Below, piece after piece: positions 1-64,000 of a stretch of 64,000 bases of DNA. This DNA comes from Justusliebigvirus alia. A program made the position numbers and the translations under genes. The stretch lies in sequence record OZ035799.1; one strand, written 5' to 3'. A model generated the notes under the pieces. It was not told where the DNA came from, did no database searches, and saw nothing but the letters and a program-made list of their open reading frames with translations. Each line of letters starts with the position of its first letter. Positions within the stretch are counted from its first letter, which is position 1.

Positions 1-1
1 A

Positions 2-361
2 TTCCCTACTGGAACAGTTATTCATTGTGCAAGCGGTAAAAAACATGTTGTTACAGTAGGTGGTGCTTTCTTTAGTGCCAACGAGAAAATAAAAGCAACT
101 GTTACAGGTCAAACCTATCTACAGTCTAATGCTTTAAACTGGGCTAGTAATGGCTACGCTAAAGCAGCAGGTACTAAGATTGTTATTCCAGGTGCAGGTG
201 CAAATGGCGGCGATCTTGTGACAACTATAGCACGTGCTACATATGTGACAAATAGTTTGTACACAATAGATATTGCAGATCCAATTGTAACACCTACAGC
301 AGAGAATACACAAATTAAAGCTCTGAATCCTGTTACTTTTGTTACTGTCAACAATGCTTAA
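2..361 (+). CDS. 3-prime end of a virion structural gene (partial; probable tail fibre/tail-associated protein)
   Basis: Frame open from window edge to TAA 359-361; Gly/Ala/Thr-rich; followed by stem-loop and start of next fibre gene. Confidence 0.5.
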   Translation, partial: FPTGTVIHCASGKKHVVTVGGAFFSANEKIKATVTGQTYLQSNALNWASNGYAKAAGTKIVIPGAGANGGDLVTTIARATYVTNSLYTIDIADPIVTPTAENTQIKALNPVTFVTVNNA

Positions 362-365
362 TTAA

Positions 366-387
366 AAAGGGGCGAAAGCCCCTTTAT
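366..387 (+). terminator. intergenic stem-loop (GGGGC-GAAA-GCCCC) + T-run
   Basis: Perfect GC stem with GNRA-like loop between two tail genes. Confidence 0.4.
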
Positions 388-402
388 AAAAGGAGTAGTA
401 AA

Positions 403-2364
403 GTGATTTTAACACGTCCAAATAGTGCCATTGCAGACATGGTAGAGTCTCGCTATAGAAAGCGTAGAAGTTTTGCAAGTGGTTTTACCTTAAGAGATGC
501 TCGTGAAGCATTGCTCTTTGAAACTGACGGTAACTACTATCAGTGGAAAGGTTCTCTACCTAAAGTTGTACCTGCTAACTCTACTCCTACATCTACTGGA
601 GGGATTTCAGATACAGCTTGGAAAAATGTGGGTAATGCAGATGACATTGCTCAAATAGAATCAGAATTAGATGCTATTGAAGCTGAAATTGAAGATCTTA
701 GAGAATCCATTCCAGAAGCTGGTAAATCAGCTTACCAGATTGCCGTAGACAATGGTTTCCAAGGTACTGAGACAGAGTGGTTGGCTTCTTTAAAAGGTGA
801 TCCAGGTGCTCCATTAAAGCTGCTAGGGACACTATCTAATACCAACCAATTACCTACAACTGGAAACAATGCAGGAGATGCATGGATTGTAGGCGAGAAT
901 ATGTATGCTTGGGATGGTACTGCTTGGAGAAAAGTAAACTCACAGGGGCCAGAAGGTAAATCAGCTTATCAAGTTTGGCTTGCAGCAGGAAACCAAGGTA
1001 CAGAACTAGATTATCTTGCTTCAATTAAAGGTGATAAAGGGGAACCTGGCCCAGAGGGGCCACAAGGTGTACCAGGTAATAATGCTAATGGTTTTGATTA
1101 CCAAGGTGCAGCTAATTCCGTTTCAGATCTTCCTTCTGCATCTCCTGGAAACACATCTCAAGCATGGAGTATTGGTACATATCTATACGTGTCAAACGGT
1201 GTAGAATGGATCAATATGGGCGCTATAGTGGGGCCAAAAGGAGATAAAGGCGACAAAGGAGATAAGGGTAACACTGGTGATTCTGCTTATCAAGTCTGGT
1301 TAAATGCTGGTAACGTTGGTACTATTGACGAATATATTGCCTCTCTGAAAGGAGAAAAAGGTGATAAGGGAGACAAGGGTGATCAAGGTGAGCAGGGTAT
1401 ACAAGGCTTGACGGGGCCAACTGGTGCAGGGTTGACAATTATTGATATTCTGACTGACACTTCTGAACTACCACAAACTGGAGAAGATGGTGATGGTTAT
1501 CTGATCAATAATGAACTTTGGGTCTGGTTGCAAGGAGCCACAGAGTGGACAAACGTTGGTCGTTTAGCTGGTACTCCAATCACTGCAAAAGGACACGTTG
1601 CGTCTGCAAGTGCACTTCCTCCTACATCCAATTACGGTGATGCTTATTTGACGGAAGATACAGGTCATCTTTACATTTACACCTATGATGAACAAACTCA
1701 AACTGCTGAATATGTAGATATGGGTAGTTTGAAAGGTGATAAGGGTGAGAAAGGTGACGCTGGTACTAACGGTACGGATGGTGCAACTTGGATTGTTAAA
1801 ACAACAGATCCAATTTCTAGTGATGGTAAACAAGGTGATTATGCCTTTAATATCTCCACTGGTGAGGTGTTCTTAAAAACATCTGCAACTGCCTGGACTT
1901 CTCAAGGTACACTGCCTAGCATCACAGATGCACCTAGTGACGGTAAGATCTATGCTCGTAAAGATGGAGCATGGGAAGAACTCACTAGTTCTGTAGATGG
2001 TCAAGATATAGTTCCAACAAAAGTAACAACTAATTTTATAGAGGTTACAGCATACACCAACAACTCTGTTACAGGTGACTGGACACCTCCAGGAACACAT
2101 AACATGAATGTGTTGAATCTTACTGGTAACGCTACTATAAAAGCATGGCCTGGTGTCGAAGATAGTACAAAACCTAAACCATTCTCTGCAATAGTTTATC
2201 TTATCCAAGATGCCACTGGAGGTCGTACTGTTACTTTAGATCCATCTTACAAAGTAATTGGTTCTAGTGATATTAATACAGATCCTAACGGAGTAACAAT
2301 ACTACAACTAACATATTGTGGTGTTGGCGATTACGTGGATGCTATTGTTGCTAAACGCACATAA
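403..2364 (+). CDS. tail fibre protein with collagen-like Gly-X-Y repeats
   Basis: 653-aa ORF, GTG start 6 nt after AAGGAG; repeats GDKGDKGDKG, GEKGDKGDKGDQGEQGIQGLTGPTG. Confidence 0.75.
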   Translation: MILTRPNSAIADMVESRYRKRRSFASGFTLRDAREALLFETDGNYYQWKGSLPKVVPANSTPTSTGGISDTAWKNVGNADDIAQIESELDAIEAEIEDLRESIPEAGKSAYQIAVDNGFQGTETEWLASLKGDPGAPLKLLGTLSNTNQLPTTGNNAGDAWIVGENMYAWDGTAWRKVNSQGPEGKSAYQVWLAAGNQGTELDYLASIKGDKGEPGPEGPQGVPGNNANGFDYQGAANSVSDLPSASPGNTSQAWSIGTYLYVSNGVEWINMGAIVGPKGDKGDKGDKGNTGDSAYQVWLNAGNVGTIDEYIASLKGEKGDKGDKGDQGEQGIQGLTGPTGAGLTIIDILTDTSELPQTGEDGDGYLINNELWVWLQGATEWTNVGRLAGTPITAKGHVASASALPPTSNYGDAYLTEDTGHLYIYTYDEQTQTAEYVDMGSLKGDKGEKGDAGTNGTDGATWIVKTTDPISSDGKQGDYAFNISTGEVFLKTSATAWTSQGTLPSITDAPSDGKIYARKDGAWEELTSSVDGQDIVPTKVTTNFIEVTAYTNNSVTGDWTPPGTHNMNVLNLTGNATIKAWPGVEDSTKPKPFSAIVYLIQDATGGRTVTLDPSYKVIGSSDINTDPNGVTILQLTYCGVGDYVDAIVAKRT

Positions 2365-2367
2365 TCA

Positions 2368-2392
2368 AAGCCCCTTCGGGGGCTTATTATTT
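2368..2392 (+). terminator. stem-loop (AAGCCCC-TTCG-GGGGCTT) + U-rich tail
   Basis: Inverted repeat immediately after stop at 2362-2364. Confidence 0.45.
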
Positions 2393-2403
2393 AAGGAGAT
2401 TAA

Positions 2404-5217
2404 ATGTATCCTATTCCTTTATTTATGTCAACAACATCAGCTTCAGTAGTAACAGCTACATCTATAACCACTTCATCTATTGGTATTGCAATAGTTGGTA
2501 GTAAAAAGCAACTGACATACACAGTTTCACCGGAAGATGGTGCGTTATTTGATATAGCTTTTTCATCTTCAGATAATACCAAAATGGTTATAGATAATAG
2601 TGGTATGATGGAGTTTGTTGCCGAAGGTGGTTTTGATGCAATAATGACAGCTAAAAATAATTTAGGTGCTGTCTTAACTGATCAATCTGGGGGTTATGCT
2701 TCAGAATTAAGCGTGTACACTGAAAGTCTATCAGCTATGGATGTAGGCACTACTCAACAGTTGGTTGCTACAATCAGTCCAGAAGGTGCTAAAGATCTTC
2801 CAGACATGGTAATTACGTACACCACAACAGATCCAGAAGTAGCTACTGTAAGCCCTACAGGATTAATAACTGCTCTTAAAGATGGCAATTGCCGTATAGG
2901 TTGTACTGCAACGTATCAAGGAACAGTTGTGGCCTCTGATAGTTCTTATTTAGGTGTTAATGCTATTCCTGTTATTTCTAATGTAACAGCCGTGGCAAAC
3001 AGCTATGGAGACGTTCGTGTTGCTTGGGATGTAACTGATCCTCTAGATGGTGATACTTATACTGTAGAAGTATTAGATTTAAGTAATAACAGTGTCCAGT
3101 GGACTACAACAACCACGAATACTTACGCCTACTTTGATATCTCTGACTCTATTCCTCTTTATGGGTTTGCTCCAACATACCTTAAAATTAGCGTTAAGAG
3201 CACCAAAGCAGCAGCCGTTATCTTTAATAACTCAATAGCTACAGATGATTCATTCATTAAAGAAGTTATTGTCTTTGCTGGACAAGATAACGTAAATGCA
3301 CACTTTACAGAACTATCTGGTGCAAATAAAGCAGCAATGAGTAGCACAACAGCCCGTAATGCATATGCTACGCAACGTGGTTTAGCAAATGCTGAAGTTC
3401 TTCCGTTAAATACAGCTTCTGGATCATCAGCAGCAGATAAATATGCTGACGATAAAGCTGGAACAGGTACACCAGACAACTACTGGTATGATCTGGATAA
3501 CACAGCAGATGGGCCATGCTTAACTAACTTTATCACTAAAGTCACACCTTATGCAAGTAAGGTTAAAGCCATTATTTGGGGACAAGGTGAAAATGATGCT
3601 GTATCAGCATCTTCAACTGTTGCAGGTAGATACAGTAACACTACACGTTACCATGATGCTACGATAGCTATCTTTGATAAGATGCGTACAATAGTTCCTG
3701 CTTCTCAAGCAAAAATTGTTTGGCAGATCCTGGGACGTTCTTATTTATATGGTGTAGAAGTTAATGGTGTGGATTGGCAGAAGTACAGAAATGTACAAAG
3801 AACCATCTCTACAGCACGTGATGATGTTATCATTGGTTCTTGGGTAGATGGTGCTGAACGTTACAGTGGTTATGTTTATGAAGAAGGTATTGATGGTCGT
3901 ATCCATTATATTTCTTCTGTATACCAAACAGCAGCTACAAAACTTGCTAAATCAGCAGCAGACGGTACAGACTTAACATCAACGTCACCTGTTTGGGTTG
4001 ATATGGCTGTTCCAACTGGAGCAACAGCTACTTCCCAACCTAATCAAGATACAATTTTAGCATGGGATGCTCAAGGCTATAGTAAACACTACTTCCGTAA
4101 TATTAACGTCTTAACCGCATCTGTATTAACTGAACAAACGCTTAATACGAACAGTTATACGTTTACCTATGCAGATCAAGTAGAACAATATGGTTTTGCA
4201 GCAGGAACTACTGTATTTGATGTTGCATATTATGACGAAGCAAATGATGTGTTATCTCCTTTAGTACGTTTTAATGTTAATGTTACACCAGGAACTGTCG
4301 TGATGGATTATGATTTGACACAAGAAACTCTTCCAGCAGATGTGCGCGTAAACAGGAGCAACCATTATGCTAGGGCTTCTGGAGATATCCTTGTACCGAC
4401 AGAGGTTTCTGCTCCTATAGCACCTTTAGAATATATTGGTACAACGCCACAAGGTAGACGTGTTGTAGCAGCCAGCCGTACATATATCTTTATCAACAAT
4501 AACTTGACAACAGCTTCCCCGTGGTTGAAGACGAACTTGACAGTTACAGCATCAACAATCAACTCTCCGGTTGGAACTACAGCTAACACTTACAAGTTAA
4601 CACCTTCTACAACTTCAGGACAACATATTTTATCAGCGGTGAATACAGCTTCTGATATTACAGCAGGTAAACAATGGGCTGCATCTGTATTCTTGAAACC
4701 AGACGGGATCACTAAAGTCAAGCTCAAATTGACTTCAGGAGATGAGGTTAACGAAGGGACTTATGATCTTGAAGCTGGAACATTTACAGGCACAGATGCA
4801 AATATGATCGACATGGGGAATGGTTGGTATCGTGTAATCTTACATAAAGTAACGATTGCTAAACAAGCCTCTATGACTTATGAGATTATAGCTTTGAATG
4901 CCAGTGGATCAGACACTTTTGCAGGAGACGGCACTGGAGGTCTTATTGCTTGGGTTCCACAACTTGAAATGGGTGATATGACAAACCCAGTTTGGGCGGG
5001 GACACCATTTGTTTGTACTTATGCACGAGACACAGATAGTGCTGCCACCTTCACTATTCCTAAGAACGGACACACTGGCGTGGATATTTACCACACAGAT
5101 GGAACTGTGCAAAGAGAGATTTTCACTGGCACAGCTACTACTTGGATGTTGTCATTCAACGCCGCAAGTGCGGATTGGGGATCGAAATTCATTTCTGGTT
5201 TGAAATATTACGACTAA
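2404..5217 (+). CDS. large tail fibre / receptor-binding protein with Ig-like domains; possible esterase-type motif (WGQGENDA)
   Basis: 937-aa ORF, ATG after AAGGAG; Ser/Thr-rich beta-rich sequence typical of fibres/tailspikes. Confidence 0.65.
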   Translation: MYPIPLFMSTTSASVVTATSITTSSIGIAIVGSKKQLTYTVSPEDGALFDIAFSSSDNTKMVIDNSGMMEFVAEGGFDAIMTAKNNLGAVLTDQSGGYASELSVYTESLSAMDVGTTQQLVATISPEGAKDLPDMVITYTTTDPEVATVSPTGLITALKDGNCRIGCTATYQGTVVASDSSYLGVNAIPVISNVTAVANSYGDVRVAWDVTDPLDGDTYTVEVLDLSNNSVQWTTTTTNTYAYFDISDSIPLYGFAPTYLKISVKSTKAAAVIFNNSIATDDSFIKEVIVFAGQDNVNAHFTELSGANKAAMSSTTARNAYATQRGLANAEVLPLNTASGSSAADKYADDKAGTGTPDNYWYDLDNTADGPCLTNFITKVTPYASKVKAIIWGQGENDAVSASSTVAGRYSNTTRYHDATIAIFDKMRTIVPASQAKIVWQILGRSYLYGVEVNGVDWQKYRNVQRTISTARDDVIIGSWVDGAERYSGYVYEEGIDGRIHYISSVYQTAATKLAKSAADGTDLTSTSPVWVDMAVPTGATATSQPNQDTILAWDAQGYSKHYFRNINVLTASVLTEQTLNTNSYTFTYADQVEQYGFAAGTTVFDVAYYDEANDVLSPLVRFNVNVTPGTVVMDYDLTQETLPADVRVNRSNHYARASGDILVPTEVSAPIAPLEYIGTTPQGRRVVAASRTYIFINNNLTTASPWLKTNLTVTASTINSPVGTTANTYKLTPSTTSGQHILSAVNTASDITAGKQWAASVFLKPDGITKVKLKLTSGDEVNEGTYDLEAGTFTGTDANMIDMGNGWYRVILHKVTIAKQASMTYEIIALNASGSDTFAGDGTGGLIAWVPQLEMGDMTNPVWAGTPFVCTYARDTDSAATFTIPKNGHTGVDIYHTDGTVQREIFTGTATTWMLSFNAASADWGSKFISGLKYYD

Positions 5218-5224
5218 TAAAAAA

Positions 5225-5249
5225 GGAGCCTATTGGCTCCTTTTCTTTT
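5225..5249. terminator. bidirectional rho-independent terminator (GGAGCC-TATT-GGCTCC)
   Basis: Perfect 6-bp stem flanked by A-run upstream and T-run downstream, between convergent gene blocks. Confidence 0.55.
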
Positions 5250-5252
5250 ATC

Positions 5253-5684
5253 TTAATCAGTGAAAATTACGCTTACATCTTCTTTAGAAAAGAGTTTATG
5301 ATCTTCACCTTTTGTCTCAAGAGTTTCATACAGGTTAAGAAGTTCTGAAACATCTTTCTCTACCAGTTTCTTCAATGTTGCAATTTTCTGTTTGCGACTC
5401 TTAATACGTTCAGCTACAACCTTACGTTGGTATCCAGCAGTACGATAACCTGAGAAAGTTACACCAGTGAGACTTGCAGTTACAGGATCGTAATGACGTT
5501 CAATCTGAAATTTATTAAAAGGTACAGCGTCATCACGAATAATCTTCCCGCCATTACTTACTTGACGAAGACCAGTAACTTGTTCTAGTCGTGCCATAGA
5601 AATCTTTGGAGACAGACCAGAGTCCAGGTTCATACCATTGTTAATCAGTGCTTTCAGGGTGATTTTGCTGTTCAGTGTACTCAT
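5253..5684 (-). CDS. hypothetical protein
   Basis: 143-aa ORF; ATG preceded by GGAGGA; overlaps 3-prime end of methyltransferase gene by 44 nt. Confidence 0.55.
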   Translation of the reverse strand: MSTLNSKITLKALINNGMNLDSGLSPKISMARLEQVTGLRQVSNGGKIIRDDAVPFNKFQIERHYDPVTASLTGVTFSGYRTAGYQRKVVAERIKSRKQKIATLKKLVEKDVSELLNLYETLETKGEDHKLFSKEDVSVIFTD

Positions 5685-6372
5685 TTAGTCGTTCCTCCGC
5701 TTGCTTAAAAATATTTACATCGGCTTCACAGCCTAAGTATTCTCTACCTGTTAAAAGTGCCGCAACTTGTGTTGTTGCACTTCCAGAGAAGAAGTCTAAG
5801 ACTACATCTCCTTCGTTGGTGTGTATATTAATAAGGTCACAAAACAAAGTCAAGTGTTTTTGTGTTGGATGAAAACGATCTGCTCCTTGATAGATAGGAT
5901 ACTCAAACACACCCTTATGGTAGGAAGCATTGAAGGTTGGCTTAGAACCTTTAACACAAACAATAGCCATTTCTTTAGCGTTACTAAGATAGTTAACACC
6001 ACTGTTGATGGGTACAGGGTTTGTTTTAATCCATTCGATAGTACGGAACATACGAAAACCAAGCGGTTCAAGGATTTCACGTAGCTCCTGGATCTTCCAG
6101 ATATCATACCAAACTATGCAAGTACCACCTTTTCTAAGCACCCTATAGGCTTCTTTGAATACTTCTTTAAAGTAAGGAATATCTACAACATCCCAATCAC
6201 CAAAGTTGTAAGATACACGGAATCTATCCGTATCTTTTCCAGTAGGCTCTCCAGACTGAAAATTTGTGTCACGAGAAATAGCATATGGTGGGTCAGTAAG
6301 AATCAAATCTACACTATTGCTTTCGAGGGTTTGCAGGTAGTTTAATGCAGTGTTGTTTACAAATTCGCTCAT
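5641..6372 (-). CDS. DNA methyltransferase, beta-class (N6-adenine or N4-cytosine)
   Basis: 243 aa; catalytic DPPY motif N-terminal, AdoMet motif FFSGSATT C-terminal (beta-class order). Confidence 0.8.
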   Translation of the reverse strand: MSEFVNNTALNYLQTLESNSVDLILTDPPYAISRDTNFQSGEPTGKDTDRFRVSYNFGDWDVVDIPYFKEVFKEAYRVLRKGGTCIVWYDIWKIQELREILEPLGFRMFRTIEWIKTNPVPINSGVNYLSNAKEMAIVCVKGSKPTFNASYHKGVFEYPIYQGADRFHPTQKHLTLFCDLINIHTNEGDVVLDFFSGSATTQVAALLTGREYLGCEADVNIFKQAEERLNEYTEQQNHPESTD

Positions 6373-6390
6373 TATATCTCCTTCAAAGAA

Positions 6391-6412
6391 AAGGAGCCGT
6401 TAGGCTCCTTAT
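6391..6412 (-). terminator. stem-loop (GGAGCC-GTTA-GGCTCC)
   Basis: Perfect inverted repeat between SSB-like gene and methyltransferase gene. Confidence 0.4.
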
Positions 6413-6432
6413 ATTCACACAATACTTAACTA

Positions 6433-7380
6433 TTAGAAACAGTGCAGGAAGTTTCGACCATACTGCAAACCAATAGGAGCAAATGGGATATCATCATCGA
6501 AATCTTGAACAACAGGTTCTGGTTCTTTCGGTGCTGGCTCTTTCTTCTCTACTTTTTTAGTTTCTTTCTTAACTTCTTGTACTGGGGTAGACATTCCACG
6601 GATAGCAGCAGCTACTTTATCAGACAAAGCAAGAACTTCACGAGCAGCTTCAATAATCTCTTCTGCCGTTACAGTTTTACCTGTATGATCACGACAAGCG
6701 TTAAGAATTGCGTGTCCAACTGAAGCACCAAGATCATAGTCAGTCACATCAACGCCACGATCTTTAGCAATTTCTGCTTTCAGAGTAACAGTTGCAGATT
6801 GTACCACACCAGCCAAGTCGAAAGCATCACCTTTCACACCAGCACGTAGAAGCTCCAGAGCGCCGTTTACAGCGTGTCCTGTTTCAATCCCTACGGTATC
6901 ACGTTTTTTGTAGTTAGGCTTGCTACCTTCGTTATTAGATGGCTTGTTTCCACCTTTTGAAGAAGATTGTGCTTGCTGAACACCTTCTGTTGAAAGAATA
7001 GTGATTTTACCTTTAGAGGAATTGTAGTATGTTTTGCCATTCCATTCAGAAGGTTTAACATCCATAGTTAGTTCTACACCTTTTTCGATAGTAACCCACT
7101 TGTCACCATCTTTAACTTGCAGGTTTTCATGTTCTGGATGCAGTTTAACTTCACCTAGGCTAACCCAAACACCTTTATCATCAGCACTAGCACCTTTCTC
7201 TTTAATAAGCAGAGATGCTTTGTGAGTTGATTCAATTTTCTTATCTGGCTGACCTGCAACCTTAATATAAGAGACTTTCATTTCATCAAACTTATCCAGT
7301 TTGACATATTCAACGATACCTTCAGCCCAGAATGCTTCTTTTTTAGTACGACGGTCAATTTCAGAATTAATTACTGGCAT
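6433..7380 (-). CDS. putative ssDNA-binding protein with SSB-type acidic DFDDDIPF motif
   Basis: 315 aa; GAGGAG RBS; DFDDDIPF identical to E. coli SSB C-terminal tip but followed by 15 more residues. Confidence 0.5.
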   Translation of the reverse strand: MPVINSEIDRRTKKEAFWAEGIVEYVKLDKFDEMKVSYIKVAGQPDKKIESTHKASLLIKEKGASADDKGVWVSLGEVKLHPEHENLQVKDGDKWVTIEKGVELTMDVKPSEWNGKTYYNSSKGKITILSTEGVQQAQSSSKGGNKPSNNEGSKPNYKKRDTVGIETGHAVNGALELLRAGVKGDAFDLAGVVQSATVTLKAEIAKDRGVDVTDYDLGASVGHAILNACRDHTGKTVTAEEIIEAAREVLALSDKVAAAIRGMSTPVQEVKKETKKVEKKEPAPKEPEPVVQDFDDDIPFAPIGLQYGRNFLHCF

Positions 7381-7396
7381 AAATTCTCCTCTATAA

Positions 7397-7795
7397 TTAC
7401 ATTACTTTAACACAAAACTCTCGTAAAAGAGTAGCGTCAGTTTCTTCCAACAGGTATTTACCAAGACCAATACCAAATCCTATTTCACCACTTTCAAAAT
7501 GGAGGATTTGTATCTTTTCTCCACCAAGGTTAATTACTTTTGCTTTTCCAGGATTATCCAAAACATCTCGTATTGTATCCTGTAGTAGCATTAGTTCACG
7601 TTTTGTGATAGTGGTTTCAGATATCTCTTTGTTTTCTACTCTCACTGTTAAACGGTTGTATCCACCAAAGAGACATAGTATTTGAATAAAAAAGGTATTA
7701 TCTTGAGGTTCAACATCTTTTTTAGTTAGCTCAAGACGATTAGTTTCTCTACTGTAGAACGTCTCGACTAAGATTTTAGAACGATTATCTATCAT
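7397..7795 (-). CDS. hypothetical protein
   Basis: 132-aa ORF; GAGGA RBS. Confidence 0.55.
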   Translation of the reverse strand: MIDNRSKILVETFYSRETNRLELTKKDVEPQDNTFFIQILCLFGGYNRLTVRVENKEISETTITKRELMLLQDTIRDVLDNPGKAKVINLGGEKIQILHFESGEIGFGIGLGKYLLEETDATLLREFCVKVM

Positions 7796-7838
7796 TCAAG
7801 TCCTCATAATAACACATAATTATAATGTTTGTCAACAC

Positions 7839-8432
7839 TTAAATCTTAAATTCTTCACTGTTAAATGAATCCAGTGTACGTACTTCTGGTTCTTTGGGAA
7901 TGAAAACGTCTTTTACAAAGCGGAACATAGGGAAACGTTCTGCCATTTTACGGACGTGTGCTTCTTTACCTGTGTATCGGTGATTAATAGTACAAATATT
8001 AGTTTTCAGTGCAAATTCAAAATCTGGATGATATACATAATTTTGACCATCCCAGTAACACAGGCAAATAGCTACATCAAAGTTCCATACGATTTCACTG
8101 CGTACACCCTCTTCCATGATCATAAAGTTAAACTTAAGATCTTTATAGTATGCTTCAAATACCCATTTCAAATGTGGTAGTTCGGCATAAGTGTGTTCTG
8201 TTTGCTTAGTAAGTTGTTTAACATTACGTGCACCAACACCCAACATCAAAAATTTCTCTACTAGTACGAGTGTATTGTGGTTAGGCATACGCAAGTAAAT
8301 GTCAATATCTTGCGCAGGTTTCTCTAATCGCCAGTCACGTACAGCGCCGCCAGCTACAATTGCAAACGGATCTACCAGTTGGCACATACGTAATACTTCT
8401 AAAGCTCGTACTTTTTGATCTTCAATATTCAT
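7839..8432 (-). CDS. minimal nucleotidyltransferase (GGAVRD...DIDIY; CCA-adding/poly(A) polymerase head-domain-like)
   Basis: Track ORF 7839..8453 starts at GTG; in-frame ATG at 8432 has AGGAGAA RBS. Confidence 0.5.
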   Translation of the reverse strand: MNIEDQKVRALEVLRMCQLVDPFAIVAGGAVRDWRLEKPAQDIDIYLRMPNHNTLVLVEKFLMLGVGARNVKQLTKQTEHTYAELPHLKWVFEAYYKDLKFNFMIMEEGVRSEIVWNFDVAICLCYWDGQNYVYHPDFEFALKTNICTINHRYTGKEAHVRKMAERFPMFRFVKDVFIPKEPEVRTLDSFNSEEFKI

Positions 8433-8440
8433 ATTTTCTC

Positions 8441-9037
8441 CTATCGTTTCCACTCTTTGTGTTGTTCTACATGCTCAAGCATTTCATTATATAGTGCTTT
8501 AAGATGTGGAACAACTCTTTCATCTTCAATTTCAAAGAATTTTGTAAGCTGTTCTGCCTTAGCCTTCAACCAACAAAGATGCGCTTCAATTTCAGTATTA
8601 AAACGTCCCAGCGTTTTCATGCGACCGTCTACTTTTATGTTGGCTTTATACTTTTTACGATCTTTCTCGTAACTACAGCCTACCATAGTCCCATGAGATC
8701 TTTTACTTACCCTATAAGCTAAGAACTTATTAAGATCTCCTGTTACTAAAAGACAGGTATTGGGAGAGTAAACTCTCCCTCCTATAATATCTTTATCAAG
8801 TTCTAAGTTTTCCCAGTTATCCCAAGTTTGCAACCAGGAGTAGAAATTGGAGAACAGTTTCCATTCTTCACAAACCGTCACCCCCTTATAACAAGGATCA
8901 CGTTCTTGTTGACAAGGGGAGTAACACCTCCCCAACATAGCCATCCATTTCATATAATGCGGCGTTAGTTTCTTACTACCAGGTAGCGTACTCTCGCCTT
9001 CCAAATCATTAATACCTTCACCATATACGGTAAGCAT
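8441..9037 (-). CDS. putative free-standing homing endonuclease (phage HNH/AP2-type)
   Basis: 198 aa; W..M..RC...Y...VCEEW..F..F pattern and AP2-like LGRFNTEIEAHLCWLKA; lies just downstream of polymerase gene. Confidence 0.45.
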   Translation of the reverse strand: MLTVYGEGINDLEGESTLPGSKKLTPHYMKWMAMLGRCYSPCQQERDPCYKGVTVCEEWKLFSNFYSWLQTWDNWENLELDKDIIGGRVYSPNTCLLVTGDLNKFLAYRVSKRSHGTMVGCSYEKDRKKYKANIKVDGRMKTLGRFNTEIEAHLCWLKAKAEQLTKFFEIEDERVVPHLKALYNEMLEHVEQHKEWKR

Positions 9038-9064
9038 AAAAACTCCTTTAAAATCAAAGAGTTG

Positions 9065-11644
9065 TCAGTGACAACTGGCCCATGAGTTACCAACATCGTA
9101 ACCAGCAGTGAGAGGTACATTAAGATTGTAATACTCACCAGCTTTATTAACAGCGATAGATGCTAATTCTCCAGCACGACTGTAGGCTGTAAACCAACCA
9201 CCTTTTGGAGATTCATGTACGTTAGCCCAAATCTTGCCAGTACGTTTCTCTTCCTCTTCTTTCCAAGCATTAACTTTATCCAAACATTCTTTATCAATTT
9301 TCTTTTGTTCTTCTGGATCATCAACTTGAGTCCAACCTAAAGATTCTTTAGAGAACCATTTAAAATGCACCAGATCACGAGTTACTTCAAGCTGTGCTTC
9401 ATCGTGATATGCAATCATTTGTTGAACGAATGACTTATTTTTCCAGTCATCAACAAAAAAGTCAACAGCTAATCCTTCTTCTTCGATAAGATCGTCGTAG
9501 ATAACCATTGCTCTTTTTGCACAAATAACACCACCACTCTGGAACAGAGAGTTAAGTATTGCGTGTGCAGATCGTGTAGGTACTTTTCTACCATCAATAC
9601 CAAGAATGTATTTCTTACCTGTTTTAACCCAAAAATCATGCAGACGTTCTTTAAGAAGCGCAAGAGGTTTTGCAGCTTCCCAGAAAGCATCGTATACAAG
9701 CTGTCCTGTATACATATCACTACCTATAGTTTTTGCTACTTTTGCAGCTTGAGCACCATAAGTAATACCATACTTAACAGATTTAGCAGGGCTTCGTTCA
9801 AACTTACGACCAATAGTGTCAGAAATACGTCGAGCCATCATTGTATGAACATCATTAGGTTTTTCCAACAATAGAGCATTACAATATTCGTGTGGTTCCT
9901 GCTCGTACCGCCAACAGTAGTGGGATTCTATTTTTGCCTCAAGAGAATCAAAGTCATAACCAATTTGGAAGTATTTTGGAACTTCTACACCAAATAAGTT
10001 ACGCATTTCATATCCGTACAGAGATGTTACACGTGGGATATTTGCTACTAACCTATGTTTCATACGAGATGTAGCCGCATCACACGTTGCAGCAGGAGTT
10101 GGTATACGACCATCAGCCCTTACTGCTGCCAGATAACCCTTATCGTAATCCTCTTCATCTTCTTCCCAATCAGCACCACCTCCTAGAATAGAGTTCCTAC
10201 GGTGTTTATACGTAAGATACTGCACAATCTGCGTAGCATAAGGAAACTTTTCACCCAGTGCTTCCAAGTTAGGACAAATATCTTTCTCTTGCCCTTTTGT
10301 AAAGGAAGGGTTAGTAAGCACTTTAACACCACGACCTTTAGCTTTAGCAATACGATCTCTTAGTTTCCATTCCAAAGTTTCTGGTGTGCACTCCAGATGA
10401 TCACATCTGTCCTGGCAGAAGTTAGATGCTAACGTTTGATCAACATAGTCACGAATAGCTTTCTCCATCTGTGCTTCATCTTTCTTAATCTTAGTGCCAG
10501 ATTTAAGAGTGATATCTTTATCTTTATATTCAGATGGACTCCAACCTAAACCAACTAACCAGTTTTTAATATGTGTAGTGTCGTCTAAAGTAGCAGGTAC
10601 TGTAGGATCACAAATAGGTTCTTCTGCTGGAATAGGGAGTTTAAACTCTTTACCTAATGCAAATAACCACCAACCATCTTCTTTTTGTACAAGTTCACCA
10701 GAATGTTTCTCTGCAAACTTTATCATGTTACTTGAAGGTTCACCATTCTTTTTAAACTGTAGTTTAGGTGGAATGAATGATTTCAAATAACCTTTAGTAG
10801 CAGGTTTAGGAGGTAGCACAGGTTCTGCCTCTAAACGACATGCTTCCATTCGAGCATCCAGATCACGAATATTATCTTCTGCTTGTTTCATATTGAAAGC
10901 AAAGCCACGGTGCTCTTGACGTGTAATAATATCCGCTACACGTTGTTCTAAGTTAAATGGTTCAGACCACTTATTATAATCACCCCACTCTTCCATCAAA
11001 TAACGGAACACTGCGGTGTTAGCTTTGTTATCGTAAATACAGTAATACAGCATATCTGCTGCAAATGTTTTAAATCTTTCAGTTTCAGGAATGTTTTTTC
11101 TAAAATCAATTTTAACATCCCCTCCAGCTTTTTTAGATAACTCTGCCAGACTATGACCACCGAAGCGATCAGGGTTTAGTGTCTTACTTAAGATCATAGT
11201 ATCACAAATTTCAATGTTACTATTACCCCAAGTATTGTACTTAATACTGTAGTTGAGTTTAAAAAATAATTTAATTGCCAGTAAGTCGAAGTTAATGATG
11301 TTGTGTCCAACTACTTTGGTAATTTTATAGTTTGAATTACCTTTAAATTTACCTGTTCCGTTTACAAAATCAGGAAAATCTTTAAGAGGGAAATGGGTAT
11401 ATTCTAAATGCTCATATTCCTCCAGTCGGTATTCATACTTTCCGTCAGTCTCAATATACGGACGACCATCGAAAAGATATTTATCACCATCATGGAAAGC
11501 AATAATCTCTCCAGTATCATGACTTTCGCACACAATACAGTGCATTGCAAAACTATCTTTTAAACGATATGGACTTGCCAAGTAATCTACACTTTCGTCA
11601 TTAAGCAAGTTGTTACTTTCAATGTCGAAAGTAAAAGCTCCCAT
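9065..11644 (-). CDS. DNA polymerase, family A, with 3-prime-5-prime exonuclease domain
   Basis: 859 aa; N-terminal FDIE exonuclease motif; strong AAGGAGGGAG RBS. Confidence 0.9.
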   Translation of the reverse strand: MGAFTFDIESNNLLNDESVDYLASPYRLKDSFAMHCIVCESHDTGEIIAFHDGDKYLFDGRPYIETDGKYEYRLEEYEHLEYTHFPLKDFPDFVNGTGKFKGNSNYKITKVVGHNIINFDLLAIKLFFKLNYSIKYNTWGNSNIEICDTMILSKTLNPDRFGGHSLAELSKKAGGDVKIDFRKNIPETERFKTFAADMLYYCIYDNKANTAVFRYLMEEWGDYNKWSEPFNLEQRVADIITRQEHRGFAFNMKQAEDNIRDLDARMEACRLEAEPVLPPKPATKGYLKSFIPPKLQFKKNGEPSSNMIKFAEKHSGELVQKEDGWWLFALGKEFKLPIPAEEPICDPTVPATLDDTTHIKNWLVGLGWSPSEYKDKDITLKSGTKIKKDEAQMEKAIRDYVDQTLASNFCQDRCDHLECTPETLEWKLRDRIAKAKGRGVKVLTNPSFTKGQEKDICPNLEALGEKFPYATQIVQYLTYKHRRNSILGGGADWEEDEEDYDKGYLAAVRADGRIPTPAATCDAATSRMKHRLVANIPRVTSLYGYEMRNLFGVEVPKYFQIGYDFDSLEAKIESHYCWRYEQEPHEYCNALLLEKPNDVHTMMARRISDTIGRKFERSPAKSVKYGITYGAQAAKVAKTIGSDMYTGQLVYDAFWEAAKPLALLKERLHDFWVKTGKKYILGIDGRKVPTRSAHAILNSLFQSGGVICAKRAMVIYDDLIEEEGLAVDFFVDDWKNKSFVQQMIAYHDEAQLEVTRDLVHFKWFSKESLGWTQVDDPEEQKKIDKECLDKVNAWKEEEEKRTGKIWANVHESPKGGWFTAYSRAGELASIAVNKAGEYYNLNVPLTAGYDVGNSWASCH

Positions 11645-11711
11645 TCTCCCTCCTTAAAATATTTCTAAAGTCTTAATTTGTTAATACTGTACCACAAATT
11701 AATTGTTTTGT

Positions 11712-11732
11712 AAAGGGGCTTTCGCCCCTTCT
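11712..11732 (-). terminator. stem-loop (AGGGGC-TTTC-GCCCCT)
   Basis: Perfect inverted repeat in 93-nt gap upstream of polymerase gene. Confidence 0.4.
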
Positions 11733-11737
11733 TGTTA

Positions 11738-12130
11738 TTAATTGTCAGCACTTAGTTGTACTTTAATAAGGCAATTAGGGACACCATTGGTATTTCTCAA
11801 GCCTACACGTTCGATTTTAACAGTGCCTGTCAAACCATTAAAAGTGGAAACAATGTTATTAATGTTTTCATCCTTACTAGTGATATCAAGAACAACTTTA
11901 TCACTAACATTTTTCAACATACGATCTACAAGCTCTCCCACAAAACCACTGGTAGTTTGAATGAGAAGGTATAGACAACCATCCTCAAACCACAAATGTT
12001 CACCATAAGCATAACCGTATGGTTCTAATTCCGATCCGTCTTGGAATTTAAACTTAGCAATAGTTTTCGTATAATCATACGCTAAAGCAGAAGGGGATAC
12101 CCCATAGAGGATGTTTTCGTTGTCTTTCAT
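11738..12130 (-). CDS. hypothetical protein
   Basis: 130-aa ORF; AAGGAGA RBS. Confidence 0.55.
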   Translation of the reverse strand: MKDNENILYGVSPSALAYDYTKTIAKFKFQDGSELEPYGYAYGEHLWFEDGCLYLLIQTTSGFVGELVDRMLKNVSDKVVLDITSKDENINNIVSTFNGLTGTVKIERVGLRNTNGVPNCLIKVQLSADN

Positions 12131-12141
12131 ATTTTTTCTCC

Positions 12142-13914
12142 TTAATAAGAACCAGCAGGAATATTCTCTGGGTTACTTGTGTATTGATCGTAATCGTGAA
12201 GTGTAGCTGTTTTAATCTCATAGAAGAAACTACCTGCTGCACCAGTCTCTGAGAACTCACGGTTCTTTAGAATGTAGCAATATGTGCGGTTACGTTCCAT
12301 AGGATCTTCAGCTTGTTTATCACGCTCCAGCGCAATTGTGATACCAGCACCTTTAGCAAGGAAGCTACTACCCATTGCATCATCTTCTACAATATGTTCA
12401 TTACTATTGTTAGAAGACTTTTTAACGTGTGAAATTACAACAATGGTTATTGCATACTCTTTCATAATGCGTTTCAGCCACGTCGCAAGTTCCTCTTGTT
12501 GTGACACGTCCATACCAGAAAGCAAATCAGAATAAGGGTCGATAACAAGAATGGTTACTCCGAAATAAATAATCATTTCCAGAACCTTCTCTTTAATCAC
12601 ATCTACGTTAGCTCCACGATCATCACAAACATAGAAACGTGGTGTTCCATCTTCCCGTTCGTAAAAATCACGAATCTTTTCTTCATTATCTTTTAAAATC
12701 TTTTCCTTCTCTTCTTTCGTTTTACGGTGAAGAGGGATATGCAAGAATGAAGACAGTAAGTTACGAGAATACTTCTTATACGTTGCCTCCAAAGATAAAA
12801 TACCAAGAGTATGTTCTGGGTGTGCAAGAATAATGTGTTTCGTAATCTCGTTAACCAACAGTGTCTTACCGATACTTGTTTTTGCAAGTATAACAGTAAT
12901 TTCTTCTTCTACCAAGCCTCCACCTAACATATTAGAAGCAACACGCATGAATGGAGGAAGGGTAATCATTTTAGCTTCCAGGCATTCCAAGGCTGCTTCA
13001 TACAGTACGTTAGAAGCGTAAACACCAGCAGGTGTGTATAGTTTAGCTTTGAAAAAGCGATCAATAAAATGATCAATTTTTCCTTCTACTAGTGCCTGGT
13101 TAGGATCTTTAACATCAGTTAGCTCCATCACGTAAACTTTATTACGTGGTAAGATTTTAACACATTTCTCAACTGCTGCACGTCCAGCTTCATCATTGTC
13201 CATACATAGAACAATCTTTTTAAATTGGTCTAAGAATTTATAACGATGTTGAAGCTGTTTATGCAGAGATGTTTCGCCACAAGTACCAGATACTACAGCA
13301 GGAACAGGATATTTACCACCCTTGTTATAATCTTTTAGCATCTGTGTTGCAGCCAGCATATCGTGTTCACCACCAACGATTAGAATAGTACCGCTGTGGT
13401 TACGATATTTAAACTCCCCAAAAAGATCACAATCCTTTCCTGTTTCACCGATAGGATGCGAGAAATCTTTTGGATCGATACGTTGTTTATACCCAGCAAT
13501 ATTGTAATCTTTAGTTGTAGGGTATAGTGTTGAAATTACTTCGCCAGTAGCTTCATCGTACATATAGCGTACACCGAAAGGTTTAGAGATATCTTCACGA
13601 ATACCGCGATAACCTTTTGGATTAGTTCCAGTGCTGGCTTTTAGTTTATCATGTACTTCTGGATTAAACTCACTACCCAAGATATCCTCCTCTTCAATTT
13701 CTTCGCCGTGTGCATTTAACCATTTTTGATCAGGGATAGTAAAGCCACAAGAAAAACAATGTGCGCCTCGATGGTCTTCATCGGCATCTAAGCCATATAC
13801 CATCAAATTGTTTTGTGATCGATCACGCCCTCCTTTCATACAACGAGGACACCCAGTATGTCCTTCTTGACTTAGATCAATGTTATACCCATATTTATTT
13901 ACAACATAAGACAC
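12142..13914 (-). CDS. bifunctional DNA primase-helicase (T7 gp4-like)
   Basis: 590 aa; N-terminal Cys4 zinc ribbon (CPRC...CFSCGF), C-terminal P-loop helicase; GTG start after GGAGAA. Confidence 0.85.
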   Translation of the reverse strand: MSYVVNKYGYNIDLSQEGHTGCPRCMKGGRDRSQNNLMVYGLDADEDHRGAHCFSCGFTIPDQKWLNAHGEEIEEEDILGSEFNPEVHDKLKASTGTNPKGYRGIREDISKPFGVRYMYDEATGEVISTLYPTTKDYNIAGYKQRIDPKDFSHPIGETGKDCDLFGEFKYRNHSGTILIVGGEHDMLAATQMLKDYNKGGKYPVPAVVSGTCGETSLHKQLQHRYKFLDQFKKIVLCMDNDEAGRAAVEKCVKILPRNKVYVMELTDVKDPNQALVEGKIDHFIDRFFKAKLYTPAGVYASNVLYEAALECLEAKMITLPPFMRVASNMLGGGLVEEEITVILAKTSIGKTLLVNEITKHIILAHPEHTLGILSLEATYKKYSRNLLSSFLHIPLHRKTKEEKEKILKDNEEKIRDFYEREDGTPRFYVCDDRGANVDVIKEKVLEMIIYFGVTILVIDPYSDLLSGMDVSQQEELATWLKRIMKEYAITIVVISHVKKSSNNSNEHIVEDDAMGSSFLAKGAGITIALERDKQAEDPMERNRTYCYILKNREFSETGAAGSFFYEIKTATLHDYDQYTSNPENIPAGSY

Positions 13915-13926
13915 ATGATTCTCCTA

Positions 13927-14196
13927 CTAAAATGATTCGTTTGTCTCCATAATATATTGCATTTCCAAATCTTCCATATGTTTCTTAAATTGGTAAACAA
14001 TTTCCGATGGGGAAATATCTATATCAAAAAGTTCTTTTGTACCAGAATAAAACCTAATACCATCAACAATAAGACCACCATAATAATCCCAATCACTTTC
14101 TCGTGAGAAAGGGTTAGGTTCTTCATAATAGTAATCTACTTCAACAATAATAGGTTCTTTATTATCTTGTTTATACTCAAAATCAAAAGTGTTCAT
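13927..14196 (-). CDS. hypothetical protein
   Basis: 89-aa ORF; start overlaps stop of upstream gene. Confidence 0.5.
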   Translation of the reverse strand: MNTFDFEYKQDNKEPIIVEVDYYYEEPNPFSRESDWDYYGGLIVDGIRFYSGTKELFDIDISPSEIVYQFKKHMEDLEMQYIMETNESF

Positions 14197-15140
14197 TATA
14201 AATCCTCGATAAGCAGTCTGCGGGTTTCATTTAAATCATCAATATTGTAGTTATCTCTTACATACTTAGCAAGAGCCAATCCTTTCTCAATACAAACATC
14301 AGGAGATTCGATTAAGTATTCTACAATATCTTTCCACTCTTTAACTGAATCAGCAAAGAAGATTAGATCTTTAAATTCTTCAGTATAATAGTTCTCTCGT
14401 GGCGAACAAACGAGTGGCAAACCTTTAGCACCAGCTTCAAGAATTTTTAAATTACTTTTGGCATTATTAAAATGATTATTTACTAACGGAGCTATGGAGA
14501 TTTGATGACCATCGTATGCTTCCATATAACACTCATAAGGACGAATACCTTCATAAACACAATCTGGTTGAATATCTTCTTTAATTTGCAACCATTGAGC
14601 ACTACTTAACTCTTCGTGATCTCTACGAAATCCACATAAAGTTAAATCTTTACCAAAACCAGGAAGAATAGCTAAATCATGTTTATGTGTTTCACTTCCC
14701 GCCCAAACCAGTGGACTTTTAGAATAACGGTCTTTTGTCAAAGTAAATTGACCTTCGTCGTAAGGTAGTGCGTTTCTAATAACGACAACATTACGATTTA
14801 AATGACGAATTTTGTAAGCTAGGTATTCTGTTGTTACAGTAACAACATCTGCTAACTTGACCATCTCTACGATAGTCTTTGAGTGATTAGCAAATACGCC
14901 AGCCATATAATGTTCAGGATTAAGTGAATAAAAGTCATCTAAATCAACAATAATCTTAACACCTTGTGCCTTGAGGCGTTTAACCTCGTCTGCTCCATGA
15001 GAATACACTCTATTAAAAACCAAAACGTCTTTCTTAGGTTTAAACGTATTTCCAGCAAATGGCATTACAATACGATGGTAATCACAACCACTGCCTAACT
15101 TATTATCACACTTAAGTACAGGAGTATTAGGATTTACCAT
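14196..15140 (-). CDS. glycosyltransferase (GT-B fold-like)
   Basis: Track ORF starts 15179; chosen ATG at 15140 follows GAGGAGG; KILEAGAKGLPLVCSP resembles GT1/GT4 signature. Confidence 0.5.
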   Translation of the reverse strand: MVNPNTPVLKCDNKLGSGCDYHRIVMPFAGNTFKPKKDVLVFNRVYSHGADEVKRLKAQGVKIIVDLDDFYSLNPEHYMAGVFANHSKTIVEMVKLADVVTVTTEYLAYKIRHLNRNVVVIRNALPYDEGQFTLTKDRYSKSPLVWAGSETHKHDLAILPGFGKDLTLCGFRRDHEELSSAQWLQIKEDIQPDCVYEGIRPYECYMEAYDGHQISIAPLVNNHFNNAKSNLKILEAGAKGLPLVCSPRENYYTEEFKDLIFFADSVKEWKDIVEYLIESPDVCIEKGLALAKYVRDNYNIDDLNETRRLLIEDL

Positions 15141-15813
15141 GTTTTTGAGCCTCCTCATAAGAGATAAAAGTTTTACCATTGCGAAGATCCTCCAGTGATT
15201 GTTTATATTGTTCCCAGTTTACACCAATCCCCTGTTCTTTCTCTTCTTTTGACAGATTCGCAAAAGGTAAAGGATTGTCTCCAAACACATCGTCAGGATG
15301 GATAAACGCCATAATTCGAATAGGACATGGTACGCCTTGAATACCTCGGTTCAAACCTGCCAGTGGAACGCGATGAATCCACTCTGCATCTTCATATCCA
15401 TAACCGTGGGTGTATGAGCGGAAATAGCCAGCTTTCTCAATAACTGCACGGGAATACATACCAAACTGGCACATTCCTAGCTCCCAAATAACCACTTCCC
15501 CTTCAATACCTTTTACTTTATCTTTAAAGTATTCAGGCATACCAAAGAAATCCCAACCATTTTCCTTCGCCTGTTTTACAAAATATGTTTCCCAACCTTG
15601 AACAACAGGATAGCAATCATCATCAAAAATAAACCAGTAATCATACCCTTCATCATAAAACTTTTTCATCAGTTCATTACGGGCATATGCAACACCTTTT
15701 CGTTCACGATCATACTGCACAACAAAAGTAGCATTAGGATCAGTCACAAGATAATCTTTAAGAGGACGCTTACCTACAGTAATAACACCAACACCGATTT
15801 TTGTATTTTCCAA
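15127..15813 (-). CDS. glycosyltransferase family 2-like
   Basis: 228 aa; TTG start 5 nt after AAGGAG; DxD-type FIFDDDCYP and YGYEDAEW motifs. Confidence 0.55.
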   Translation of the reverse strand: MENTKIGVGVITVGKRPLKDYLVTDPNATFVVQYDRERKGVAYARNELMKKFYDEGYDYWFIFDDDCYPVVQGWETYFVKQAKENGWDFFGMPEYFKDKVKGIEGEVVIWELGMCQFGMYSRAVIEKAGYFRSYTHGYGYEDAEWIHRVPLAGLNRGIQGVPCPIRIMAFIHPDDVFGDNPLPFANLSKEEKEQGIGVNWEQYKQSLEDLRNGKTFISYEEAQKHGKS

Positions 15814-15822
15814 AATAACTCC

Positions 15823-16386
15823 TTAAATAATTTTATTCATGTCTTGACAATGTAAAAGGTGTGAAACAGCTTTCCTAGGATCATCACTACCTAAACGGTA
15901 TGTGTGAAATAAATATAACCCACGTAATAAACCTAGCCTTTTGTTGTTAGCATGTAATGCTTTAGAGAAAATTATATCAAACTGTATTGACCTTTCCTCA
16001 AAAGGTATTTCATTCCACAGGCTCTTACGAAAGAGAAGAAAGAATCCTGCTAAGATAGCATCTGTAGGTACTTCCTCTATTGAGTTTCCCCATTCTAGAT
16101 GTGCTCTTTTTGCAATCTCAATGTGGTGTAATATATTTGGATCTTCACTTCTTTCATTATTAAATAATTGATATGTTGATCCCAATCTATTACAAGATGC
16201 ACCAAGAACATCAAAATCAGGATTTGAACGGACTATTGATTCCAACCAAGCAGGTTGTTCTGGAAGAAGAAACATTGTATCAATGTCTCTTAGGCAAATC
16301 CAACTATCTTCTGGTAAGACACTTATTGTGTCATTGATACCTTTTCCAATATCTCCAGAAAGATAGGGAGTTATGTGAAATATCAT
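15823..16386 (-). CDS. glycosyltransferase-like protein
   Basis: 187 aa; GGAGGGAG RBS; LRDIDTMF acidic motif. Confidence 0.45.
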   Translation of the reverse strand: MIFHITPYLSGDIGKGINDTISVLPEDSWICLRDIDTMFLLPEQPAWLESIVRSNPDFDVLGASCNRLGSTYQLFNNERSEDPNILHHIEIAKRAHLEWGNSIEEVPTDAILAGFFLLFRKSLWNEIPFEERSIQFDIIFSKALHANNKRLGLLRGLYLFHTYRLGSDDPRKAVSHLLHCQDMNKII

Positions 16387-16443
16387 ACTCCCTCCGTATT
16401 ATTACTTTAGCATTTTTAGACTAAAAAGTCCAAATGGTTTTAC

Positions 16444-16638
16444 CTATTGATTACGTTTTGCGAGTTCCATTTGGATAGCTAAACTGTGATCTCGTGCTTC
16501 CATATACTCTTTATATGTTTCATTAAGATGATCACGACAAACATCACGCAGTTTAATCAGTTTATCTGTAGGGATACCACTAAGATCATCCCAAGATTTT
16601 ACAACTTCACCAGTATCATTGATCCCAATGGTTTTCAT
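16444..16638 (-). CDS. hypothetical protein
   Basis: 64-aa ORF; AAGGAGG RBS. Confidence 0.5.
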   Translation of the reverse strand: MKTIGINDTGEVVKSWDDLSGIPTDKLIKLRDVCRDHLNETYKEYMEARDHSLAIQMELAKRNQ

Positions 16639-16846
16639 CTACAACCTCCTTAATTGCTACAGCACAGTTTTTGCAGATACACTGCCCTTTACCTTTAGAA
16701 ATCTGGATGTAAGGTTCATTTTCATTTTCGCCCTTACGTGAGTCATATATTACAGAATTGAAGCACACAACGCAAATATTTTTTAAGATTGTATACTTAT
16801 CAACTTTCTTTTTTGTTTTAAAGTTAACTTCAATAACATCAGCCAT
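16616..16846 (-). CDS. small zinc-ribbon protein (CVVCFN...CICKNC)
   Basis: In-frame ATG at 16846 forms ATGA overlap with upstream stop. Confidence 0.45.
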   Translation of the reverse strand: MADVIEVNFKTKKKVDKYTILKNICVVCFNSVIYDSRKGENENEPYIQISKGKGQCICKNCAVAIKEVVDENHWDQ

Positions 16847-17124
16847 CAGTGTAACACTCCCAGTATGTTGCTTTGTGACATAACCATAGAACATTCAACA
16901 TTATCGTGACTACGTGAAAAACGTTCCCAAACATCTTCATCGACTCGTAAAGCTATACAAGGATAGACGTTATCATTGATCATTTCAATTGAATAAACAT
17001 CTATATTGTCTTCGTCTTCGATGAACATCATTGCAAACTGTTCTAAATGTTTCCTAATGTAATGTACATCCTCTTCTGTAAGACCAATAACAAGATAACT
17101 TGCAACGATAACGCCATCTTTCAT
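16846..17124 (-). CDS. hypothetical protein
   Basis: 92-aa ORF; AAGGAGA RBS. Confidence 0.5.
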   Translation of the reverse strand: MKDGVIVASYLVIGLTEEDVHYIRKHLEQFAMMFIEDEDNIDVYSIEMINDNVYPCIALRVDEDVWERFSRSHDNVECSMVMSQSNILGVLH

Positions 17125-17134
17125 CTATATCTCC

Positions 17135-17644
17135 TTAGCGATAGAATTGATGTTCTTTGTAGCGGTACACTAGAACCATATCTTTTTCCCAGTGTGCTCT
17201 TATTGTAGATTTTTTAAAGTATAATGCTCCTTTTGTAATATCTAATGCAATTCGTAATTCTGGAAAATGCGTATCGAGATAAAGTAGACGTTCTGCTATA
17301 GCCTTAGCTTCCTTCCACTTATCACGTTCCATAACGTTGAATGTCTTTGTGTAAGAGAATTGTCCTTTTTGAAACAAAACTTCTTTTATAGTATCAGGGA
17401 AATATGAATCTCTAGCCCTATTTAATACTACATTACCAACAGCAGACATACCGCGCTTTCCTTGATTACGACTTTCTGCATAGATTGCACAAGCTAATAG
17501 ATTTTCTTTACTATCACGCTTTGTACACTTGTGAACTACTTTAGCAGTTTTTACGTTTGCAGCTTCGGCTTGCGCCACAACAGGTGTAAATGTAAAAGCA
17601 GTTAAGGATAGTAACGCAATTGCGACAAAGGTTTTTATTGACAA
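17135..17644 (-). CDS. secreted cell-wall hydrolase (SleB/CwlJ-like) with signal peptide
   Basis: TTG start after AGGAGG; signal peptide ending AQA; AESRNQG...AVGNVVLNR motif. Confidence 0.6.
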   Translation of the reverse strand: MSIKTFVAIALLSLTAFTFTPVVAQAEAANVKTAKVVHKCTKRDSKENLLACAIYAESRNQGKRGMSAVGNVVLNRARDSYFPDTIKEVLFQKGQFSYTKTFNVMERDKWKEAKAIAERLLYLDTHFPELRIALDITKGALYFKKSTIRAHWEKDMVLVYRYKEHQFYR

Positions 17645-17735
17645 ACTTGCCTCCTATTTTGTTAAACGAACTTTTATTGTAACACAGAAGAGGCTGTTTT
17701 GCAAGTGGAGGGGGATAATCCCCTCTTACACCCTG

Positions 17736-18338
17736 TTAGATGTTGTAAACCTTCGTATGAGTTACTACACCATCTTCTACAAAATCAATACGTTCTTGAT
17801 CCGTAACTAGTGCAGACAATACTTTAAATTTAATTGTTACACGTTCAAAAGCTGGTTGACCATCTTTAAGATAATTATGTTCAGTTGTTACTGTCTTGTT
17901 TACAAAATCAACTTTTGCTTTACCGTTTTCACGCAAGTGGAATGTTTTTCCTGCTTTATACACAATTTCAACATTACCTTCGAGAGTAATTCCTTCGAAA
18001 AGTTCACCCTCTTCTTCATTTTCTTCACTTTTGAACAGACGACGAAACTCTTCCATATCAAGATAAACAACATCTTCAGAATAACTATCAGTAAGGTATG
18101 TCTTACCATCCATTAACCCGAAATATTGCCAGATCGCAGAATAAACATCACTAGTTGATCCAAGGGTATCTCTGAGTTTAGTTCCACGGATTACTTCATA
18201 AACTTCAAAATTGAAACCAGACTGCAAAGCATTAAACAGTACATCACTAACTTCTAAAGCATAATCTTCATTGTTGTCAATATCCACAAGAAAATTGCCG
18301 CTACGAATAAGTTTTTGACCTTCTAAAGTAATACTCAT
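17736..18338 (-). CDS. hypothetical protein
   Basis: 200-aa ORF; GAGGAGAA RBS; flanked by stem-loops. Confidence 0.55.
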   Translation of the reverse strand: MSITLEGQKLIRSGNFLVDIDNNEDYALEVSDVLFNALQSGFNFEVYEVIRGTKLRDTLGSTSDVYSAIWQYFGLMDGKTYLTDSYSEDVVYLDMEEFRRLFKSEENEEEGELFEGITLEGNVEIVYKAGKTFHLRENGKAKVDFVNKTVTTEHNYLKDGQPAFERVTIKFKVLSALVTDQERIDFVEDGVVTHTKVYNI

Positions 18339-18390
18339 TGTTTTCTCCTCTTCTATTTAAAATATGCGCCCCGAAGGGCGCTATGATTTA

Positions 18391-18987
18391 TTACTCGAAC
18401 CAATCGTCGCCAGCGCCAAACGCTTTAACTACATCATAAATGTCAAGTCCAGCTTTACCTACACCATATGCTTTCAGTTTCCATTCGTTATCTTCCCGCA
18501 CCAGGGAGGCAACGTGGCAAATGGTATTACCTGCAAGTTCTGGAGCCAAGAAGTCAAAGTCCAGCAGTTCAACGTTACGTTCATCATCGAAGATTTTAAG
18601 GAAACCTTCGGTAGCGTGACCAAGGCGTTTCTTACCCGTTTCGTCATCAATAGTAATTACGAATGCAATTTCCTGTGCTTCAGCAGAGATATTATCCAGT
18701 GTAACATCAATCTGCTCCATTTGCCCTACACCGTCACGAACATCTTCACCTGCAAAAGTAGAACGTTCAGGATCAAATTTCTGTGCGTAGCATACCAAGT
18801 GGCGAGGAGACAACAGTTCCGGCAGACCAGATGCATTGTGTCGGCAAATCAGAGCACTAACATCCAGATCCAGTTTTTCGTTAGATTTCCAAGAGAATTC
18901 CAGACGAATGCGTTTCAGTGCTGGTGCAATCTTTTTCAGAGAAACTTTTTCGCTAGAACCTTTTTTCAGGGAAATTTTCTGAGTCAT
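18391..18987 (-). CDS. terD: TerD-domain protein
   Basis: 198 aa; ISLKKG start, DLDVSA, EIAFVITIDD, EWKLKAYG blocks typical of TerD family. Confidence 0.75.
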   Translation of the reverse strand: MTQKISLKKGSSEKVSLKKIAPALKRIRLEFSWKSNEKLDLDVSALICRHNASGLPELLSPRHLVCYAQKFDPERSTFAGEDVRDGVGQMEQIDVTLDNISAEAQEIAFVITIDDETGKKRLGHATEGFLKIFDDERNVELLDFDFLAPELAGNTICHVASLVREDNEWKLKAYGVGKAGLDIYDVVKAFGAGDDWFE

Positions 18988-19059
18988 AATTTATTATCTC
19001 CTTTGTTGTTAATTTACGTTGTCTATTTTACTAATCTTTTCTACAAAGTCAAGCGTTTT

Positions 19060-19854
19060 TTACGCTTTTGCTCCAAATTTTTTAACCCACTCGCCAAACT
19101 CTTCAGATAGCAGTTTATCGTAAAGTTCTTCGTCAGACAAGGACAAATCTGCAATACCGATAAAATCAACATTATCGTATTCTTTTGCCAAGTCTTTCAG
19201 GAATTTAAAGTTTGCATTACCTACACCAACCATAAACCAGTAAACAGGAGTGTTGCGGTGTTTGTTCAGCAAACTACGTACTGCTGAAGTATCCATGTTC
19301 TCCCCGTCAGTTTGGAAGAAAATCATTGCAGGAGTACGATCAACTTGTGCATCAGTATCTACAACCTGTTCTACAACAGTACGTGTAACTTCTACACGTT
19401 CTTTTTTACCAGTTAGTTTAGCAAGGAAACCCTTAGCCGGAACTTCTTCATATTCAACGACTTCGCGTGTAATATTTTTCGTAGGTACACTACCGAAGTA
19501 TGTACCATAGATCTCTTGCATTACTGGAGCATAAGCTGTACCACCATTGATGCAAACATTAGACATGCAAGAGCCGACATAATCATCATATACATCAGCC
19601 GTTGCAGGAGGCAGTTCAAAAGAAGAACTATTGAAAGCCCACATGTCAATCTGTGCATTATCATCAAACTTCATACCAAACGGCAGCAGCTTACCTACAA
19701 AATCACTAACAGTGCCATCACGATACAGCTCACACATACTCCCCGAAATATCTAAGGCGCTACCGACACGAAGAACAACATCGTTAATCTTTTTCTTACG
19801 CAGAGATACAGTAAGAGTTTCTTGACGTTTTTTAAGACTGATTTTATTGGACAT
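19060..19854 (-). CDS. von Willebrand factor A domain protein (TerY-like)
   Basis: 264 aa; MIDAS motif LDISGSM; AAGGAGA RBS. Confidence 0.55.
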   Translation of the reverse strand: MSNKISLKKRQETLTVSLRKKKINDVVLRVGSALDISGSMCELYRDGTVSDFVGKLLPFGMKFDDNAQIDMWAFNSSSFELPPATADVYDDYVGSCMSNVCINGGTAYAPVMQEIYGTYFGSVPTKNITREVVEYEEVPAKGFLAKLTGKKERVEVTRTVVEQVVDTDAQVDRTPAMIFFQTDGENMDTSAVRSLLNKHRNTPVYWFMVGVGNANFKFLKDLAKEYDNVDFIGIADLSLSDEELYDKLLSEEFGEWVKKFGAKA

Positions 19855-19855
19855 A

Positions 19856-20125
19856 TTATTTCTCCTTTCTGAGTGTAATGTTAGTAACTTCTAAATCCAC
19901 TTCTACCATTTCTGTATCATATGAAATACAGCTAAGTTGACCTCTTTGTGAACCGTTCAGACACATTGCTTGGTTTGTATTAACCTTAATAAACACTAAG
20001 TTTCTGAACGTATCTAAACCAGAATCTTGATAGGCAACATAATATACAAATGTATCACCTACGTCAAGTTCTCCAAAACATTTAGGTTCATCTGATTTGT
20101 CGTCTTTGATATTAAATTTAAGCAC
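19856..20125 (-). CDS. hypothetical protein
   Basis: 89-aa ORF; GTG start after AAGGAGGAG. Confidence 0.45.
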   Translation of the reverse strand: MLKFNIKDDKSDEPKCFGELDVGDTFVYYVAYQDSGLDTFRNLVFIKVNTNQAMCLNGSQRGQLSCISYDTEMVEVDLEVTNITLRKEK

Positions 20126-20681
20126 TATCTCCTCCTTTACCTACTTTCCAACCTAAATAGAAAGCCTCTCTAGTGATTTTTTGCAACTCGTTTAAAGAGA
20201 TAGTTACAACTAAATCATCTTCAATTTCTAGCTTTGAGTCTTCTTCTGTCTCAATGCAAGTATTATGCACTTTGTGGTAAGGATTGTCAACACGTTTAAA
20301 TTTATTATTTTCAGTGCTGAAGAAGCAATCTGGATCTTCTTCCCCATCACCCCAACCCTGGTTAGGATCTTCTTCAGATCTTTCTGTTGGGATCTCGCCT
20401 GTAAAGTGCTCTTCTAATACCAGAGCAATCCCATCTCCAAGATCGGAAGAGAACATCAAATTACAAACTTCTTCCCAAGGCATAGACCACTTAAATCTTT
20501 TACGATTGCCATGTTTATCTTCTTCGTTAGAGAAAACACTACCATAACTATCATAATTCCCATACATCTCTTCGACAACCTTACCACCTTTCAAAAGAAA
20601 TAGGTAGCAAGGAGAGCCATCGAAAGAGGTAGAAAGAGCAGCATTACCAGACTCTTTGCACAAGAAACTAAAACACCCCAT
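20118..20681 (-). CDS. hypothetical protein
   Basis: 187-aa ORF; start overlaps upstream stop. Confidence 0.5.
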   Translation of the reverse strand: MGCFSFLCKESGNAALSTSFDGSPCYLFLLKGGKVVEEMYGNYDSYGSVFSNEEDKHGNRKRFKWSMPWEEVCNLMFSSDLGDGIALVLEEHFTGEIPTERSEEDPNQGWGDGEEDPDCFFSTENNKFKRVDNPYHKVHNTCIETEEDSKLEIEDDLVVTISLNELQKITREAFYLGWKVGKGGDSA

Positions 20682-20881
20682 TATACACCAGCCTTAAGAT
20701 CAATTAAGGCCAAAGTTGTTTCAGAGTGTGTTTGCTCGTCTACAGGTGCAGTCATATGATAATACAAAAAATCTTCGGCATCATACCAATCTGATTCTTG
20801 ACCTTGTTTCCAACCATCAATGAAAGCATCTTCCATAATGGTTTGCAATTCTTCACGAGTTAAGTGAATATCTTTACTCAT
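20681..20881 (-). CDS. hypothetical protein
   Basis: 66-aa ORF; AGAGGAGAA RBS. Confidence 0.45.
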   Translation of the reverse strand: MSKDIHLTREELQTIMEDAFIDGWKQGQESDWYDAEDFLYYHMTAPVDEQTHSETTLALIDLKAGV

Positions 20882-21087
20882 TACACATTCTCCTCTTTTA
20901 CCAATTCCATCGTTGAATTGTCAAAACCATCTTTAGAAGAATAGGTATAGACAGAACGTAGTTCTCGCAGGACAGTGAATACATTAGGATCATCTAACCA
21001 AGTATCCTGGAGGAGAACATAACGATCTTCATTGTCATACTGAACAGCAATCATAGAACCAGACAGTTTGTAAATTTTAATATTCAT
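20881..21087 (-). CDS. hypothetical protein
   Basis: Track ORF starts at GTG 21114; in-frame ATG at 21087 has AAGGAGA RBS. Confidence 0.45.
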   Translation of the reverse strand: MNIKIYKLSGSMIAVQYDNEDRYVLLQDTWLDDPNVFTVLRELRSVYTYSSKDGFDNSTMELVKEENV

Positions 21088-21100
21088 AATATATTTCTCC

Positions 21101-22204
21101 TTAAAGTAGACCACGTTTAACAGTTTGAATCATACCATCTTCAAGAGATTGCACTTCTTGAATGTAATCAATACGAGCAGCACGGGCTTCAGTGTTGATT
21201 CGGTTAGTTTCTTCCAACATTTTAACTAAGTTTTCTTGATCACGACGCAATGTTTCAATATCCAATACTTGACGATTAGCAAGTTGTGTAGCTTCAATTT
21301 GGTTTTGTGCAGCCAGATCACTACCCATTGCAATAGCAGCATTAAATTCATTCAGTACATTGTTCTGCGTATCGGCTGCTTTCTTCTGGCGTAGACTTTC
21401 AATATACATAGAAAAGTTTGCAGAGTAAGCAGGAATAACATTATTCACAATATTACGGGCTGATCGCATCAAACTTGCAGATACTTTCTGCATACTTTGT
21501 ACACGTGGCCCCATCTGAACACACAGTAAGCGTAAGGCTTTCAGGTCTGCAATACGAATTTCAAGCAGATCCATAGTATCACGAGTACGTTGACGCTCTT
21601 CTACCTCATTTTCAGGTAGTGTATTAAGGCGAATTTCTTCTTTTTCATAAGTAGCTGTTAGAAGCTCTATATCCCTGTTTAAGCTAAGAGCATATTTTGC
21701 AATAGCTTCTTCTAAACGTTGCAGATATCGTAAAGAATCTTCTTCTTTTTTCAAGTCTGTTTGGAGTGTCTTTACCAAACCTTCAATACGGTTATTGATG
21801 GTGTCAAATTCTCCAAACAAATCTTCTTTCATACCTAAAACTTTCTTAACTAGTTTACCTAAACCTTTAGATTGTTTAATAGAGTTAGGATCAAGTTGCT
21901 TTGCTTGCTTAATAAGTGCAGTTAAACGTTCACTCATTTCATCTCCCTGAGATGAACGCTGGTGTTTAAGCACTTCAGCATTAAGGTTACGAAGAGTAAG
22001 TCCTGCATCAGCACCAACCTGTTCAATCTCTTCACGAGACATTGGAGGCAGCATTTGTACAGGTCGTGCAACAGCAGGGGCATATACAGGGCTTGCATCC
22101 ATAGCACTTGGAGCAAACAAAGACTTACTTTTTTCTGTTGTTGCCGTGAATACACTCATTTCAGACGGTTTGCTTTTTACGGCACTGATAAAAGGACTGG
22201 ACAT
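21101..22204 (-). CDS. TelA/KlaB-like (toxic anion resistance family) protein
   Basis: 367 aa, helical/coiled-coil; GGAGGAAA RBS; family call from overall pattern only. Confidence 0.45.
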   Translation of the reverse strand: MSSPFISAVKSKPSEMSVFTATTEKSKSLFAPSAMDASPVYAPAVARPVQMLPPMSREEIEQVGADAGLTLRNLNAEVLKHQRSSQGDEMSERLTALIKQAKQLDPNSIKQSKGLGKLVKKVLGMKEDLFGEFDTINNRIEGLVKTLQTDLKKEEDSLRYLQRLEEAIAKYALSLNRDIELLTATYEKEEIRLNTLPENEVEERQRTRDTMDLLEIRIADLKALRLLCVQMGPRVQSMQKVSASLMRSARNIVNNVIPAYSANFSMYIESLRQKKAADTQNNVLNEFNAAIAMGSDLAAQNQIEATQLANRQVLDIETLRRDQENLVKMLEETNRINTEARAARIDYIQEVQSLEDGMIQTVKRGLL

Positions 22205-22272
22205 TCAATTTCCTCCATATTCTTTAGTAGATGGTGATACCTCTGTACCACCATCATAACACAAATTAAGTA

Positions 22273-23124
22273 TTAAACAAACATATCTAAATAATTTGTA
22301 GTAATAAATGCTCCATCTGCTTCCAGATTAACATAACCAGTAGCATTAGTGGTTAAGAAATCCAGATCGAAGGACTCTTTAACACCCCGTACCTCAATAC
22401 GAGAGATATCGAATACAGGTAGTGTAACAGCCTCTTCGTGCAATACCGTACCTTTGTATGTTGCCTTAATGATAAACTTGATATTACCCGTTCCAGCATC
22501 ATACAAAACACTTTCAAACCCTTTGAGAGTATACTTATCACCAGAAGTGAAGTGCAAAGTTGCTTTGTTTACAGTACGTTTCTTACGAGGAGTTCCTTTC
22601 ACACGTTTATGATCACTACGTTTTTTGTACTTAGGAATGAATACAAACGATACATTCTGAAGAAAGGTATCAACATCCAGGATTTTAATATCCTCTGTTG
22701 CAGCAAATTTTGAAGTCGTTGCATCAAAATGCTTTTCCCTGCGATCATACATAAAGATATCAAACCGATCTTCTAAATCAAACAAATTATGTATTTTAAT
22801 TTCAGAATGCTTGCGCATTGCAGCAACCTTGAACTCTTCAAAACGTGGGTGTTCTACAAGTTCTTCAAGTTTTACACCAAAGACAGTATATTGTTTCGAA
22901 GTTTTTTCTGGCGTTGGCATTACAGAAGCATAATCACCGATTGCGCTTTTAAAGCAAAATTGTTCTTGACCTGTATTTTTACCAACGAATTTACAGTATT
23001 CGTCATCGTGCATACTTTCTTTGGTAGTACCAACAAACTCAAAACCATCTTTATTCTTCTCAAGAATTTCTTGATTAAAGATCCAACCTTCCAGGCGATA
23101 CACTTTACCAACTTCTAGTTTCAT
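22273..23124 (-). CDS. hypothetical protein
   Basis: 283-aa ORF; AAGGAGAA RBS. Confidence 0.55.
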   Translation of the reverse strand: MKLEVGKVYRLEGWIFNQEILEKNKDGFEFVGTTKESMHDDEYCKFVGKNTGQEQFCFKSAIGDYASVMPTPEKTSKQYTVFGVKLEELVEHPRFEEFKVAAMRKHSEIKIHNLFDLEDRFDIFMYDRREKHFDATTSKFAATEDIKILDVDTFLQNVSFVFIPKYKKRSDHKRVKGTPRKKRTVNKATLHFTSGDKYTLKGFESVLYDAGTGNIKFIIKATYKGTVLHEEAVTLPVFDISRIEVRGVKESFDLDFLTTNATGYVNLEADGAFITTNYLDMFV

Positions 23125-23159
23125 CTGTTTCTCCTTCTTATTTAATCTGTATTAAATTA

Positions 23160-23750
23160 TTAACGACGACGTGAGCTACTAAAACTACGTTTCGACGAAG
23201 AATAACTTTTCGAAGACTTACTATAAGAGCTAATAGGGCTTGAGTAAGACTTACGAGCAGAGTAATCACTATTCACTTTTGTTGTTGACGGGCGTGAATA
23301 CGTTTGTACACTTTGCTGCTTAATTGTGTTTTGTTTAGTGGTTGTATATGTATTTCCTTGTTTATCATAAAAACTATGCTTTTGTGTTGTATATGCTTTA
23401 CTGTTAGTTGTAGGAGCAGCGTTGTTATTAATAATTGTTGTGCTGCTACCACCATCTCTATAACCGCCACCGCCACTATTACCACTCAACATATGACCAA
23501 GAAGCATACCTGTAGCAAACTCACCTACGCCAGAAGAACCACTGCCGCCTCCTTGCACAACAACTGTTGAAGGTTGTGCAGGTGCTGCTTGAACAACTTG
23601 AGGTGCAGGCTGATTTACATATTGTTCATCTACCATCTGATTTGGTGTTTGTTGGTAACGTTGATTTTGTACATTTTCAGAATCATCACAACCTACCAGC
23701 AATGCACTACCTAATACAACTGCAACAATAAAAGATTTAATGTTTTTCAT
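23160..23750 (-). CDS. lipoprotein with glycine-zipper segment and Ser/Tyr/Lys-rich tail
   Basis: ATG at 23750 (GAGGG RBS) gives signal peptide ending at lipobox LVGC; GMLLGHMLSG glycine zipper. Confidence 0.55.
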   Translation of the reverse strand: MKNIKSFIVAVVLGSALLVGCDDSENVQNQRYQQTPNQMVDEQYVNQPAPQVVQAAPAQPSTVVVQGGGSGSSGVGEFATGMLLGHMLSGNSGGGGYRDGGSSTTIINNNAAPTTNSKAYTTQKHSFYDKQGNTYTTTKQNTIKQQSVQTYSRPSTTKVNSDYSARKSYSSPISSYSKSSKSYSSSKRSFSSSRRR

Positions 23751-23943
23751 TTGTAACCCTCTCATTTAAAGTCTCAACACAATTTTTAAAATCCCTAGAG
23801 AAACAATACATCTGTTCTCCGTTCCTGTTGATAGTAATTGTATGGTTATCAATATATGTTGTCAAGATAAAAATCAAACAAAACAACCCTAGAGCAAAAC
23901 AAATATTTTCAAACAGAATCCAAAGAACACGTAAAACCACCAT
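23737..23943 (-). CDS. small membrane protein
   Basis: 68 aa; GAGGTG RBS; hydrophobic core. Confidence 0.4.
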   Translation of the reverse strand: MVVLRVLWILFENICFALGLFCLIFILTTYIDNHTITINRNGEQMYCFSRDFKNCVETLNERVTNEKH

Positions 23944-23982
23944 CAGATCACCTCAACAAAGCCCCCGAAGGGGCTTAATGAA

Positions 23983-24960
23983 TTAAGCAACAGTCTGGTC
24001 TTCTTTTTCAGGGAAGATTAAACTTGCAATAACACCCAGCCCAAGAGTACCTAACACAATATACATACTGATCGTCGGATCAATGTGTGCTGGCAGGAAA
24101 CTCACTTTTGCGTGCAGAGTTTCTGCAAACGGGTGATACATCAGTTTTACACCCACAAATACCAGGACTACGATAACTGCTTTCTCCAGATGAACCAAAT
24201 ACTTCAGTGCAACACTAAGAACAAAGAACAGAGCACGTAAACCTAAGATTGCACAGAGCATCGAAGAGAACACCAGCAGAGGTTCTTGTGTCACCGCAAT
24301 TACTGCTGGAACAGAGTCTACTGCAAAGATTACGTCAACCATTTCCATTACAAACACACAAACCAGAGCCGGAGTTGCTACACGAACACCATTTTTGATT
24401 GTGAAGAACTTCTCACCATCCATCTGATCAGATACAGGGAACAGCTTACGAACAATGCGAGTAGCCCAGTGTTTAGAGTAATCAACTTCTGCATCATTAT
24501 CCCCAGCGAATACCATTTTAGCCGCACAGAAAAGGATGACAGCACCGAAGAAGATATTAACATACCAGCCCAAACTCAACAAGTAAGTGCCTACTGCTAC
24601 AAACACACCTCGGAAGACAATCGCACCTGCAATACCCCAAAGTAGAATTTTGTGCTGCAAGTGTGTGCTTTTAATACCAAAACTTGCGAAGACTGCCACA
24701 AATACTACTAAGTTATCTACAGAAAGAGATTTCTCCAACACATACCCACTCAAGAACAAGCTCGCAAAATCAGCACCGTGTTGGAAGTATACAAAACCAT
24801 AGTAGGCTAATGATACCCCAATCCAGAAAATTGACCAGCCAATTGCAGATTTAAATGAAATTTCTTTGTTTTCTCTGTGTCCAAAGAAGTCAATACAAAT
24901 CGACAAGACTAAAATACCCACTAAAACAACCACATCAATAATTGGGAAACCCAGTTGCAT
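23983..24960 (-). CDS. terC: TerC-family integral membrane protein
   Basis: 325 aa, multi-pass hydrophobic; signature EKSLSVDNLVVF; AGAGGAGAA RBS. Confidence 0.75.
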   Translation of the reverse strand: MQLGFPIIDVVVLVGILVLSICIDFFGHRENKEISFKSAIGWSIFWIGVSLAYYGFVYFQHGADFASLFLSGYVLEKSLSVDNLVVFVAVFASFGIKSTHLQHKILLWGIAGAIVFRGVFVAVGTYLLSLGWYVNIFFGAVILFCAAKMVFAGDNDAEVDYSKHWATRIVRKLFPVSDQMDGEKFFTIKNGVRVATPALVCVFVMEMVDVIFAVDSVPAVIAVTQEPLLVFSSMLCAILGLRALFFVLSVALKYLVHLEKAVIVVLVFVGVKLMYHPFAETLHAKVSFLPAHIDPTISMYIVLGTLGLGVIASLIFPEKEDQTVA

Positions 24961-25037
24961 TCTTTTCTCCTCTTTAATGCGGAGGACAATCCTCCGCTCT
25001 ATGTCTTATACTATAAACTGTTTTTAAAGAAAGTCAA

Positions 25038-25286
25038 CTAGTTCAGTTCTGTAATTTTAAGTTTATCTTCTTTGTTAATGATAGGGAAAGCTACAGCATC
25101 ACCTACGTCATCAATAAAGCAAATAGCAAGACCACCTTCCACTTTGCTAATCTGACCATTAAAGGCGTGATACGGGGCAGGAACTTGATCTCCATCTTCA
25201 AGGAGAATAGCCTCGTAAACCTTGCCGATAGTACAATCACGAGTGTTTCTAAATTTTTCAAGCACTTCAACATTTACTTTACGCAT
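25038..25286 (-). CDS. hypothetical protein
   Basis: 82-aa ORF; upstream stem-loop GCGGAGGA-CAA-TCCTCCGC. Confidence 0.5.
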   Translation of the reverse strand: MRKVNVEVLEKFRNTRDCTIGKVYEAILLEDGDQVPAPYHAFNGQISKVEGGLAICFIDDVGDAVAFPIINKEDKLKITELN

Positions 25287-25300
25287 ATAAAAATCCTCTC

Positions 25301-25507
25301 TTATTTGTTAGATTGAAAGATACCACGAAGTACCGCAAGAATGAACGTCACACAGACTACACTCCAAAACGTTACAGGAACATGATGCCAGTCTAAGCCG
25401 ATAATGTCAATCATATAATTGTATGCTAAAAGCAGTAGCCAACTAGGGATTAACACAATCAAGAACACAACAATAAAACAACCTAATACTGCTAAAACAC
25501 CTGCCAT
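25301..25507 (-). CDS. small membrane protein
   Basis: 68 aa, two hydrophobic helices; AAGGAGAA RBS. Confidence 0.45.
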   Translation of the reverse strand: MAGVLAVLGCFIVVFLIVLIPSWLLLLAYNYMIDIIGLDWHHVPVTFWSVVCVTFILAVLRGIFQSNK

Positions 25508-25516
25508 ACTTTCTCC

Positions 25517-26233
25517 TTATTTCAGTTTGTAAACAATTACATTTAAACCTTTGTTTACTAGAGTTTCTTCGATCATAAGTTTTACAATATTCCAAGAACC
25601 TCCAGCCAAACCACAACCAAGCATTGGTAAACCTACAATTTTACCGCCTGAAGATACAACATCGTCTCCCATACTATCTAACGCATTATAGATAGCTTCA
25701 TAATTCAGGTCACGCTTGCCTTCCTCACGACGACTATAACCATATTGTCCATATAAATTATAAATTGTCAAATTGTTTTCTGTATACTTGGTAAACGTAC
25801 CTAATTTTTTATAATCACCACGTTTAGTGGCACAATCTGCTTTAAACGCACCAGGCCACTTGCTTTTAATTTTTGGTGCAATACCACTACCCATAGTGCA
25901 AAAACAGTTACAGCAGTGTGCTATAGCGTCTATATCGCCTCTCTCGGCTGCTGCTAAAAGATCACCGTATACCTCAATGATACCTGCTGGATAACTTGTT
26001 ACAATTTCATCTTCCCAGTACATTTTCTCTACACCACCGATCAGTGCAAAGTTTTGTGTAATGCGATCATCAATATAGTTAAGACCTGAAACATACACAG
26101 CGTATTCATCCTGTGCTGTAATACCTTGCACACGAATTCTTAAGACACCATCTTTATCTGTTGCTACACGCCCAAAATCTTTTTCTGTAATATTGGTGAT
26201 AGGATCTCCGAAAGTCATTACTTTATTAGACAT
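25517..26233 (-). CDS. macro-domain protein (ADP-ribose binding/processing)
   Basis: Track ORF starts 26350 inside PRTase gene; ATG at 26233 removes overlap; DAIAHCCNCFCTMGSGIA and GLPMLGCGLAGG resemble macro motifs. Confidence 0.45.
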   Translation of the reverse strand: MSNKVMTFGDPITNITEKDFGRVATDKDGVLRIRVQGITAQDEYAVYVSGLNYIDDRITQNFALIGGVEKMYWEDEIVTSYPAGIIEVYGDLLAAAERGDIDAIAHCCNCFCTMGSGIAPKIKSKWPGAFKADCATKRGDYKKLGTFTKYTENNLTIYNLYGQYGYSRREEGKRDLNYEAIYNALDSMGDDVVSSGGKIVGLPMLGCGLAGGSWNIVKLMIEETLVNKGLNVIVYKLK

Positions 26234-27083
26234 AATAATCCCCTTTAACATTAGATTTGTTGATAATGTTGCTTTCAAAAAATTGACGTAGGAAATCAAA
26301 GTTCTCTTTATATTTTTCAATGTTATTGTAGCCTTCTGCAAGGCAACCAAAGAACAGTTGTTCTACATAATACAAAGGAAGTTGTGAAAGTGCAATTTTA
26401 AAATCAACTTCGCTTTGACTCATTAGATACTTAATAGGACGAACCAAACATTTAGCATCAGTTTCTTGCTTAATCATTTTAATAAAAGCTGCCAGGTTAT
26501 TGATATAGTTGAAGTTAAGTGCAGCTTCGGTATTGGCTTCTGTACCTTCATACTTTGCAAAGTACAGGAAAAACGTATCGTTTTCAACACCTTCTTTGTC
26601 TAAAATTTCAATAAGTTTTTCTTCGTGCGTTCCTGTAATATTAACATCATCAATGAAAATCAGAGTTTTATTACCCCAGAAATCACGATTGATAGAGAAA
26701 GTGTCACCATCGATCAAAGCCTTACGATCTTCTTTGCTAAGAAATCCATAATCATTGATATAGCTCACTTTACGATGAACGATATCCCACTCCACTGGTT
26801 TACCACCTTTGATAGAGATTAGGTAGTTGAGGTGGTCTACAAAATGTTCAGATAACACTGTAGCTGCATTTTTCACATAGTTATATGGAGATGGAATAAC
26901 AACAAAACTTTCATTTACCAGTCGTTCTTCATACTTAGAAAAGAAACTTTCAGCCAGAATGCGCCCCATTCTTTTTGCTGCCTGGTTACTACCAAACTTT
27001 AGTTTGGAATAATCTGCAATGTTAAATTTTGCTTCCTTCAGGTTAGTAAAAGTATTAGCAAAATGTTGAATTTGATTACGCAT
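26226..27083 (-). CDS. type I phosphoribosyltransferase
   Basis: 285 aa; PRPP-binding motif LIFIDDVNITGTH. Confidence 0.65.
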   Translation of the reverse strand: MRNQIQHFANTFTNLKEAKFNIADYSKLKFGSNQAAKRMGRILAESFFSKYEERLVNESFVVIPSPYNYVKNAATVLSEHFVDHLNYLISIKGGKPVEWDIVHRKVSYINDYGFLSKEDRKALIDGDTFSINRDFWGNKTLIFIDDVNITGTHEEKLIEILDKEGVENDTFFLYFAKYEGTEANTEAALNFNYINNLAAFIKMIKQETDAKCLVRPIKYLMSQSEVDFKIALSQLPLYYVEQLFFGCLAEGYNNIEKYKENFDFLRQFFESNIINKSNVKGDYYV

Positions 27084-27732
27084 TAATAAGTTCCTCTTTT
27101 TTAAGTTTAGCCAACAAGTCTTCTGGATTAATAATATGACAGAACTTCATCCCTATGTCAACAGCTTTTCCATCATAGATCAAACTATCTCCAACGTGTA
27201 AGATCTCCTCTGGTGCGAGATCAAACGTTACCATTTCATCAAAAGAGAGTTTAAAAAACCTAGGATCTGGTTTACACAAGCAAAACTCATCAGAAAAATG
27301 CATAAAGTCAAATGGTAATTTTGTCAAGCCAGAATATACAGCTAAGAAACTACCAGGTACAAAATTGGTATTGCTCTTAATACTCAAAGAATAGGTTGAA
27401 CTTAGCTCTTCCAACTTCTTGCAAAGTTCAGGGTTTAATGTTGGAGGATGTTTTATAAACATTGCTAAACAGTCTCTTTTTAACCCATCTACTTTATCAA
27501 GATCAATGTTCAAACGAGCAGAAAGTGTTTCCCAAGCATTTCTAGATGTTCCACAAATGCCTTTTTCTGCTTTTAAATCCAGGAGAGTTTTTACCTCTTT
27601 ATATACGGTAGCTGCTTCTACCTCAGAACAAGAGGCATACTCGGCAATAACCTTGTTGCGTTCTTCTGCATACAAAGGATTAGCAGTAATAAGAGTATTC
27701 CATACATCAAAAGAAATATGCTTAACAGTCAT
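27076..27732 (-). CDS. HAD-superfamily phosphatase
   Basis: ATG at 27732 follows GGAGGA; motif I FDVWNT and motif IV HVGDS..D. Confidence 0.6.
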   Translation of the reverse strand: MTVKHISFDVWNTLITANPLYAEERNKVIAEYASCSEVEAATVYKEVKTLLDLKAEKGICGTSRNAWETLSARLNIDLDKVDGLKRDCLAMFIKHPPTLNPELCKKLEELSSTYSLSIKSNTNFVPGSFLAVYSGLTKLPFDFMHFSDEFCLCKPDPRFFKLSFDEMVTFDLAPEEILHVGDSLIYDGKAVDIGMKFCHIINPEDLLAKLKKEELINA

Positions 27733-27734
27733 TT

Positions 27735-27890
27735 TTAATCCTCCGTCCAAAAGAATATCATCTGCTTAATTTTATTGATCTCTTGATGTAGTAACTTTCC
27801 AGCATGTGATTGATCTTTAATATTGACAGCAAGAATTTCAAGCTCCGTCAGTTTTTCTTGGATAGCTTTATATTCATCATCTGTAAGCAT
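27735..27890 (-). CDS. small hypothetical protein (51 aa)
   Basis: Not in track (<60 aa); ATG after GGGGAAG; fills gap between flanking genes. Confidence 0.3.
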   Translation of the reverse strand: MLTDDEYKAIQEKLTELEILAVNIKDQSHAGKLLHQEINKIKQMIFFWTED

Positions 27891-27901
27891 TTTCTTCCCC
27901 T

Positions 27902-28093
27902 TTAGAATGGTAATCTTTGTATGTCACTTATCCCCACACCAAGAAGTCTAGCAATATCCTTATCTAAAAGCAACTCTTTTTGTTCTAAAATGTTAATCAG
28001 ATCTCCTAATACTTCTTTAATGTCACGATCATTTTTAGCAACGTGACCACCTGCCGTATCAACTTTATCTTTAAAAACAAAGTAATGATCCAT
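27902..28093 (-). CDS. hypothetical protein
   Basis: Track start 28105; ATG at 28093 has GGAGGG RBS. Confidence 0.45.
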   Translation of the reverse strand: MDHYFVFKDKVDTAGGHVAKNDRDIKEVLGDLINILEQKELLLDKDIARLLGVGISDIQRLPF

Positions 28094-28139
28094 AATACCC
28101 TCCATATAAATAAAGGAGGCTTTCGCCTCCTTTTATCAC

Positions 28140-29300
28140 TTAGTAAGAACGACCACCAAACACATACTCTGTGTAGTTTTTACGTTCTTTGTTTTTAATA
28201 ACAACTTCAATGTTGTTGCCTTTATCATCGGTGAACACAAAGTGATAACCGTCACCACCCATTGTACGGATGTGTTTTTCATCATACGTCAGCAAGATAC
28301 GGTCTACACCCCAGTAGTAGTCACCTTCTTCATCTTTGTCTTCTACTGTAACGACCCCTTCCATTTCAGGAAGATGCTCTTCTCCTAGCTTATGGTCTAC
28401 AGCTACAACATAACGATTACCGCTAAACAAACCCTGTGCTGTCATACCGTCAATATCGGTATCTGCCGAAACATCTCCTGTACGATCTACACCGTTGACT
28501 TTCAGAAGTTTAACTTCTTTTGCAGCATAGCGGTGTTCAGTAATACTGATACCCATTAATGCAAGTGCATCAGAGAATTTGTCATTAGGGTAACGGTTAA
28601 GTTCTTCTACTAATGACTGAACAATATCAAAGTTCAAGTCCACGGACAGATTATAAAGCGTTTCAAAATCTGGTAAAAAGGCTTTGTTCTCCAGATTTTT
28701 AGCCAGATAGTCATCCATAGTAGCTTTAGGTAGTTTCTTATAGCTAAAGCTGTAGAAAATACGGCTAGGGCGATTACGCAAAAATTCTGATACATAACCA
28801 TCATTTTTAGTCAATACAAACAGCTTGTCATAGCCACCAACACCATCCAGCAGGGTAAGCAAACCATCCTGTGCATCTTTTTCAGCATACAGTTTATCAA
28901 ATTCATCGATCATAATCATCACAGGTTGTGTGATTTTAGACATAAAATTGATAAAGCCTTCACCATTAAAAGCACTACCGATAGAAATAGTAGGAATACC
29001 CATTTCACGAAGAGCAGAAGACAGCATTTTAGCTTGCAAAGTTTTACCGCTACCCTTCGTACCCTCAAGGAGAACACCTGTGTTTTTACCTTTACGGCTA
29101 AGGAACGTCTTGATAATACGTTCTGATTTATCATCAGTATCACCGTATGTTACTGAAGGGACTTCCATATCGTTTTTAGGATACAGGAAGAACTCACCAC
29201 TTTGAGTAACACCTACACCAAAAGTTCCTGCTGGAATTTCTTCAATATCTGTGCCAGACTTCTGACGCAGGAAGATTTGATTGCCGAATACTGTAAACAT
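28140..29300 (-). CDS. AAA+ ATPase (paralog A)
   Basis: 386 aa; Walker A GTKGSGKT, Walker B MIMIDEFDK; collinear similarity to the + strand ATPase at 44833-45960. Confidence 0.75.
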   Translation of the reverse strand: MFTVFGNQIFLRQKSGTDIEEIPAGTFGVGVTQSGEFFLYPKNDMEVPSVTYGDTDDKSERIIKTFLSRKGKNTGVLLEGTKGSGKTLQAKMLSSALREMGIPTISIGSAFNGEGFINFMSKITQPVMIMIDEFDKLYAEKDAQDGLLTLLDGVGGYDKLFVLTKNDGYVSEFLRNRPSRIFYSFSYKKLPKATMDDYLAKNLENKAFLPDFETLYNLSVDLNFDIVQSLVEELNRYPNDKFSDALALMGISITEHRYAAKEVKLLKVNGVDRTGDVSADTDIDGMTAQGLFSGNRYVVAVDHKLGEEHLPEMEGVVTVEDKDEEGDYYWGVDRILLTYDEKHIRTMGGDGYHFVFTDDKGNNIEVVIKNKERKNYTEYVFGGRSY

Positions 29301-29320
29301 AGTTTTCTCCTCTGTTTAAT

Positions 29321-29791
29321 TTAGTCAGATTCCCAAATGTTGTCTTTCTTAATCCACATTCGTTGATTATCTGAACCTCTATAACGTTTCGTTGTTGGTT
29401 GATTCATATCATACTTACCATCTATCACTATGTCAACCAGTTTTTTAATTTTTTCTGGAATTTCTTCAAAAAGATATCCTGTATATAAGACAATATCTTT
29501 TTTGTTTCCAAAACAATCTCTTACCTTTTCAAGAACATACTCTACAGTGTCAATGTTCTCTTTGTCAAGAGGTTCACCACCTAAAACGGTTAATCCTTTA
29601 ATGAAAGGTCGAGATAAATCTTTCAAGATAAGATCTAATGTTTCAGTAGTGAACTCTTGTCCGTAGTTATACGACCAGGCTTTCTGGTTAAAGCAGCCAC
29701 GGCAACCGTGGCTACAACCGCTCACCCACAAAGAGCATCTTACACCGTCACCGTTGAGCATGTCAACAGGTTCATATCCGGCGTAATTCAA
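29321..29791 (-). CDS. nrdG: anaerobic ribonucleotide reductase activating protein
   Basis: 156 aa; TTG start; N-terminus MNYAGYEPVD and radical-SAM CSHGCRGC resemble E. coli NrdG. Confidence 0.85.
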   Translation of the reverse strand: MNYAGYEPVDMLNGDGVRCSLWVSGCSHGCRGCFNQKAWSYNYGQEFTTETLDLILKDLSRPFIKGLTVLGGEPLDKENIDTVEYVLEKVRDCFGNKKDIVLYTGYLFEEIPEKIKKLVDIVIDGKYDMNQPTTKRYRGSDNQRMWIKKDNIWESD

Positions 29792-30729
29792 AAATGTTTC
29801 TCCCTTTCTAATACTTCTTGCATTTTACCTTTATTATAAGGGCGAGAGTTAGGGGCAGAAAGGTATCCTGACACTCTTCTGATTACAGATATAGATTCTT
29901 CCTCATGATTGCCACAACTTGGACACTCGAAGCCTTTAGCTGTTGCCTTAAATTCACCATGAAAACCACATTTGAAACACTGATCTACAGGTTGGTTCAC
30001 GCCAAAATAAGGAATTTTGTTGTAGGCATAATCTACAAGAGTTTCCAGTGCTTGCAAGTTATTTTTAAGGTTTGGTGTTTCTACATAACCTATGTTCCCA
30101 CCATTACTGATTTGTGCAAAACCTTCCTCATAATCCCACTTTTGGAACGGGGTAGTGTGCATCCACACAGGTTGATGGAAAGAGTTTGTCAAGTAGTCAC
30201 GATCAATAGAACCTGGATAGCGATCATTTAATGCTTTGGCAAATTTATAGCACAAGGATTCTGCTGGTGTTCCATACAAACTAAAAGCTAAACCAGAACG
30301 TTCTTTAAATGTGCCACAGATATCCTTCATATATTGAAGGATGTTTTTACCCATTGCTTTTGGATTGGTGTTACCTGGGTATAAAATCTCCATAGCTTCT
30401 GCTAAACCTACATAACCGATACTAATAGAGGCATAACCACCTTCGAATAGCTTACCAATCTCTTCATTAGCTTCTAGTCGAGCTAAAGCCCCTTCCATAA
30501 ACAATGTAGGGTTTTGAGATGCTTTGGTATGTCTAATACGGTTAACACGTAGTATATGTGCCTTATACGCCATCTCCATATGTTGTTCCAACAGTTCAGT
30601 AAATAAGATGCCCTTTTCACGGGACTCTGCTGCAATGATAGGTAAGTTTAAAGAAACCACGCCTAAGTTGAAACGACCATCATATTTTTCACCTTGCTCT
30701 GTTGCATAGTATGACAAGAAACTTCTACA
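29788..30729 (-). CDS. nrdD: anaerobic ribonucleoside-triphosphate reductase, exon 2
   Basis: Frame continues from exon 1 across intron (MG|CRSFLSYY); glycyl-radical motif RVSGYL near C-terminus. Confidence 0.8.
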   Translation of the reverse strand, partial: CRSFLSYYATEQGEKYDGRFNLGVVSLNLPIIAAESREKGILFTELLEQHMEMAYKAHILRVNRIRHTKASQNPTLFMEGALARLEANEEIGKLFEGGYASISIGYVGLAEAMEILYPGNTNPKAMGKNILQYMKDICGTFKERSGLAFSLYGTPAESLCYKFAKALNDRYPGSIDRDYLTNSFHQPVWMHTTPFQKWDYEEGFAQISNGGNIGYVETPNLKNNLQALETLVDYAYNKIPYFGVNQPVDQCFKCGFHGEFKATAKGFECPSCGNHEEESISVIRRVSGYLSAPNSRPYNKGKMQEVLEREKHF

Positions 30730-31009
30730 CATTATGTTCAAAGTGGCTCGCAAGGCCACTCCCGCACCATTACGTGCTGCTGCATGTCACCATGCAGATC
30801 AGACTATATCTTCATGCTTAAAGCATGTCTACCATTTGGGGTGTCATAGGCTTACACCCTACGCTGCTACATTCATCACAGCTAGTCGTTAGGCATTTCG
30901 TAATAGTACCCCCCTTCTTCTGTGTTGGGAGTTCTGTTACGTTTAGCACGGGATTGTCTCGTTGAGAGTTCCCCCGTTTAGGCAGATTTTACATGAGCAG
31001 TTATAGTTT
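30730..31009 (-). ncRNA. group I self-splicing intron (ORF-less) in nrdD
   Basis: 280-nt non-coding insert; exon 1 ends in U, intron ends in G; core CUAAACGGGGGAACUCUC...GACAAUCCCGUGCUAAA resembles T4 td/nrdD intron core; P7-like GACUAG/AUAGUC. Confidence 0.7.
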
Positions 31010-31867
31010 ACCCATGCTTGTGACGCGACCATCTGAAGATCCTGTAACTTCTTTGTTTAAAGGTACAGAGATAAAATCAGGATAAATGCGTTCAGCACAA
31101 CACTCCATTGCCAGTTGCTTCAAATCATAGTTTGGATCGCCAGCTTTCATGTTAACACCATCTTCCAAGAAGAAGATAACTTTAGGAAACACAGGAGTTA
31201 CCCTATCTTTTCCTAATCCTTGTTTGTGCACCATTAGGTAGTTTTTAGTGATCATTCTACCAAAAGCAGAGGTATCCAAACCTAAACTAATTGTTATAAA
31301 AGGTGACTGACCATTTACACTCATTAGAGTGTTCACTTGGTAGATTAAAGTTTGCATTGCATCATAGACCTGTTTATCTACCATACGCATAGCAATATCA
31401 TAATCACCAACATCAGCATATATTTTATTAAAACTTGCTTTAACGTATTGACTAAGCCCAGTATCAACATGTGCACAAGTTTGTCCACCATATTGGCTAG
31501 AAGCTACTGCTTGAATAATTTGAGTTAGGACAGTAGTCGCTACACCGATAGATTTTGGTTTTTCAATATGTGCATTACCAATACGGAAACCGTTCTCAAG
31601 CATATCTTGGTAATTTACCAGGCAACAATTAGTTAAAGGTGAGAGTAAATAATCTAAATCGTGGATGTGACCATACCCACTTTTATGCCATTCTGCCAGA
31701 TCTTCCGGTAAAATATGGGTCATTGCCATGTGCTTGCTTAGGATACCTGCTAGTAAATCTCGGTGAGTATTAACAATCATTGCAGGTTTGTTTGCATTTT
31801 CACGAGTAAATTCTTCGGATGTTTGTTCGAGGAATCCGATTACATCCTCATATAGTTTTTGGGTCAT
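31010..31867 (-). CDS. nrdD: anaerobic ribonucleoside-triphosphate reductase, exon 1
   Basis: ATG after GGAGGA; track ORF runs into intron and stops after 3 extra codons. Confidence 0.8.
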
Positions 31868-31956
31868 TAATCCTCCGTGGAAAATAAAAGCCAGCTTAAT
31901 GCTGGCTTTAGGGTGGATCTTTATTTTAAATCTTTTTCGTAAGATTGTCCTTGATC

Positions 31957-32907
31957 TTAGTCAAGGTTTTTGGTAATACGTGTACAACCGTCAGAAGTCA
32001 AACCGTCAACTTGAGTTTCCCAAGTGCCATGAATATTTCGGAACAATGTTGTTACACCTTTTGGTTCATTAATAATGATTGCCATAACAAGTTTAGGATC
32101 GATAACAGACATAATCTTTTCCTCAATACCCTCTGTAATAACATTATTGCGCACAATATTAATTGCATCTTCTTGTACAGTAAGAGCACTTACGTTCTTA
32201 AGAGTATATACCTGCTGCGTAGTGTAAATGATACGAACATAACTTACAGAACGAGTAGGCACAGGTTTACGCGGTCGGCGAAAACGTGGTTTTGGTGAAG
32301 ATTCAGTCTTACTTTCATTTTTTGAATAATACTCCTCAAACAGTTTAGTAAATGTTTTTACATCAACTACAAACCGATCTTTCCTATATGGAGAATTCTT
32401 ATGTGCACCATTAATACCACTGTTTTCATCGAAGAAAGTAATGTTTTCTTCAGTTGAATACATTAGATAATGATCTGCATTTTTCCAATGTGGTTGTGGA
32501 CAATGAGGATTACAAACGGAAAGCAAGTAATTAATATTTTCTTCCGTGGCCTCAGTATCCAGGAAGCACGTATTATGCACAGTCAGTTGTACTTTTTCAG
32601 CCATATCTTTTTCTTTATCCTCTTTAGCAAGATATTCAGTACGAATAATCTCCAGAAAACCTTCAGGTGTTACTTCCATAAATTTATATTCAGGATGAAG
32701 CTCCATATATTCAAATCCACAACCATCTAATTGCTGTAGGAAGTTAGGGTAGAAGAACAAATCATTAACACTGTGAATCAGATCATTGATTTCTGCTTCA
32801 GTTGTGTAACCAAAACTCTTGTGAATTGCTTCGTTAAGAATATGCAGGATACCCATCTCTTCTGCTGCTTTTTTAACTTCCAGTTTATTAGCGTAAAATG
32901 CAATCAT
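31957..32907 (-). CDS. hypothetical protein
   Basis: 316-aa ORF; AAGGAGAA RBS; terminator-like hairpin downstream. Confidence 0.55.
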   Translation of the reverse strand: MIAFYANKLEVKKAAEEMGILHILNEAIHKSFGYTTEAEINDLIHSVNDLFFYPNFLQQLDGCGFEYMELHPEYKFMEVTPEGFLEIIRTEYLAKEDKEKDMAEKVQLTVHNTCFLDTEATEENINYLLSVCNPHCPQPHWKNADHYLMYSTEENITFFDENSGINGAHKNSPYRKDRFVVDVKTFTKLFEEYYSKNESKTESSPKPRFRRPRKPVPTRSVSYVRIIYTTQQVYTLKNVSALTVQEDAINIVRNNVITEGIEEKIMSVIDPKLVMAIIINEPKGVTTLFRNIHGTWETQVDGLTSDGCTRITKNLD

Positions 32908-32924
32908 TATGTTCTCCTTCTAAA

Positions 32925-33359
32925 TTAGTTTAAAATTTCTTTTGCAATGGTAGAAGCAAGTTTTCCATCATATTGATTCGGATACTCTGCTTTAAGGTGT
33001 TTCATCATATCTGGCATTTTCTTGCCTGTCAAGGCAAATTCTTCAGCAATAGCTCGAAGATCATCTTCAGATAGCATTTCTGGCAAATATTTTTCCAGAG
33101 TGGTGATATCACGCATAGCTCGCTCACACTTGCTAATGGAGGCATTAACTTTCTTAAGCGAGTCTAGTTCCTCTTTAGCGTGTGCAATACCAATCTTAAC
33201 AATGTTAATCATAATATCGTCTTCTGATTTGTTTAGATTTGCCTTTTGAGTACGAGCAAGGTCAAACTCACCAATAATATTAGTTAACAAAGCAAAAGCA
33301 CCCTTATCGGTTGTACGTGCTAAGATACGATCTGCTTTCATTTGTGTCACAATAGACAT
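32925..33359 (-). CDS. GatB/YqeY-domain protein
   Basis: 144 aa; LEKYLPEMLSEDDLRAI...KKMPDMMKHLKAEYPNQYDGK matches YqeY pattern. Confidence 0.6.
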   Translation of the reverse strand: MSIVTQMKADRILARTTDKGAFALLTNIIGEFDLARTQKANLNKSEDDIMINIVKIGIAHAKEELDSLKKVNASISKCERAMRDITTLEKYLPEMLSEDDLRAIAEEFALTGKKMPDMMKHLKAEYPNQYDGKLASTIAKEILN

Positions 33360-33371
33360 TCTATTCTCCTC

Positions 33372-33944
33372 TTATTTGCTAATGCTTTGAGTCTTGTTTA
33401 CAACACGATTTATTGCCAGTGAAGCCCTAGGCTCTGCAATACCTGTTGCATAGATATAAGGATGACCTCTTGGAGACTCCCTCATACCGAATGAACCTAA
33501 TTCTAAACCATATTCATCCTCTATGTCAACCCCAATATTAGTGGGTACTAAATATGTTTTAACTCCATAATAAGTAGAGAAGAAACAGCGCATAGAGTTA
33601 GCATACTCTTCAATTGTAGCATCAGGGTAGAACTCAATCAACTCCAATTTCAAGAAAATATTGAAATGAGTATCATCTAAATTTTCTTCTGTACGGTAAC
33701 ATGGTGTTAGTGCCATATAAGGATTACCTGCTGCAAATTCAAAACCATCCTTCTCCATTTGCAGGAAAGATTGTTCTGCACTAGCTACATAGTATTTACC
33801 GTTAGGATGACCTAATGGGCGATCCTCTTTATTTTCTGGTAGTGTGTACGCCAGTATATCAGCATCCACGAGGTATGGAACTTCTAACATTTGTGCAAAC
33901 CGACCATAGTAATCAATAGCTTGAGCTATTACTTCAACATTCAT
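33372..33944 (-). CDS. class II aminoacyl-tRNA-synthetase-like catalytic core protein (tentative)
   Basis: 190 aa; motif-2-like YRTEENLDDTHFNIFLKLELIEF and motif-3-like GLELGSFGMRE. Confidence 0.35.
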   Translation of the reverse strand: MNVEVIAQAIDYYGRFAQMLEVPYLVDADILAYTLPENKEDRPLGHPNGKYYVASAEQSFLQMEKDGFEFAAGNPYMALTPCYRTEENLDDTHFNIFLKLELIEFYPDATIEEYANSMRCFFSTYYGVKTYLVPTNIGVDIEDEYGLELGSFGMRESPRGHPYIYATGIAEPRASLAINRVVNKTQSISK

Positions 33945-34192
33945 GAGCGACCTCCATTGCGGAATGCACGTTTAGTAATGTTCGACATAGTGATCAAATC
34001 TTGAAGCGTCATATCAGGAAAATGCTGTTCAAGAACACCTTCAACAGCGCCTACAATATCTGATAACTCAATAAGTTGCATCAGCTTGCAATCTTGATCA
34101 ATAGCATCTTGAAGTTCATAAAGCTCTTCTTGAATCTTAGCAACAGAACCATATTCCTCTTTGCTAATCTCCTTCAAATGATACCCTGCCAC
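33941..34192 (-). CDS. MazG/HisE-like all-alpha NTP pyrophosphohydrolase (tentative)
   Basis: 83 aa; GTG start after AAGGGGG; short acidic helical protein. Confidence 0.4.
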   Translation of the reverse strand: MAGYHLKEISKEEYGSVAKIQEELYELQDAIDQDCKLMQLIELSDIVGAVEGVLEQHFPDMTLQDLITMSNITKRAFRNGGRS

Positions 34193-34346
34193 TTTAACCC
34201 CCTTAGTTTACCAGTTTATTTATGTCTGGTAAAAGATTTATTTCACCTAAAAAATCACCTTCACCTTCCTCTAACCAACTCTCATATGCTTGTGCATGAT
34301 TATAGTTACCATCAAAAGAATCTGCAACAAATTTTTCTACAGTTTT

Positions 34347-36977
34347 TCAATATCTGCCAGCGCCAAATACACCAAGTTTAATACCATTGATCGGTAAAGT
34401 GGTGCTTGTTGGTACTTTCTCTGTTGCAACACGGTTGATATCTATAATCTCCTGTACGGTTGTATTCCATTGTAAGCATTTAACACAACGGGTGTGCGCT
34501 ACATACAGTAGGTTTCGCTCTGCCTCTTCTAGTCCTACCCATTCACCAGTCTTTTTATCATAGTTGGAAGGAAAATCATTAGCAACAATAACCTGATCCC
34601 ACTCCAAACCTTTAGACTTGTGTGCTGTAGTCAGTGTGACTTTTGCTGTAGGGGAATTTCTATGCGTTCTAAGTGTATGTGCTATAGTGTTTGCCTTACC
34701 AGAAACTACGATGTTTAACAAGCGTTTAGCATCTGGATCAGCCTCTGCACACTCAACAAATTCATCCCAGTCTGCATAAGGTAATACAGTTTCATGTTTT
34801 ACTTTCTCAATATCTCCTCTCCGAAGAGCATTAACACTATCTACCATAGAGATAAAATCCCTGGTATCTACGTTAATAATAATTTCTTCCCCATCTGCAA
34901 TACGATCCATTGCCTCCATAAGCAAGGTTAAATTCTTGCGAAAGATGATAGTGTAAGGTTTTGTATAGTCTACAACATCTGATTTGTAGCTACCTACTAC
35001 AGTATCAAAGCCTTTACCAACCAAAGGATGACGCAAAGGTTCTTTATCACTTAAAATCATATTGGCAATGTTTGCCACTTTGGGGCCAAAACGGAAGCAA
35101 GCAGTTAATGGAAGCTCTGCCCCATACTTAGCTGTTTCAATCATCATATTAGAGCTACCTCTAAATTGATAAATACAGTTGTGGCTAAGAATTTCATTGC
35201 CAAAGAAGTTAGCAGTATCCTCTACTTCAATATCATAGTAGATACCCTCACTATCTACAATATCCACAATCTCTTCTGCTGTTACAGTATCACCATCTTT
35301 TACCAACACAGACATGCCTTTAAACAAACCCGCTGCCGGAATTAAGTTATATTTGGCAGTGTCTACAGAGGACATGCATTCTTTTAAAGATGCAAACGGA
35401 ACTATTTCAAGGATCTTTTGTGCAAAACTCAATGCTTCACAATAAGAATTGAAATATTTACGTACACGGTAACGACCTTCCAATTTAGCAACACTTACGC
35501 TTACACCTGCTTTAATGAGTGAAGCATAGATCGGCATTTCACTTTCTGTCCACTCAAAACTGACTTGTGTTCCTTTACAACCTTGTGCTCGCAAAGTCAC
35601 TGTTAACATTTTTCTTTCATCTACTGCACAATTGATGCTGTGCCAATGTGGATAAGCAAAATGATAGTCTTTATCCTCTAAAAGTTTAAAACCATTCTGT
35701 CCGAATTGTTCAAAGATGTTATTGATCCTTTCTTGATTAATGCCGCGTGAACTTGCTTCAAATACACAAGTAGGAATGCCATATTGTAAACTGTATGCCA
35801 TTTCTTTTTCCATAGCAGCTTCGCGATTTTCAACAATGTCCAACACCCATAATTTCTGTGCTTTTTCAGAACGTGTACGTTGCCCCAGTTTAGAAAAACC
35901 TTCTTTATCATCGAATTTGTTAGTGATCCCTACTCGGAAACCTAAATCTTTCCTCCACATTAGGTATACCACCATCTGGTCATCTTTCAGAACATAGGAT
36001 GAAGCCCAAATACGATGGTTATGTGTCATATCTAAAGTTTTACCTGTAGCAGTAATAATATTCCTACCTTTTGTACGTGTAGATAAAGTCTTATTTGTTA
36101 CTTTTCTAAATGTAACTTTACCATTAGAATAAGACTCTACCTTATCACCGATTTGCAGGTCTTTCATTGTAACCTGACCATTCTCGGTGTTAAGTACCGT
36201 GTTTTCCGACACACATTGGAATTCATCGCCAACTACCACAATTTGTTTTGCAGATTTAGCATTTCGCAGAATAGACAAGAATGCAGGGTTAACATCCTGG
36301 AATTCATCACCAAAAATAATATCATAACCAAGATCAGCACCAGATAATTCAAACAATTTTACATAGGTGTCATGCGTCATCAAAGTATCTGTGTTAGGAT
36401 CGATGCGCTCTCGCCACAATTGTTTTGCATACTTAACTACTTCTGTAATTAGTTTGTGTTCGTTAATACCTTTTCTTTTAATATCTGCAAGATGTACACC
36501 AGGAAAATGTTTACGGCTGATAAAAGGATCATCCGAAAATTCAAACTTACCTACGGTTTGCTTGATCATTAAACCAATCATAGCACGAGTTAAAAGTGTT
36601 TTCCCTCGTTTATCAATAAGATTATTAATCTTAAATTTCTTTGCTATCTCGCTACCTGTACCTGCAACGTTAACATACTGTCCTTCTGGTCGTGACAGTT
36701 TTGCACGTAAACGATGATCCAGGAATTGATAGCAAATAGAATGCAATGTACGGCATTCTACATTTAGTGGCATCTTACGTCGTGCTTCTTCTGCCATGCT
36801 TTTATTGAAAGCTAAGTAAAGAATGCGATCTTCTGTACTGTTAGCCAGCAAATAAAGTGTTGACGTTTTGCCTGATCCAGATTTAGCTTGGATAGTTAAA
36901 AAGCGATGGTCTGGAAAAGCCTCCTTAATAGCTGTTTGCTCTTCTGTTGGAGTGAAGCTCAACTCTTTCTTAGCCAT
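34347..36977 (-). CDS. SF1 DNA helicase (UvrD/RecD/Dda-like) interrupted by an intein
   Basis: ATG at 36977 after AGAGAGG; Walker A AKSGSGKT, motif II GDEFQD, motif III split as GDEFQ|intein|CIYQFRGS, motif VI YVAHTR. Confidence 0.8.
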   Translation of the reverse strand: MAKKELSFTPTEEQTAIKEAFPDHRFLTIQAKSGSGKTSTLYLLANSTEDRILYLAFNKSMAEEARRKMPLNVECRTLHSICYQFLDHRLRAKLSRPEGQYVNVAGTGSEIAKKFKINNLIDKRGKTLLTRAMIGLMIKQTVGKFEFSDDPFISRKHFPGVHLADIKRKGINEHKLITEVVKYAKQLWRERIDPNTDTLMTHDTYVKLFELSGADLGYDIIFGDEFQDVNPAFLSILRNAKSAKQIVVVGDEFQCVSENTVLNTENGQVTMKDLQIGDKVESYSNGKVTFRKVTNKTLSTRTKGRNIITATGKTLDMTHNHRIWASSYVLKDDQMVVYLMWRKDLGFRVGITNKFDDKEGFSKLGQRTRSEKAQKLWVLDIVENREAAMEKEMAYSLQYGIPTCVFEASSRGINQERINNIFEQFGQNGFKLLEDKDYHFAYPHWHSINCAVDERKMLTVTLRAQGCKGTQVSFEWTESEMPIYASLIKAGVSVSVAKLEGRYRVRKYFNSYCEALSFAQKILEIVPFASLKECMSSVDTAKYNLIPAAGLFKGMSVLVKDGDTVTAEEIVDIVDSEGIYYDIEVEDTANFFGNEILSHNCIYQFRGSSNMMIETAKYGAELPLTACFRFGPKVANIANMILSDKEPLRHPLVGKGFDTVVGSYKSDVVDYTKPYTIIFRKNLTLLMEAMDRIADGEEIIINVDTRDFISMVDSVNALRRGDIEKVKHETVLPYADWDEFVECAEADPDAKRLLNIVVSGKANTIAHTLRTHRNSPTAKVTLTTAHKSKGLEWDQVIVANDFPSNYDKKTGEWVGLEEAERNLLYVAHTRCVKCLQWNTTVQEIIDINRVATEKVPTSTTLPINGIKLGVFGAGRY
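35178..36215 (-). mobile_element. intein (~346 aa) within helicase motif III
   Basis: Starts Cys (CVSENTVL), block B THNH, ends SHN followed by Cys; middle region large enough for an endonuclease domain. Confidence 0.7.
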
Positions 36978-36978
36978 T

Positions 36979-37455
36979 TCAACCTCTCTTAATTTGTTTA
37001 ACAAGCATAGGAACAAAATCTCGTTTTAAAATTTGTTCAATAATATGATCAGGTAGCTGTTGGAAATTATAATTAAAAGCTACTGTCTCACCTTTAGGTG
37101 TTTCTACCCGCACATATAACATGTTACGAAGTTTATCCACTTGTGCTGTATATTCTAAACCATGTAATTGATGCATTGCAAACATCAAATCATCAGTTTC
37201 AGTTTGGAATCTATCATTTGCTTGCATTAAGGACAAGGTAAAAGGTAGATTTTCCCTAAGAGCCACCTTCTTAGGAACTAGTGAAGGAAAATACTCACCA
37301 ATAACTTCCTGTGTAAGCTGGATACACTCTTTTTCAATTTGGTTTTGTTCCTTAAGTTCACAAACACTTTTTTGTAAAGTGTTAACCTCTTTTTGCAAAG
37401 CTGCTAGTTGAGCACTTAACTTTCTTTTTTGATTACGACCAAAACGTTTAGACAT
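36979..37455 (-). CDS. hypothetical coiled-coil protein
   Basis: 158-aa ORF; GGGGGAAA RBS. Confidence 0.5.
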   Translation of the reverse strand: MSKRFGRNQKRKLSAQLAALQKEVNTLQKSVCELKEQNQIEKECIQLTQEVIGEYFPSLVPKKVALRENLPFTLSLMQANDRFQTETDDLMFAMHQLHGLEYTAQVDKLRNMLYVRVETPKGETVAFNYNFQQLPDHIIEQILKRDFVPMLVKQIKRG

Positions 37456-37463
37456 ATTTCCCC

Positions 37464-37979
37464 CTAGTAAAACCCTTTAACAATCTGTATTAACTCGGCA
37501 CAACGGTTGACCAACTTTTCCTCATACAATACACGTTGTGGCATATGTTGTATAATATACTCCATTTGCTCATGCCATGTCCACTTTTCTTTTTTGTCTG
37601 GGATAACATCACTAGCACGAGAATTATCTTTTAATGTTTGTATAATCCAATTGCTTGGAAAGTGCTCTCCACCTTTCTTAAATGGTTTATAGTGGCCTAG
37701 AGTGAATTGAGAATCCCCTGTTAGAGCACCCAATTTATTTAGATGGATAATCAAACTACGAAACACGTAGTATTCATAGATGTTATCCACCGTATAGCAA
37801 GCATAATATTTCAAGATGCCCTTATCTCGCGGATACTTACCAACATCCAGATTGCACCAGTTGACATTTTCTGGATCATAGTGGTGTTCCTTAAGCCATA
37901 TTTCTCTTTCATCAAAGTCTGGATATATTACCGCTCTGCTTACAGAGTCAACAAGTGGAGATTGAGCATCAAAAAACAT
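37464..37979 (-). CDS. hypothetical protein
   Basis: 171-aa ORF; AAGGAAAA RBS. Confidence 0.5.
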   Translation of the reverse strand: MFFDAQSPLVDSVSRAVIYPDFDEREIWLKEHHYDPENVNWCNLDVGKYPRDKGILKYYACYTVDNIYEYYVFRSLIIHLNKLGALTGDSQFTLGHYKPFKKGGEHFPSNWIIQTLKDNSRASDVIPDKKEKWTWHEQMEYIIQHMPQRVLYEEKLVNRCAELIQIVKGFY

Positions 37980-38000
37980 TATATTTTCCTTATTGGTTTG

Positions 38001-38366
38001 TTAAACGTTTTCTAAATCTTTTAAGGCATTACCCAACGTTAAAACAATAACATCGTTTGCTGCCTCTTCCCCATTAATATTGGTGAAATTTGGTGTGACA
38101 AAAGTAACCATATAAAACTCGTCCACCTGGAAGACAGCAATAACACCGTCCATCTTAACATCTTGACGAAATGAAAAACCAAGCATCTTCTCTTGCAAAG
38201 GCATATCCCCTTCCTTCATTACTGCCAGGGAGTTTTCAGGAATGTTATATTTATCTGCTCCGATGTAGATGTACGTAATGTTATCTTTATCGTGATGATA
38301 CAGGGTTGCTTTTTCCATATCTAAACCTGACAGATCAAATACGTTAATTTCTTGTGTAGTCTTCAT
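38001..38366 (-). CDS. hypothetical protein
   Basis: Track start 38441; ATG at 38366 has GGGAGAA RBS and removes overlap. Confidence 0.45.
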   Translation of the reverse strand: MKTTQEINVFDLSGLDMEKATLYHHDKDNITYIYIGADKYNIPENSLAVMKEGDMPLQEKMLGFSFRQDVKMDGVIAVFQVDEFYMVTFVTPNFTNINGEEAANDVIVLTLGNALKDLENV

Positions 38367-38730
38367 AAATATTCTCCCAAATCCAATAATCATCTGTGTA
38401 AGTAGGATGCCTTTTATCCCACTCTGTTCTAGCCCAAGCAACCGCTGCTACCAACACATCACCATGACAAGGTTGAGGTGCGCAGAAGCAAACTAAGTCT
38501 TTCCCTTCTAATTCTAACAAATCCTCAAGAGTGATTTTACCACAACGAATTTGTTCCCACAACCACTCTTTATATCTTTGTATAGTTGATCCTCGTGGTT
38601 CATCATCCTTTAACTTAAAAGGATTTGCAAACTTTGAGGCTTTTAACCCCATATGAGGCATAGCTCTGCCAATGTACACTGCACCTTCAGGTATTACTTT
38701 ACCTAAGTGGTAAAAATTTAATACTTTCAT
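38344..38730 (-). CDS. hypothetical protein (DUF4326-like pattern)
   Basis: Track start is TTG at 38754; first in-frame ATG at 38730. Confidence 0.4.
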   Translation of the reverse strand: MKVLNFYHLGKVIPEGAVYIGRAMPHMGLKASKFANPFKLKDDEPRGSTIQRYKEWLWEQIRCGKITLEDLLELEGKDLVCFCAPQPCHGDVLVAAVAWARTEWDKRHPTYTDDYWIWENIYEDYTRN

Positions 38731-38731
38731 A

Positions 38732-39082
38732 TTAACCCAAACACATCTGTGCAATCAAGCCCTGTATAAATTTATTAGCTTCTTTACTGTCGTAGTCAGT
38801 CTCTTCTGGATATCCATCTTCATCGTACACAACTGTACCTTCAATATACCCTGCCTCAATTAAGGCGCGGATCATATCAAATTGCCAGCATGAGTTACCA
38901 AATGGACGTTTACCATTAAAACACTCTTCTTCTCTCCATAACGTAGAGAGTAGTTGTCGGAAATATTCCCGTACAGTGACAGTACCAAGATCTGAATCCT
39001 CAAACATAACATCCAGGGCATCAGGATTGCTTTTCTCTACATAAGGGATATATTTAACACCATTAATAGTTACATCAAGCAT
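38732..39082 (-). CDS. hypothetical protein
   Basis: 116-aa ORF; AAGGAGAA RBS. Confidence 0.5.
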   Translation of the reverse strand: MLDVTINGVKYIPYVEKSNPDALDVMFEDSDLGTVTVREYFRQLLSTLWREEECFNGKRPFGNSCWQFDMIRALIEAGYIEGTVVYDEDGYPEETDYDSKEANKFIQGLIAQMCLG

Positions 39083-39445
39083 TTATTTCTCCTTATCATC
39101 ATATTCTAAGAACATATCTGCACGATATGCTTTACGCTCTTCAAACTTAGCAGGATCTACAACAATAAGCAATACAAGGTTAACATCTAAATACTTCTTA
39201 ACAAATAGAAATAAATCTTTTCCACAGTTAAAACCTACACCAGTATAGGCATCCCCATATTGATCTACTGATTTAATCTTCTTACTAACCGTACATTCTA
39301 TGCTATTCTTTTCTTCTTGGTATAAGGCTTTCCCACCCCAATATGTAAAGAATTTAGTACCGTCAGCACCAAGTTTAAAACCTTCTGTTGCATGCCCAGC
39401 AAATGAAAGTAAACATAACCAAGTGATCATCAGGTACTTTAGCAT
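39083..39445 (-). CDS. secreted/periplasmic protein with signal peptide
   Basis: ATG at 39445 gives signal peptide MLKYLMITWLCLLSFAGHA; track start is upstream GTG. Confidence 0.45.
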   Translation of the reverse strand: MLKYLMITWLCLLSFAGHATEGFKLGADGTKFFTYWGGKALYQEEKNSIECTVSKKIKSVDQYGDAYTGVGFNCGKDLFLFVKKYLDVNLVLLIVVDPAKFEERKAYRADMFLEYDDKEK

Positions 39446-39446
39446 T

Positions 39447-39929
39447 TTAACCACCCAATTGCAAATGTTTAGAAAGAACAATATCCCACTGATCACCACA
39501 ACCGTTATCTATGCGGAACATAATGTACGTATCATCTTCTTCTACGACATATAACACCTCATAGGAATTACAACAGCCTTCCCAATTTTTAACAGCCTCT
39601 GGTGTATCATGTGTAAAAATTTCATTACCATCATATGACCAAAACAAAGGGGTGAGGTTTTCGAACGTCAGTGAAGTAGGGTTTACTTCATCTTTAACTG
39701 CTTCCTCGTATTCTTTATGCGTTTGTACTGCTTTAGTTAGTGTACTCATGTCTATCTCCTTTTCTCCTTCTTGACTATGGAGGATAGCGAACTCTCTAAA
39801 CTCCACTTCACGCCATGTTTTCAGGTAGTGCTTTATAATTTTATCAACATCTACCTGTTCAACATTACTTTTCAAGCAATAGTAATCATGGTCTTCGCCC
39901 ATTCTACCCCATATGCTGTACATTGTCAT
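39447..39929 (-). CDS. hypothetical protein
   Basis: 160-aa ORF. Confidence 0.45.
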   Translation of the reverse strand: MTMYSIWGRMGEDHDYYCLKSNVEQVDVDKIIKHYLKTWREVEFREFAILHSQEGEKEIDMSTLTKAVQTHKEYEEAVKDEVNPTSLTFENLTPLFWSYDGNEIFTHDTPEAVKNWEGCCNSYEVLYVVEEDDTYIMFRIDNGCGDQWDIVLSKHLQLGG

Positions 39930-40197
39930 CTGATTGATCCTTTACATTGCTCTTGGTATACACAGGAATAACATCGTCGTGATCTTTATTACTTTCATCT
40001 GTTAAAGCCCAAAACAATTTACCTGCTGGATGTTTAAAGATGTAAGCAATAGGTTCCTTTTCCTGGGCTTCTTTGCTACGGATACCATCCCGCCAGGCAA
40101 GCCAAGTGTAGATCATCATTTCTTGACGCTCTTCTTCGTTAGGCCACATATGTGGTGGGAAGTTTTTATCAAACCATTGCTTAAATTCTTCAGTCAT
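39904..40197 (-). CDS. hypothetical protein
   Basis: 97-aa ORF; AAGGAG RBS. Confidence 0.5.
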   Translation of the reverse strand: MTEEFKQWFDKNFPPHMWPNEEERQEMMIYTWLAWRDGIRSKEAQEKEPIAYIFKHPAGKLFWALTDESNKDHDDVIPVYTKSNVKDQSDDNVQHMG

Positions 40198-40207
40198 AAT
40201 CTACTCC

Positions 40208-40372
40208 TTAGCGTACAAAGTTAACTTCTGCTTCTTTCAGTTTTGACACTTCTACATAACCACCATGATCATCTTTAATCCATTCTTTTCCTTTACGGAT
40301 GATAACAGGATATGTAGAGTGAGTAAGTTTAGGTACAGATCTTTTTGTTTTAGTGATAGAAATGTTTTGCAT
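40208..40372 (-). CDS. small hypothetical protein (54 aa)
   Basis: Not in track; ATG after AAGGAGACT; stop 10 nt before next gene. Confidence 0.4.
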   Translation of the reverse strand: MQNISITKTKRSVPKLTHSTYPVIIRKGKEWIKDDHGGYVEVSKLKEAEVNFVR

Positions 40373-40432
40373 AGTAGTCTCCTTAGTAAATTTTACATAG
40401 AGTCTAGATTATTTAGTAGATAGAGTCAATAA

Positions 40433-40699
40433 CTAATTACTGTTAGATCTGTATTCTGTCTTCCATTCACAATGGTAAACTTCAACAGGTTCTAACTTCC
40501 AATGTTCAGGAACTAGTTCAGGACAATATCTACAAAAGAGAAATAGATAGATAACTAAGACAGGTATTAAATAGTAAAATGGTATACGATCATAACCATA
40601 CTTACGAGATAACATGTAGACATATAGATAGGGTATAACAATTAATCCTATAACTATAAGTAAGAAGAGAAGTATAAACCTTAGTGTAGTAACATCCAT
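40433..40699 (-). CDS. small membrane protein
   Basis: 88 aa, two hydrophobic helices; AGGAGAA RBS. Confidence 0.5.
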   Translation of the reverse strand: MDVTTLRFILLFLLIVIGLIVIPYLYVYMLSRKYGYDRIPFYYLIPVLVIYLFLFCRYCPELVPEHWKLEPVEVYHCEWKTEYRSNSN

Positions 40700-40863
40700 A
40701 GTATTCTCCTATACAGTAATATACTCTGTTCCTGCCCCTCCATGAGTGACAGGAACAATATCTATAGAGAATACTAACTCGCTTCGCTCGTCACCTTTCA
40801 GGTTTAGGGTAGCATGTTTTTCTGAAAAAGTCAATACTCTCCACAAAACTTTACAAAATACTT

Positions 40864-41136
40864 TTACATAGGTACAACAGAGTCTGTTTTGAAGTCGTAC
40901 ATATGATTTACACCTGTGATTTTTGACATAGAGATTGCACGTTTAGCACCTGCAATTACCTGGTCTGTCTTCTTAATCTCTTCACGGAACTTACGTACAG
41001 TTAAAGAGAAGAAACGATGATCCATCCATTGACGATTCACACGATCACGCTTGAAGTGACGGAAATCTTCAATCTGTTTATTGCGCAATCGGCGCAGTAC
41101 ATGCAATAGTTGATAGTAAGGGTGTTTATTTTTCAT
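40864..41136 (-). CDS. hypothetical basic protein
   Basis: 90-aa ORF; GGAGAA RBS. Confidence 0.5.
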   Translation of the reverse strand: MKNKHPYYQLLHVLRRLRNKQIEDFRHFKRDRVNRQWMDHRFFSLTVRKFREEIKKTDQVIAGAKRAISMSKITGVNHMYDFKTDSVVPM

Positions 41137-41139
41137 AAA

Positions 41140-41568
41140 TTATTCTCCAAATCGAAAGTCGTCAATATCATCAAACCATACACAATGGCGAGTCCTTTCT
41201 TTTTCTGTTGCAGATATTGTTTCAACAGCTTTAGGACTAAGCACAACAGGAATGTAACGAATAGGTCGTTCATAATAGTAGCCATACTTTTCTGTATTAG
41301 CTGCCTCAAAGACTTTACGGCGTTCTTCAAGATCTTCTATGGTGAATCCTACCATATAACCATCATGTTTGCTACCCCATCCTTCCTCACTTTCAACAAT
41401 TGGGATATAAAAGCCGTTACGCGTCCCTGACGCTGGTTTTTCTTGAGCCTGAAGGCAAGCCTCCCATCCTGCTTTAAAGACGTTATAGAGCGATTTACGC
41501 ACGTTATGAGTGCCGCTTTCGCTTGCTGGATAGAGTTCATTAAATTTATCTTGGATTTGTTGTGTCAT
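41140..41568 (-). CDS. hypothetical protein
   Basis: 142-aa ORF; AAGGGG RBS. Confidence 0.5.
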   Translation of the reverse strand: MTQQIQDKFNELYPASESGTHNVRKSLYNVFKAGWEACLQAQEKPASGTRNGFYIPIVESEEGWGSKHDGYMVGFTIEDLEERRKVFEAANTEKYGYYYERPIRYIPVVLSPKAVETISATEKERTRHCVWFDDIDDFRFGE

Positions 41569-41711
41569 ACTCGCCCCTTAGTGATTATTTGACCAGCTAA
41601 ACAAATAGCTTGTAGTACAATAAAGAAGTAGCCTAATTTTACACTACCCAATACCCAGAATGCAATGTTTGCAAACAAACAAAAAGCAATATTAAGTCTA
41701 AAGAATAACAT

Positions 41712-41912
41712 TTAATCCCCTTCATATTTAGGTAAAGGCATATATGCCACAATAGGAGGGTAATCAAAGTGAAAATGATGGTTCACCACAATAATCTTAC
41801 CAGACATACTTTTATGCACTTCACAATACCCTTTTTCACCATCTTCCATTACCACCACATACTCACCTAGTGGGATATCGTATGGATCTTCTACTTTTAC
41901 CCATTCTGTCAT
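41712..41912 (-). CDS. hypothetical protein
   Basis: 66-aa ORF; ATGA overlap with upstream gene. Confidence 0.45.
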   Translation of the reverse strand: MTEWVKVEDPYDIPLGEYVVVMEDGEKGYCEVHKSMSGKIIVVNHHFHFDYPPIVAYMPLPKYEGD

Positions 41913-42178
41913 TTTGGAAACACCTCTTGTCCATCTTCATGCATTTGTAGTAAAGTTTCACAGATTTCATACACATCTTGATATGTTACAACTGAGAGAT
42001 CAGATTCTTGATCTTCGACAAGCATAGCACAAAGAGCTTTAATGTCAATACCTTTACAATGTTCCGTAGCTATACGGTACATTTCACCATCCTCCCAAAC
42101 AATTGGTTGCGGAAGCAAAACGTCTGTACCATCTTCACAAGTTACAATGTAGTCTGCAATATTATCACGAATTTTCAT
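41909..42178 (-). CDS. hypothetical protein
   Basis: 89-aa ORF; AAGGGGG RBS; ATGA overlap. Confidence 0.45.
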   Translation of the reverse strand: MKIRDNIADYIVTCEDGTDVLLPQPIVWEDGEMYRIATEHCKGIDIKALCAMLVEDQESDLSVVTYQDVYEICETLLQMHEDGQEVFPK

Positions 42179-42432
42179 TGTACTACCCCCTTAAATCCAG
42201 ATGTGCTGCCAGTTTTAACTTTTGCTTTAAGATGTTCCAACTCTACCATAGGTGTTGCTACTTGTATAGGATTTTCCTCAACCTCATGAATATAATATTC
42301 ATAATAAGCATACTTACCAATAGAGTGCAGATACTTAATGGCATGTTCAGGCGAATCTGCTTCGACATACCCTAAATCTTTTGTGGTACGACCTTCACAA
42401 TCACCTTCGGTAGTTACATGATAAAGTGTCAT
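42175..42432 (-). CDS. hypothetical protein
   Basis: 85-aa ORF; GAGGAGG RBS. Confidence 0.5.
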   Translation of the reverse strand: MTLYHVTTEGDCEGRTTKDLGYVEADSPEHAIKYLHSIGKYAYYEYYIHEVEENPIQVATPMVELEHLKAKVKTGSTSGFKGVVQ

Positions 42433-42581
42433 AAAACCTCCTCATAGTAAGGTAAAGCCTTGATCAGTTGTTCTGAAGTGCCATTTTGTACCCACGTAAC
42501 ACCATTGTCAACAGAAACATACCCTTTTTTGTCAATAAATTTACGCAGACAGCCAGTGAACTTATTTTTGTAGATAACCAT
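42429..42581 (-). CDS. small hypothetical protein (50 aa)
   Basis: Not in track; ATG after AAGGAG; TGA overlaps next ATG. Confidence 0.4.
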   Translation of the reverse strand: MVIYKNKFTGCLRKFIDKKGYVSVDNGVTWVQNGTSEQLIKALPYYEEVL

Positions 42582-42593
42582 CTTTACTCCTTG

Positions 42594-42947
42594 TTACATC
42601 CACAGATTATGGAAATACTTAGCAAACAAAATGCGACCTTCTAAACGATCTTGCCGCTGCTTTTCATTAACTTCTTCTGGTGGAGTTGAGTCCTTAAAAG
42701 AAGACTCCATTTTTTCAAGAATTTCTAACCAGTGCTCTGATGCTCGTTCTTCCATATAAGGTAGATAGTCACCTTTAGCGTGTGGGTACATCCGACGAAG
42801 TAACCCACTAGGAATTTTAACATTATTTGTGGCTATCACTTTTGCACGATATGCAGAAAGTGCATTGTAGATCAGTTTACTTAGTGTCACATCTAAATCA
42901 AGAAGATCACTCTCTTCAAATTGAATTTCATCGTGTACAATTTTCAT
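42594..42947 (-). CDS. hypothetical protein
   Basis: 117-aa ORF; AAAGGAGAG RBS. Confidence 0.5.
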   Translation of the reverse strand: MKIVHDEIQFEESDLLDLDVTLSKLIYNALSAYRAKVIATNNVKIPSGLLRRMYPHAKGDYLPYMEERASEHWLEILEKMESSFKDSTPPEEVNEKQRQDRLEGRILFAKYFHNLWM

Positions 42948-42958
42948 ATCACTCTCCT

Positions 42959-43249
42959 TTATAGTAAAACACGTTTTGCACTGCTTGGTGCATTGTCGAA
43001 CATGTTTATCACTTTGTCAAGTTTGTGTATTAACTCGTTCGTAATGTTCCACTCTTTGTATGATCTCCATTGTTTCTTATTCTCACCTACCTGGTGTAAA
43101 ACTTTGATTGGTGCATTCAAACGTACATTGCGTTCTTTGTCCTCTTCAAAAGAGGCTAACCATTTTTCGTTATGCCCATGAACAGCAATAATAATGCCAA
43201 AACCATCAAAAGTTTCTGTAATATTCTTAGTTGCTAGTGTGATGTTCAT
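42959..43249 (-). CDS. hypothetical protein (first gene of leftward block)
   Basis: 96-aa ORF; AGAGGT RBS; divergent intergenic region upstream. Confidence 0.5.
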   Translation of the reverse strand: MNITLATKNITETFDGFGIIIAVHGHNEKWLASFEEDKERNVRLNAPIKVLHQVGENKKQWRSYKEWNITNELIHKLDKVINMFDNAPSSAKRVLL

Positions 43250-43312
43250 ATCTAACCTCTTTTGTTACGATACACACACACAGAGTACCAGAAATTAATT
43301 TCAGATCAAGTA

Positions 43313-43341
43313 TTGACATACTGTTTTATTGTGCTAATCTT
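43313..43341 (+). promoter_or_regulatory. putative sigma70 promoter (TTGACA-N17-AATCTT) in divergent intergenic region
   Basis: Perfect -35 hexamer, weak -10; 30 nt upstream of RBS/ATG at 43373. Confidence 0.3.
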
Positions 43342-43372
43342 AATGCATACACAAATGAGAGGAGATAAACGA

Positions 43373-43924
43373 ATGCAAAACATCGATCTTACTTGGATAG
43401 AAGCCAAAGAAGCAATGTTAAAAGGCAAACGCGTTAAACATAAATACTTCTGCGAAGGAGAATGGTTTGAAATGCGTAACCGATCCATTGTAGATGAAAA
43501 AGGGAATGACATGCAACAATGGTTCAAAAATGAAATTTGGCAGGGAACAGGTTGGTCTGTAGTTGAAGAGCAGCCTAGCTCAAGCGCACTGTTTAGCCCT
43601 ACTATGTATCGCGTTATCGGTGCTTTAGTTGTTGATCACGGAATTGCAGTGGAAAAAGAATGCTGGGAAGAGGTATCTTTTTTCAACCTGGCTTCTTATG
43701 CAAAAAGCCATATGCACTTGTTTGAAGAAGGGGATGAATTTGTTCTTCGTATGCGATACGGCAAAGAATTCAGATTACCACTTGATAACGATGTAGACAC
43801 TGTTGTAAAATGGTTAGCAGAGCATTATGCTTACGATGCAATTTGTGGTCGCAGCTTCGGCAACGAACGCTGGGACATGATTTGTGAAAAATATGATTTT
43901 GAGCCGGAGTACGGAGTTTTATAA
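43373..43924 (+). CDS. hypothetical protein
   Basis: Track ORF 43262..43924 starts at TTG upstream of promoter; ATG at 43373 follows GAGAGGAG. Confidence 0.55.
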   Translation: MQNIDLTWIEAKEAMLKGKRVKHKYFCEGEWFEMRNRSIVDEKGNDMQQWFKNEIWQGTGWSVVEEQPSSSALFSPTMYRVIGALVVDHGIAVEKECWEEVSFFNLASYAKSHMHLFEEGDEFVLRMRYGKEFRLPLDNDVDTVVKWLAEHYAYDAICGRSFGNERWDMICEKYDFEPEYGVL

Positions 43925-44175
43925 TGTTAAGTATCAAACCTAAAATGATAACAGAAGACGAAGCAGACTTTATTTTCAAATGTGGACGTGTATGGAGAGA
44001 ATTCACAAAAGGGAATGAAGTAGTGGTTGTTGTCGAACACAAGATATCTATTCAGGATCTGTTTGGACAATATGTTGATGTTATTAAATTAGGTATTGAC
44101 AAGGGTTTAGTTGAGGTGTTAACATTAGATCAAGTTGAAGCAGAGCACCTCGATAAAGTGGTGGTTGAATTTTAA
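43924..44175 (+). CDS. hypothetical protein
   Basis: 83-aa ORF; start overlaps upstream stop (TAATG). Confidence 0.5.
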   Translation: MLSIKPKMITEDEADFIFKCGRVWREFTKGNEVVVVVEHKISIQDLFGQYVDVIKLGIDKGLVEVLTLDQVEAEHLDKVVVEF

Positions 44176-44195
44176 AATACAGACGGGAGAAAGGT

Positions 44196-44369
44196 ATGAG
44201 TTTCTTTGTTACAGTATTTATGGCTATCTGGATTGTAGTCTCACTCGTTCTTTTCCTGGTGGGTTGTCTGGAAGAGATTAAGAAAGCGGTTATTTGCGGT
44301 TTCTTTGGCTTTATTATCTCTCCTGCCTGGATGTGGTTCTTCATTATGATTGGTTTCCTTAAAAGGTAA
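44196..44369 (+). CDS. small membrane protein (57 aa)
   Basis: Not in track; ATG after GGGAGAAAGG; two hydrophobic segments. Confidence 0.4.
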   Translation: MSFFVTVFMAIWIVVSLVLFLVGCLEEIKKAVICGFFGFIISPAWMWFFIMIGFLKR

Positions 44370-44383
44370 GTGAGGAATAAAGA

Positions 44384-44821
44384 ATGAGTAAAACAAACGC
44401 AATCGCAGATAAAGCAACGGATGTACTTCTGAACATGGTTAACGTCACTATTCAAACAATGAGTGATGTTGTGGAGTTTGGAAAACAACAAATTCCAGAA
44501 GTAATCCATCAATTATTAGTGTGGAAAGCAGTATCCGCAGGTTTATGGCAACTTTTTAGTATTTGCTTTATGGTTATTACTTTTATTGCTGTGCGGAACC
44601 TCGTAAAAGCAATTAAAGATAAAGAATGCCTGTGGTCACGAGATCGCTATGGTGAAGTATCTGCTTTACCTATTGTTGGCCTTGTTGTCTGTGCTTTCTT
44701 TTTCTTTTTAGGATTTGTTATTTTCTTTTCGAATTTTGATTGGCTAAAAATCATTATTGCACCAAAAGTGTATCTGATTGAATTTGCTGCTGATTTAATT
44801 CGTTCATCTCAACAAAAATAA
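44384..44821 (+). CDS. membrane protein
   Basis: 145 aa; GAGGA RBS; hydrophobic helices. Confidence 0.5.
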   Translation: MSKTNAIADKATDVLLNMVNVTIQTMSDVVEFGKQQIPEVIHQLLVWKAVSAGLWQLFSICFMVITFIAVRNLVKAIKDKECLWSRDRYGEVSALPIVGLVVCAFFFFLGFVIFFSNFDWLKIIIAPKVYLIEFAADLIRSSQQK

Positions 44822-44832
44822 AAGGGGTTAAA

Positions 44833-45960
44833 ATGAAATACACGATTTATGGTGATATTGTAAGTGTAAATAAAGATATGGGCGTGGAATCTAACTATCT
44901 TCCACCTGGATTCTATACTGTTAGTCGTGATCCCCTTGGCAATTACTTTTTAAGCCGTGGTAATCTAACAGGTGTACCGGATGTTCTGTATGGTGAAACA
45001 GAAAAACGAGCAAATCACGTTATTCGTACATTCCATCGCCGGAGTGCACAAGGTAAAAATACAGGTTTGCTCCTGACAGGCACTAAGGGCAGTGGTAAAA
45101 CTATGTTAGCCAAACTCATTAGTCGTGACCTTGTAGAAGAAGGTATTCCAACTATTATGGTTACTCAAGCCTACAGTGATGCTAATTTCATTGAGCTTAT
45201 TAGCAAGATCACCGACAAAGCAGTGATTATTTTTGACGAGTTTGATAAAGTATATGAGAAGAAACAAGATCAAGAAGCACTTCTCACTTTGTTAGATGGT
45301 ACTGGCAGTGGTAATAAACTGTTTATTCTGACTAAAAACAGTGGTTTTATCTCTGAATTCTTTTTAAATCGTCCTAGTCGTGTGTTTTATAATTTTAATT
45401 ATGATAAAATCTCACTAGAAACTATGATTGACTATTTAGATAAAAACCTGGATAACAAAGCACACTTTGATAATTTCCAAAGACTTTGGGATGTAAGTTT
45501 AGAGTTGTCCTTTGATGTGATCCAAGGTATAGTAGAAGAACTTAATTTCTACCCTGATTTATCCTTTAAAGAATGCATCTCTATGATGGGCGTTTCTTTG
45601 GGTGGTGGTAATAAGTGGGATATCAGCAGCGTTGTTATTAATGGGAAACTTCAGAAAGTTAGCTGGGTATCTAGTTGGCATAACTTCACACCTGCAATCT
45701 TTTTAGGTGGCTCGTGCACACTAGACGTGTACTTGTCATCTCCAAGTGATGCAGACTCTAAAGAAGCCCTTGCTAATAGCTCTTACGTGGTTTTTGATGA
45801 TGAAGGAGATGCTCGAATTCCATTGAATGCGACAAAAATGAAAGCAGATCTTATTACAGGCGGTAAAATCGTTGTGTTTAGTGATGATCCAGAAGATTCT
45901 TTCCGTATTGTTCTGGAACCAACTATCACCAATGGTGCAACTTTGGCAAGCGTGTTTTAA
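44833..45960 (+). CDS. AAA+ ATPase (paralog B)
   Basis: 375 aa; Walker A GTKGSGKT, Walker B IIFDEFDK; many conserved blocks shared with 28140-29300 gene. Confidence 0.75.
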   Translation: MKYTIYGDIVSVNKDMGVESNYLPPGFYTVSRDPLGNYFLSRGNLTGVPDVLYGETEKRANHVIRTFHRRSAQGKNTGLLLTGTKGSGKTMLAKLISRDLVEEGIPTIMVTQAYSDANFIELISKITDKAVIIFDEFDKVYEKKQDQEALLTLLDGTGSGNKLFILTKNSGFISEFFLNRPSRVFYNFNYDKISLETMIDYLDKNLDNKAHFDNFQRLWDVSLELSFDVIQGIVEELNFYPDLSFKECISMMGVSLGGGNKWDISSVVINGKLQKVSWVSSWHNFTPAIFLGGSCTLDVYLSSPSDADSKEALANSSYVVFDDEGDARIPLNATKMKADLITGGKIVVFSDDPEDSFRIVLEPTITNGATLASVF

Positions 45961-45975
45961 GTAAGCCAGCAAATA

Positions 45976-46000
45976 AAAACCCGCTCCGGCGGGTTTTCTT
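45976..46000 (+). terminator. rho-independent terminator (CCCGC-TCCG-GCGGG + T-run)
   Basis: GC stem followed by TTTTCTT after ATPase gene. Confidence 0.5.
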
Positions 46001-46034
46001 GTATTGATGCCAGATTTAATAAGAGGAGTAATAG

Positions 46035-47207
46035 ATGACAGCACCAAAATCATGGGAACAATATAAAGAAGAATTAACACCCCTTGCTAAAAATCGCAAT
46101 ATTCAAATCCTGGGTTATGTTGGTGAATGGAAAGGGAACAAGACTAAACTTAAGCTATCTTGCCCTAAACATGGAGAGTGGAACACCACGAACATTAATG
46201 ATTTTAAGAAGGGACGTGGTTGTCCTATCTGTTCTGGTAAGAAGCCGTTAACATGGGAAACAGAATTGCCGATCTTGGAAGAGATAGCACAGAAGAGGGG
46301 GTATCAGGTGTTAGGGTACGTGGGAGAATGGAAAGGGAATAAAACAAAACTTGATTTGTTGTGTCATTGTGGTAATAAATGGGATACTACAAGTATTAAC
46401 AATTTTAAACGTGGTAGCGGTTGTCCACAATGTAAGAGGGAGAGACAAACAATGTCCGACGATCAACATATTGCAGATTTCTTTTCTACAGGGGAATTTA
46501 AGGAAGGCACTATCTTCACCAATACAGGGAAACGTAACAAGCGTGATGCAGTATGGATGGTTGAGTGTCCTGTTTGCTCCCATGATGAATATGTTCAAGC
46601 AGGTGTTTGTGATGGTAAATTTTACTCTGCAGGACATAACCTTAAACAAGGGTATATTCCGTGTCGTTGTGGGAACTATCAGTATACAGAAGACCAGATC
46701 ACCTATAGGGTAAAAAAGGAAGTAGAAGGGAAAGGGTATGTCTGGGTAGATTGGATTACCAAACCCTCTTCTATAGGTAAGTTTAAATATCTTTGTCTTG
46801 TGCATGGTGATCAGATAGGGAGTGCTCGTAATTTATTAAGCCTCGGTCAAGGTTGTCCACAGTGTGCTGGTCATAATCAACAGCAATTATATATTAATAT
46901 TGTTAAAGATAATGATATTATAGTTGCTCTTAAGTTTGGTATATCTAAAGATAGCGATAGACGATTAAACGGTCAAAATAGCCGTAATCTGTTTTTTATG
47001 GAGCGTATTTGTTTATATGATTTTAGCACAGTGAAACAATGTAAGGCTGCTGAAAGAGCTATAAAGAAAAAATTAAAAACTGGTATTTTAACGGAAAGAG
47101 AGTTGAAAGACGGTTATACAGAAACAGTAAGTGTTTCTGATTTGGAAAATCTTCAAAAAATTATTACACAATATGGTGGCAAATTAGTATACAGTAAGGA
47201 GATGTAA
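46035..47207 (+). CDS. tandem zinc-ribbon protein, possible homing-endonuclease-like/DNA-binding protein
   Basis: 390 aa; two ~45-aa repeats (LGYVGEWKGNKTKL...C..HG.W...IN.FK.G.GCP.C) plus two degenerate Cys4 units. Confidence 0.35.
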   Translation: MTAPKSWEQYKEELTPLAKNRNIQILGYVGEWKGNKTKLKLSCPKHGEWNTTNINDFKKGRGCPICSGKKPLTWETELPILEEIAQKRGYQVLGYVGEWKGNKTKLDLLCHCGNKWDTTSINNFKRGSGCPQCKRERQTMSDDQHIADFFSTGEFKEGTIFTNTGKRNKRDAVWMVECPVCSHDEYVQAGVCDGKFYSAGHNLKQGYIPCRCGNYQYTEDQITYRVKKEVEGKGYVWVDWITKPSSIGKFKYLCLVHGDQIGSARNLLSLGQGCPQCAGHNQQQLYINIVKDNDIIVALKFGISKDSDRRLNGQNSRNLFFMERICLYDFSTVKQCKAAERAIKKKLKTGILTERELKDGYTETVSVSDLENLQKIITQYGGKLVYSKEM

Positions 47208-47759
47208 ATGCGGATTACTGATAAGTATGTGTTCTTCTTTTCAGCAAAAGATGAATTTAGCAACTGGTATCTATCATCTTTTATTGAACCTTTAGCACCC
47301 AAGTATAATAATTCTATTACAAGTTCTGTTGAATTTACTTGTGTGGAACAATATATGATGTGGAGAAAAGCATGTTTGTTTTATGATTACAGTATTGCAT
47401 CTTCTATTTTAACCGGAGATCTAAGATATACAGGAGAAAAAGAACAAGCATATTATAAACGACTAGGCAGATTAGTTAAAGATTATGATGAAGATACCTG
47501 GGCTTCTTTACGGGAGAAGATTGTCAAGCGTGGTTTGTATCTTAAATACACACAAAATGAAGATCTCAAAAATAAACTTATCGCTTACGCAGATAAGGAG
47601 TTCGTAGAGGCAAGCCCTTATGATTCTATTTATGGTATCAAAATGGGGATGTGGGATCGTGACGTGGAAAATAAGGACTGTTGGAAAGGACAAAATCTTT
47701 TAGGAAAATGGCATACAGACCTTGCTGTTTATCTAAAAGCACAATCTGATATTTCCTGA
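47208..47759 (+). CDS. NADAR/YbiA-like (DUF1768) protein
   Basis: 183 aa; FSNWY and EQYMMWRKA motifs typical of NADAR family; starts at stop of upstream gene. Confidence 0.55.
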   Translation: MRITDKYVFFFSAKDEFSNWYLSSFIEPLAPKYNNSITSSVEFTCVEQYMMWRKACLFYDYSIASSILTGDLRYTGEKEQAYYKRLGRLVKDYDEDTWASLREKIVKRGLYLKYTQNEDLKNKLIAYADKEFVEASPYDSIYGIKMGMWDRDVENKDCWKGQNLLGKWHTDLAVYLKAQSDIS

Positions 47760-47974
47760 TATTTTGAAAATTTTTATTTTTATAAAAAGGGGTGTGGGTT
47801 TCATGTACGGAAATTCACCCTCTGAATAATATATCCAGAGTAAGTATTATTTTGTACTCTGTTAATAAATTATTTAATTTGTTTGTTGGAATATGTTATC
47901 TGGTTTTTAAAAGGCATACTATCTCTTAACTACTACTTATAACAGAACAGTAAAATCATTTTTATAAAAAGGAC

Positions 47975-48180
47975 AAAATTATTTAAAGTTTTTACAGATT
48001 TTTGGGTACAAATTTAGAAAATGAAAAGTTCAAGTTTGGTCAAAATTATTTAAAGTTTTTGTACGTATTTCTATCCAGATTTTGAAAATGAAAACTTCAA
48101 TTTTTTAAAAATTCCCCAGTTTATTTAAAGTTTTTTTGCCTTTTTCCGTAGAAAAATCAAAAATGAAAAGTTCAATTTCG
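47975..48180. repeat. three copies of ~55-bp direct repeat (AAAATTATTTAAAGTTTTT...GAAAATGAAAAGTTCAA)
   Basis: Both sub-motifs recur three times in same order within 200 bp of AT-rich non-coding DNA. Confidence 0.6.
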
Positions 48181-48198
48181 TGTTTTTATGGGTGTGCG

Positions 48199-48312
48199 TA
48201 TGATAATCATTTTCATTTGTAAATGAGAATCATTATCATTTAAGTATGTAAGTGATAATCATTCTCACTAAGAGAATGAGAATCATTAGCAAATGAGAAT
48301 TTTTCTCATTTA
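48199..48312. promoter_or_regulatory. cluster of five Fur-box-like palindromes
   Basis: TGATAATCATTTTC, TGAGAATCATTATC, TGATAATCATTCTC, GAGAATCATTAGC and perfect palindrome AAATGAGAA-TTT-TTCTCATTT; up to 13/14 match to GATAATGATAATCATTATC core. Confidence 0.45.
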
Positions 48313-48573
48313 GAGAATAACGCGCAGGGGTGGTGTTTGTCTCGCGCTCCCGTGTCCCCTCGCCATACAATAAGAATAGCATAACCAACAACAAAAGCAA
48401 GCGATTATTTTTATCTTTACATTTCTTTACAAATTTATTTTAGACGAGCTACCGGCGATCAACCTTCCAACCAGTAGTGCCCTGGTATGTTAGCCCCGCC
48501 TTTACGCCGTGGGGGTGGCGTTTCCTCTTCTGTATGTAAAACAGTATAAGCCCGATCCCTGGGCTTGTCAAGA

Positions 48574-48840
48574 TTATTTTTTGTTTTCTTGCCAGGATAG
48601 GACACCTAACCAAAAATACATGTCGCCCCGCGCCCCTGGCGGGATCTTGCTTTCCCCGCCGCCACTGCAAGCCCATAGATAACCATTTACGAACGTATCA
48701 AAGTGATCTATCTCTTCCACCTTATGATTGCCCAGGTTGAGAACGGTTTCAACCTTTAAGCCCGTTGCGCTTGCTACCTGGTGCACCGTGCCGCCTTGCC
48801 AGCCCAATGAGTGCATGAGATGTAAAGGAGTATTTGTCAT
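48574..48840 (-). CDS. hypothetical protein encoded in GC-rich island
   Basis: 88-aa ORF (MTNTPLHLMHSLGWQGG...) with AAAGGG RBS; surrounding ~600 bp clearly more GC-rich than rest of window. Confidence 0.3.
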   Translation of the reverse strand: MTNTPLHLMHSLGWQGGTVHQVASATGLKVETVLNLGNHKVEEIDHFDTFVNGYLWACSGGGESKIPPGARGDMYFWLGVLSWQENKK

Positions 48841-49105
48841 GGTATCGCCCTTTCTTTGATGTGCGCCCTGGTTGGCGCGGTAGAAAGATAATAGCCGTTT
48901 CCTTTATAGATAGCAAGCAAAAAAGAAATGAAAAAAGATTAAAAAAATGGTTGACGTTCCTCACCTGGTAGCGTAGTATTCATCTTGTCGAGGGGGCGAG
49001 GCACAACGACAATAAACAAAAGGAGGGCGCAATGTAGGACGGGCAAAGGTGAGGATCTCCACAATCCACCGTCACAATAACATTACTTATAAAAGGTTGA
49101 TAACG

Positions 49106-49201
49106 ATGATCAAGAAAGAAAACAGCTTGACGGTTGGAACGATTAACGCTATCATTCTTGCCGTTCCATTTTGGGTTGTAGTAGCGGTTATTATTTTTTA
49201 A
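49106..49201 (+). CDS. possible small membrane peptide (31 aa)
   Basis: ATG with weak AAGG; hydrophobic; not in track. Confidence 0.2.
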   Translation: MIKKENSLTVGTINAIILAVPFWVVVAVIIF

Positions 49202-49209
49202 AAATATTC

Positions 49210-49267
49210 TTGACAACGTTTTTTAATCTGATAAGATGTATCACATAGGGCGGCAATAGTGCCGCTC
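49210..49267 (+). promoter_or_regulatory. promoter-hairpin cassette (TTGACA ... CACATAGGGCGGCAATAGTGCCGCTC)
   Basis: sigma70 -35, then conserved CACATAGGG element with stem GCGGCA/TGCCGC, ~22 nt before ATG 49290. Confidence 0.55.
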
Positions 49268-49289
49268 ATAACAGAAGAGAGAAATAATC

Positions 49290-49562
49290 ATGGCATCATA
49301 TAGCGCATCAATGATTGTAATGGGTATCACTGGTAAACCTATGCGCGGTGGCGGATCTTTCGCTAACATCAATATTGATGGACGTTTATCCCTGGACGCA
49401 GCGATCACAGTGGCACGGGAAACGTTTAAAAAAGAATGTAATTTCAATAAACAAGATTATCTCGGCTTCGTTATTGAAAAAACCGCGCGCTTTGTTGATT
49501 ATAAAAGCCCGAAAATGATCGACACTACACTAAAGGCGCAAGATGTAGCTTTTTTGCTTTAA
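49290..49562 (+). CDS. hypothetical small early-type protein
   Basis: 90-aa track ORF behind cassette. Confidence 0.6.
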   Translation: MASYSASMIVMGITGKPMRGGGSFANINIDGRLSLDAAITVARETFKKECNFNKQDYLGFVIEKTARFVDYKSPKMIDTTLKAQDVAFLL

Positions 49563-49565
49563 GGC

Positions 49566-49625
49566 TTGACACTGAAAAATAATTTGGTAATATATACCAC
49601 ATAAGGCGGGAAATGGTTTCCCGCC
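49566..49625 (+). promoter_or_regulatory. promoter-hairpin cassette (TTGACA ... GGCGGGAAATGGTTTCCCGCC)
   Basis: Perfect 9-bp inverted repeat with TGG loop downstream of -35/-10. Confidence 0.6.
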
Positions 49626-49647
49626 AAATCAAAGAAAGGGTAACACA

Positions 49648-50010
49648 ATGAGCAAGCAAATCAATACTATCATGTTAAACCTGGTATCTTTCCGTGATGA
49701 CGTGAAAAATCTTTCGCGTGATGCAGTGGATGCACGGATCGAAAGCTATCGCACACAGATCGCAACATTACCGTTAAAACGTGATCAACATGCCGCTAAT
49801 ATGATGCTTGATGCTATGATTAAAAAGATGATTCAGTGTGATCTTACCCTGGCTTATGAATATGCTGGCGATCTCTTTGTAACGTATAATAAGCCCGTTC
49901 CAGGTATGAGCACCACGGAAGAATTGCATGCCTTAAATCTGCGACAAGATGCATGGGATAACATGCGCCGTGTTATGGTATGGGCCGAAAGCGGTAAAAT
50001 TTACGAATAA
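49648..50010 (+). CDS. hypothetical protein
   Basis: 120-aa track ORF; AAAGGG RBS. Confidence 0.6.
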   Translation: MSKQINTIMLNLVSFRDDVKNLSRDAVDARIESYRTQIATLPLKRDQHAANMMLDAMIKKMIQCDLTLAYEYAGDLFVTYNKPVPGMSTTEELHALNLRQDAWDNMRRVMVWAESGKIYE

Positions 50011-50016
50011 AAACGG

Positions 50017-50070
50017 TTGACATTGCACGAAAACCTGATAAGCTATCTTAAAGCGGGAATAGTTCCCGCT
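50017..50070 (+). promoter_or_regulatory. promoter-hairpin cassette (TTGACA ... AGCGGGAATAGTTCCCGCT)
   Basis: -35 hexamer plus 8-bp stem variant of the conserved hairpin. Confidence 0.55.
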
Positions 50071-50088
50071 TACATAGGATAAAACTTT

Positions 50089-50235
50089 ATGAAACAATAT
50101 GTAATGAGTATTCACACCAAAAACGGCGCTACTGTTACGACTCCGGCACGGTTTGCACTTGTAAACCGTTGCAAGAGACTAAAACGAGAGCTAAAAAATA
50201 ACCGTGCAACCGGTTTTAAACGCTGGGGAGGATAA
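50089..50235 (+). CDS. small basic protein (48 aa)
   Basis: Not in track; directly behind cassette; stop overlaps RBS of next gene. Confidence 0.45.
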   Translation: MKQYVMSIHTKNGATVTTPARFALVNRCKRLKRELKNNRATGFKRWGG

Positions 50236-50237
50236 TC

Positions 50238-50498
50238 TTGTTTTTTCTAAAAGTTTTTGATAATGTGATCGCTTTTGAACATGCTACGACGTTCGACCTG
50301 GCGAGATACGCTATCAGGTTTAAAGATAATGTTTATCCCCGTGCTGGCGGCGGTTACACTATTTTTAATCATCGTAATGCGCAACTAACAGATATAACGA
50401 ATCCAGATCCTGGAGTGTATCGCATAGGCTGGCTACCGTCAAAAGACGCTGCAAGCATGTTTAAGGTATGTAAACTACTAACAGAAGAGGCGAACTAA
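50238..50498 (+). CDS. hypothetical protein
   Basis: 86 aa; TTG start 5 nt after GGGGAGGA. Confidence 0.5.
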   Translation: MFFLKVFDNVIAFEHATTFDLARYAIRFKDNVYPRAGGGYTIFNHRNAQLTDITNPDPGVYRIGWLPSKDAASMFKVCKLLTEEAN

Positions 50499-50499
50499 C

Positions 50500-51054
50500 A
50501 TGGGGCGTGAATATGTGATCCAGTCCTGGGTAAAGCATGATGCTAATGATCCGCGCATAATACCAGATGACATGATCGATCACATGGTAGGGTATAGCGG
50601 GGAGCAGATAGGAAATCGAGCGGCAAAGAGCAACGGCAACACCAGGACGCGATCCGTTCGCCCTGGATGGCTGGCGAATGGTAACGCTGACATTGCAAGC
50701 GCCGCAGATCCAAGCGATGACGCTAAAAATAATCCCTTATACAGCATTGATCCGGCTTTTAAGGTGTTGGAAGAGTATCCCGCTAAATTAGCCGCACTAG
50801 ATAAGGCATACGAAGAAAAGCGCATGGCATGGACTGTATACAACACCGCTAAAATGGTGCTAGATGCAAAATTGATTAAAGCCCAGGAGAAGATCAATAA
50901 ACTTGTTGCAGTAGCGCAAGAGGAAGACCAGGGCGACCAGGAGGAAGAGGAAGAAATCATGCCTACCCTGGAAGAGGAAGAGATCCAGCCATACATGCCG
51001 ACGGAAGAGGAAAAAAGACAAGCCTTAAAAAATTATGAAAATTGCATTGTGTAA
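50500..51054 (+). CDS. hypothetical protein with acidic C-terminal tail
   Basis: 184-aa track ORF; C-terminus EEDQGDQEEEEE. Confidence 0.55.
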   Translation: MGREYVIQSWVKHDANDPRIIPDDMIDHMVGYSGEQIGNRAAKSNGNTRTRSVRPGWLANGNADIASAADPSDDAKNNPLYSIDPAFKVLEEYPAKLAALDKAYEEKRMAWTVYNTAKMVLDAKLIKAQEKINKLVAVAQEEDQGDQEEEEEIMPTLEEEEIQPYMPTEEEKRQALKNYENCIV

Positions 51055-51057
51055 GGC

Positions 51058-51113
51058 TTGACATATGCAAACAAGCCCCGTAATATATACCACATAGAGC
51101 GGGGCAACGCCTC
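51058..51113 (+). promoter_or_regulatory. degenerate promoter-hairpin cassette
   Basis: TTGACA, TAATAT, then CACATAGAGCGGGGCAACGCC (imperfect copy of conserved element). Confidence 0.4.
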
Positions 51114-51132
51114 AAAGGTGAAATAAAAATCA

Positions 51133-51161
51133 CTTGACACCTGAAATCAGTAAGCTATAAT
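51133..51161 (+). promoter_or_regulatory. consensus sigma70 promoter (TTGACA-N17-TATAAT)
   Basis: Perfect -35 and -10 hexamers with 17-bp spacer, ~37 nt upstream of ATG 51199. Confidence 0.65.
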
Positions 51162-51198
51162 GCTTATATAGATTGAAACATTACTAAGGAATAAAAGC

Positions 51199-51378
51199 AT
51201 GGCTATTATTGCAAAGACTGAGATCGTAGGTTTAGATTCTATCATCCTGGCATATGAGGAAGCTATAGAAATGTATGTGGTTTCCTATGGTGATTATATC
51301 CGTGAATATAAATTTATTGATCTAGCTTTTGAATGTTATATTCACCAGGTCAATAAAGCCTATGATGATTATCGTTAA
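51199..51378 (+). CDS. small hypothetical protein (59 aa)
   Basis: Not in track; AAGGAATAA RBS; downstream of consensus promoter. Confidence 0.45.
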   Translation: MAIIAKTEIVGLDSIILAYEEAIEMYVVSYGDYIREYKFIDLAFECYIHQVNKAYDDYR

Positions 51379-51397
51379 AAGTTTTAGTCTTGTGCTA

Positions 51398-51426
51398 TTG
51401 ACAACGAACGATAGTACAAGCATAAT
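51398..51426 (+). promoter_or_regulatory. sigma70 promoter (TTGACA-N17-CATAAT)
   Basis: Hexamers upstream of ATG 51474; no hairpin in this copy. Confidence 0.5.
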
Positions 51427-51473
51427 AACTTTTATCGGGAATACTCCTAACTAATCAAAAGAGATTAAAGACT

Positions 51474-51839
51474 ATGGCTAAAAATATCAATGTTTCTGCT
51501 TATGCTACCCTGGCTAACACTGCTAAAATTGAACTATCCAGCATTGAAGCGGTACATATTAGCGCCCGTCGCTGGTTTCAAAAGTCTTATGGTAATACTT
51601 ATTTCTCTTTGATGGTTGACGTTGAGATCGGCGGTAAACTGATTGAAGTCGTTAACGTTCCGTTTCATTATGGTTATGGTGATCATTTTGATACCGTTGC
51701 CCTGGAAGAGTTTAGCAAGGTTATCAACCTGGAAGGTAAAGACTTTTCAAATTATGCTTACCTTTCCCGTTTTTGCCGTGACAATGGGATCGCTGTATAC
51801 AGTCATGCAAGCGATGTTAAACGTAAAAAAGATTTATAA
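51474..51839 (+). CDS. hypothetical protein
   Basis: 121-aa track ORF. Confidence 0.6.
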   Translation: MAKNINVSAYATLANTAKIELSSIEAVHISARRWFQKSYGNTYFSLMVDVEIGGKLIEVVNVPFHYGYGDHFDTVALEEFSKVINLEGKDFSNYAYLSRFCRDNGIAVYSHASDVKRKKDL

Positions 51840-51845
51840 AAAGCA

Positions 51846-51903
51846 TTGACAGCACGAATAAAAAGCATATAATACTTATATCGAGAGCGGGAATAGTTCC
51901 CGC
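51846..51903 (+). promoter_or_regulatory. promoter-hairpin cassette (TTGACA-N16-TATAAT ... GCGGGAATAGTTCCCGC)
   Basis: Near-consensus promoter followed by conserved stem-loop. Confidence 0.6.
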
Positions 51904-51927
51904 CTCACTGAAAAAGAGATTAACATC

Positions 51928-52167
51928 ATGGCTAAATCTAAAATGTACAACGGTCACAAAAACAAAACTCATTGGAATGTAAGCCTTTGGATTAATAACG
52001 ATGAATCGTTATACTTATACGCTGTAGGTTTAATAAATGAGTGTGGTAATAAAGATAAAGCGGCGGATCTAATGTGCTACAGATTAAAACAGGACGGAAT
52101 CACTCATACACCTGATGGTTTCAAGTATAGTAAAACTGCAATCCGTGCCGCTATGGTTGGAATGTAA
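51928..52167 (+). CDS. hypothetical protein
   Basis: 79-aa track ORF. Confidence 0.6.
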   Translation: MAKSKMYNGHKNKTHWNVSLWINNDESLYLYAVGLINECGNKDKAADLMCYRLKQDGITHTPDGFKYSKTAIRAAMVGM

Positions 52168-52180
52168 AGGAGACATAAAA

Positions 52181-52261
52181 ATGAAACATCGTTCGACCTA
52201 TCTCACAAAACGTTTTAGCTTAGATCATAAATTGGGCTATTACGGAAGAAATAGAAAATAA
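52181..52261 (+). CDS. possible micro-ORF (26 aa)
   Basis: ATG after AAAGGAGAC; ends at next promoter. Confidence 0.25.
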   Translation: MKHRSTYLTKRFSLDHKLGYYGRNRK

Positions 52262-52262
52262 T

Positions 52263-52322
52263 TTGACACTGTTTAAAATTCTGGTATAGTTTATCACATA
52301 GGGCGGGAAATGGTTTCCCGCC
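52263..52322 (+). promoter_or_regulatory. promoter-hairpin cassette (TTGACA-N16-TATAGT ... GGCGGGAAATGGTTTCCCGCC)
   Basis: Same 21-nt hairpin as at 49605, 53182, 57503. Confidence 0.6.
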
Positions 52323-52344
52323 AAATCAAAGAAAGGTTATCATT

Positions 52345-52572
52345 ATGGCTATCGTTATTGTTCGCGTATCCGGTACGGTTGGAATCTCTCAGGTAGTAGC
52401 AGTTATCACAGAGAAGAAAGGGGATGATCTTCACTCCTCCTTGAATAGCTGGGCGGTCGCTAACTTTGGGCAATGGTCGAGCGTTGAGTACATCGAAGCC
52501 TACCAGGTGCCAACGATTAGCCTAACCGATCTGAATGTTGATCGCTTGTTGTGCCTGGATCAATTAAATTAA
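52345..52572 (+). CDS. hypothetical protein
   Basis: 75-aa track ORF. Confidence 0.6.
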   Translation: MAIVIVRVSGTVGISQVVAVITEKKGDDLHSSLNSWAVANFGQWSSVEYIEAYQVPTISLTDLNVDRLLCLDQLN

Positions 52573-52580
52573 AAATAATA

Positions 52581-52638
52581 TTGACAAGATAACTAAAATC
52601 AGTAAAATGTAATGCATAGGGCGGCAATAGTGCCGCTC
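52581..52638 (+). promoter_or_regulatory. promoter-hairpin cassette (TTGACA ... GGGCGGCAATAGTGCCGCTC)
   Basis: Same hairpin variant as at 49248 and 56429. Confidence 0.55.
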
Positions 52639-52659
52639 CTAGTGAGAGAGATTATCAAA

Positions 52660-52875
52660 ATGACTAATATCCGCACCTTGTTAAAAAATGCAAAGCAAGT
52701 TTTATTTTCAGATGACGAATATTTTAATAAAGATATTACAGGCGTGAAAAATTTAAAAGACGTGAAGGATGTTATCGGTATCCGTGGATCTTTACGTAAA
52801 GGTGACATATACGGTAACAAGGTGCAATATAAACTGTCAAAAGATTATGATTTTACTTTGACATTTATTTCATAA
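52660..52875 (+). CDS. hypothetical protein
   Basis: Track ORF 52612 starts inside cassette; ATG at 52660 follows cassette. Confidence 0.55.
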   Translation: MTNIRTLLKNAKQVLFSDDEYFNKDITGVKNLKDVKDVIGIRGSLRKGDIYGNKVQYKLSKDYDFTLTFIS

Positions 52876-52881
52876 AACCGC

Positions 52882-52942
52882 TTGCAATACTGCAAAAATA
52901 AAGTAAACTGTACTCATCAAGGCGGTGGAATAGCCCACCGCC
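52882..52942 (+). promoter_or_regulatory. promoter-like TTGCAA plus hairpin GGCGGTGG-AATAG-CCACCGCC
   Basis: 8-bp perfect stem with AATAG loop as in other cassettes. Confidence 0.45.
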
Positions 52943-52965
52943 TAACAAAGAGAAGAGGAAACATC

Positions 52966-53136
52966 ATGATCACTTTCGCTACCCGTGAAGCCGCTCGCAA
53001 CGTTGCACGTAAAGTTAACGCCGCCAACCTGGGCGCTACGCTTAAAGCCCCGGTAAAAGATGAATCAGGTAAATGGATCTTCCCTGGTCTGCGTCACGCT
53101 GATAAGCTGGGAACGTTAACGCTAAAAAATAAATAA
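52966..53136 (+). CDS. small hypothetical protein (56 aa)
   Basis: ATG after AGAGAAGAGGAAA; track ORF extends upstream through hairpin. Confidence 0.5.
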   Translation: MITFATREAARNVARKVNAANLGATLKAPVKDESGKWIFPGLRHADKLGTLTLKNK

Positions 53137-53143
53137 AATCCGC

Positions 53144-53202
53144 TTGACAGTAGCATCATTTATAAGTAAAGTAACAACAACGGCGGGAAATGGTTTCCCG
53201 CC
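53144..53202 (+). promoter_or_regulatory. promoter-hairpin cassette (TTGACA ... GGCGGGAAATGGTTTCCCGCC)
   Basis: -35 hexamer and conserved 21-nt hairpin. Confidence 0.6.
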
Positions 53203-53222
53203 ATCAATAAAGAGATAAGATC

Positions 53223-53582
53223 ATGAAATCAGTAAAAGCAATTAAAACTTACATTGTGTCGGCTATTTCTTTTGATGGTACTACAACCGAAAAAGAAAAG
53301 ATCACCGAACTGATGCGCCGTTTTAACTCTGAATACTGGTATCCCGATAATCAAAAACGTTACAATTATAACGTGATCAAGGCGATAGCCTCATGGTTAC
53401 AAGGTTTACCGTCAGAAATCAATATTGCTTTTGATTATAACGAGATCGATCACTTGTTAATTGAATGGAAGTACATAAAAGAAACAAGCAAAGAAACAAC
53501 CGTTACCCGTGAGCGGGAAAATTATTGGTTATATATTGCAAGCATGATCGTAATCCTGGCAAAACAGCATAACGTGGCGTAA
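53223..53582 (+). CDS. hypothetical protein
   Basis: 119-aa track ORF. Confidence 0.6.
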   Translation: MKSVKAIKTYIVSAISFDGTTTEKEKITELMRRFNSEYWYPDNQKRYNYNVIKAIASWLQGLPSEINIAFDYNEIDHLLIEWKYIKETSKETTVTRERENYWLYIASMIVILAKQHNVA

Positions 53583-53597
53583 TTAAGAGGAAGAAAC

Positions 53598-53735
53598 ATG
53601 AACGCATCACAGCAGATCGAAAAATTCAACCGCAGCAAGGCGCGTAAAGATTGGAACGAAGAGATCACCAAAAAAGGCGACAAGCGGAACAAAACAAAGA
53701 GAGATCGCAGCACAAAAAGATACTGGAACGAATAA
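53598..53735 (+). CDS. small highly basic protein (45 aa)
   Basis: Not in track; ATG after AAGAGGAAGAAA; followed by terminator. Confidence 0.4.
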   Translation: MNASQQIEKFNRSKARKDWNEEITKKGDKRNKTKRDRSTKRYWNE

Positions 53736-53742
53736 CAAAAAA

Positions 53743-53763
53743 GGGCGCAATAAGCGCCCTTTT
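53743..53763 (+). terminator. rho-independent terminator (GGGCGC-AATAA-GCGCCC + T-run)
   Basis: Same terminator sequence recurs at ~59124. Confidence 0.55.
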
Positions 53764-53853
53764 AGCTTATATAGAGGCTTGTTACCCATAGGCAATGGTA
53801 ATGCCAGGATAAGCCTATAAACCACGTTAGACAGCTTTACAGGAGCTTTAAAA

Positions 53854-54036
53854 ATGAAATTAGAAGAAATAAGCAAGGCACTAGCCCAGGGGCAAAGGTT
53901 AAACGCCCGTTATCGTGATCAATATGGCTTCATAACCAGCGGCGTGATCCTGGGGATTGAAGGCAATAAGATTTTTATTGACACGTTGAAAAACGTTGTA
54001 TATAGTGACAATATAATCTCAATAAAACATATATGA
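53854..54036 (+). CDS. hypothetical protein
   Basis: 60-aa track ORF; AGGAG RBS. Confidence 0.5.
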   Translation: MKLEEISKALAQGQRLNARYRDQYGFITSGVILGIEGNKIFIDTLKNVVYSDNIISIKHI

Positions 54037-54044
54037 GGCAAGAA

Positions 54045-54446
54045 ATGAAAAAATTATTGATCGCTGGTTTAATCTCTTTTGGCATGGTTGGAACATCTAG
54101 CGCGGCGATATCCTCCACAGTAGCAGAATTAAGCGCCGTTGATGCAATGGAAAACGTCATGCTTATTAATAATGCGATCCCCGATGAAATCATGGAGGAT
54201 TCACACATGATCGCTTATGGTGCTGTTACACAACTAACGGCAAAAATAGATAAATCTATTGTTAATGGCTTAAATGAAGATGTACCATGTGAAATTATTA
54301 CCAGTGTGCTCACTACTCAAAATTTTACGCCGTGGTTAAAAAGTATTCAAAAAGTACACAGTACAGCCGCAGATCGTAGCAATGAAAAACTAGTGTCAGC
54401 ACTTGCAACGTATACCCTAGCAAAATGTACCGAGATAAAAGATTGA
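54045..54446 (+). CDS. secreted protein with signal peptide
   Basis: MKKLLIAGLISFGMVGTSSAA signal peptide; track start 54033 is 4 codons upstream. Confidence 0.5.
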   Translation: MKKLLIAGLISFGMVGTSSAAISSTVAELSAVDAMENVMLINNAIPDEIMEDSHMIAYGAVTQLTAKIDKSIVNGLNEDVPCEIITSVLTTQNFTPWLKSIQKVHSTAADRSNEKLVSALATYTLAKCTEIKD

Positions 54447-54493
54447 CAATATAGAAAGCACGTTATAAGATACACACAACAAAGGAGAACTAC

Positions 54494-54796
54494 ATGAACG
54501 GCATAGCTAAAACGTTTTTTCTTTTTTCTGGTGTAAATGATCCATCAATAAAAGTCGATAGTGTAAAAGAAAACAATACTATCACAGCTAAATTGTCTCA
54601 AGATGAAACAAATAACGTGCTAATCATTAATCTTAAAGAAATAACAAAAGGTTATTACACTATTGCTTACCATGCGATCTATAATGCTGGTACTAGTGAG
54701 GAAGTGCAAACAAGCAACAACGAAAGCGCGGCGCTACCTGGTGATCTGGTGCTGGGCGTTATCAGTTTAATTGTCAATGATTTTTTTAAGGAGTAA
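54494..54796 (+). CDS. hypothetical protein
   Basis: 100-aa track ORF; AAAGGAGAA RBS. Confidence 0.55.
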   Translation: MNGIAKTFFLFSGVNDPSIKVDSVKENNTITAKLSQDETNNVLIINLKEITKGYYTIAYHAIYNAGTSEEVQTSNNESAALPGDLVLGVISLIVNDFFKE

Positions 54797-54800
54797 AACC

Positions 54801-54896
54801 ATGCCCTATTTACATTTATTTTTCGGTATCTTATTGACAGGATCTTTTTTCTTCTGTATGCTTGTTTCTATTGTAAACCACGTTTTAAGACATTAA
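54801..54896 (+). CDS. possible hydrophobic peptide (31 aa)
   Basis: ATG 4 nt after AAGGAG; not in track. Confidence 0.3.
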   Translation: MPYLHLFFGILLTGSFFFCMLVSIVNHVLRH

Positions 54897-54905
54897 GGAA
54901 ACAGC

Positions 54906-55025
54906 ATGAAAATTATTCCCGTACAGTATAGCGTAATAAATCCAGCATATGAGGAAGGAAGGAAAACAAGCATGGCTTTATGTTGTATTGCTACTATAGC
55001 CATGTTATTATATATTGTGTTTTAA
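54906..55025 (+). CDS. possible small membrane protein (39 aa)
   Basis: ATG after AAGGAAACAGC; hydrophobic C-terminus. Confidence 0.3.
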   Translation: MKIIPVQYSVINPAYEEGRKTSMALCCIATIAMLLYIVF

Positions 55026-55054
55026 TAGGTTTTATAGTTGTACGCTTTAAAGGC

Positions 55055-55085
55055 TTGACAATTTTTTGTTATGCTTTAAAATATA
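55055..55085 (+). promoter_or_regulatory. putative sigma70 promoter (TTGACA)
   Basis: -35 hexamer upstream of ATG 55126; no clear hairpin. Confidence 0.35.
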
Positions 55086-55125
55086 TCTTGAAAACGGCAA
55101 AGGCCGCAAACAAAAGGGTAAAATT

Positions 55126-55449
55126 ATGAAATCTGTGATCGGTGTTTATTTGGATAACTCTGATTTTTTCTATCATCGTGCGCGTTTCCTTGATGCGATT
55201 GAAATGATAGAATCAGGCTTTAAAGAGTATCGCCTTGCACATGATGACCTGGAAGCATTACAGGGCAATAGTGTTTTTACATTGCAAGCTAAAGCACTAT
55301 GCAAAAGCCGGATCGACATTGCAAGCAAAAAGATAGAACGCGGCATGTCCTGGTTGCGCACCGCAGAAATCAACATGGGGCAATGGTACGGCGAAAACTT
55401 AGAAAATAAACACACTTTTGTAAATGTAGAAAATATTAAAGATTATTGA
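55126..55449 (+). CDS. hypothetical protein
   Basis: Track ORF 55066 begins at TTG inside promoter; ATG at 55126 after AAAGGG. Confidence 0.5.
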   Translation: MKSVIGVYLDNSDFFYHRARFLDAIEMIESGFKEYRLAHDDLEALQGNSVFTLQAKALCKSRIDIASKKIERGMSWLRTAEINMGQWYGENLENKHTFVNVENIKDY

Positions 55450-55511
55450 TTGACAGCACACCTGATAAGTAATATATTGTATCTCATAGAGCGGGGAAAT
55501 GGTTTCCCCGC
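55450..55511 (+). promoter_or_regulatory. promoter-hairpin cassette (TTGACA ... GCGGGGAAATGGTTTCCCCGC)
   Basis: -35 directly after upstream stop; conserved hairpin variant. Confidence 0.6.
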
Positions 55512-55531
55512 CTTAACAGAAGAGATAAGAT

Positions 55532-55816
55532 ATGAAGATCACAAAAGCACTTTCCAACTATGCAGCACGTCGCGGCTTATGCTTAACCGTTGAAAACTTA
55601 GGGAAAGAAGATTTTTTGTGCTTTTGGGAGCTTGAGAATGATAATGAGTGGATCTTCTCTTATTCTATCTGCAAAGATCAAAATGGTTGCTTGTTAACAT
55701 GGCGAGGTAATATCTATTTACCGGAAGAAATAAAACAAGAATTACCAGGCACGATCATGACTGAGAAACAGCTTAAGGAAGTGATCAATTTTGTAGGGCA
55801 AAACATTAAAAAATAA
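55532..55816 (+). CDS. hypothetical protein
   Basis: 94-aa track ORF. Confidence 0.6.
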   Translation: MKITKALSNYAARRGLCLTVENLGKEDFLCFWELENDNEWIFSYSICKDQNGCLLTWRGNIYLPEEIKQELPGTIMTEKQLKEVINFVGQNIKK

Positions 55817-55817
55817 T

Positions 55818-55877
55818 TTGACAGTAGGCAAACAACGTAGTAAAGTTTATCACATAGGGCGGGAAATGGTTTCCCGC
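55818..55877 (+). promoter_or_regulatory. promoter-hairpin cassette (TTGACA-N17-TAAAGT ... GGGCGGGAAATGGTTTCCCGC)
   Basis: Conserved TATCACATAGGGCGGG element. Confidence 0.6.
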
Positions 55878-55900
55878 TCACAACAAAAGAGAAACAAATC

Positions 55901-56071
55901 ATGATCCCGACTATGTTTTACGTATCGCGCAAAGGTCACAATATTTTTTGGTCTGAAGATTTAAATGAAGCCATGACGTTTGCCCGTGATCGTGTTGCTA
56001 TCGGTGGCGTTAATATTACCGTAACCGATGAAAACGGCATTGAATACTACAACGGCGACGATGAAGAGTAA
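55901..56071 (+). CDS. small hypothetical protein (56 aa)
   Basis: Not in track; ATG ~23 nt after hairpin. Confidence 0.45.
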   Translation: MIPTMFYVSRKGHNIFWSEDLNEAMTFARDRVAIGGVNITVTDENGIEYYNGDDEE

Positions 56072-56078
56072 TTAATAA

Positions 56079-56100
56079 GGCGGGGGGAGTATTCCCCGCC
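56079..56100 (+). promoter_or_regulatory. stand-alone hairpin (GGCGGGGGGAGTATTCCCCGCC)
   Basis: Variant of conserved stem-loop without upstream -35, 20 nt before ATG 56120. Confidence 0.4.
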
Positions 56101-56119
56101 ATCAATAAAGAGATAAATC

Positions 56120-56389
56120 ATGAAAATATCATTGGACGTTGCAATCAAGGCCATCGAATCCGGTTACACCCTGGTAAAAGATGATAAGGCTAAAATAGTG
56201 CATCATGTTAACAAGGAAACAGGCGAAAGCATGATCACATATAAAGCCGCCTACTTTCTCCAATCAGTAGCAGATCCGCGCGTACAGCGCCAGGTCACGG
56301 CGGCTATTGCTAAAAAATTATGTGCTTTACAGGGCACAAGTTTTAACGAGATCCCGCCGTGTTTTGACTGGTCGAGCTTGAAAAAATAG
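56120..56389 (+). CDS. hypothetical protein
   Basis: 89-aa track ORF. Confidence 0.6.
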   Translation: MKISLDVAIKAIESGYTLVKDDKAKIVHHVNKETGESMITYKAAYFLQSVADPRVQRQVTAAIAKKLCALQGTSFNEIPPCFDWSSLKK

Positions 56390-56390
56390 T

Positions 56391-56448
56391 TTGACAAAAA
56401 TTATAAATCGGGTAGAATGTATTTCGTAGGGCGGCAATAGTGCCGCTC
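56391..56448 (+). promoter_or_regulatory. promoter-hairpin cassette (TTGACA-N16-TAGAAT ... GGGCGGCAATAGTGCCGCTC)
   Basis: Good -10 and conserved hairpin. Confidence 0.6.
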
Positions 56449-56469
56449 GCAACTAAAAGAGAAATCATC

Positions 56470-56664
56470 ATGGCGCTTAAAAAACTAACAAGCAATACTC
56501 GTTGGGATGAAATCGACGGGGAAGTATACATTTTCGCCCGTAAACCAGGTGATCAAAAATGGTCAAAGGCTTTTACTTGTCACCCTGCAACAATAGATCT
56601 AATAAAAAGTAAAGGTTTACGTGAAGCAGTAGCGAGAAGTTTACTGATTCCTTGTAAAAAATAG
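56470..56664 (+). CDS. hypothetical protein
   Basis: Track ORF 56440 starts within hairpin; ATG at 56470 after AAAGAGAAA. Confidence 0.55.
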   Translation: MALKKLTSNTRWDEIDGEVYIFARKPGDQKWSKAFTCHPATIDLIKSKGLREAVARSLLIPCKK

Positions 56665-56665
56665 T

Positions 56666-56727
56666 TTGACAATATGCGGTTATCTGGTAAAGTGTACCAC
56701 GTAGGGCGGGGCAATAAGGCAACGCCC
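56666..56727 (+). promoter_or_regulatory. promoter plus degenerate hairpin (TTGACA ... GGGCGGGGCAATAAGGCAACGCCC)
   Basis: -35 hexamer; imperfect copy of conserved element. Confidence 0.45.
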
Positions 56728-56745
56728 ACTAATGAGGGTAAAATC

Positions 56746-56850
56746 ATGTTAGAGAAAATTTTCACGGTTGTAATAGTGGGCCTGGCGTTATCGGTTGGAG
56801 TGATTGCAACTATGGCTAACATGATCCTATCTTCCCACGGTATTGGATAA
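56746..56850 (+). CDS. small membrane peptide (34 aa)
   Basis: Not in track; ATG after GAGGG; one hydrophobic helix. Confidence 0.35.
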   Translation: MLEKIFTVVIVGLALSVGVIATMANMILSSHGIG

Positions 56851-56860
56851 GGTGAATCAA

Positions 56861-57076
56861 ATGATCACGAATAAGACAGGTAAAACGGAATTTTTACGCG
56901 GCTTGCAAATAGGTAAACCTGAGATCTGGCATTGCACTAAAAGACCACGTGACGAAATGAAAGATTTCACCGCTACTTTACAACGTGTTAAAATATCTAT
57001 CACACAGAAAAAAGCCTTGTTAGTAGTAGAAAACGAGATCCCGCAAACCATTATTATTGTCGAGCGTACAGCATGA
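56861..57076 (+). CDS. hypothetical protein
   Basis: Track ORF 56843 starts at TTG; ATG at 56861 after AAGGTG. Confidence 0.5.
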   Translation: MITNKTGKTEFLRGLQIGKPEIWHCTKRPRDEMKDFTATLQRVKISITQKKALLVVENEIPQTIIIVERTA

Positions 57077-57459
57077 AAACTGAAATCATTAACGAAATGA
57101 TCAACGGCTATAAAGAAGCCTTTATTTTTGCCGAACCAGCGACGGATCACAATGGGGAATATATTGAGAATCTAGACGATTATGATTTTTCTCCTAGCGC
57201 CCTGAAACGTATTACCAGCGATGTGACCGCCTTTTGTAGTGCCAATGTTGCCGCTATCTCTGAGGCAATGAGCGACGGCGCAACAGCAAACCAGATCGGG
57301 AATGACTTACATTTCACCCGTAACGGTCACGGCGTAGGCTTTTGGGATCGCCCTGAAATATACACTACTAACACCGCCAACCGCCTAACAAATGCAGCTA
57401 AATTAATGCCATCGGTGCATGCTTACATTGGTGAAGATAATTTGATTTATATTGAATAA
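57073..57459 (+). CDS. hypothetical protein
   Basis: 128-aa track ORF; ATGA overlap with upstream gene. Confidence 0.55.
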   Translation: MKTEIINEMINGYKEAFIFAEPATDHNGEYIENLDDYDFSPSALKRITSDVTAFCSANVAAISEAMSDGATANQIGNDLHFTRNGHGVGFWDRPEIYTTNTANRLTNAAKLMPSVHAYIGEDNLIYIE

Positions 57460-57464
57460 AAGTA

Positions 57465-57523
57465 TTGACACCGATCCCCAGTATGGTATTATTTACCACG
57501 TAGGCGGGAAATGGTTTCCCGCC
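57465..57523 (+). promoter_or_regulatory. promoter-hairpin cassette (TTGACA ... GGCGGGAAATGGTTTCCCGCC)
   Basis: Conserved 21-nt hairpin. Confidence 0.6.
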
Positions 57524-57546
57524 AGGTAATCAAAAAGGTAAATACT

Positions 57547-57936
57547 ATGCGCAACCTGGTTTCTGTTTCTAACGTTGAAAAATTCCAATCTTTACAGGGT
57601 ATCGTTAACAACGTAGCGCCTTTTTTAGTCAATGGCTTGATTGCAAAGATGAAGAATAAACATCATGCCGCATGGTCTGCTTACTGCTTTGACAATGATG
57701 AAAAAGCGGCTGAAATGATGTTAAATATGCTGTTAGACAGTGTAGAATCATCTTTACCGGAAAACATCGCAGAAGAGATCACCTATCGTTATAATATGGC
57801 GATCACTTACCAGGAGGTTGCGCAATTTAATATGATGGATGATGACGAACAACAGGATCAGGAAATTTTCTGGGAGTATGCTGATCGCCAATCGGCTTTT
57901 GATGAAAAATTAGCGATGTATTATAATGAATATTAA
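57547..57936 (+). CDS. hypothetical protein
   Basis: Track ORF 57511 starts within hairpin; ATG at 57547 after AAAAAGG. Confidence 0.55.
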   Translation: MRNLVSVSNVEKFQSLQGIVNNVAPFLVNGLIAKMKNKHHAAWSAYCFDNDEKAAEMMLNMLLDSVESSLPENIAEEITYRYNMAITYQEVAQFNMMDDDEQQDQEIFWEYADRQSAFDEKLAMYYNEY

Positions 57937-57952
57937 TACACGGTAAAAGAAA

Positions 57953-57976
57953 GGGGCGCACTAAGCGCCCTTTTTT
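57953..57976 (+). terminator. rho-independent terminator (GGGGCGC-ACTAA-GCGCCCC + T6)
   Basis: GC stem plus TTTTTT after stop at 57936. Confidence 0.6.
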
Positions 57977-58322
57977 GTATTCTTTTTTCACAATGGAAGC
58001 GACACGTAAAGAATAGGCGTAAAGGTGGCGTAAAACCATCTAAAACCGACTGTAACCGCTTAAACAAGGTAGGAATGATTAATCACCTTACCAGGATGAA
58101 AAAGCCGTTATAAAGCTATCTAGAGCGTTTAAAGCACATAGGAAATAATTTGCTTTTTATCTTGCCTTTTATTCTGCTTTTGATTATTATTATGGAACGG
58201 GCGGCACCTGGGGACAGGGGGAAGATAATCACCGGACGACCCCGCTATATATTGATAGCTAACATCTATCAAACAACAAAACATCAAAGAAATAAACTAT
58301 CAAATCTTTACAATCTCATCTA

Positions 58323-58351
58323 TTGACCGATAAATCATAGCAGTTTAATAT
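58323..58351 (+). promoter_or_regulatory. sigma70 promoter (TTGACC-N17-TAATAT)
   Basis: ~50 nt upstream of ATG 58400, after ~440-bp non-coding stretch. Confidence 0.45.
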
Positions 58352-58399
58352 TGTTTTTAGAGGGTAGAACATACCCAAAACGAAAACAGGAAAAAGAAA

Positions 58400-58636
58400 A
58401 TGAAAGAAGTCATGATCCTCAAAAAATCACCTATTTTACGTGGTGGCTTTATCGCTTACTCTGATGATCTGTTAATTGCAACGGTTGCAAAAATACTAAA
58501 ATCAGAAGAGGATAGTAAAAACGGCGTTTATCGTATCTGTTTCACCCGTGGGAAATTGCAAGGCAAGATCGCCTATGCTTTTGATTTACAAGATGTAAAT
58601 GATAAAATCTGCGCTGTTATTGATTATGCAAAATAA
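58400..58636 (+). CDS. hypothetical protein
   Basis: 78-aa track ORF. Confidence 0.55.
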   Translation: MKEVMILKKSPILRGGFIAYSDDLLIATVAKILKSEEDSKNGVYRICFTRGKLQGKIAYAFDLQDVNDKICAVIDYAK

Positions 58637-58648
58637 TTAACTTTCTTA

Positions 58649-58700
58649 TTGACACCGGATCACGCTTACATTATTATTTATCACGTAGGGCAAATCATTT
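58649..58700 (+). promoter_or_regulatory. promoter plus degenerate conserved element (TTGACA ... TATCACGTAGGGCAAATC)
   Basis: -35 hexamer; CACGTAGGGC retains 5-prime half of conserved element without stem. Confidence 0.4.
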
Positions 58701-58723
58701 TAAACGGTAAACGAGGAAACACC

Positions 58724-59107
58724 ATGAGCAATATCATCAACCTGGCAGCGACTGTAAACGGTAAAGACTTTAACGGCGCTGTAGACCGTGATCCTATGTG
58801 GTGCTTATCAGTGTTTAAAGGCGACCTGGTTGAAGTTAGAACAACCGAAGGGTATAGCGATGATTATAAATGCGAGATCCATTTACATAACTGGTACACG
58901 GGTAAAACTTATGCGCTGAATCACGCGTTTATCGGGAAAATTGAATATCGCGAAATGATCGACGAAGAAACGGGGCAAGATTTTAGCGATTATGTTTATA
59001 TTCGTTCCGAAACATTAGCCGAACGGTTGATCGAGAAAATGAAAGCAAAAAATAAAATTAATTTATCTCATTGGATTGATATAACAAACGATCCAGCTTA
59101 TCAGTAA
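58724..59107 (+). CDS. hypothetical protein
   Basis: Track ORF 58649 begins in promoter; ATG at 58724 after ACGAGGAAA. Confidence 0.55.
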   Translation: MSNIINLAATVNGKDFNGAVDRDPMWCLSVFKGDLVEVRTTEGYSDDYKCEIHLHNWYTGKTYALNHAFIGKIEYREMIDEETGQDFSDYVYIRSETLAERLIEKMKAKNKINLSHWIDITNDPAYQ

Positions 59108-59123
59108 ATAACATTCCATACAA

Positions 59124-59149
59124 GGGCGCAATAAGCGCCCTTTCTTTTT
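59124..59149 (+). terminator. rho-independent terminator (GGGCGC-AATAA-GCGCCC + T-run)
   Basis: Identical stem-loop to 53743; ends the small-gene array. Confidence 0.6.
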
Positions 59150-59354
59150 ACCTCAATAAAGATGATAGCTTTTACCTATCAAAAACGTTCACCGAAAAAA
59201 GTGAATAGATCGCGGTATCGAGCTAATCAAGGAGCAGATGAACAACCATACCATGAAGATCATAAGGCGCTTACAACGTGTTTTAGACCGCTTATTTTTA
59301 ATTTCTTCATGCAACTATCTGGCAAAAACAGCCTTTTTCTTGTCTTTCCTCTTA

Positions 59355-59430
59355 AATGATAATCATTCTTATTTATAGCTGATTATTTATGCAATAAACT
59401 GCATAATGCAATAATGATAATCATTCTTAA
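59355..59430. promoter_or_regulatory. two Fur-box-like motifs (AATGATAATCATTCTTA; AATGATAATCATTCTTAA)
   Basis: 12-13/14 match to Fur-box core, in AT-rich non-coding DNA. Confidence 0.4.
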
Positions 59431-59796
59431 CTTATGACCATCTAACCTATAAAATAATAAGTTATCTAACTAAATTAAAACTAATTATCTTACTTTTATT
59501 TATAACTTACTGTTACTATCTCATTGATAACCTTATATTAAACAACAATAACTAATATAAATCATTACTAAGCTAAATATAATCTATCTAACCTTTAAAA
59601 CTATAACTATAATCTATTGAATTATTGCACAAAGTAACTATTAAATCGTTAGTAACATTACTAAATAATTAATATCCTATTTATTTATGATCTAATCTTT
59701 ACCTTACTATCTATTACCTAAATAATCATTTTATACCGTAATCATTTCATACAATAATTATAACAAGAAATATAATTAGCAAGCGTATCATTAGCA

Positions 59797-59954
59797 GCCT
59801 ATGCCGGACACATAGGCGGCTAATAATAACGCAACTACACACCCCACATAATAACCATCACCGATAGTTATTATTTGTGCTTATGTAGCTTGCAACAACT
59901 GCAAGCGCAACAATATACATGGTATATTGTATTCCCTTACATTGTTGCGGTGCG
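59797..59954. repeat. nested inverted repeats (GCCTATG-N7-CATAGGC; ACAATATAC-ATG-GTATATTGT; GCGCAACAAT...ATTGTTGCG)
   Basis: Perfect palindromes read directly from sequence. Confidence 0.55.
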
Positions 59955-59990
59955 TTATTATTAGCTAATGTTTAGAACATTGGCTATAAT

Positions 59991-60063
59991 ATAAGCTATC
60001 CAATAATATAAGCTATCCAATAATAATAAGCTATACAATAATAATAAGCTATACAATAATAAA
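59991..60063. repeat. four tandem 17-18-bp direct repeats (ATAAGCTATCCAATAAT x2, AATAAGCTATACAATAAT x2), iteron-like
   Basis: Head-to-tail repeats in AT-rich intergenic DNA. Confidence 0.6.
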
Positions 60064-60227
60064 CATCGTGAATAATGATGCTGATGATCATAATGCGCCA
60101 CCTTCCAGGGCGGCGCTATGTGAACACAAAGAAATCTTTCTTGTCAAGAAAAATATTAACACTATTGCGCAAAATTATTTATATATGAATAGATGGTTTT
60201 TCATACTATTGCCCCTATAACATACCT

Positions 60228-60284
60228 CATTTGTTGCAATGTACCTTCCTATTTGTTGAGTATAGTTATAGCCTATTTGTTGAG
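60228..60284. repeat. three copies of (C)TATTTGTTGAG-type motif
   Basis: CATTTGTTGC, CTATTTGTTGAG, CTATTTGTTGAG spaced ~20 bp apart. Confidence 0.45.
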
Positions 60285-60353
60285 CCTACTTTCTTAAAAG
60301 CGCAATAAAGTAGAAATATCTTGATTTTTAGTCGGTTTTATAGTACAGAAAGT

Positions 60354-60377
60354 ATGCAAATGATAATCATTATCAGC
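60354..60377. promoter_or_regulatory. Fur-box-like motif (AAATGATAATCATTATCAG)
   Basis: Contains TGATAATCATTATC, 14/14 to Fur-box core. Confidence 0.45.
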
Positions 60378-60540
60378 TATCTTCCACGGGTAGCACTATT
60401 TCACGCCAGATCATTTCATTTGGCAAGGTGTATATAGATGTTTAGACTTGCCAAGCCATTGATTTACTTAGAATTTATCTGTTTTGTTGTGAGTAGTACC
60501 TTTCTTGCTCAGAAAATAATCAAAAGTCTTATAAGTCATT

Positions 60541-60574
60541 GAATGATAATGCAAATGATAATTATTCTCATTGA
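60541..60574. promoter_or_regulatory. tandem degenerate Fur-box-like motifs (GAATGATAATGCAAATGATAATTATTCTCATTGA)
   Basis: Repeated GATAAT half-sites. Confidence 0.35.
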
Positions 60575-60944
60575 TATTTGAGGGGGACGGTCGGCAGAAA
60601 TCGGGGGGCGCTGAAAATCGCGTTAAGCACCTCTCGCAAGCGAGCAGTATTTTGCGGCAAGTTATTGATATTATTGACTTTACGCTTATGAAAAGGGGGT
60701 GTGTCGAAATAAATCGGGTATACCGGAAAATTTTTGTGGCATAGATATTTATTTGTCTATATTATGTACAAAGGGGTGTGTTAAAAATATTAGGTATATA
60801 TAGAATAATTGATAGGGAAATCCTATGCTAATCCCTCCATTAATGATGTTCCTATGTTACTGTTCTTGTAATAGATGAAAAGACGCTGTATGATGTGTGG
60901 CATGAAACGTAAACTTACAACGTAAACTTATAAAGGAGTCTGAT

Positions 60945-61322
60945 ATGTGTGTTCCTCTTAGCAGTCCACTGCTGTTAGAATTTTACAAAGCATGGATGCA
61001 AGATCATTCCTCAATGCATCGTGAGAATGTTGGTTTGTGTATTTGCCTTATGGATTATCTGGCAACCACTATGTCAAAGAAAAAACCTACGCGAGAAGAT
61101 ATAGAACATTTCAAAATGGTTCGCAGTAAAACGCTGGAAGAGATGAAATTGCAATTCACGTGTGCTGGGCTATCCTCCTTCCTGCCCTTTAATGATGATC
61201 TTCTGTGTTATGAAGATGAAGGTAAGAAACATTCTTGCCATACTAACCCAGAGAGATTGCAGTGGGTGAAAGATCGTATTGCCGATTCATGTTTGGTGTT
61301 AGGGGGTGATAATGAAAAGTAA
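60945..61322 (+). CDS. Cys/His-containing small protein, paralog 1
   Basis: 125 aa; AAAGGAG RBS; motifs FYKAW, GLC.CL.DY, QFTCAGL, LPFN.D, CHTN..RLQWVKDRI. Confidence 0.6.
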   Translation: MCVPLSSPLLLEFYKAWMQDHSSMHRENVGLCICLMDYLATTMSKKKPTREDIEHFKMVRSKTLEEMKLQFTCAGLSSFLPFNDDLLCYEDEGKKHSCHTNPERLQWVKDRIADSCLVLGGDNEK

Positions 61323-61680
61323 TATTCCGTTGAGTAGTGCAGCTTTAATACGATTCTATAAAGCATGGATTGCCAACCATCCGGCAATGAATCGCACAAC
61401 GAGTGGCTTGTGTGGTTGTCTGGTAGATTATGTAGATGATTTTGTTGGTGAGGTAACTAGAGAAGAAGATAAAAGATGGCGTGATCGTTTGTTGGATAGT
61501 TTGAAATACGAAATGAGGAAACAATTTACATGTGCAGGACTGGACTACAATCTTCCGTTCAATGCAGATTGCATGGATTACCTTTCAGAATGTATAGACT
61601 TGGCGTGTCATACCAACACGTTACGTCTTCAATGGGTGAAAGACAGAATCGAAGATGCAAATAATGCTTGCATTGAATAG
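61312..61680 (+). CDS. Cys/His-containing small protein, paralog 2
   Basis: Track start is GTG at 61306; ATG at 61312; same motif set as paralog 1. Confidence 0.6.
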   Translation: MKSNIPLSSAALIRFYKAWIANHPAMNRTTSGLCGCLVDYVDDFVGEVTREEDKRWRDRLLDSLKYEMRKQFTCAGLDYNLPFNADCMDYLSECIDLACHTNTLRLQWVKDRIEDANNACIE

Positions 61681-61751
61681 AAATGCCTGTACACTGTGTT
61701 CCATAAGATATGCAATATCGCGCATAACAAAACTACTAATGAGAGGTGTAA

Positions 61752-62210
61752 ATGAAAACTGTATCTTTGTATCTTGCTAACACGGAGCGTGTACATAATC
61801 TTGTAAAAGAATGCGGTGTGAGTGTTCAATTTAACATAGGAACGCCTTCCGTGGTGACAGGCAGCGAGATGTGTGTTATTGATTTCATCAATGAATATTT
61901 TCGTGGGAAGCCTATTGCTCGTCACTTCATTCGAGAAATGCGAGATGTACAACAGGATTATGAATTCTACCCAGAAATTTGTGAACGCTATGAAACTATT
62001 CTTAGTTCTGTAGAAGATCCAGATACCAGTGAAACAGGTGTTTCCCACTTACTGTGGATGTTGAATGAAATCCAGGATGGGTGTAATGATATGTCTGAAA
62101 CCAAACGCCATCGTTGGCTAGGCTATATTCAGGGTGTTATGGTTATGAAAAACCTTATTACAGTTGATGATGAACGTAACGCTACGCGCCCCGTCTTTAA
62201 TGGAGCATAA
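61752..62210 (+). CDS. hypothetical protein
   Basis: 152-aa track ORF; GAGGTG RBS. Confidence 0.55.
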   Translation: MKTVSLYLANTERVHNLVKECGVSVQFNIGTPSVVTGSEMCVIDFINEYFRGKPIARHFIREMRDVQQDYEFYPEICERYETILSSVEDPDTSETGVSHLLWMLNEIQDGCNDMSETKRHRWLGYIQGVMVMKNLITVDDERNATRPVFNGA

Positions 62211-62211
62211 C

Positions 62212-62427
62212 ATGAAAAGCATCCAGGTGTGTATTGAAAATAATTGTGGTTATCTGGGATTGACACACGTTGCTTTCCCTCTTATGTTAGATGCCGATAT
62301 CGCTTACAGCGGAGTTGCTTATGTGTCATTCAAGACAATGAGCCAAGTACCTGGCTGGAAGTGGGAAGTAGTTGATGTTGTTGAAGGAGAAGACTATGTT
62401 TTCCTTCCACACGAATATACTGTTTAA
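62212..62427 (+). CDS. hypothetical protein
   Basis: Track ORF 62164 overlaps upstream gene; ATG at 62212 follows GGAG. Confidence 0.45.
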   Translation: MKSIQVCIENNCGYLGLTHVAFPLMLDADIAYSGVAYVSFKTMSQVPGWKWEVVDVVEGEDYVFLPHEYTV

Positions 62428-62441
62428 AAGAGGAAAAGAAG

Positions 62442-62618
62442 ATGGATAAACAAACTACTGTGTACTTAGTAACAAAGAATACCCCAGGCTGGAGCCAATG
62501 CAGCACTGTACCTTACAAAATCTGTGCAACATTAGAACTAGCACAACGTGCAGAAGCAGAAGTGAATGCCATGCAATACAGCTATGGTGAAATCATTCCT
62601 TTTACTCTTGAACAATAA
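62442..62618 (+). CDS. small hypothetical protein (58 aa)
   Basis: Not in track; ATG after AAGAGGAAAAGAAG. Confidence 0.4.
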   Translation: MDKQTTVYLVTKNTPGWSQCSTVPYKICATLELAQRAEAEVNAMQYSYGEIIPFTLEQ

Positions 62619-62629
62619 GGAGTTGTGTA

Positions 62630-63082
62630 ATGTTTGAAATTGGTAAAGTGTATCGTTTTAAAAACCCATCTTATATCCGTAAGTTTGCTAACGTGTCTGA
62701 GTGCAATAGCAGGATTGCTTCTTTTTTAGGTGATTCCTATTTTCGTGTATTAGATGTGGATGACTGGTATGGTGTCACTGCTTTGCAATCCTTAGCAGGA
62801 GAACAAGAAATTATCGCTCAAAATGAAGGAGACTTTCTTCAGTGTTACACGTTGCTTGCAAAAAGTGAGTTTGAGTATTTTGTAGAAGTCTTAGAGGAAG
62901 CACCAAAAAGTAAACACGAAGAGAAATACCTGCTTGTAGTGGATGGAGTTCCGATCATGGAAACCATCTCCCGTGAGGAAGTTGAAAAAGAGGCGAAACG
63001 TTACAAACTGGATCGTACACAGAGTGTAGTTGAAGTCTATTCTCTTGTTGGTGTTGCAGATATTCATGTGAACATTGTATAA
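62630..63082 (+). CDS. hypothetical protein
   Basis: 150-aa track ORF; AAGGAG RBS. Confidence 0.55.
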   Translation: MFEIGKVYRFKNPSYIRKFANVSECNSRIASFLGDSYFRVLDVDDWYGVTALQSLAGEQEIIAQNEGDFLQCYTLLAKSEFEYFVEVLEEAPKSKHEEKYLLVVDGVPIMETISREEVEKEAKRYKLDRTQSVVEVYSLVGVADIHVNIV

Positions 63083-63085
63083 TAT

Positions 63086-63298
63086 ATGTGTAATGACAGA
63101 TACATTCTTCGTGTATCTGATAAGTCTCCTATGTTTGACTGGCGGGGCTGGTGGCTACTGGCTCCGATGCAAGGTCTGACTGACGTGGAAAAGGAGGCTT
63201 ATGTGTATACAAAAGAAGATATAGAAGATAACCTTTATTTGACAGATAACATTAAGAATGGTATCTTTGAGTGTAAATTGAAAGGAGAGGAAGAATGA
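63086..63298 (+). CDS. hypothetical protein
   Basis: 70-aa track ORF. Confidence 0.45.
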   Translation: MCNDRYILRVSDKSPMFDWRGWWLLAPMQGLTDVEKEAYVYTKEDIEDNLYLTDNIKNGIFECKLKGEEE

Positions 63299-63594
63299 CT
63301 GTTACAGAAAAACTGCGTTGTATTGCAAAGCAAAGTGGAGAAGGCTTATGGTTTCCTATTGATGAAGTTATTCAGGACTGTTATGATCAGGCTAAGACTG
63401 GCAAATATTCCAAAGCATTTAAACCATCTGTTTTCGGTTTGGATGACTATCCGACAAATGAACAAGCAAGGAAACGCCAAGTTGATTTGATTGATCTTGC
63501 TATGGAAGCACTACGAGAGCGTGGGCTTAGTAAGGTGTATGCTTTAAACACCAAAGAGGGTTTTGTAGATTCAGTGATCGTAGATTGGCATTAA
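63295..63594 (+). CDS. hypothetical protein
   Basis: 99-aa track ORF; ATGA overlap. Confidence 0.5.
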   Translation: MTVTEKLRCIAKQSGEGLWFPIDEVIQDCYDQAKTGKYSKAFKPSVFGLDDYPTNEQARKRQVDLIDLAMEALRERGLSKVYALNTKEGFVDSVIVDWH

Positions 63595-63603
63595 GGAGAA
63601 GCC

Positions 63604-63972
63604 ATGCAAGAAAATAATAAAGTGTGTAACATGAAAAGCAGCCCCTATTTGCTACAATTTTATGAGTGGTGGTTAGAACAAGAAGATACAAACTTTAGCA
63701 AAAAGCATTATGGTCTTTGCACGTGTCTTGTAGACTTCTTATACAATATTGCTTGGATAAAAGATGTTGAGAATGTATCAAAGCTCCAATCCTCTGTACG
63801 AGAGGAAATGAAGGAACAATTTAAGAAAGCGGGTTTGAACCATTTACATCCGTTTAATACGGATTTCTCGCACTACTTTACGGAAACAGAGCTAGGCATT
63901 GCACACCTTAATAAAGAACGTGTACAATGGGTGATTGATCGTATTCGTGATATGGAGGAATACAATGGTTAA
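63604..63972 (+). CDS. Cys/His-containing small protein, paralog 3
   Basis: 122 aa; AAGGAGAAG RBS; shares FYEWW, GLCTCLVDFL, QFKKAGL, HPFNTD, ERVQWVIDRIRD with paralogs 1-2. Confidence 0.6.
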   Translation: MQENNKVCNMKSSPYLLQFYEWWLEQEDTNFSKKHYGLCTCLVDFLYNIAWIKDVENVSKLQSSVREEMKEQFKKAGLNHLHPFNTDFSHYFTETELGIAHLNKERVQWVIDRIRDMEEYNG

Positions 63973-64000
63973 GTTTAAAACTTTCTGTGCAATCACTGTT
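63965..64000 (+). CDS. 5-prime end of next gene (partial)
   Basis: ATG overlapping end of paralog 3, open to window edge. Confidence 0.25.
   Translation, partial: MVKFKTFCAITV

Follow-up and report, generated by a model that had tools for sequence, protein, structure and literature searches.

Two kinds of described system stand closest to the locus analysed here. The first is AdfN^Bas60, the anti-DarT factor NADAR of the BASEL phages Bas60, Bas61 and Bas62. Johannesman, Carlson & LeRoux (Nat Commun 2025;16:1598; PMC11825919) showed that this protein neutralises the DarT1 toxin in E. coli. AdfN^Bas60 restores plaquing of RB69, T5 and Bas25 on hosts carrying DarTG1 but not on those carrying DarTG2, and it acts alone when expressed ectopically from a plasmid, 'no additional phage factors' being required (PMC11825919). 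Genetics on the Justusliebigvirus group was also sought in the HIDEN-SEQ preprint and none was found, its coverage being T4, Bas37 and Bas54 only. The second kind of system comprises the CapR-repeat T5orf172 homing endonucleases of the Vibrio phage ICP1, for example gp165 and gp174, with tandem CapR/DUF723/DUF4379 repeats in the N-terminal part and a T5orf172 domain in the C-terminal part (Barth et al. 2023; Netter et al. 2021). This architecture and the shuffling of its repeats have been described for T5orf172 homing endonucleases (PMC10448857, PMC8096241).

The window, the whole stretch of 64,000 nt analysed here, comes from a Justusliebigvirus, a myovirus of E. coli that resembles phi92, and its sequence matches OZ035770.1 at 100% identity. 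Both open reading frames listed by an earlier sequence-only reading of this DNA are present, on the + strand, with products of 390 and 183 aa. That reading had presented them as a candidate anti-defence pair. The two are most probably independent genes that are neighbours by chance in phi92-like phages, namely a stand-alone AdfN ortholog and a homing-endonuclease-type nuclease. Domain identities, folds, catalytic residues, mosaicism and the lack of co-distribution were computed here, while the enzymatic and anti-DarTG1 activities come from the literature on the ortholog. The features of the locus are as follows.

45976..45997, + strand, intrinsic terminator-like hairpin, AAAACCCGCTCCGGCGGGTTTT followed by T-rich sequence, in the gap separating the AAA ATPase and endonuclease genes (consensus scan and sequence reading)
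46021..46028, + strand, Shine-Dalgarno of the endonuclease gene, AAGAGGAG, ending 6 nt before the start codon ATG (46035) (sequence reading)
46035..47207, + strand, homing-endonuclease-type gene with four CapR stretches and a T5orf172 domain (GIY-YIG superfamily), 390 aa
46077..46244, + strand, zinc-finger module 1, aa 15-70, ligands C43, H46, C63 and C66
46113..46151, + strand, 39-nt intragenic direct repeat, left copy, junction of a one-unit deletion allele
46278..46445, + strand, zinc-finger module 2, aa 82-137, ligands C110, C112, C130 and C133, best CapR stretch at aa 81-134
46314..46352, + strand, 39-nt intragenic direct repeat, right copy, 82% identical to the left copy and 201 nt (67 codons) away
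46512..46679, + strand, zinc-finger module 3, divergent, about aa 160-215, CxxC...CxC ligands C178, C181, C210 and C212
46689..46874, + strand, zinc-finger module 4, aa 219-280, ligands C254, H257, C274 and C277
46875..47204, + strand, T5orf172 / GIY-YIG-fold nuclease domain, aa 281-390
47196..47201, + strand, Shine-Dalgarno of the NADAR gene, AAGGAG, inside the 3'-terminal codons of the endonuclease ORF (sequence reading)
47208..47759, + strand, adfN-type NADAR gene, 183 aa, a predicted guanine-ADP-ribose DNA glycohydrolase and anti-DarTG1 factor (from ortholog data)

No strong sigma-70-like promoter was detected by consensus scan between the hairpin and the endonuclease ATG. The endonuclease stop codon TAA (47205-47207) directly abuts the NADAR ATG, and on its other side the NADAR gene borders a non-coding repeat region. 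An Rfam scan of the non-coding stretch downstream of the NADAR gene matched no family, and a tRNA scan gave none in the whole window.

Judged from profile and model, the downstream gene encodes a genuine NADAR with a predicted YbiA fold. The profile search that the sequence-only reading had proposed as a check matches Pfam PF08719 (DUF1768) at E 3.4e-36, scoring 125.4 bits where the family threshold is 35.1, over profile positions 9-154 of 163; the motifs from which the family had been recognised are confirmed at residues 17-21 (FSNWY) and 47-55 (EQYMMWRKA). The AF2 model reaches a pLDDT of 97 and a pTM of 0.91. Foldseek places it next to the P. nicotianae NADAR (8BAU, TM 0.77) and E. coli YbiA (2B3W, TM 0.69-0.74), the closest solved structures, with no other match at E <1. 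Sequence identity to these two proteins is 21-28%, and the catalytic Glu/Glu/Asp positions are common to all three. By phmmer, the protein is related to PnNADAR at E 6e-13, and the catalytic and ADPr-binding residues E43, E125 and D130 of PnNADAR align to E47, E134 and D139, which are invariant across 35 homologs. YbiA itself is a housekeeping N-glycosidase of riboflavin metabolism, and the phage protein carries a short insert near residues 28-40.

Orthology to the Bas60 protein is close. The two sequences (bas60_0111 for Bas60) are identical at 181 of 183 positions (98.9%), and the Bas62 protein at 180 of 183. Only two conservative substitutions separate the phage NADAR from AdfN^Bas60, which has the same genus, locus, protein length and gene neighbours; the upstream endonuclease is present as a different allele, of 390 aa here versus 467 aa in Bas60. 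The earlier suggestion that the NADAR counters DarT-type toxins is borne out by the experiments on this 98.9%-identical ortholog, and the anti-DarT role predicted for the gene is already published for AdfN^Bas60. By this orthology, the protein would be a stand-alone ADP-ribosylglycohydrolase that strips the ADP-ribose placed by the host DarT1 toxin on guanine bases of phage DNA, which would restore replication in DarTG1-carrying E. coli. It would be inactive on the thymidine adducts of DarT2.

The question of whether reversal of DarT1 is the main natural role of the protein has been considered separately. Other ADP-ribose adducts, or soluble ADPr- or NAD-derived molecules, could be the principal target, and possible candidates include another ART toxin (YarT-like or PDC-M42-type), cytidine adducts, NAD salvage or an N-glycosidase activity of the YbiA kind acting on riboflavin intermediates. 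The last-strand catalytic residue of the phage protein is Glu (E134, in 'VEAS'), as in YbiA, whereas DarG1, the DarT1-associated antitoxin of the BC4488 family, has Asp at this position. PADLOC gave no DarT or DarG match, and no DarT1 toxin gene lies beside the NADAR; the nearest profile was PDC-M42C, a candidate defence component, at E 2e-34. NADARs that are 40-46% identical lie on contigs of 310-455 kb, and on the jumbo-phage-like contigs relatives at 40-44% identity are found amid NAMPT, phosphoribosyltransferase and NMNAT-like genes, in line with the association between NADARs and NAD-salvage neighbourhoods noted by Iyer et al. (2022). A bacterial origin of these contigs, with a toxin partner for the NADAR, was considered and rejected, their neighbourhoods being jumbo-phage-like with NAD-salvage genes. 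Johannesman et al. also group AdfN^Bas60 with non-DarT-associated bacterial NADARs (PMC11825919). The PDC-M42C match and the YbiA-type Glu together imply that DarT1 may not be the only or main natural opponent of the phage NADAR. A main role other than DarT1 reversal is nevertheless unlikely, given that the ortholog neutralises DarT1 and rescues phages from DarTG1 in vivo (PMC11825919).

The 390-aa protein is inferred to be a nuclease of the homing-endonuclease type, of the T5orf172 family within the GIY-YIG superfamily, with nuclease activity and homing or allele competition as its probable functions. Pfam CapR matches it in four stretches (E 9e-44), and DUF4379 and DUF723 also exceed their cut-offs. 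Modules 1, 3 and 4 were read from secondary structure as well, and the CxxC...CxC pattern of module 3 is the canonical CapR ligand order (CapR motif definition, PMC8096241). The sequence-only reading had described two near-identical zinc-ribbon repeats and two degenerate copies. Four zinc-binding units are indeed found, each with four ligands, but 'near-identical' overstates the likeness of modules 1 and 2, which agree at 31 of 50 protein positions (62%; alignment score 182 vs 25 +/- 5 for shuffles) and resemble each other at the DNA level only within the 39-nt core (82% identical). Repeat 4 is related to repeats 1 and 2 with a score reached by 0/500 shuffles, and repeat 3 is recognisable only through the profile and its ligand pattern. 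The proposed 'C..HG.W' motif is exact in repeat 1 and partly kept in repeat 4 (CLVHGDQ, without the W); repeat 2 reads CHCGNKW instead.

The C-terminal domain is recognised by several lines of comparison. The direct Pfam match to T5orf172 is marginal (20.9 bits vs a cut-off of 20, E 5e-4), and among 38 homologs 18 match T5orf172 and 7 match MUG113. The last 110 aa match the phage T5 endonuclease T5.141 at E 1e-10 (tblastn), and the protein matches PHROG 681 'endonuclease' at E 5e-87. The conserved Tyr/Arg/Glu core of the GIY-YIG fold is present, as part of a Tyr/Lys-Gly/Arg/Glu core that is invariant among homologs; the invariant residues are Y286, K300, G302, R310, Q314, E340 and D359-G360-x-T362-E363-T364. 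A homing-endonuclease-like gene, which had been the fallback of the sequence-only reading, is the version upheld by the CapR fingers and the T5orf172/GIY-YIG domain. The gene is in single copy, no paralog having been found in the window. Target recognition would fall to the four tandem CapR-type fingers, with cleavage close by through the C-terminal domain.

The endonuclease gene holds one fixed position, following an AAA ATPase gene of high conservation. Each of the 11 Stephanstirmvirinae loci examined shows the succession AAA ATPase, endonuclease, NADAR, with a truncated endonuclease in one. A locus free of the endonuclease was sought in the phage collection (megablast and tblastn), in IMG/VR with the NADAR as bait (5 loci) and in seven annotated relatives, a set that includes part of the Phapecoctavirus genomes, and none was found. 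Patchy presence with empty target sites, the classic sign of homing-endonuclease mobility, is thus not observed here (0/11 loci empty). Turnover at the slot takes the form of allele and module replacement. Alleles with 3 (Bas61), 4 (this phage and Bas62) or 5 (Bas60) modules occur, units being gained or lost in register, and in a one-unit deletion allele from IMG/VR the junction falls exactly inside the LGYVGEWKGNKTKL stretch shared by the copies of the 39-nt repeat.

Comparison with phi92 gives 100% identity for the ATPase, 59.5% for the DNA-binding half of the endonuclease, 93.6% for its nuclease domain and 97.8% for the NADAR. The segment 46400-46900 has 57-65% nucleotide identity to phi92, while 46400-46600 and 46700-46800 have 81-86% to phAPEC8, a phage of a different genus. 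Synonymous divergence (dS) is 2.2 in the variable segment vs 0.10 in the flanks, with a dN/dS of 0.2-0.6, and the dN/dS of the endonuclease is several-fold above that of the neighbouring genes. Positive selection in situ was rejected for the variable segment, since dS is saturated and dN/dS is below 1; the same two observations point to old alleles imported by recombination. Recombination that exchanges the DNA-binding modules, whether across repeats within the gene or from one phage genus to another, would retarget the enzyme.

A domesticated function of the CapR-T5orf172 gene has to be weighed against homing. It could be a transcriptional regulator, comparable to PLE CapR or to I-TevI autorepression, or a competition or counter-parasite nuclease of the ICP1 Odn type whose DNA-binding modules diversify under an arms race against satellites or other phages in the same cell. 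Its presence in the same slot in every relative, with no empty site, agrees with such a function, as do purifying selection, an invariant nuclease core with module turnover concentrated in the DNA-binding half, and the ICP1/PLE precedents for domesticated T5orf172 and CapR proteins (PMC10448857, PMC8096241). The same features, however, fit an old homing endonuclease that persists by allele replacement, the truncated copy in one relative suggests dispensability, and the raised dN/dS also argues against domestication, which is accordingly held to be doubtful. A broader proposal is judged somewhat less probable again. It holds that the gene is a permanent, diversifying nuclease, acting in allele exclusion or in Odn-like attack on parasites with modules swapped to retarget it, that it forms a co-expressed 'conflict cassette' with adfN, and that the NADAR was captured from a bacterial PDC-M42 system, which rather than DarTG1 would be its natural opponent. 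If so, the slot would be kept in all phi92-like and phAPEC8-like phages for co-infection or satellite conflicts, rival alleles of the phage's own locus would be cut, and module swaps, even across genera, would serve to retarget the nuclease.

Least probable by far is a functional pair, whether because the NADAR is brought to phage DNA or helped there by a DNA-bound zinc-finger protein, or because the two oppose one ADP-ribosylating defence: strict adjacency, the embedded Shine-Dalgarno and the order conserved in 11/11 loci speak for it, but plasmid-borne AdfN^Bas60 alone is enough for full neutralisation of DarT1 and for the rescue of three unrelated phages (PMC11825919), the upstream protein is no pure DNA binder, having a conserved nuclease domain, its alleles differ by up to ~65% where the NADARs are 90-99% identical, with no co-variation, and the two families are apart in all other lineages examined.

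The interpretation as two independent genes agrees with their distributions. Relatives of the NADAR are present in 716 phage records and members of the endonuclease family in 528, in different taxa and contexts. NADAR loci without the endonuclease are found in Seunavirus, Mydovirus, a Staphylococcus phage, an IMG/VR contig and the jumbo-phage-like contigs, and in the sister genus Phapecoctavirus two other genes lie between endonuclease and NADAR. With the autonomy reported for AdfN^Bas60, these observations run against the anti-defence pair, and the 'nucleic-acid-binding partner', of the sequence-only reading. What connects the two genes is their physical contact and, probably, shared transcription or translation, and nothing else, co-transcription being presumed; the conserved order and, in Justusliebigvirus, the abutting genes with an embedded Shine-Dalgarno make some coupling of expression likely, and they leave a low probability for a functional link specific to the subfamily.

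Currently, most of the ~55 Justusliebigvirus genomes label both genes 'hypothetical protein', 'GTP cyclohydrolase II' or 'YbiA-like N-glycosidase', labels that could be replaced by adfN (anti-DarTG1 NADAR) and CapR/T5orf172 homing-endonuclease-type nuclease. A counter-defence against DarTG1 is worth knowing because phages of this kind are considered for the therapy of E. coli infections. The endonuclease locus also offers a natural example of in-register gain and loss of zinc-finger modules and of exchange across genera.

Comparison with known systems places both genes within described families. In the NADAR case, AdfN^T4 (gp30.3) and DarG1 have the NADAR fold and guanine-ADP-ribose glycohydrolase chemistry, and counter the same defence as the AdfN^Bas60 type. 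They belong to a clade other than that of the phage NADAR, and gp30.3-type proteins have His at the last-strand position occupied here by E134. Unlike AdfN^T4, the Bas60-type enzyme also protects the unmodified DNA of unrelated phages and of the host (PMC11825919).

For the endonuclease, PLE CapR and ICP1 Odn are precedents for non-selfish roles. PLE CapR, a domesticated repressor, has the zinc-finger module in common with the 390-aa protein but lacks a nuclease domain, and a CapR-type repressor without nuclease was rejected as an identity for the latter, which has an invariant one. Odn, a domesticated T5orf172 nuclease, has the nuclease domain in common but binds through RepA_N, not through CapR fingers (PMC10448857). 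The nearest likeness is to the ICP1-type homing endonucleases, whose domain layout is that of the 390-aa protein; in tblastn the latter matches genes annotated 'putative homing endonuclease' in ICP1, with E 1e-23 and about 28% identity. In both, repeat number shifts through recombination between intragenic repeats and modules are swapped between genomes. The ICP1 genes are patchy, with 3-5 matching places per ICP1 record among the matches listed, whereas the Justusliebigvirus genome has one copy, in a slot fixed in every relative examined. The locus is thus ordinary and already explained; it adds no new principle and extends the description made in Vibrio phage ICP1 to coliphages.

Between 44800 and 48000 the sequence matches OZ035770.1 (Justusliebigvirus alia) at 100% identity. 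About 55 phi92-like E. coli myoviruses of the subfamily Stephanstirmvirinae, among them the BASEL phages Bas60 (PaulScherrer) and Bas62 (JohannJBalmer), show 94-99% identity over this region. Four 146-kb 'Campylobacter phage' records (MG065645, MG065689, MG065639 and MG065656; host C. jejuni) share 93-94.5% identity with this E. coli phage region, and their host label looks doubtful. The two adjacent open reading frames predicted by the sequence-only reading lie at exactly the coordinates proposed, and the NADAR motifs it cited are found in the second product. The locus comprises:

44833-45960, AAA ATPase gene upstream of the endonuclease gene (PHROG 2376)
45976-45997, intrinsic terminator-like hairpin 3′ of the ATPase gene
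46035-47207, + strand, endonuclease gene (390 aa)
47208-47759, + strand, NADAR gene (183 aa)

The 183-aa product matches the Pfam NADAR family (E 3.4e-36) and PHROG 1017 (E 6e-50), and aligns with the solved NADAR of P. nicotianae (8BAU; E 6e-13). In the latter, E43, E125 and D130 contact ADP-ribose and contribute to catalysis (Schuller et al., PMC11543638); once a two-residue numbering offset is allowed for, they correspond to E47, E134 and D139 of the phage protein, which are invariant across 35 aligned homologs with identities down to 35%. The structural model (pLDDT 97) matches only 8BAU (TM 0.77) and E. coli YbiA (TM 0.69-0.74).

The function of this protein has already been published for an ortholog with 98.9% identity and is not new. 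The phage NADAR shares 181/183 residues with bas60_0111 of Bas60 and 180/183 with the Bas62 protein. According to Johannesman, Carlson and LeRoux (Nat Commun 2025;16:1598; PMC11825919; preprint PMC11257639), the bas60_0111 protein, named AdfN^Bas60, neutralises DarT1 in E. coli, and its ectopic expression lets RB69, T5 and Bas25 regain plaquing on DarTG1 hosts. They also describe AdfN^Bas60 as sufficient alone and DarTG2 as unaffected by it. The earlier proposal of a NADAR acting against DarT was thus right, the evidence being that published for an essentially identical, ectopically expressed protein. In the proposed mechanism, which is established for the ortholog, host DarT1 ADP-ribosylates guanines of the phage DNA; hydrolysis of the N-glycosidic bond by the NADAR then allows replication to go on. 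Among PADLOC models, the phage NADAR matches the candidate defence-system model PDC-M42C (E 1.9e-34) and no DarG model; no mention of PDC-M42 was found in the literature searched. As a pointer, this profile match hints that the phage clade may be derived from, or may counter, an uncharacterised bacterial system.

The sequence-only reading had proposed the two genes as a candidate anti-defence pair, for which no supporting evidence was found: the occurrence and contexts of the two families differ, endonuclease alleles vary independently of the NADAR and the NADAR is sufficient alone. Phage records with a NADAR of this clade number 716 (Staphylococcus, Listeria, Bacillus, Enterococcus, Klebsiella, Xanthomonas and others), and those with a member of the endonuclease family 528 (Escherichia 178, Vibrio 174, also Klebsiella, Salmonella, Aeromonas and others), with ICP1, phage T5 and large phages of ~350 kb among the matches listed. 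Neither endonuclease nor ATPase lies near the NADAR loci of Seunavirus, Mydovirus, a Staphylococcus phage and an unrelated IMG/VR contig, and the endonuclease allele changes without a parallel change in the NADAR. On jumbo-phage-like contigs, NADARs stand amid NAD-salvage genes. Metagenomic contigs of 310-455 kb (L017, L019 and L021/L022) carry NADAR homologs of 40-44% identity in jumbo-phage-like gene arrays; neighbouring genes encode NAMPT/NAPRTase, a PRPP-type phosphoribosyltransferase, an NMNAT-like nucleotidyltransferase, a nucleoside deoxyribosyltransferase, an Apyc1-like anti-Pycsar protein and GIY-YIG endonucleases, which looks like a NAD-salvage and counter-defence neighbourhood.

What links the endonuclease and NADAR genes is their layout. 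The order AAA ATPase, endonuclease, NADAR is kept in 11/11 Stephanstirmvirinae loci examined, of which seven are in annotated genomes and four on IMG/VR contigs. The endonuclease gene has no good sigma-70 promoter ahead of it, the AAGGAG of the NADAR gene lies inside the last endonuclease codons, and the endonuclease TAA abuts the NADAR ATG; co-transcription, possibly with translational coupling, is plausible from this arrangement. The best 25 of 32 Pfam matches of the ATPase are all AAA or P-loop NTPase domains (peptidase 0/25), and the protein is 100% identical to phi92 gp221 (dN/dS ~0). Relatives' annotation calls it 'FtsH-like protease' or 'ATPase or Zn metalloprotease'. Phapecoctavirus has two small ORFs, of 121 aa and 59-62 aa, between endonuclease and NADAR (L002 6238-6805, L008 3946-4504, L011 5227-5785), with no counterpart anywhere in the window; this genus-level indel falls right at the 3′ boundary of the endonuclease.

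Flanking features are as follows:

47760-48320, AT-rich non-coding stretch directly 3′ of the NADAR gene
47958-48178, three direct repeats of ~70-79 nt (71-72% identity to the reference copy)
48199-48312, cluster of ATGAGAATCATT-like direct and inverted repeats
48571-48543, - strand, sigma-70 promoter match (11/12)
48574-48840, - strand, 88-aa ORF, 'hypothetical' in relatives' annotation

The stretch 47760-48320 has no Rfam match; it may serve as an origin or iteron array or else as a regulatory hub. Phage alia (NC_052655) carries two otherwise unannotated 'repeat_region' features at about equal distance downstream of its NADAR gene. Beyond the non-coding stretch, 48320-49050 is relatively G+C-rich (0.405 in 48001-50000 versus 0.346 in 46001-48000) and holds several terminator-like hairpins. 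At ~42900-44400, gene strand switches from - to + near 43250 and GC skew changes sign at the same place; the cumulative GC skew minimum lies at ~42-44 kb. This is a divergent transcription point, perhaps related to replication.

The 390-aa protein contains four zinc-binding units with four ligands each. Units 1 and 2, previously called near-identical, are clearly homologous (alignment score 182 versus 25 +/- 5 for shuffled sequence) at an identity of only 62% (31/50); unit 4 is significantly related to both, and unit 3 is identifiable by profile and ligand pattern only. Pfam assigns it four CapR homology domains (E 9e-44), together with the related zinc fingers DUF4379 and DUF723; a T5orf172 match at residues 291-349 barely exceeds the threshold. 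PHROG 681 'endonuclease' matches over the full length (E 5e-87). Among 38 diverse homologs, CapR is matched in 38/38, T5orf172 in 18/38 and MUG113 in 7/38. In the model, which is confident (pLDDT 91), four small helix/beta zinc modules precede a beta-beta-alpha-beta-alpha domain. Family alignment reveals invariant Y286, K300, G302, R310, Q314, E340 and D359-G-x-T-E363-T, located where the GIY / YIG / Arg / Glu core is expected, which suggests catalytic roles. By tblastn the protein is linked to 'putative homing endonuclease' genes of ICP1 and to T5 endonuclease T5.141; several orthologs are labelled 'endonuclease' in RefSeq and one 'CapR homology domain-containing protein' in UniRef.

Within its fixed slot, the endonuclease is much more variable than the neighbouring genes.

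Identity of endonuclease parts and neighbouring genes
Window versus phi92: ATPase 100%; DNA-binding part 59.5%; nuclease domain 93.6%; NADAR 97.8%
Within Phapecoctavirus: ATPase at least 99.5%; DNA-binding part 34-48%; nuclease domain 34-97%; NADAR 89-99%

Full-length endonucleases within Phapecoctavirus are 35-62% identical. The variable segment spans 46000-46900 at the nucleotide level. Identity to phi92 is 57-65% over 46400-46900, and 46400-46600 and 46700-46800 are 81-86% identical to phAPEC8, of another genus, whose flanks reach only ~55-75%. Since dS is saturated in the variable segment (2.2 versus 0.10 in the flanks) and dN/dS is 0.2-0.6 (versus 0-0.08 for ATPase and NADAR), the segment is an old divergent allele imported by recombination, in an endonuclease still under purifying selection. 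Homolog lengths follow steps of ~325, 390, 467 and 545 aa. An IMG/VR allele (L014, 323 aa) has lost exactly one unit, with its junction within the LGYVGEWKGNKTKL stretch common to units 1 and 2, which corresponds to a 39-nt direct repeat (46113-46151 and 46314-46352, 201 nt spacing). Bas60 and the alia type strain carry an extra in-register unit. The alia genome OZ035770.1 has a 390-aa, 4-module allele and the type genome NC_052655.1 (74819-76216) a 465-aa, 5-module one, so genomes of one species differ in this gene; the endonuclease region of the window is 93.8% identical overall to that type genome. In Escherichia phage vB_EcoM_01 (L009 2390-3642, Phapecoctavirus), the annotated endonuclease is the C-terminal 206 aa only, after a 630-bp unannotated gap following the ATPase gene; this reflects either decay of the copy or an artefact of sequencing or annotation.

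By analogy with its family, the endonuclease would recognise a specific DNA site through its zinc-finger array and cut nearby with its GIY-YIG-type domain; its allele would then be copied during repair from a co-infecting genome, and module exchange would retarget the enzyme. No endonuclease-free site was found among the Stephanstirmvirinae loci examined, and the endonuclease therefore either persists by allele competition or is domesticated, the latter being rather unlikely.

In comparison with known systems, the last-strand residue of the phage NADAR is Glu, as in YbiA, whereas DarT1-associated antitoxins carry Asp and T4 gp30.3 carries His. T5orf172 homing endonucleases of ICP1 and other phages have tandem CapR fingers, and changes in repeat number through recombination between intragenic repeats have been described for them (Netter et al. 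2021, PMC8096241; Barth et al. 2023, PMC10448857). The architecture of the 390-aa protein matches theirs exactly, and the endonuclease is a new member of this family, behaving as the family has been described.

Follow-up and report, generated by a model that had tools for sequence, protein, structure and literature searches.

Predicted Fur boxes at the early-block borders and in the terminal repeat of the phi92-like coliphage Justusliebigvirus alia

The virulent coliphage Justusliebigvirus alia, a phi92-like myovirus with a genome of 148,442 bp, carries 11 strong predicted Fur sites (17-28 bits) at 48199-48310, 59355-59431, 60353-60377 and 60548-60572 of the window, the 64,000-nucleotide stretch of OZ035799.1 that we analyzed. 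All 11 fall into four fixed stations. Station A, a cluster of five boxes, lies where the right-terminal early-gene block borders the genome interior; station B1, with two boxes, lies directly beyond the terminator that ends this block; and stations B2a and B2b, each a double box, are placed within the 343-bp terminal repeat at 53-94 bp from the DNA ends. Counting partners shifted by 6 bp, each genome has ~16 predicted Fur dimer sites. We found no Fur homologue encoded by the phage. The explanation that we prefer, to which we give about an even chance on the strength of sequence comparisons, is that the boxes would be genuine, selected sites for iron-bound host Fur, co-opted as end and boundary elements.

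Motif quality and genome-wide distribution

The core TGATAATCATTATC, with up to two mismatches, gave 17 strand-hits where 1.2 were expected, and none of 100 shuffles reached 17. Thirteen of these hits fall within 48201-48290, 59357-59428, 60361-60375 and 60556-60570. The 19-mer GATAATGATAATCATTATC occurs five times with up to three mismatches (0.02 expected). The Fur-box-like palindromes reported in the initial annotation are therefore confirmed in both non-coding regions. The one exact core, which had been placed at 60358-60376, is at 60361-60374, and the perfect palindrome AAATGAGAA-TTT-TTCTCATTT is found at 48292-48312.

Sites were scored with a 19-bp palindromic weight matrix trained only on the best site from each of 12 MG1655 regions that had been footprinted or gel-shifted with Fur (coordinates from Chen et al. 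2007, PMC2189734). In leave-one-out scoring, the E. coli operators reach 15.5-25.0 bits, and the phage sites (Table 1) equal or exceed them. Most phage sites also have a partner shifted by 6 bp (48216/48222, 48245/48251, 48269/48275, 59407/59413, 60353/60359 and 60548/60554), and Chen et al. (2007, PMC2189734) describe this spacing for every footprinted operator of E. coli Fur. As a control, sites of at least 17 bits were counted in 1000 local dinucleotide shuffles. The shuffle expectation was 0.004 for 48150-48350, 0.012 for 47760-49290, 0.054 for 59360-60940, and 0.007 for 60283-60625, and none of the 1000 shuffles reached the four to five sites observed per region. Matrix scoring against shuffled controls, the check suggested in the initial annotation, thus places the scores far beyond what AT-rich DNA would be expected to give. 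Of the 14 sites that reach at least 15 bits anywhere in the 148,442 bp of the genome, 11 are the station sites, and the other three equal the chance expectation. Chance palindromes, for which the 26-37% G+C of these non-coding regions would speak, are rejected on the shuffles and on this genome-wide count; the stations are also kept across subfamilies, and we assign chance a nearly negligible probability.

Table 1. Predicted Fur boxes and neighboring features (window coordinates; a dot marks features given no strand).
Feature	Position	Strand	Basis
Three direct repeats, ~67-75 bp, TTATTTAAAGTTTTT ... GAAAATGAAAAGTTCAA, directly left of cluster A	47958..48178	.	Repeat search
Fur box A1, TATGATAATCATTTTCATT, 25.8 bits	48199..48217	.	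Matrix scan, shuffles
Fur box A2, double: 48216 (11.0 bits) and 48222, AATGAGAATCATTATCATT (27.7 bits), 6-bp shift	48216..48240	.	
Fur box A3, double: 48245 (10.9 bits) and 48251 (17.3 bits)	48245..48269	.	Matrix scan
Fur box A4, double: 48269 (12.3 bits) and 48275 (20.9 bits)	48269..48293	.	Matrix scan
Fur box A5, palindrome AAATGAGAA-TTT-TTCTCATTT, 21.8 bits	48292..48312	.	Matrix scan
Conserved non-coding element, ~200 nt, near-invariant core CTACCGGCGATCCACCTTCC ... GTTAGCCCCGCCTTTTCGCCGTGGGGTGGCG	48320..48540	.	BLAST, alignment
Strong sigma-70 promoter TTGACA-17-TATACT, conserved	48543..48571	-	11/12 match
Small-gene array (early block), near-consensus sigma-70 promoter per gene	49127..58677	+	Promoter scan, ORFs
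Intrinsic terminator ending early array	59122..59142	+	
Fur box B1a, AATGATAATCATTCTTATT, 25.9 bits	59355..59373	.	Matrix scan
Fur box B1b, double: 59407 (13.7 bits) and 59413 (19.0 bits)	59407..59431	.	Matrix scan
Direct terminal repeat, 343 bp; borders are the physical virion DNA ends	60283..60625	.	Placed by homology
Fur box B2a, classical double: 60353 (18.7 bits) and 60359 (18.8 bits), exact core TGATAATCATTATC	60353..60377	.	Scans
Fur box B2b, double: 60548 (19.1 bits) and 60554 (27.3 bits)	60548..60572	.	Matrix scan

Surroundings and conservation of the stations

Stephanstirmvirinae genomes have direct terminal repeats at their ends (PMC12695924). The repeat annotated at the right terminus of phi92 (FR775895.2 148270-148612) aligns to 60283..60625, and record PQ360875.1 terminates at the same base as the phi92 repeat. 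Measured from the repeat borders, box B2a lies 70-94 bp inside on the left, and box B2b, which does not vary among five Justusliebigvirus sequences, lies 53-77 bp inside on the right. The initial annotation included neither the terminal-repeat placement of the right-hand sites nor the match of cluster A to the T5 injection-stop region.

From cluster A (48.2 kb) to the right genome end is 12.4 kb, or ~8.4% of the genome. The direct repeats to its left are labeled repeat_region in alia record MN850632. To its right, the conserved element has BLAST matches of 70-85% identity in Vequintavirinae of five host genera; an Rfam search with it gave no match, and no convincing consensus fold was found on either strand. 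The promoter at 48543..48571 reads leftward across this element toward cluster A, and equivalent hexamers occupy this position in GEC_vB_MG, 4MG, CR8, Kashira, and Mydo. The early array has 21 plus-strand promoters matching at 10/12 positions or better, and nearly all of its genes are annotated as hypothetical proteins in relatives. That the motifs flank this promoter-rich array on both sides, as the initial annotation had proposed, is borne out, and the bracketing is kept into a second phage subfamily.

Every predicted Fur site of alia is present in phi92. A 153-kb IMG/VR phage with 58% identity in a neighboring protein keeps five boxes with altered sequences, and phAPEC8 and the Klebsiella phage KP2025 keep stations B1, B2a, and B2b, although only 13% of region B of phAPEC8 can be aligned to alia. 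Five Vequintavirinae (infecting Salmonella, E. coli, Cronobacter, Serratia, and Proteus) have one to five boxes next to the conserved element in an unchanged register, with three repeats of ~65 bp, unlike those of alia in sequence, at the equivalent place. The distance from box A5 to the conserved element is constant, and this register is kept in eight aligned phages. In 4MG, another five strong boxes lie beyond the early array on the opposite side. The stations persist in phAPEC8, KP2025, and the five Vequintavirinae even though the sequence around them has been replaced; within Justusliebigvirus, the difference is modest, with 94% invariant columns in boxes and 83% outside. The best reading of these alignments is that the station boxes would be kept by selection. 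The same motif is also found in unrelated uncultivated phages, where the arrays adjoin terminase genes. The hosts of the carriers identified in this analysis are all Enterobacterales.

Phage T5 has five predicted Fur boxes of 16-28 bits at 9552-9715. BLAST of cluster A matches T5 9608-9709, within the annotated injection stop signal, and the 21-mer AAATGAGAATCATTATCATTT of box A2 has an identical copy there. The T5 boxes span the estimated shear point of first-step transfer at ~9618, the major nick at 9748/9749 is 33 bp away from them, and T5-like contigs retain the cluster. The shared 21-mer may have come from a horizontally transferred, phage-specific element instead of arising by convergence on the host consensus. 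We detected no protein common to the T5 terminal repeat and the alia early block, and found neither homologues of A1, A2, or dmp nor DnaA boxes in alia.

Possible roles of the stations

If the boxes are end and boundary elements, Fur-Fe2+ would coat the stations upon DNA entry in an iron-replete cell. Fur would then act as an architectural factor rather than a promoter repressor, forming tight nucleoprotein plugs that delimit the early block transcribed by host polymerase. The left plug would oppose the leftward conserved promoter at 48.57 kb, the right plug would keep transcription from running into the terminal repeat or leaving it, and the plugs would mark the genome ends as well. With plugs at the ends, the Fur and iron state of the host would govern a step tied to the ends or borders, be it entry, end handling, or insulation. 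We count against this reading that a constitutive barrier would hardly be expected to use an iron-dependent protein. In lambda, late transcription has to pass through cos, so acting as a strong roadblock cannot be a general role. Strains mutated in fur are in routine use as plating hosts for T5, so Fur is not essential for T5 growth.

Several other roles can be weighed against the plug reading. Iron-responsive control of early transcription, one role suggested in the initial annotation, is unsupported in its classical form because the array (49.1-58.7 kb) has ~20 strong sigma-70 promoters and none of them overlaps a box; the strong promoters nearest a box are the minus-strand promoter at 48571-48543, ~230 bp off, and a plus-strand promoter at 48951. 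Each station might still overlap a weak sigma-70 promoter repressed by Fur, so that iron starvation switches part of the phage program; for example, a Fur-repressed small RNA, antisense to the leftward promoter, could run rightward from box A5 into the 200-nt element. In the five Vequintavirinae, the last cluster A box sits exactly between the promoter-like hexamers TTGAAT and CAGAAT, 18 nt apart, which favors a putative classical operator there, and alia has a terminator-like hairpin on the plus strand at 48496-48521. Among host Fur clusters, 83% overlap promoters (Chen et al. 2007, PMC2189734). However, alia and phi92 have GCAAAT at the -35 position and hence no promoter, and the hexamer pairs that overlap boxes match at only 9/12 positions, a class that is in only modest excess in the scanned region (70 versus 49.5 +/- 7.3 in shuffles). 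Moreover, alia and phAPEC8 differ by 5 nt in the spacing between the B2b box and GATATT, five tandem boxes exceed what a promoter needs, and neither strand shows covariation that would support an RNA. Classical operators are thus a fairly unlikely account of the stations as a whole. We consider a T5-like first-step boundary unlikely. Here the right-terminal 12.4 kb would enter first, and cluster A would signal a stop or pause of injection or, bound by Fur, would lock the segment that has entered, in functional homology to the T5 signal. The BLAST match within the stop signal, the position of the T5 boxes at the shear point and near the nick, the retention of the cluster in T5-like contigs, and the similar relative size and makeup of the terminal blocks all point this way. 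Nevertheless, alia has a 343-bp rather than a ~10-kb terminal repeat and lacks A1, A2, and dmp homologues and DnaA boxes, two-step entry has never been reported for the phi92-like group, and Fur is cytoplasmic, which makes it awkward for stopping DNA transfer.

Fur titration, also raised in the initial annotation, is weakened: it may operate late in infection, but an entering genome brings only ~16 dimer sites. Replicating phage DNA would act as a sponge that derepresses iron uptake and supplies iron for phage enzymes such as ribonucleotide reductase. The predicted affinity of the sites is very high, the repeat adds a second copy, and the FURTA assay (cited in Chen et al. 2007, PMC2189734) exploits the titration of Fur by multicopy boxes. 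A decoy, however, needs neither fixed stations at ends and borders nor a conserved register beside another element. One entering genome would be negligible against the thousands of Fur molecules in a cell. T5 is described as degrading host DNA in its pre-early phase, which leaves nothing to derepress, and T5 carries the same cluster; host derepression therefore cannot explain the cluster in T5, and we regard a sponge as quite improbable. The idea of an unrelated phage regulator is likewise disfavored. Operators or recognition repeats of a phage protein, or terminase or replication accessory sites, might merely resemble Fur boxes and have spread horizontally, as the identical 21-mer in T5 and alia, the adjoining phage-specific repeats, and the arrays beside terminase genes in uncultivated contigs would suggest. 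Yet the match is to the host consensus itself, with its 6-bp overlapping architecture and scores above those of host operators; the motif recurs in T5, lambda, and uncultivated phages, no protein was detected in common between the T5 repeat and the alia early block, the ORFs beside the boxes have no DNA-binding domain, and the identified carriers all infect Enterobacterales. Fur also gel-shifted a lambda-type site (Chen et al. 2007, PMC2189734). We consider phage-protein sites highly improbable.

Comparison with known systems

The alia boxes resemble E. coli Fur operators (fepA-fes, entC, fhuA, fhuF, cirA, sodA, fecI, and ryhB) in that the 19-bp box consists of two overlapping 7-1-7 motifs 6 bp apart, and they equal or exceed these operators on a matrix made from them. 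The E. coli operators overlap promoters of iron-related genes, whereas the boxes of the virulent alia lie at non-coding borders and in the terminal repeat, clear of the strong promoters and with up to five boxes per array. Fur boxes on phage genomes have been described for temperate-phage cargo, namely sitABCD of lambdoid coliphages and stx1 (PMC6969025). Those are ordinary promoter operators of prophage accessory genes and, in contrast to alia, form no arrays at ends or borders.

The T5 injection stop (repeat region 3, left terminal repeat) shares with alia a box cluster in a convergent non-coding region by direct repeats. In both phages, the cluster is the inner border of a terminal block (7.9% of the genome in T5) of small genes with strong sigma-70 promoters. 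T5 differs in its 10.2-kb terminal repeat, paired DnaA boxes, nicks, and A1 and A2 proteins. Davison's analysis of T5 lists the palindromes and repeats as of unknown function and nowhere mentions Fur.

Lambda has an exact 7-1-7 Fur box at 48451-48465, 34 bp from its right end, the end that is injected first. We found no assigned function for this cos-proximal box in the literature and no discussion of it as a phage feature. In gel-shift assays, Fur bound the copy in the Qin prophage, which lies 224 bp upstream of nohA (Chen et al. 2007 Table 4, PMC2189734). In lambda and at the lambdoid nohA and nohB sites, as in alia, the distance between a consensus Fur box and a virion DNA end is tens of bp; unlike alia, the lambda box is single and belongs to a temperate siphovirus with cohesive ends instead of a terminal repeat. 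Lambda also has IHF sites in cosB and attP, an example of an abundant host architectural protein at phage DNA ends. IHF resembles the alia stations by analogy only, since it is a different protein with a different motif and is no metal sensor. If the end and boundary reading of alia is true, the same logic would apply to the box clusters at the T5 injection-stop region and the lambda right cos end.

Fur boxes at the genome ends and early-block borders

The 13-kb stretch around the Fur boxes is 100% identical to positions 79900-93000 of OZ035770.1 (Justusliebigvirus alia), and therefore the window corresponds to positions 32001-96000 of a 148,442-bp phi92-like genome, that of a virulent myovirus of the subfamily Stephanstirmvirinae. 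High-quality Fur-consensus sites are confined to four stations, found at the genome ends and on either border of the early block: the five-box cluster A, the two boxes of B1, and the double boxes B2a and B2b (table). In relatives, nearly all genes between 49 and 59 kb are annotated as encoding hypothetical proteins.

Features of the Fur-box region and Fur-box clusters of uncultivated phages (window coordinates unless a contig is named)
Feature	Position	Strand	Matrix score (bits) or remark
Group I catalytic intron	30780-31055	-	Rfam RF00028, 72.3 bits (gathering threshold 50), E = 2e-16; presumably splits a minus-strand gene
Last gene left of cluster A	ends 47759	+	
Three direct repeats, ~70 bp each	47958-48178		immediately before cluster A
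Cluster A, five Fur boxes	48199-48312		48199: 25.8; 48222: 27.7; 48251: 17.3; 48275: 20.9; 48292: 21.8
Conserved non-coding element, ~200 nt	48320-48540		
Strong conserved promoter	48571-48543	-	reads back across the conserved element toward cluster A
Early array, ~21 small genes	49.1-58.7 kb	+	each gene with a near-consensus sigma-70 promoter
Terminator closing the early array	59122-59142		
B1, two Fur boxes	59355, 59413		59355: 25.9; 59413: 19.0; then an AT-rich stretch full of repeats
Perfect 15-nt inverted repeat GCTAATAATAACGCA / TGCGTTATTATTAGC	59819-59965		arms 117 nt apart with smaller hairpins between them; one of the region's few segments conserved in Phapecoctavirus
Four tandem repeats, 17-18 bp, ATAAGCTATCCAATAATAA	59991-60062		
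Two copies of CCTATTTGTTGAG	60248-60291		end exactly on the left repeat border; candidate terminase recognition elements
Direct terminal repeat, 343 bp	60283-60625		borders by homology with phi92
B2a, double Fur box	60353-60377		60353: 18.7; 60359: 18.8
B2b, double Fur box	60548-60572		60548: 19.1; 60554: 27.3
IMG/VR contig L017, Fur-box cluster	5780-5912		two to five stations in each of the four contig clusters
IMG/VR contig L046, Fur-box cluster	2216-2342		
IMG/VR contig L014, Fur-box cluster	4494-4640		
IMG/VR contig L043, Fur-box cluster	3476-5461		

According to a 2025 paper, genomes of Stephanstirmvirinae have direct repeats at their termini (PMC12695924). The right terminal repeat annotated in phi92 (FR775895.2 148270-148612) has its aligned counterpart at 60283-60625, and an independent record, PQ360875.1, terminates on the same base as the putative right repeat border. 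Because these last 343 bp align with the phi92 repeat, we place B2a and B2b within the terminal repeat; B2a stands 70-94 bp in from the left border and B2b 53-77 bp in from the right one, both borders being set by homology. Measured from the right end, cluster A is 12.4 kb (~8.4%) inward; the span 48199-60625 covers 12,427 bp, which is 8.4% of ~148.8 kb if the assembly has one repeat copy. The three ~70-bp direct repeats are always 5' of cluster A and may serve as iterons or as binding sites specific to the phage.

The initial annotation had read Fur-box-like palindromes here and proposed scoring them with a weight matrix against shuffled controls. The motifs are present where it placed them, and the phage scores are far beyond the expectation for AT-rich DNA. 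In consensus scans, phage sites match both the 19-bp consensus GATAATGATAATCATTATC and the 7-1-7 form TGATAATNATTATCA. The 14-mer core occurs exactly once, and 8 sites have no more than two mismatches; counted by strand, that tolerance yields 17 hits against 1.2 expected, 13 of them within the four named stretches. The 19-mer consensus with up to three mismatches gives 5 hits against 0.02 expected. Our matrix is palindromic, 19 bp long and trained on the best site from each of twelve MG1655 regions that have been Fur-footprinted or gel-shifted, with coordinates from Chen et al. 2007 (PMC2189734). Host operators scored by leave-one-out reach 15.5-25.0 bits, and the phage sites 17.3-27.7 bits. 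Nearly all phage boxes overlap a second site offset by 6 bp, in six cases one of at least 10.9 bits; overlapping sites 6 bp apart, which would seat two dimers on opposite faces, are found in every footprinted E. coli Fur operator (Chen et al. 2007, PMC2189734).

Chance or AT-richness as the source of the boxes is ruled out by local dinucleotide shuffles (1000 per region), in which 0.004-0.054 sites of at least 17 bits are expected per region and the observed counts were never reached. Across the whole 148,442-bp genome, 11 of the 14 sites of at least 15 bits are station boxes, and the other three equal the chance expectation. A copy of a host locus or prophage was also rejected, with no match among 5,426 E. 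coli genomes. We consider it probable that the Fur sites are real and under selection.

Conservation in related phages

Every site is present in phi92. An IMG/VR phage of 153 kb, whose neighbouring protein is 58% identical, keeps five boxes with altered sequences between diverged flanking repeats. Just 13% of the right-hand non-coding region can be aligned in phAPEC8. The boxes that it keeps past its final early gene score 21 bits, and those kept at the two repeat stations score 24 bits in one and 17 and 27 bits in the other; Klebsiella phage KP2025 keeps its stations as phAPEC8 does. In five Vequintavirinae (of Salmonella, E. coli, Cronobacter, Serratia and Proteus), three ~65-bp repeats are followed by one to five Fur boxes and then by the conserved element, with the last box in fixed register to that element. 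The repeats of these phages (L057-L061, ~1150-1450) are unrelated in sequence, GGTTCTCGATCG...GTATTTTTTCT...GAAAAAATTTTT, and unchanged in number and place. Phage 4MG has five boxes of ~20-21 bits beyond the far end of its early array, where the neighbouring genes are oppositely oriented.

Judged from these comparisons, the bracketing of the early array on both sides, as first annotated, is an old and selected feature. Within the genus, 94% of columns are invariant in the boxes and 83% elsewhere, a modest difference. A search for related loci with the upstream protein returned only 5 loci. 4MG also carries two more Fur boxes within its early array (KF550303.1 120746-120814; 17.1 and 22.2 bits), and therefore boxes are not confined to the borders in some relatives.

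The conserved element to the right of cluster A has a near-invariant core common to Stephanstirmvirinae and Vequintavirinae of five host genera. The strong sigma-70 promoter on the minus strand that reads into the element (TTGACA-17-TATACT) is conserved in position. The core contains GATCCACCTTCC on the plus strand, which we take to resemble the 3' end of 16S rRNA. The element is without an Rfam match or a convincing consensus fold. A structured small RNA was considered and rejected, as RNAalifold gave ~-19 kcal/mol on both strands with no covariation, and therefore we claim no RNA. No known RNA family reached its gathering threshold in these regions, where the matches obtained in E-value mode all fell far under threshold; the group I intron, which did pass, is unrelated and lies elsewhere. 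There are no tRNAs in the window.

Fur boxes in T5, lambda and uncultivated phages

In a sensitive BLAST search, cluster A matches T5 at 9608-9709, a segment inside what is annotated as the injection stop signal in the left terminal repeat; several T5 relatives are matched as well. The matrix places T5 boxes at 9552 (22.8 bits), 9656 (27.7), 9662 (15.6), 9691 (22.1) and 9697 (20.0), and the box at 9656 carries a 21-mer identical to one in alia. The sole other site of at least 17 bits in the first 62 kb of T5 is an exact 7-1-7 box, ACTGATAATCATTATCATC (AY543070.1 231-249; 18.8 bits), which falls in the 3' portion of dmp, at a distance of 231 bp from the left, first-entering end. T5-like metagenomic contigs retain the Fur-box cluster. 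The first-step-transfer shear point has been put at ~9618, and the palindromes and repeats of the stop region have been described as conserved with a function "impossible to guess", with Fur never mentioned (Davison, 10.1101/866236). The major nick lies at 9748/9749.

Lambda has an exact 7-1-7 box, TGATAATCATTATCA, at 48451-48465 (site NC_001416.1 48450-48468), 34 bp from its right end. Two terminase genes of cryptic prophages, nohB and nohA, also have strong Fur sites upstream; both have been catalogued as E. coli sites, and the nohA site was gel-shifted (Chen et al. 2007, PMC2189734). We find that the Qin nohA site (MG1655 1636591-1636609) is 224 bp upstream of nohA and beside the Qin cos sequence. 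An IMG/VR scan for the exact 21-mer returned 36 loci, many with multi-box arrays, several of which are intergenic and adjoin terminase large-subunit genes; one contig group has a T7-type terminase. The clusters of L017, L046, L014 and L043 (table) are all intergenic neighbours of such terminase genes. Contigs L017 and L046 each carry five tandem stations spaced by ~28 bp, and neither L017 nor L043 has a megablast match among isolated phages. On a 345,809-bp jumbo-phage contig from IMG/VR (L026), strong Fur boxes at 21-40, 247-271 and 1081-1105 are each followed by TTTAC(A/T)GTACTG, which suggests a repeated regulatory unit.

Possible roles of the stations

What binds the stations? The boxes are most simply explained by a shared host protein, Fur, because the host consensus is matched down to the 6-bp overlap, because boxes occur in unrelated Enterobacterales phages and because a lambda-type site is shifted in vitro. 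A phage-encoded Fur was sought by tblastn with E. coli Fur, and nothing was found below E = 3.8. The match to the host sites also weighs against an unrelated phage regulator with a similar palindrome, one of the roles first suggested. We think operators of a phage-specific protein very improbable. No protein common to the T5 repeat and the early block was detected (BLASTP of all ORFs of 44-64 kb against all ORFs of T5 1-11 kb, nothing below E = 0.004). No Pfam DNA-binding domain was found in 10 ORFs near the boxes; however, most small ORFs are without a recognisable family.

We propose that holo-Fur would occupy the stations on entering DNA and act as an end or boundary factor. Tandem arrays in convergent non-coding regions would suit a barrier of bound protein that keeps transcription by host polymerase within the early block, with one side facing the leftward promoter at 48.57 kb and the other lying between the array terminator and the genes past the repeat. 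The boxes that adjoin the physical ends in alia and lambda and, in T5, lie close to the left end may point to an end- or entry-linked role. We give this end-and-boundary reading as a whole about an even chance.

Other roles for Fur can be weighed against it. A classical operator, with Fur repressing a weak promoter or a small RNA, is possible if unlikely. In Vequintavirinae, the hexamers TTGAAT-N18-CAGAAT at the last box make a Fur-repressed plus-strand promoter over box A5 attractive, but these hexamers are not conserved in alia, where the -35 is absent, and no covariation supports a small RNA. In our promoter scan of the region, no promoter of at least 10/12 overlaps a Fur box; only 9/12 hexamer pairs do, a class in modest excess over shuffles (70 found against 49.5 +/- 7.3). 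Iron-responsive control of early transcription, as initially proposed, loses ground here, as the boxes lie off the early promoters. Titration of host Fur is likewise weakened: a Fur sponge leaves the fixed positions of the stations unexplained and would be pointless in T5 because that phage destroys host DNA early, and we regard it as quite improbable. A T5-like first-step boundary draws on striking parallels with T5, and, as in T5-type systems, a cis element stands at the inner border of a ~8% terminal block with small genes driven by host promoters. However, T5-type systems have a long terminal repeat of 8-10 kb, whereas that of alia is 343 bp by phi92 homology. Moreover, no counterpart of the T5 pre-early proteins A1/A2 and dmp was detected in alia 44-64 kb and, unlike the paired DnaA boxes by the T5 stop region, no DnaA box (TTWTNCACA) occurs in 47760-49290 or 59110-60940. 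We therefore think a boundary of this kind improbable.

A broader and equally doubtful proposal is that high-affinity Fur boxes may be a general and so far unrecognised cis signal of first-entering or terminal enterobacterial phage DNA, carried by the lambda right end, T5 first-step-transfer DNA, phi92- and rV5-like terminal early blocks and contigs with T7-type terminases, with cluster A as the equivalent of the T5 injection stop. Fur-Fe2+ on the leading DNA would then lock or pause the first-entering 8% segment and couple the start of infection to host iron. If true, this would offer a first molecular way into a problem that has stood since 1968, that of the T5 injection stop. The old question of the T5 stop region becomes open to simple experiments. 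Phapecoctavirus and Justusliebigvirus are used in E. coli therapy cocktails, with iron-poor sites such as urine and serum among the settings, and a dependence on Fur or iron, if true, would affect how therapy phages perform there.

We found no account of virulent phages with Fur-box arrays at their termini or at early-module borders, and none that recognises Fur boxes in the palindromes of the T5 stop region; most subscription journals were outside the search, and this absence is provisional. Nor did we find literature tying Fur to Phapecoctavirus, first-step transfer or virulent-phage genomes. Should the end-and-boundary reading hold, the host's iron sensor would serve phages as a checkpoint or structural factor at the very beginning or end of their DNA cycle. 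In textbooks, Fur boxes are the operators of bacterial iron genes, and those known in phages serve cargo genes in the same capacity, for example sitABCD in lambdoid phages (PMC6969025). The arrays described here are stronger than the host's own Fur boxes and stand in quite different places: the physical ends and early-module borders of virulent phages of two subfamilies, the T5 injection-stop region and the right end of lambda.

Follow-up and report, generated by a model that had tools for sequence, protein, structure and literature searches.

The DNA analysed here, a window of 64,000 nt from sequence record OZ035799.1, is 100% identical to Justusliebigvirus alia (OZ035770.1), a lytic phi92-like myovirus, and about 97% identical to phage phi92. 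Within it lies a gene-poor zone of 1.5 kb that contains a GC-rich island (48320-49100), flanked on the left by a rightward gene block that closes with a NADAR-domain gene (47208-47759), and on the right by a row of rightward early genes with one predicted sigma-70-type promoter each. The first rightward early promoter, TTGACG-17-TAGTAT (48951..48979, plus strand; 9/12 in the promoter scan), marks the right edge of a divergent control region, and the sole feature that GenBank annotates inside the island is a hypothetical protein, alia_104 or Phi92_gp224. Elsewhere in the window, GC skew turns at about 43000, coinciding with a switch in gene orientation, and the only Rfam match at gathering level is a group I intron at 30780-31055.

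The first-pass annotation had singled out this stretch for its base composition, and windowed GC content bears the observation out. GC amounts to 0.470 over the island and to 0.510 over the sub-stretch 48440-48900, compared with a window mean of 0.378 and with 0.245 in the adjacent repeat region (47760-48319); at each of the sliding scales applied (200, 300, 400, 600 and 781 nt) the island provides the highest peak of the 64-kb window, with z = 3.3-4.1, a level reached by at most 0.03% of windows. A second peak of nearly equal height is found at about 50400-50800. The two GC runs quoted in that annotation are present, CGCGCAGGGGTGGTG at 48321-48335 and CCCGCGCCCCTGGCGGG at 48627-48643, the latter within the 88-aa ORF described below, and the combination that it had named as counting against the claim, ordinary GC without homologues, is not what we find: the GC is exceptional and homologues are plentiful. 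The source of this richness would be the GC-rich stems of RNAs and terminators, added to the unusual codon composition of one gene. Dismissing the overlapping ORFs as spurious was fair as well, since those at 48449-48676 (minus strand), 48509-48682 (plus) and 48749-48964 (minus), none of which has a Pfam or PHROG match, cross promoters or a conserved non-coding element.

The leftward ORF of 88 codons (48574..48840, minus strand), already noticed for its plausible ribosome-binding site, begins with ATG and is preceded by AAAGGG; to judge by purifying selection and by the conserved length of divergent homologues, it is a real protein-coding gene. It corresponds to Phi92_gp224 and matches phrog_19316 from end to end (3e-57), and its 21 homologues, down to 40% identity, all measure 86-93 aa. 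Among eleven phage alleles, pairwise dN/dS ranges from 0.08 to 0.39 and third codon positions hold about 55% of the differences. A profile built from the homologues matches 220 cluster representatives in 159 clusters, among which there is neither a Pfam domain nor an informative name; outside the phi92/rV5-like group the family occurs in arrays of small unknown genes. AlphaFold predicts an all-alpha protein with confidence (pLDDT 93.8), and examination of gp224 as a Cro/XRE-like helix-turn-helix regulator returned no Pfam or NCBIfam helix-turn-helix domain and no significant match to such a fold. Upstream, a predicted sigma-70-type promoter, TTGCTA-17-TATTAT (48888..48916, minus strand; 9/12 in the promoter scan), has counterparts in 12 divergent relatives, where they stand, with 17-nt spacing, at the equivalent place before the gp224 homologue, and the 5' leader of the mRNA would contain a hairpin, GCGCC-AACCAG-GGCGC (48863..48878, minus strand), that is kept in the closer relatives. 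This leader hairpin resembles those that follow the rightward early promoters.

With regard to its origin, the gene stands apart from its surroundings in composition, its GC3 being 0.545 as compared with 0.305 +/- 0.073 for 40 long ORFs of the window (z = 3.3), and in the variability of its position. In relatives, the slot upstream of the conserved element is taken by a gp224-family gene, by an unrelated ORF of about 60 aa (MENGKV...VPLPFA) or by another small ORF; some of the family members found there share only the N-terminal 40 residues, the unrelated ORFs measure 55-76 aa, and the slot ORF, whichever its type, stops 30-53 nt ahead of the next element. Given the atypical GC3 and the unrelated small ORFs that occupy the same slot in some relatives, gp224 behaves like an early accessory gene that can be exchanged for others, and may loosely be called "moron-like" as far as sequence comparison can tell. 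The suggestion in the first-pass annotation that the island might be a horizontally acquired moron thus holds for the ORF in part: a predicted promoter of its own, a terminator-like hairpin, deviant composition and presence or absence among syntenic relatives all speak for it, whereas the classical prophage concept is only loosely applicable to a gene that sits in the early-gene array of a lytic phage.

The region's best match to a promoter starts three nucleotides past the gp224 stop codon: a predicted sigma-70-type promoter, TTGACA-17-TATACT (48543..48571, minus strand; 11/12), which points left into sequence devoid of a credible ORF. A promoter matching at least 9/12 positions, with a spacing of 17-18 nt and an unvarying distance to the conserved block that follows, is present in 32 of 33 distinct relatives. 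Its spacer (48548-48566) consists of a GC-rich dyad, AAGCCC-AGGGATC-GGGCTT, which the scan also flags as terminator-like and whose sequence changes among relatives while its symmetry is kept, that is, it covaries, in some cases around GNRA loops. This dyad looks like a gp224 terminator nested within the promoter of the downstream element, an arrangement that would offer a neat example of genome compaction.

The element towards which this promoter points, hereafter RNA1 (48434..48536, minus strand), is an ORF-less stretch of about 100 nt with a nearly invariant core at approximately 48449-48521, and is a candidate structured small RNA. Sensitive BLASTN searches with the island showed that distant relatives share only positions 48414-48540, at about 84% identity; the carriers include the phages Klebsiella BIS47, Cronobacter CR3, Pectobacterium phiTE and Salmonella SSE121, all of another subfamily, and in these the shared piece occupies unannotated DNA at the syntenic place. 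Across Stephanstirmvirinae and Vequintavirinae, RNA1 identity ranges from 80 to 100%, exceeding the nucleotide conservation of the surrounding genes, and the phages concerned infect Escherichia, Klebsiella, Salmonella, Cronobacter, Pectobacterium, Erwinia and Serratia. A dedicated search located RNA1 in 235 phage records, one copy in each, or about 226 GenBank phages once short Aeromonas matches are subtracted; it recurs in IMG/VR and metagenome contigs, essentially all of them phages of 120-155 kb. A covariance model recovered 49 RNA1 loci, to which one reached through the neighbouring protein can be added: a 127-kb contig retrieved by the gp224 protein alone carries RNA1 directly after the gene. 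Beyond contigs of the rV5/phi92-like type, pattern scans of genome and metagenome collections yielded only chance matches in GC-rich coding sequence, E. coli genomes contained no homologue of RNA1 or of the second element described below (RNA2), and Rfam 15 gave no match within 48312-48540 at E <= 10, its chance-level matches being confined to the AT-rich palindromes.

A coding explanation of this conservation was considered and rejected, as RNA1 has no start codon and its lineages are set apart by indels of 1 nt and of other lengths not divisible by three, which shift the reading frame and thereby mark the element as non-coding. Its 5' end is formed by a purine-rich motif, ACAGAAGAGG, that is four-fold over-represented on the coding strand of the genome and precedes several start codons, so that RNA1 starts like an mRNA leader but without an ORF. 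Moreover, RNA1 is kept in phages that lack the 88-aa ORF and in subfamilies whose neighbouring genes no longer align as DNA, which implies a flank of greater age than the gene and under tighter constraint. These same facts contradict the notion that the island is simply a laterally acquired gene with flanking junk, the conservation of the flank reflecting recent common descent; the atypical GC3 of the ORF and its patchy distribution are what one would expect under that notion, to which we nonetheless attach hardly any credence.

An indication that the element acts as RNA comes from one of its hairpins. Two are proposed, P1 (CGCC/GGCG) and P3 (C-R-(U)-ACCNGG...CCNGGU-Y-G), and they are the thermodynamically favoured helices in most sequences. 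In a covariance-model alignment of 47 distinct sequences, six of the nine P3 pairs show double-sided changes: pair 49-71 is A-U in 32 sequences and G-C in 15, pair 54-67 occurs as four types (A-U, C-G, G-C and U-A) and pair 52-69 as C-G or G-C. No shuffle among 500 reached the P3 covariation score, and pairing drops from 96% to 20-44% when the partner strand is slid by 1-3 columns. Because this alignment was fitted to the model, its pair counts are biased towards the model; the A-U/G-C switch at pair 49-71 is nevertheless apparent in a structure-blind MAFFT alignment too, and its occurrence within Mydovirus as well as between the subfamilies indicates that it is not a single inherited event. 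P1 is invariant in the 47 sequences and shows a compensatory C-G to G-C swap in the 127-kb contig retrieved through its protein. The remainder of RNA1 (GGCGGGGCUAAC, GGAAGGU, AUCGCCGGUAG) hardly varies, and the covariation support is that of P3 only. Two mutually exclusive closing helices, GGCGG/UCGCC and GGGCUA/UAGCUC, are each about 95% paired, and a possible pseudoknot between the CCCC of the P1 loop and a GGGG appears in two lineages as CCAA/UUGG in a shifted register, while two others break the pairing. Folding of 48300-48540 (241 nt) as one RNA gave a minimum free energy no better than that of shuffles (z = -0.16), and there is no canonical intrinsic terminator downstream of RNA1. Taken together, RNA1 looks like a structured non-coding RNA, its transcription being inferred from the conserved near-consensus promoter. 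The proposal of a structured RNA in the first-pass annotation is thus supported by the covariation of P3 but was off in its location, the element lying downstream of the ORF, on the minus strand at 48434-48536, and not within it. For the third possibility raised there, a recombination or packaging site, the analysis came upon no sign in favour.

A more specific identity is hinted at by one of the possible closing helices. The strands GGGGCUA (region 48494-48500) and UAGCUC equal, in 6 of 7 pairs, the acceptor stem of E. coli tRNA-Ala, and would include a G3:U70 wobble, so that RNA1 could be a tRNA-like decoy in which a stem like that of tRNA-Ala or tmRNA closes two hairpins and engages a host tRNA enzyme or a tRNA-targeting defence. 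Across 47 sequences the GGGCUA/UAGCUC helix reaches 94% pairing, and each of its six pairs undergoes one-sided G-C/G-U changes by which pairing is preserved, also in phapecoctaviruses whose 3' tail is otherwise different. Double compensatory changes, on the other hand, are absent from it, and it is equalled by 29-49 of 500 shuffles; its predicted pair probability is 0.15, in competition with another helix; position 1:72 would be G.G; and there is no D arm, nor could a T-loop motif (GUUCRANYC) or a 3' CCA be found in the RNA1 sequence or alignment. ARAGORN called no tRNA or tmRNA gene in the window or in L093, and tRNA annotations that stand beside RNA1 in OY978796.1 were not reproduced. The resemblance was, moreover, noticed after the fact, and we regard the decoy as quite improbable. 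Much the same low standing applies to its bolder extension, whereby RNA1 would be a family-wide phage RNA that mimics host RNA and diverts a conserved host factor early in infection: GGGGCUA...UAGCUC would copy the tRNA-Ala/tmRNA acceptor stem with its G:U identity pair, the 5' end would copy the phage's own ribosome-binding leader, ACAGAAGAGG, and candidates for the captured factor would include enzymes that process or charge tRNA, defence nucleases directed at tRNA and the 30S subunit.

Left of RNA1, the order of elements continues with a direct repeat, a further promoter, a second conserved element and a cluster of palindromes, and every relative preserves the whole series (promoter, RNA1, promoter, RNA2, palindromes) in synteny. 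The direct repeat TTTGTAAAGAAATGTAAAGA (48414..48433, minus strand), two copies of TGTAAAGA placed 11 nt apart, lies upstream of the RNA2 promoter in nearly all relatives and may be either an UP-like element or a regulator site. The promoter itself, predicted as TTGCTT-16-TATTCT (48373..48400, minus strand), was placed by alignment with relatives, the Vequintavirinae having TTGCAA-17-TATATT; in alia it is a weak match to the consensus, and the scan favoured a neighbouring site (48432->48404). RNA2 (48312..48366, minus strand) is a conserved element of about 55 nt, AUGGCGAGGGG...AGACAAACACC...CCCCUGCGCGUUAU-UCUCU, with the conserved blocks ACAAnCACC and CUGCCCGYYAUUC, and in nearly every relative it ends 2-4 nt ahead of the first Fur-box-like palindrome. 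The cluster of such palindromes (tGAGAAT-N-ATTCTCa and GATAAT variants; repeat-finder families D2 and I1-I3) covers 48199..48312. A basal stem between the 5' and 3' ends of RNA2 is 88% paired, with many G-U pairs that would read as A.C mismatches on the opposite strand, and is followed only by UUAUUCUCU; the terminator scan did not call it. Since this stem does no better than shuffles, RNAalifold found no consensus structure for RNA2 and its folding energies are ordinary, we refer to RNA2 as an element of uncertain nature, which may be a second small hairpin RNA, a weak terminator of leftward transcripts or a DNA site.

Conservation as extreme as that of RNA1 is also expected of a DNA-binding site cluster or of an origin. 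The element could accordingly act as DNA, its protein-binding sites and bidirectional terminators separating the early region from the rightward operon that ends with the NADAR gene, with no part for a functional RNA. The palindromes and the TGTAAAGA repeats do look like operator sites, clusters of binding sites typically display extreme sequence conservation, and, on the plus strand, three terminator-like calls (48496-48527) fell on the complement of P1 and the TTTCCTCTTCT that follows it. The pyrimidine tract, however, makes a poor U-tract, and in relatives a worse one (UCUCCUCUCC); the compensatory changes of P3 are unexpected for duplex binding sites; and 32 of 33 relatives hold a near-consensus promoter at a fixed upstream distance. 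A purely DNA-level function therefore strikes us as rather unlikely.

The main rival is a transcription-primed replication origin, a reading suggested by the fact that the promoters face palindromes and AT-rich iterons. Here the leftward promoters would make primer or R-loop RNAs (RNA1 and RNA2) that run into the palindromes and iterons, the iteron region at 47958-48180, with 24% GC, would serve as the unwinding element, and the conservation of RNA1 would reflect origin function. Two or three promoters do point from the GC-rich block to the AT-rich region, which holds three direct repeats of about 70 bp and several palindromes, and the synteny of the whole arrangement fits an origin as well; the rV5 paper found no origin by skew, and its genome map shows an ORF-free "non-coding" box that might be this locus. 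A primer, however, needs neither some 75 nearly invariant nucleotides nor a covarying hairpin placed at a distance from where the DNA would unwind; the locus shows no recognisable initiator gene or DnaA boxes, and the turning point of GC skew in the window lies away from it. On balance an origin seems to us unlikely, if the most serious of the alternatives.

We favour, with a probability only slightly better than even (roughly 55%), the reading that leftward units behind sigma-70-type promoters are packed closely together in the island, between the AT-rich repeat and palindrome region and the rightward early genes, and that RNA1 is an early structured small RNA with a conserved partner. The first unit would comprise the promoter, the leader hairpin and the 88-aa accessory gene of the gp224 family; the second, the near-consensus promoter that drives RNA1 and whose spacer would double as the gp224 terminator hairpin; and the third, the further promoter with RNA2, acting as a second small RNA, as a terminator of leftward transcripts or as both. 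Host RNA polymerase would presumably transcribe RNA1 early in infection, and the product would be stable and structured, with invariant nucleotides in single strands and junctions that would be read by a partner, be it protein or RNA, that is itself conserved across Enterobacterales hosts or across these phages. The invariance of unpaired and junction nucleotides over such a range of hosts is what favours a conserved partner over antisense pairing, and complementarity to RNA1 at the level of 10-mers within the window was about that expected by chance, with no convincing target. RNA1 would then act as a decoy, sponge or regulator and not as an antisense RNA to a nearby gene.

As for novelty, the 88-aa ORF was already known as a hypothetical protein, while RNA1, RNA2 and the promoter-embedded terminator are unannotated in the records inspected, where the space mostly carries no feature and sometimes an evidently spurious ORF call. 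In the open-access literature we found genome descriptions only, which contained neither a transcriptome for this group nor a reference to either element. The rV5-like Vequintavirinae and the phi92-like Stephanstirmvirinae are widely isolated and used in cocktails for therapy and biocontrol, and their early programme consists almost wholly of hypothetical proteins. The level at which RNA1 is conserved suggests a core function. Were it an early small RNA or decoy, it would open a tangible way into how these phages take over their hosts; were it an origin primer, it would locate the origin of these phages.

These proposals can be set against several known systems. Morons are autonomous promoter-gene-terminator units in phage genomes, and gp224 resembles them in its promoter, terminator-like hairpin, deviant base composition and patchy presence; it differs from them in lying in the early region of a virulent phage and not between the late genes of a prophage, in implying no function of benefit to a lysogen and in occupying a slot that is always filled by some small gene, thereby resembling an early-gene swap site more than a moron. 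Transcription-primed origins, such as T4 oriF and oriG, the primary origin of T7 and ColE1 RNA II, share with the locus one or more promoters facing AT-rich repeats with a structured RNA in between, whereas the locus has no recognised initiator and RNA1 is parted from the AT-rich repeats by a promoter, RNA2 and palindromes. Within the rV5-like phages, Pectobacterium phage phiTE has a pseudo-ToxI non-coding RNA (PMC3475682). A link between it and RNA1 was sought and none was found: no ToxI-like 36-nt repeat exists in or near the RNA1 locus of phiTE, and RNA1, in contrast to pseudo-ToxI, is single-copy, non-repetitive and present in all relatives instead of being lineage-specific.

The closest parallels are other small RNAs. 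Protein-sequestering RNAs are exemplified by 6S RNA and CsrB/C, to which RNA1 has no similarity; its GGA motifs are not conserved (G[GUCA]AAGGU) and it has no bubble resembling an open promoter. The likeness is one of working model, in that invariant unpaired nucleotides displayed on a conserved scaffold suggest recognition by a protein that is itself conserved. Coliphages are known to encode small stable RNAs, among them the band C and D RNAs of T4 and the OOP RNA of lambda, and RNA1 would be a candidate addition to this class of small structured phage RNAs. It bears no sequence or Rfam relationship to them, is not antisense to an annotated gene and does not lie in a tRNA cluster. Like them, it is short, ORF-less and structured, has a host-type promoter (in its case a predicted one) and is located in an early or regulatory region; in the depth of its conservation, which spans two subfamilies, it goes well beyond what phage small RNAs usually show.

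The promoter of RNA1, the conserved ORF-less element of about 100 nt at 48434-48536 (-) that we regard as a candidate structured RNA, carries in its spacer a GC-rich dyad (48548-48566, -) whose symmetry is kept across relatives while its sequence varies, and which in some of them closes with GNRA tetraloops (GCAA, GAAA). The -10 box of this promoter (48543-48571, -) would double as the A/U-rich tail of the dyad, so that the promoter appears to contain a terminator.

Downstream of RNA1 lies RNA2, a conserved element of about 55 nt (48312-48366, -), and directly after it, in almost all relatives, come Fur-box-like palindromes (48199-48312, with syntenic sites in the related loci L003-L035) of the form tGAGAAT-N-ATTCTCa, some halves reading GATAAT, whose number and position are conserved. 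Since phages without gp224, the 88-aa leftward ORF at 48574-48840, have them too, they are not operators specific to that gene. In a few Mydovirus genomes an inserted ORF replaces RNA2 and the palindromes 3' of RNA1, as seen in the related locus L020 (IMGVR_UViG_2974574029, 7025-7129) and in Raoultella/Klebsiella relatives; a related record annotates this ORF as an HNH endonuclease, and it looks as if a mobile gene had inserted precisely between RNA1 and RNA2. In another related locus (OY978796.1, 10176-11505), annotated tRNA-Met, tRNA-Ile and tRNA-Lys genes adjoin or overlap the RNA1 homologue, but these annotations look misplaced, because ARAGORN found no tRNA in that stretch.

On the opposite side of the control region, the leader of the first rightward early promoter (48951-48979, +) contains, as read from the sequence, a strong Shine-Dalgarno motif, AAGGAGG, followed 5 nt further 3' by a start-stop mini-ORF, ATG-TAG, at 49032-49037 (the pair spanning 49020-49037, +). 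Also 3' of this promoter, at 49106-49201 (+), is an unannotated hydrophobic ORF of 31 aa (MIKKENSLTVGTINAIILAVPFWVVVAVIIF), which is kept in phi92-like and phAPEC8-like relatives with conservative substitutions and probably encodes a real small membrane peptide.

The motif ACAGRAGAGR, allowing at most one mismatch, occurs 42 times in the whole window, both strands counted, against 11 +/- 3 expected. Nearly all copies are on whichever strand is coding at that place, several of them (e.g. 49271 and 50481) shortly before a start codon, and RNA1 begins with a perfect copy at its 5' end. GC content peaks once more at 50400-50800 (0.52-0.545 in 200-nt windows), almost reaching the level of the GC-rich island (48320-49100); this peak falls in an early gene, 50500-51054, with a GC3 of 0.50.

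Farther away, 30780-31055 (-) matches the group I catalytic intron family (Rfam RF00028, 72.3 bits) over the full-length model, and presumably interrupts a leftward gene. Finally, three direct repeats of about 70-79 bp each lie in 24%-GC DNA at 47958-48180; each contains both AAATTATTTAAAGTTTTT and AAAATGAAAAGTTCAA, and together they resemble iterons.
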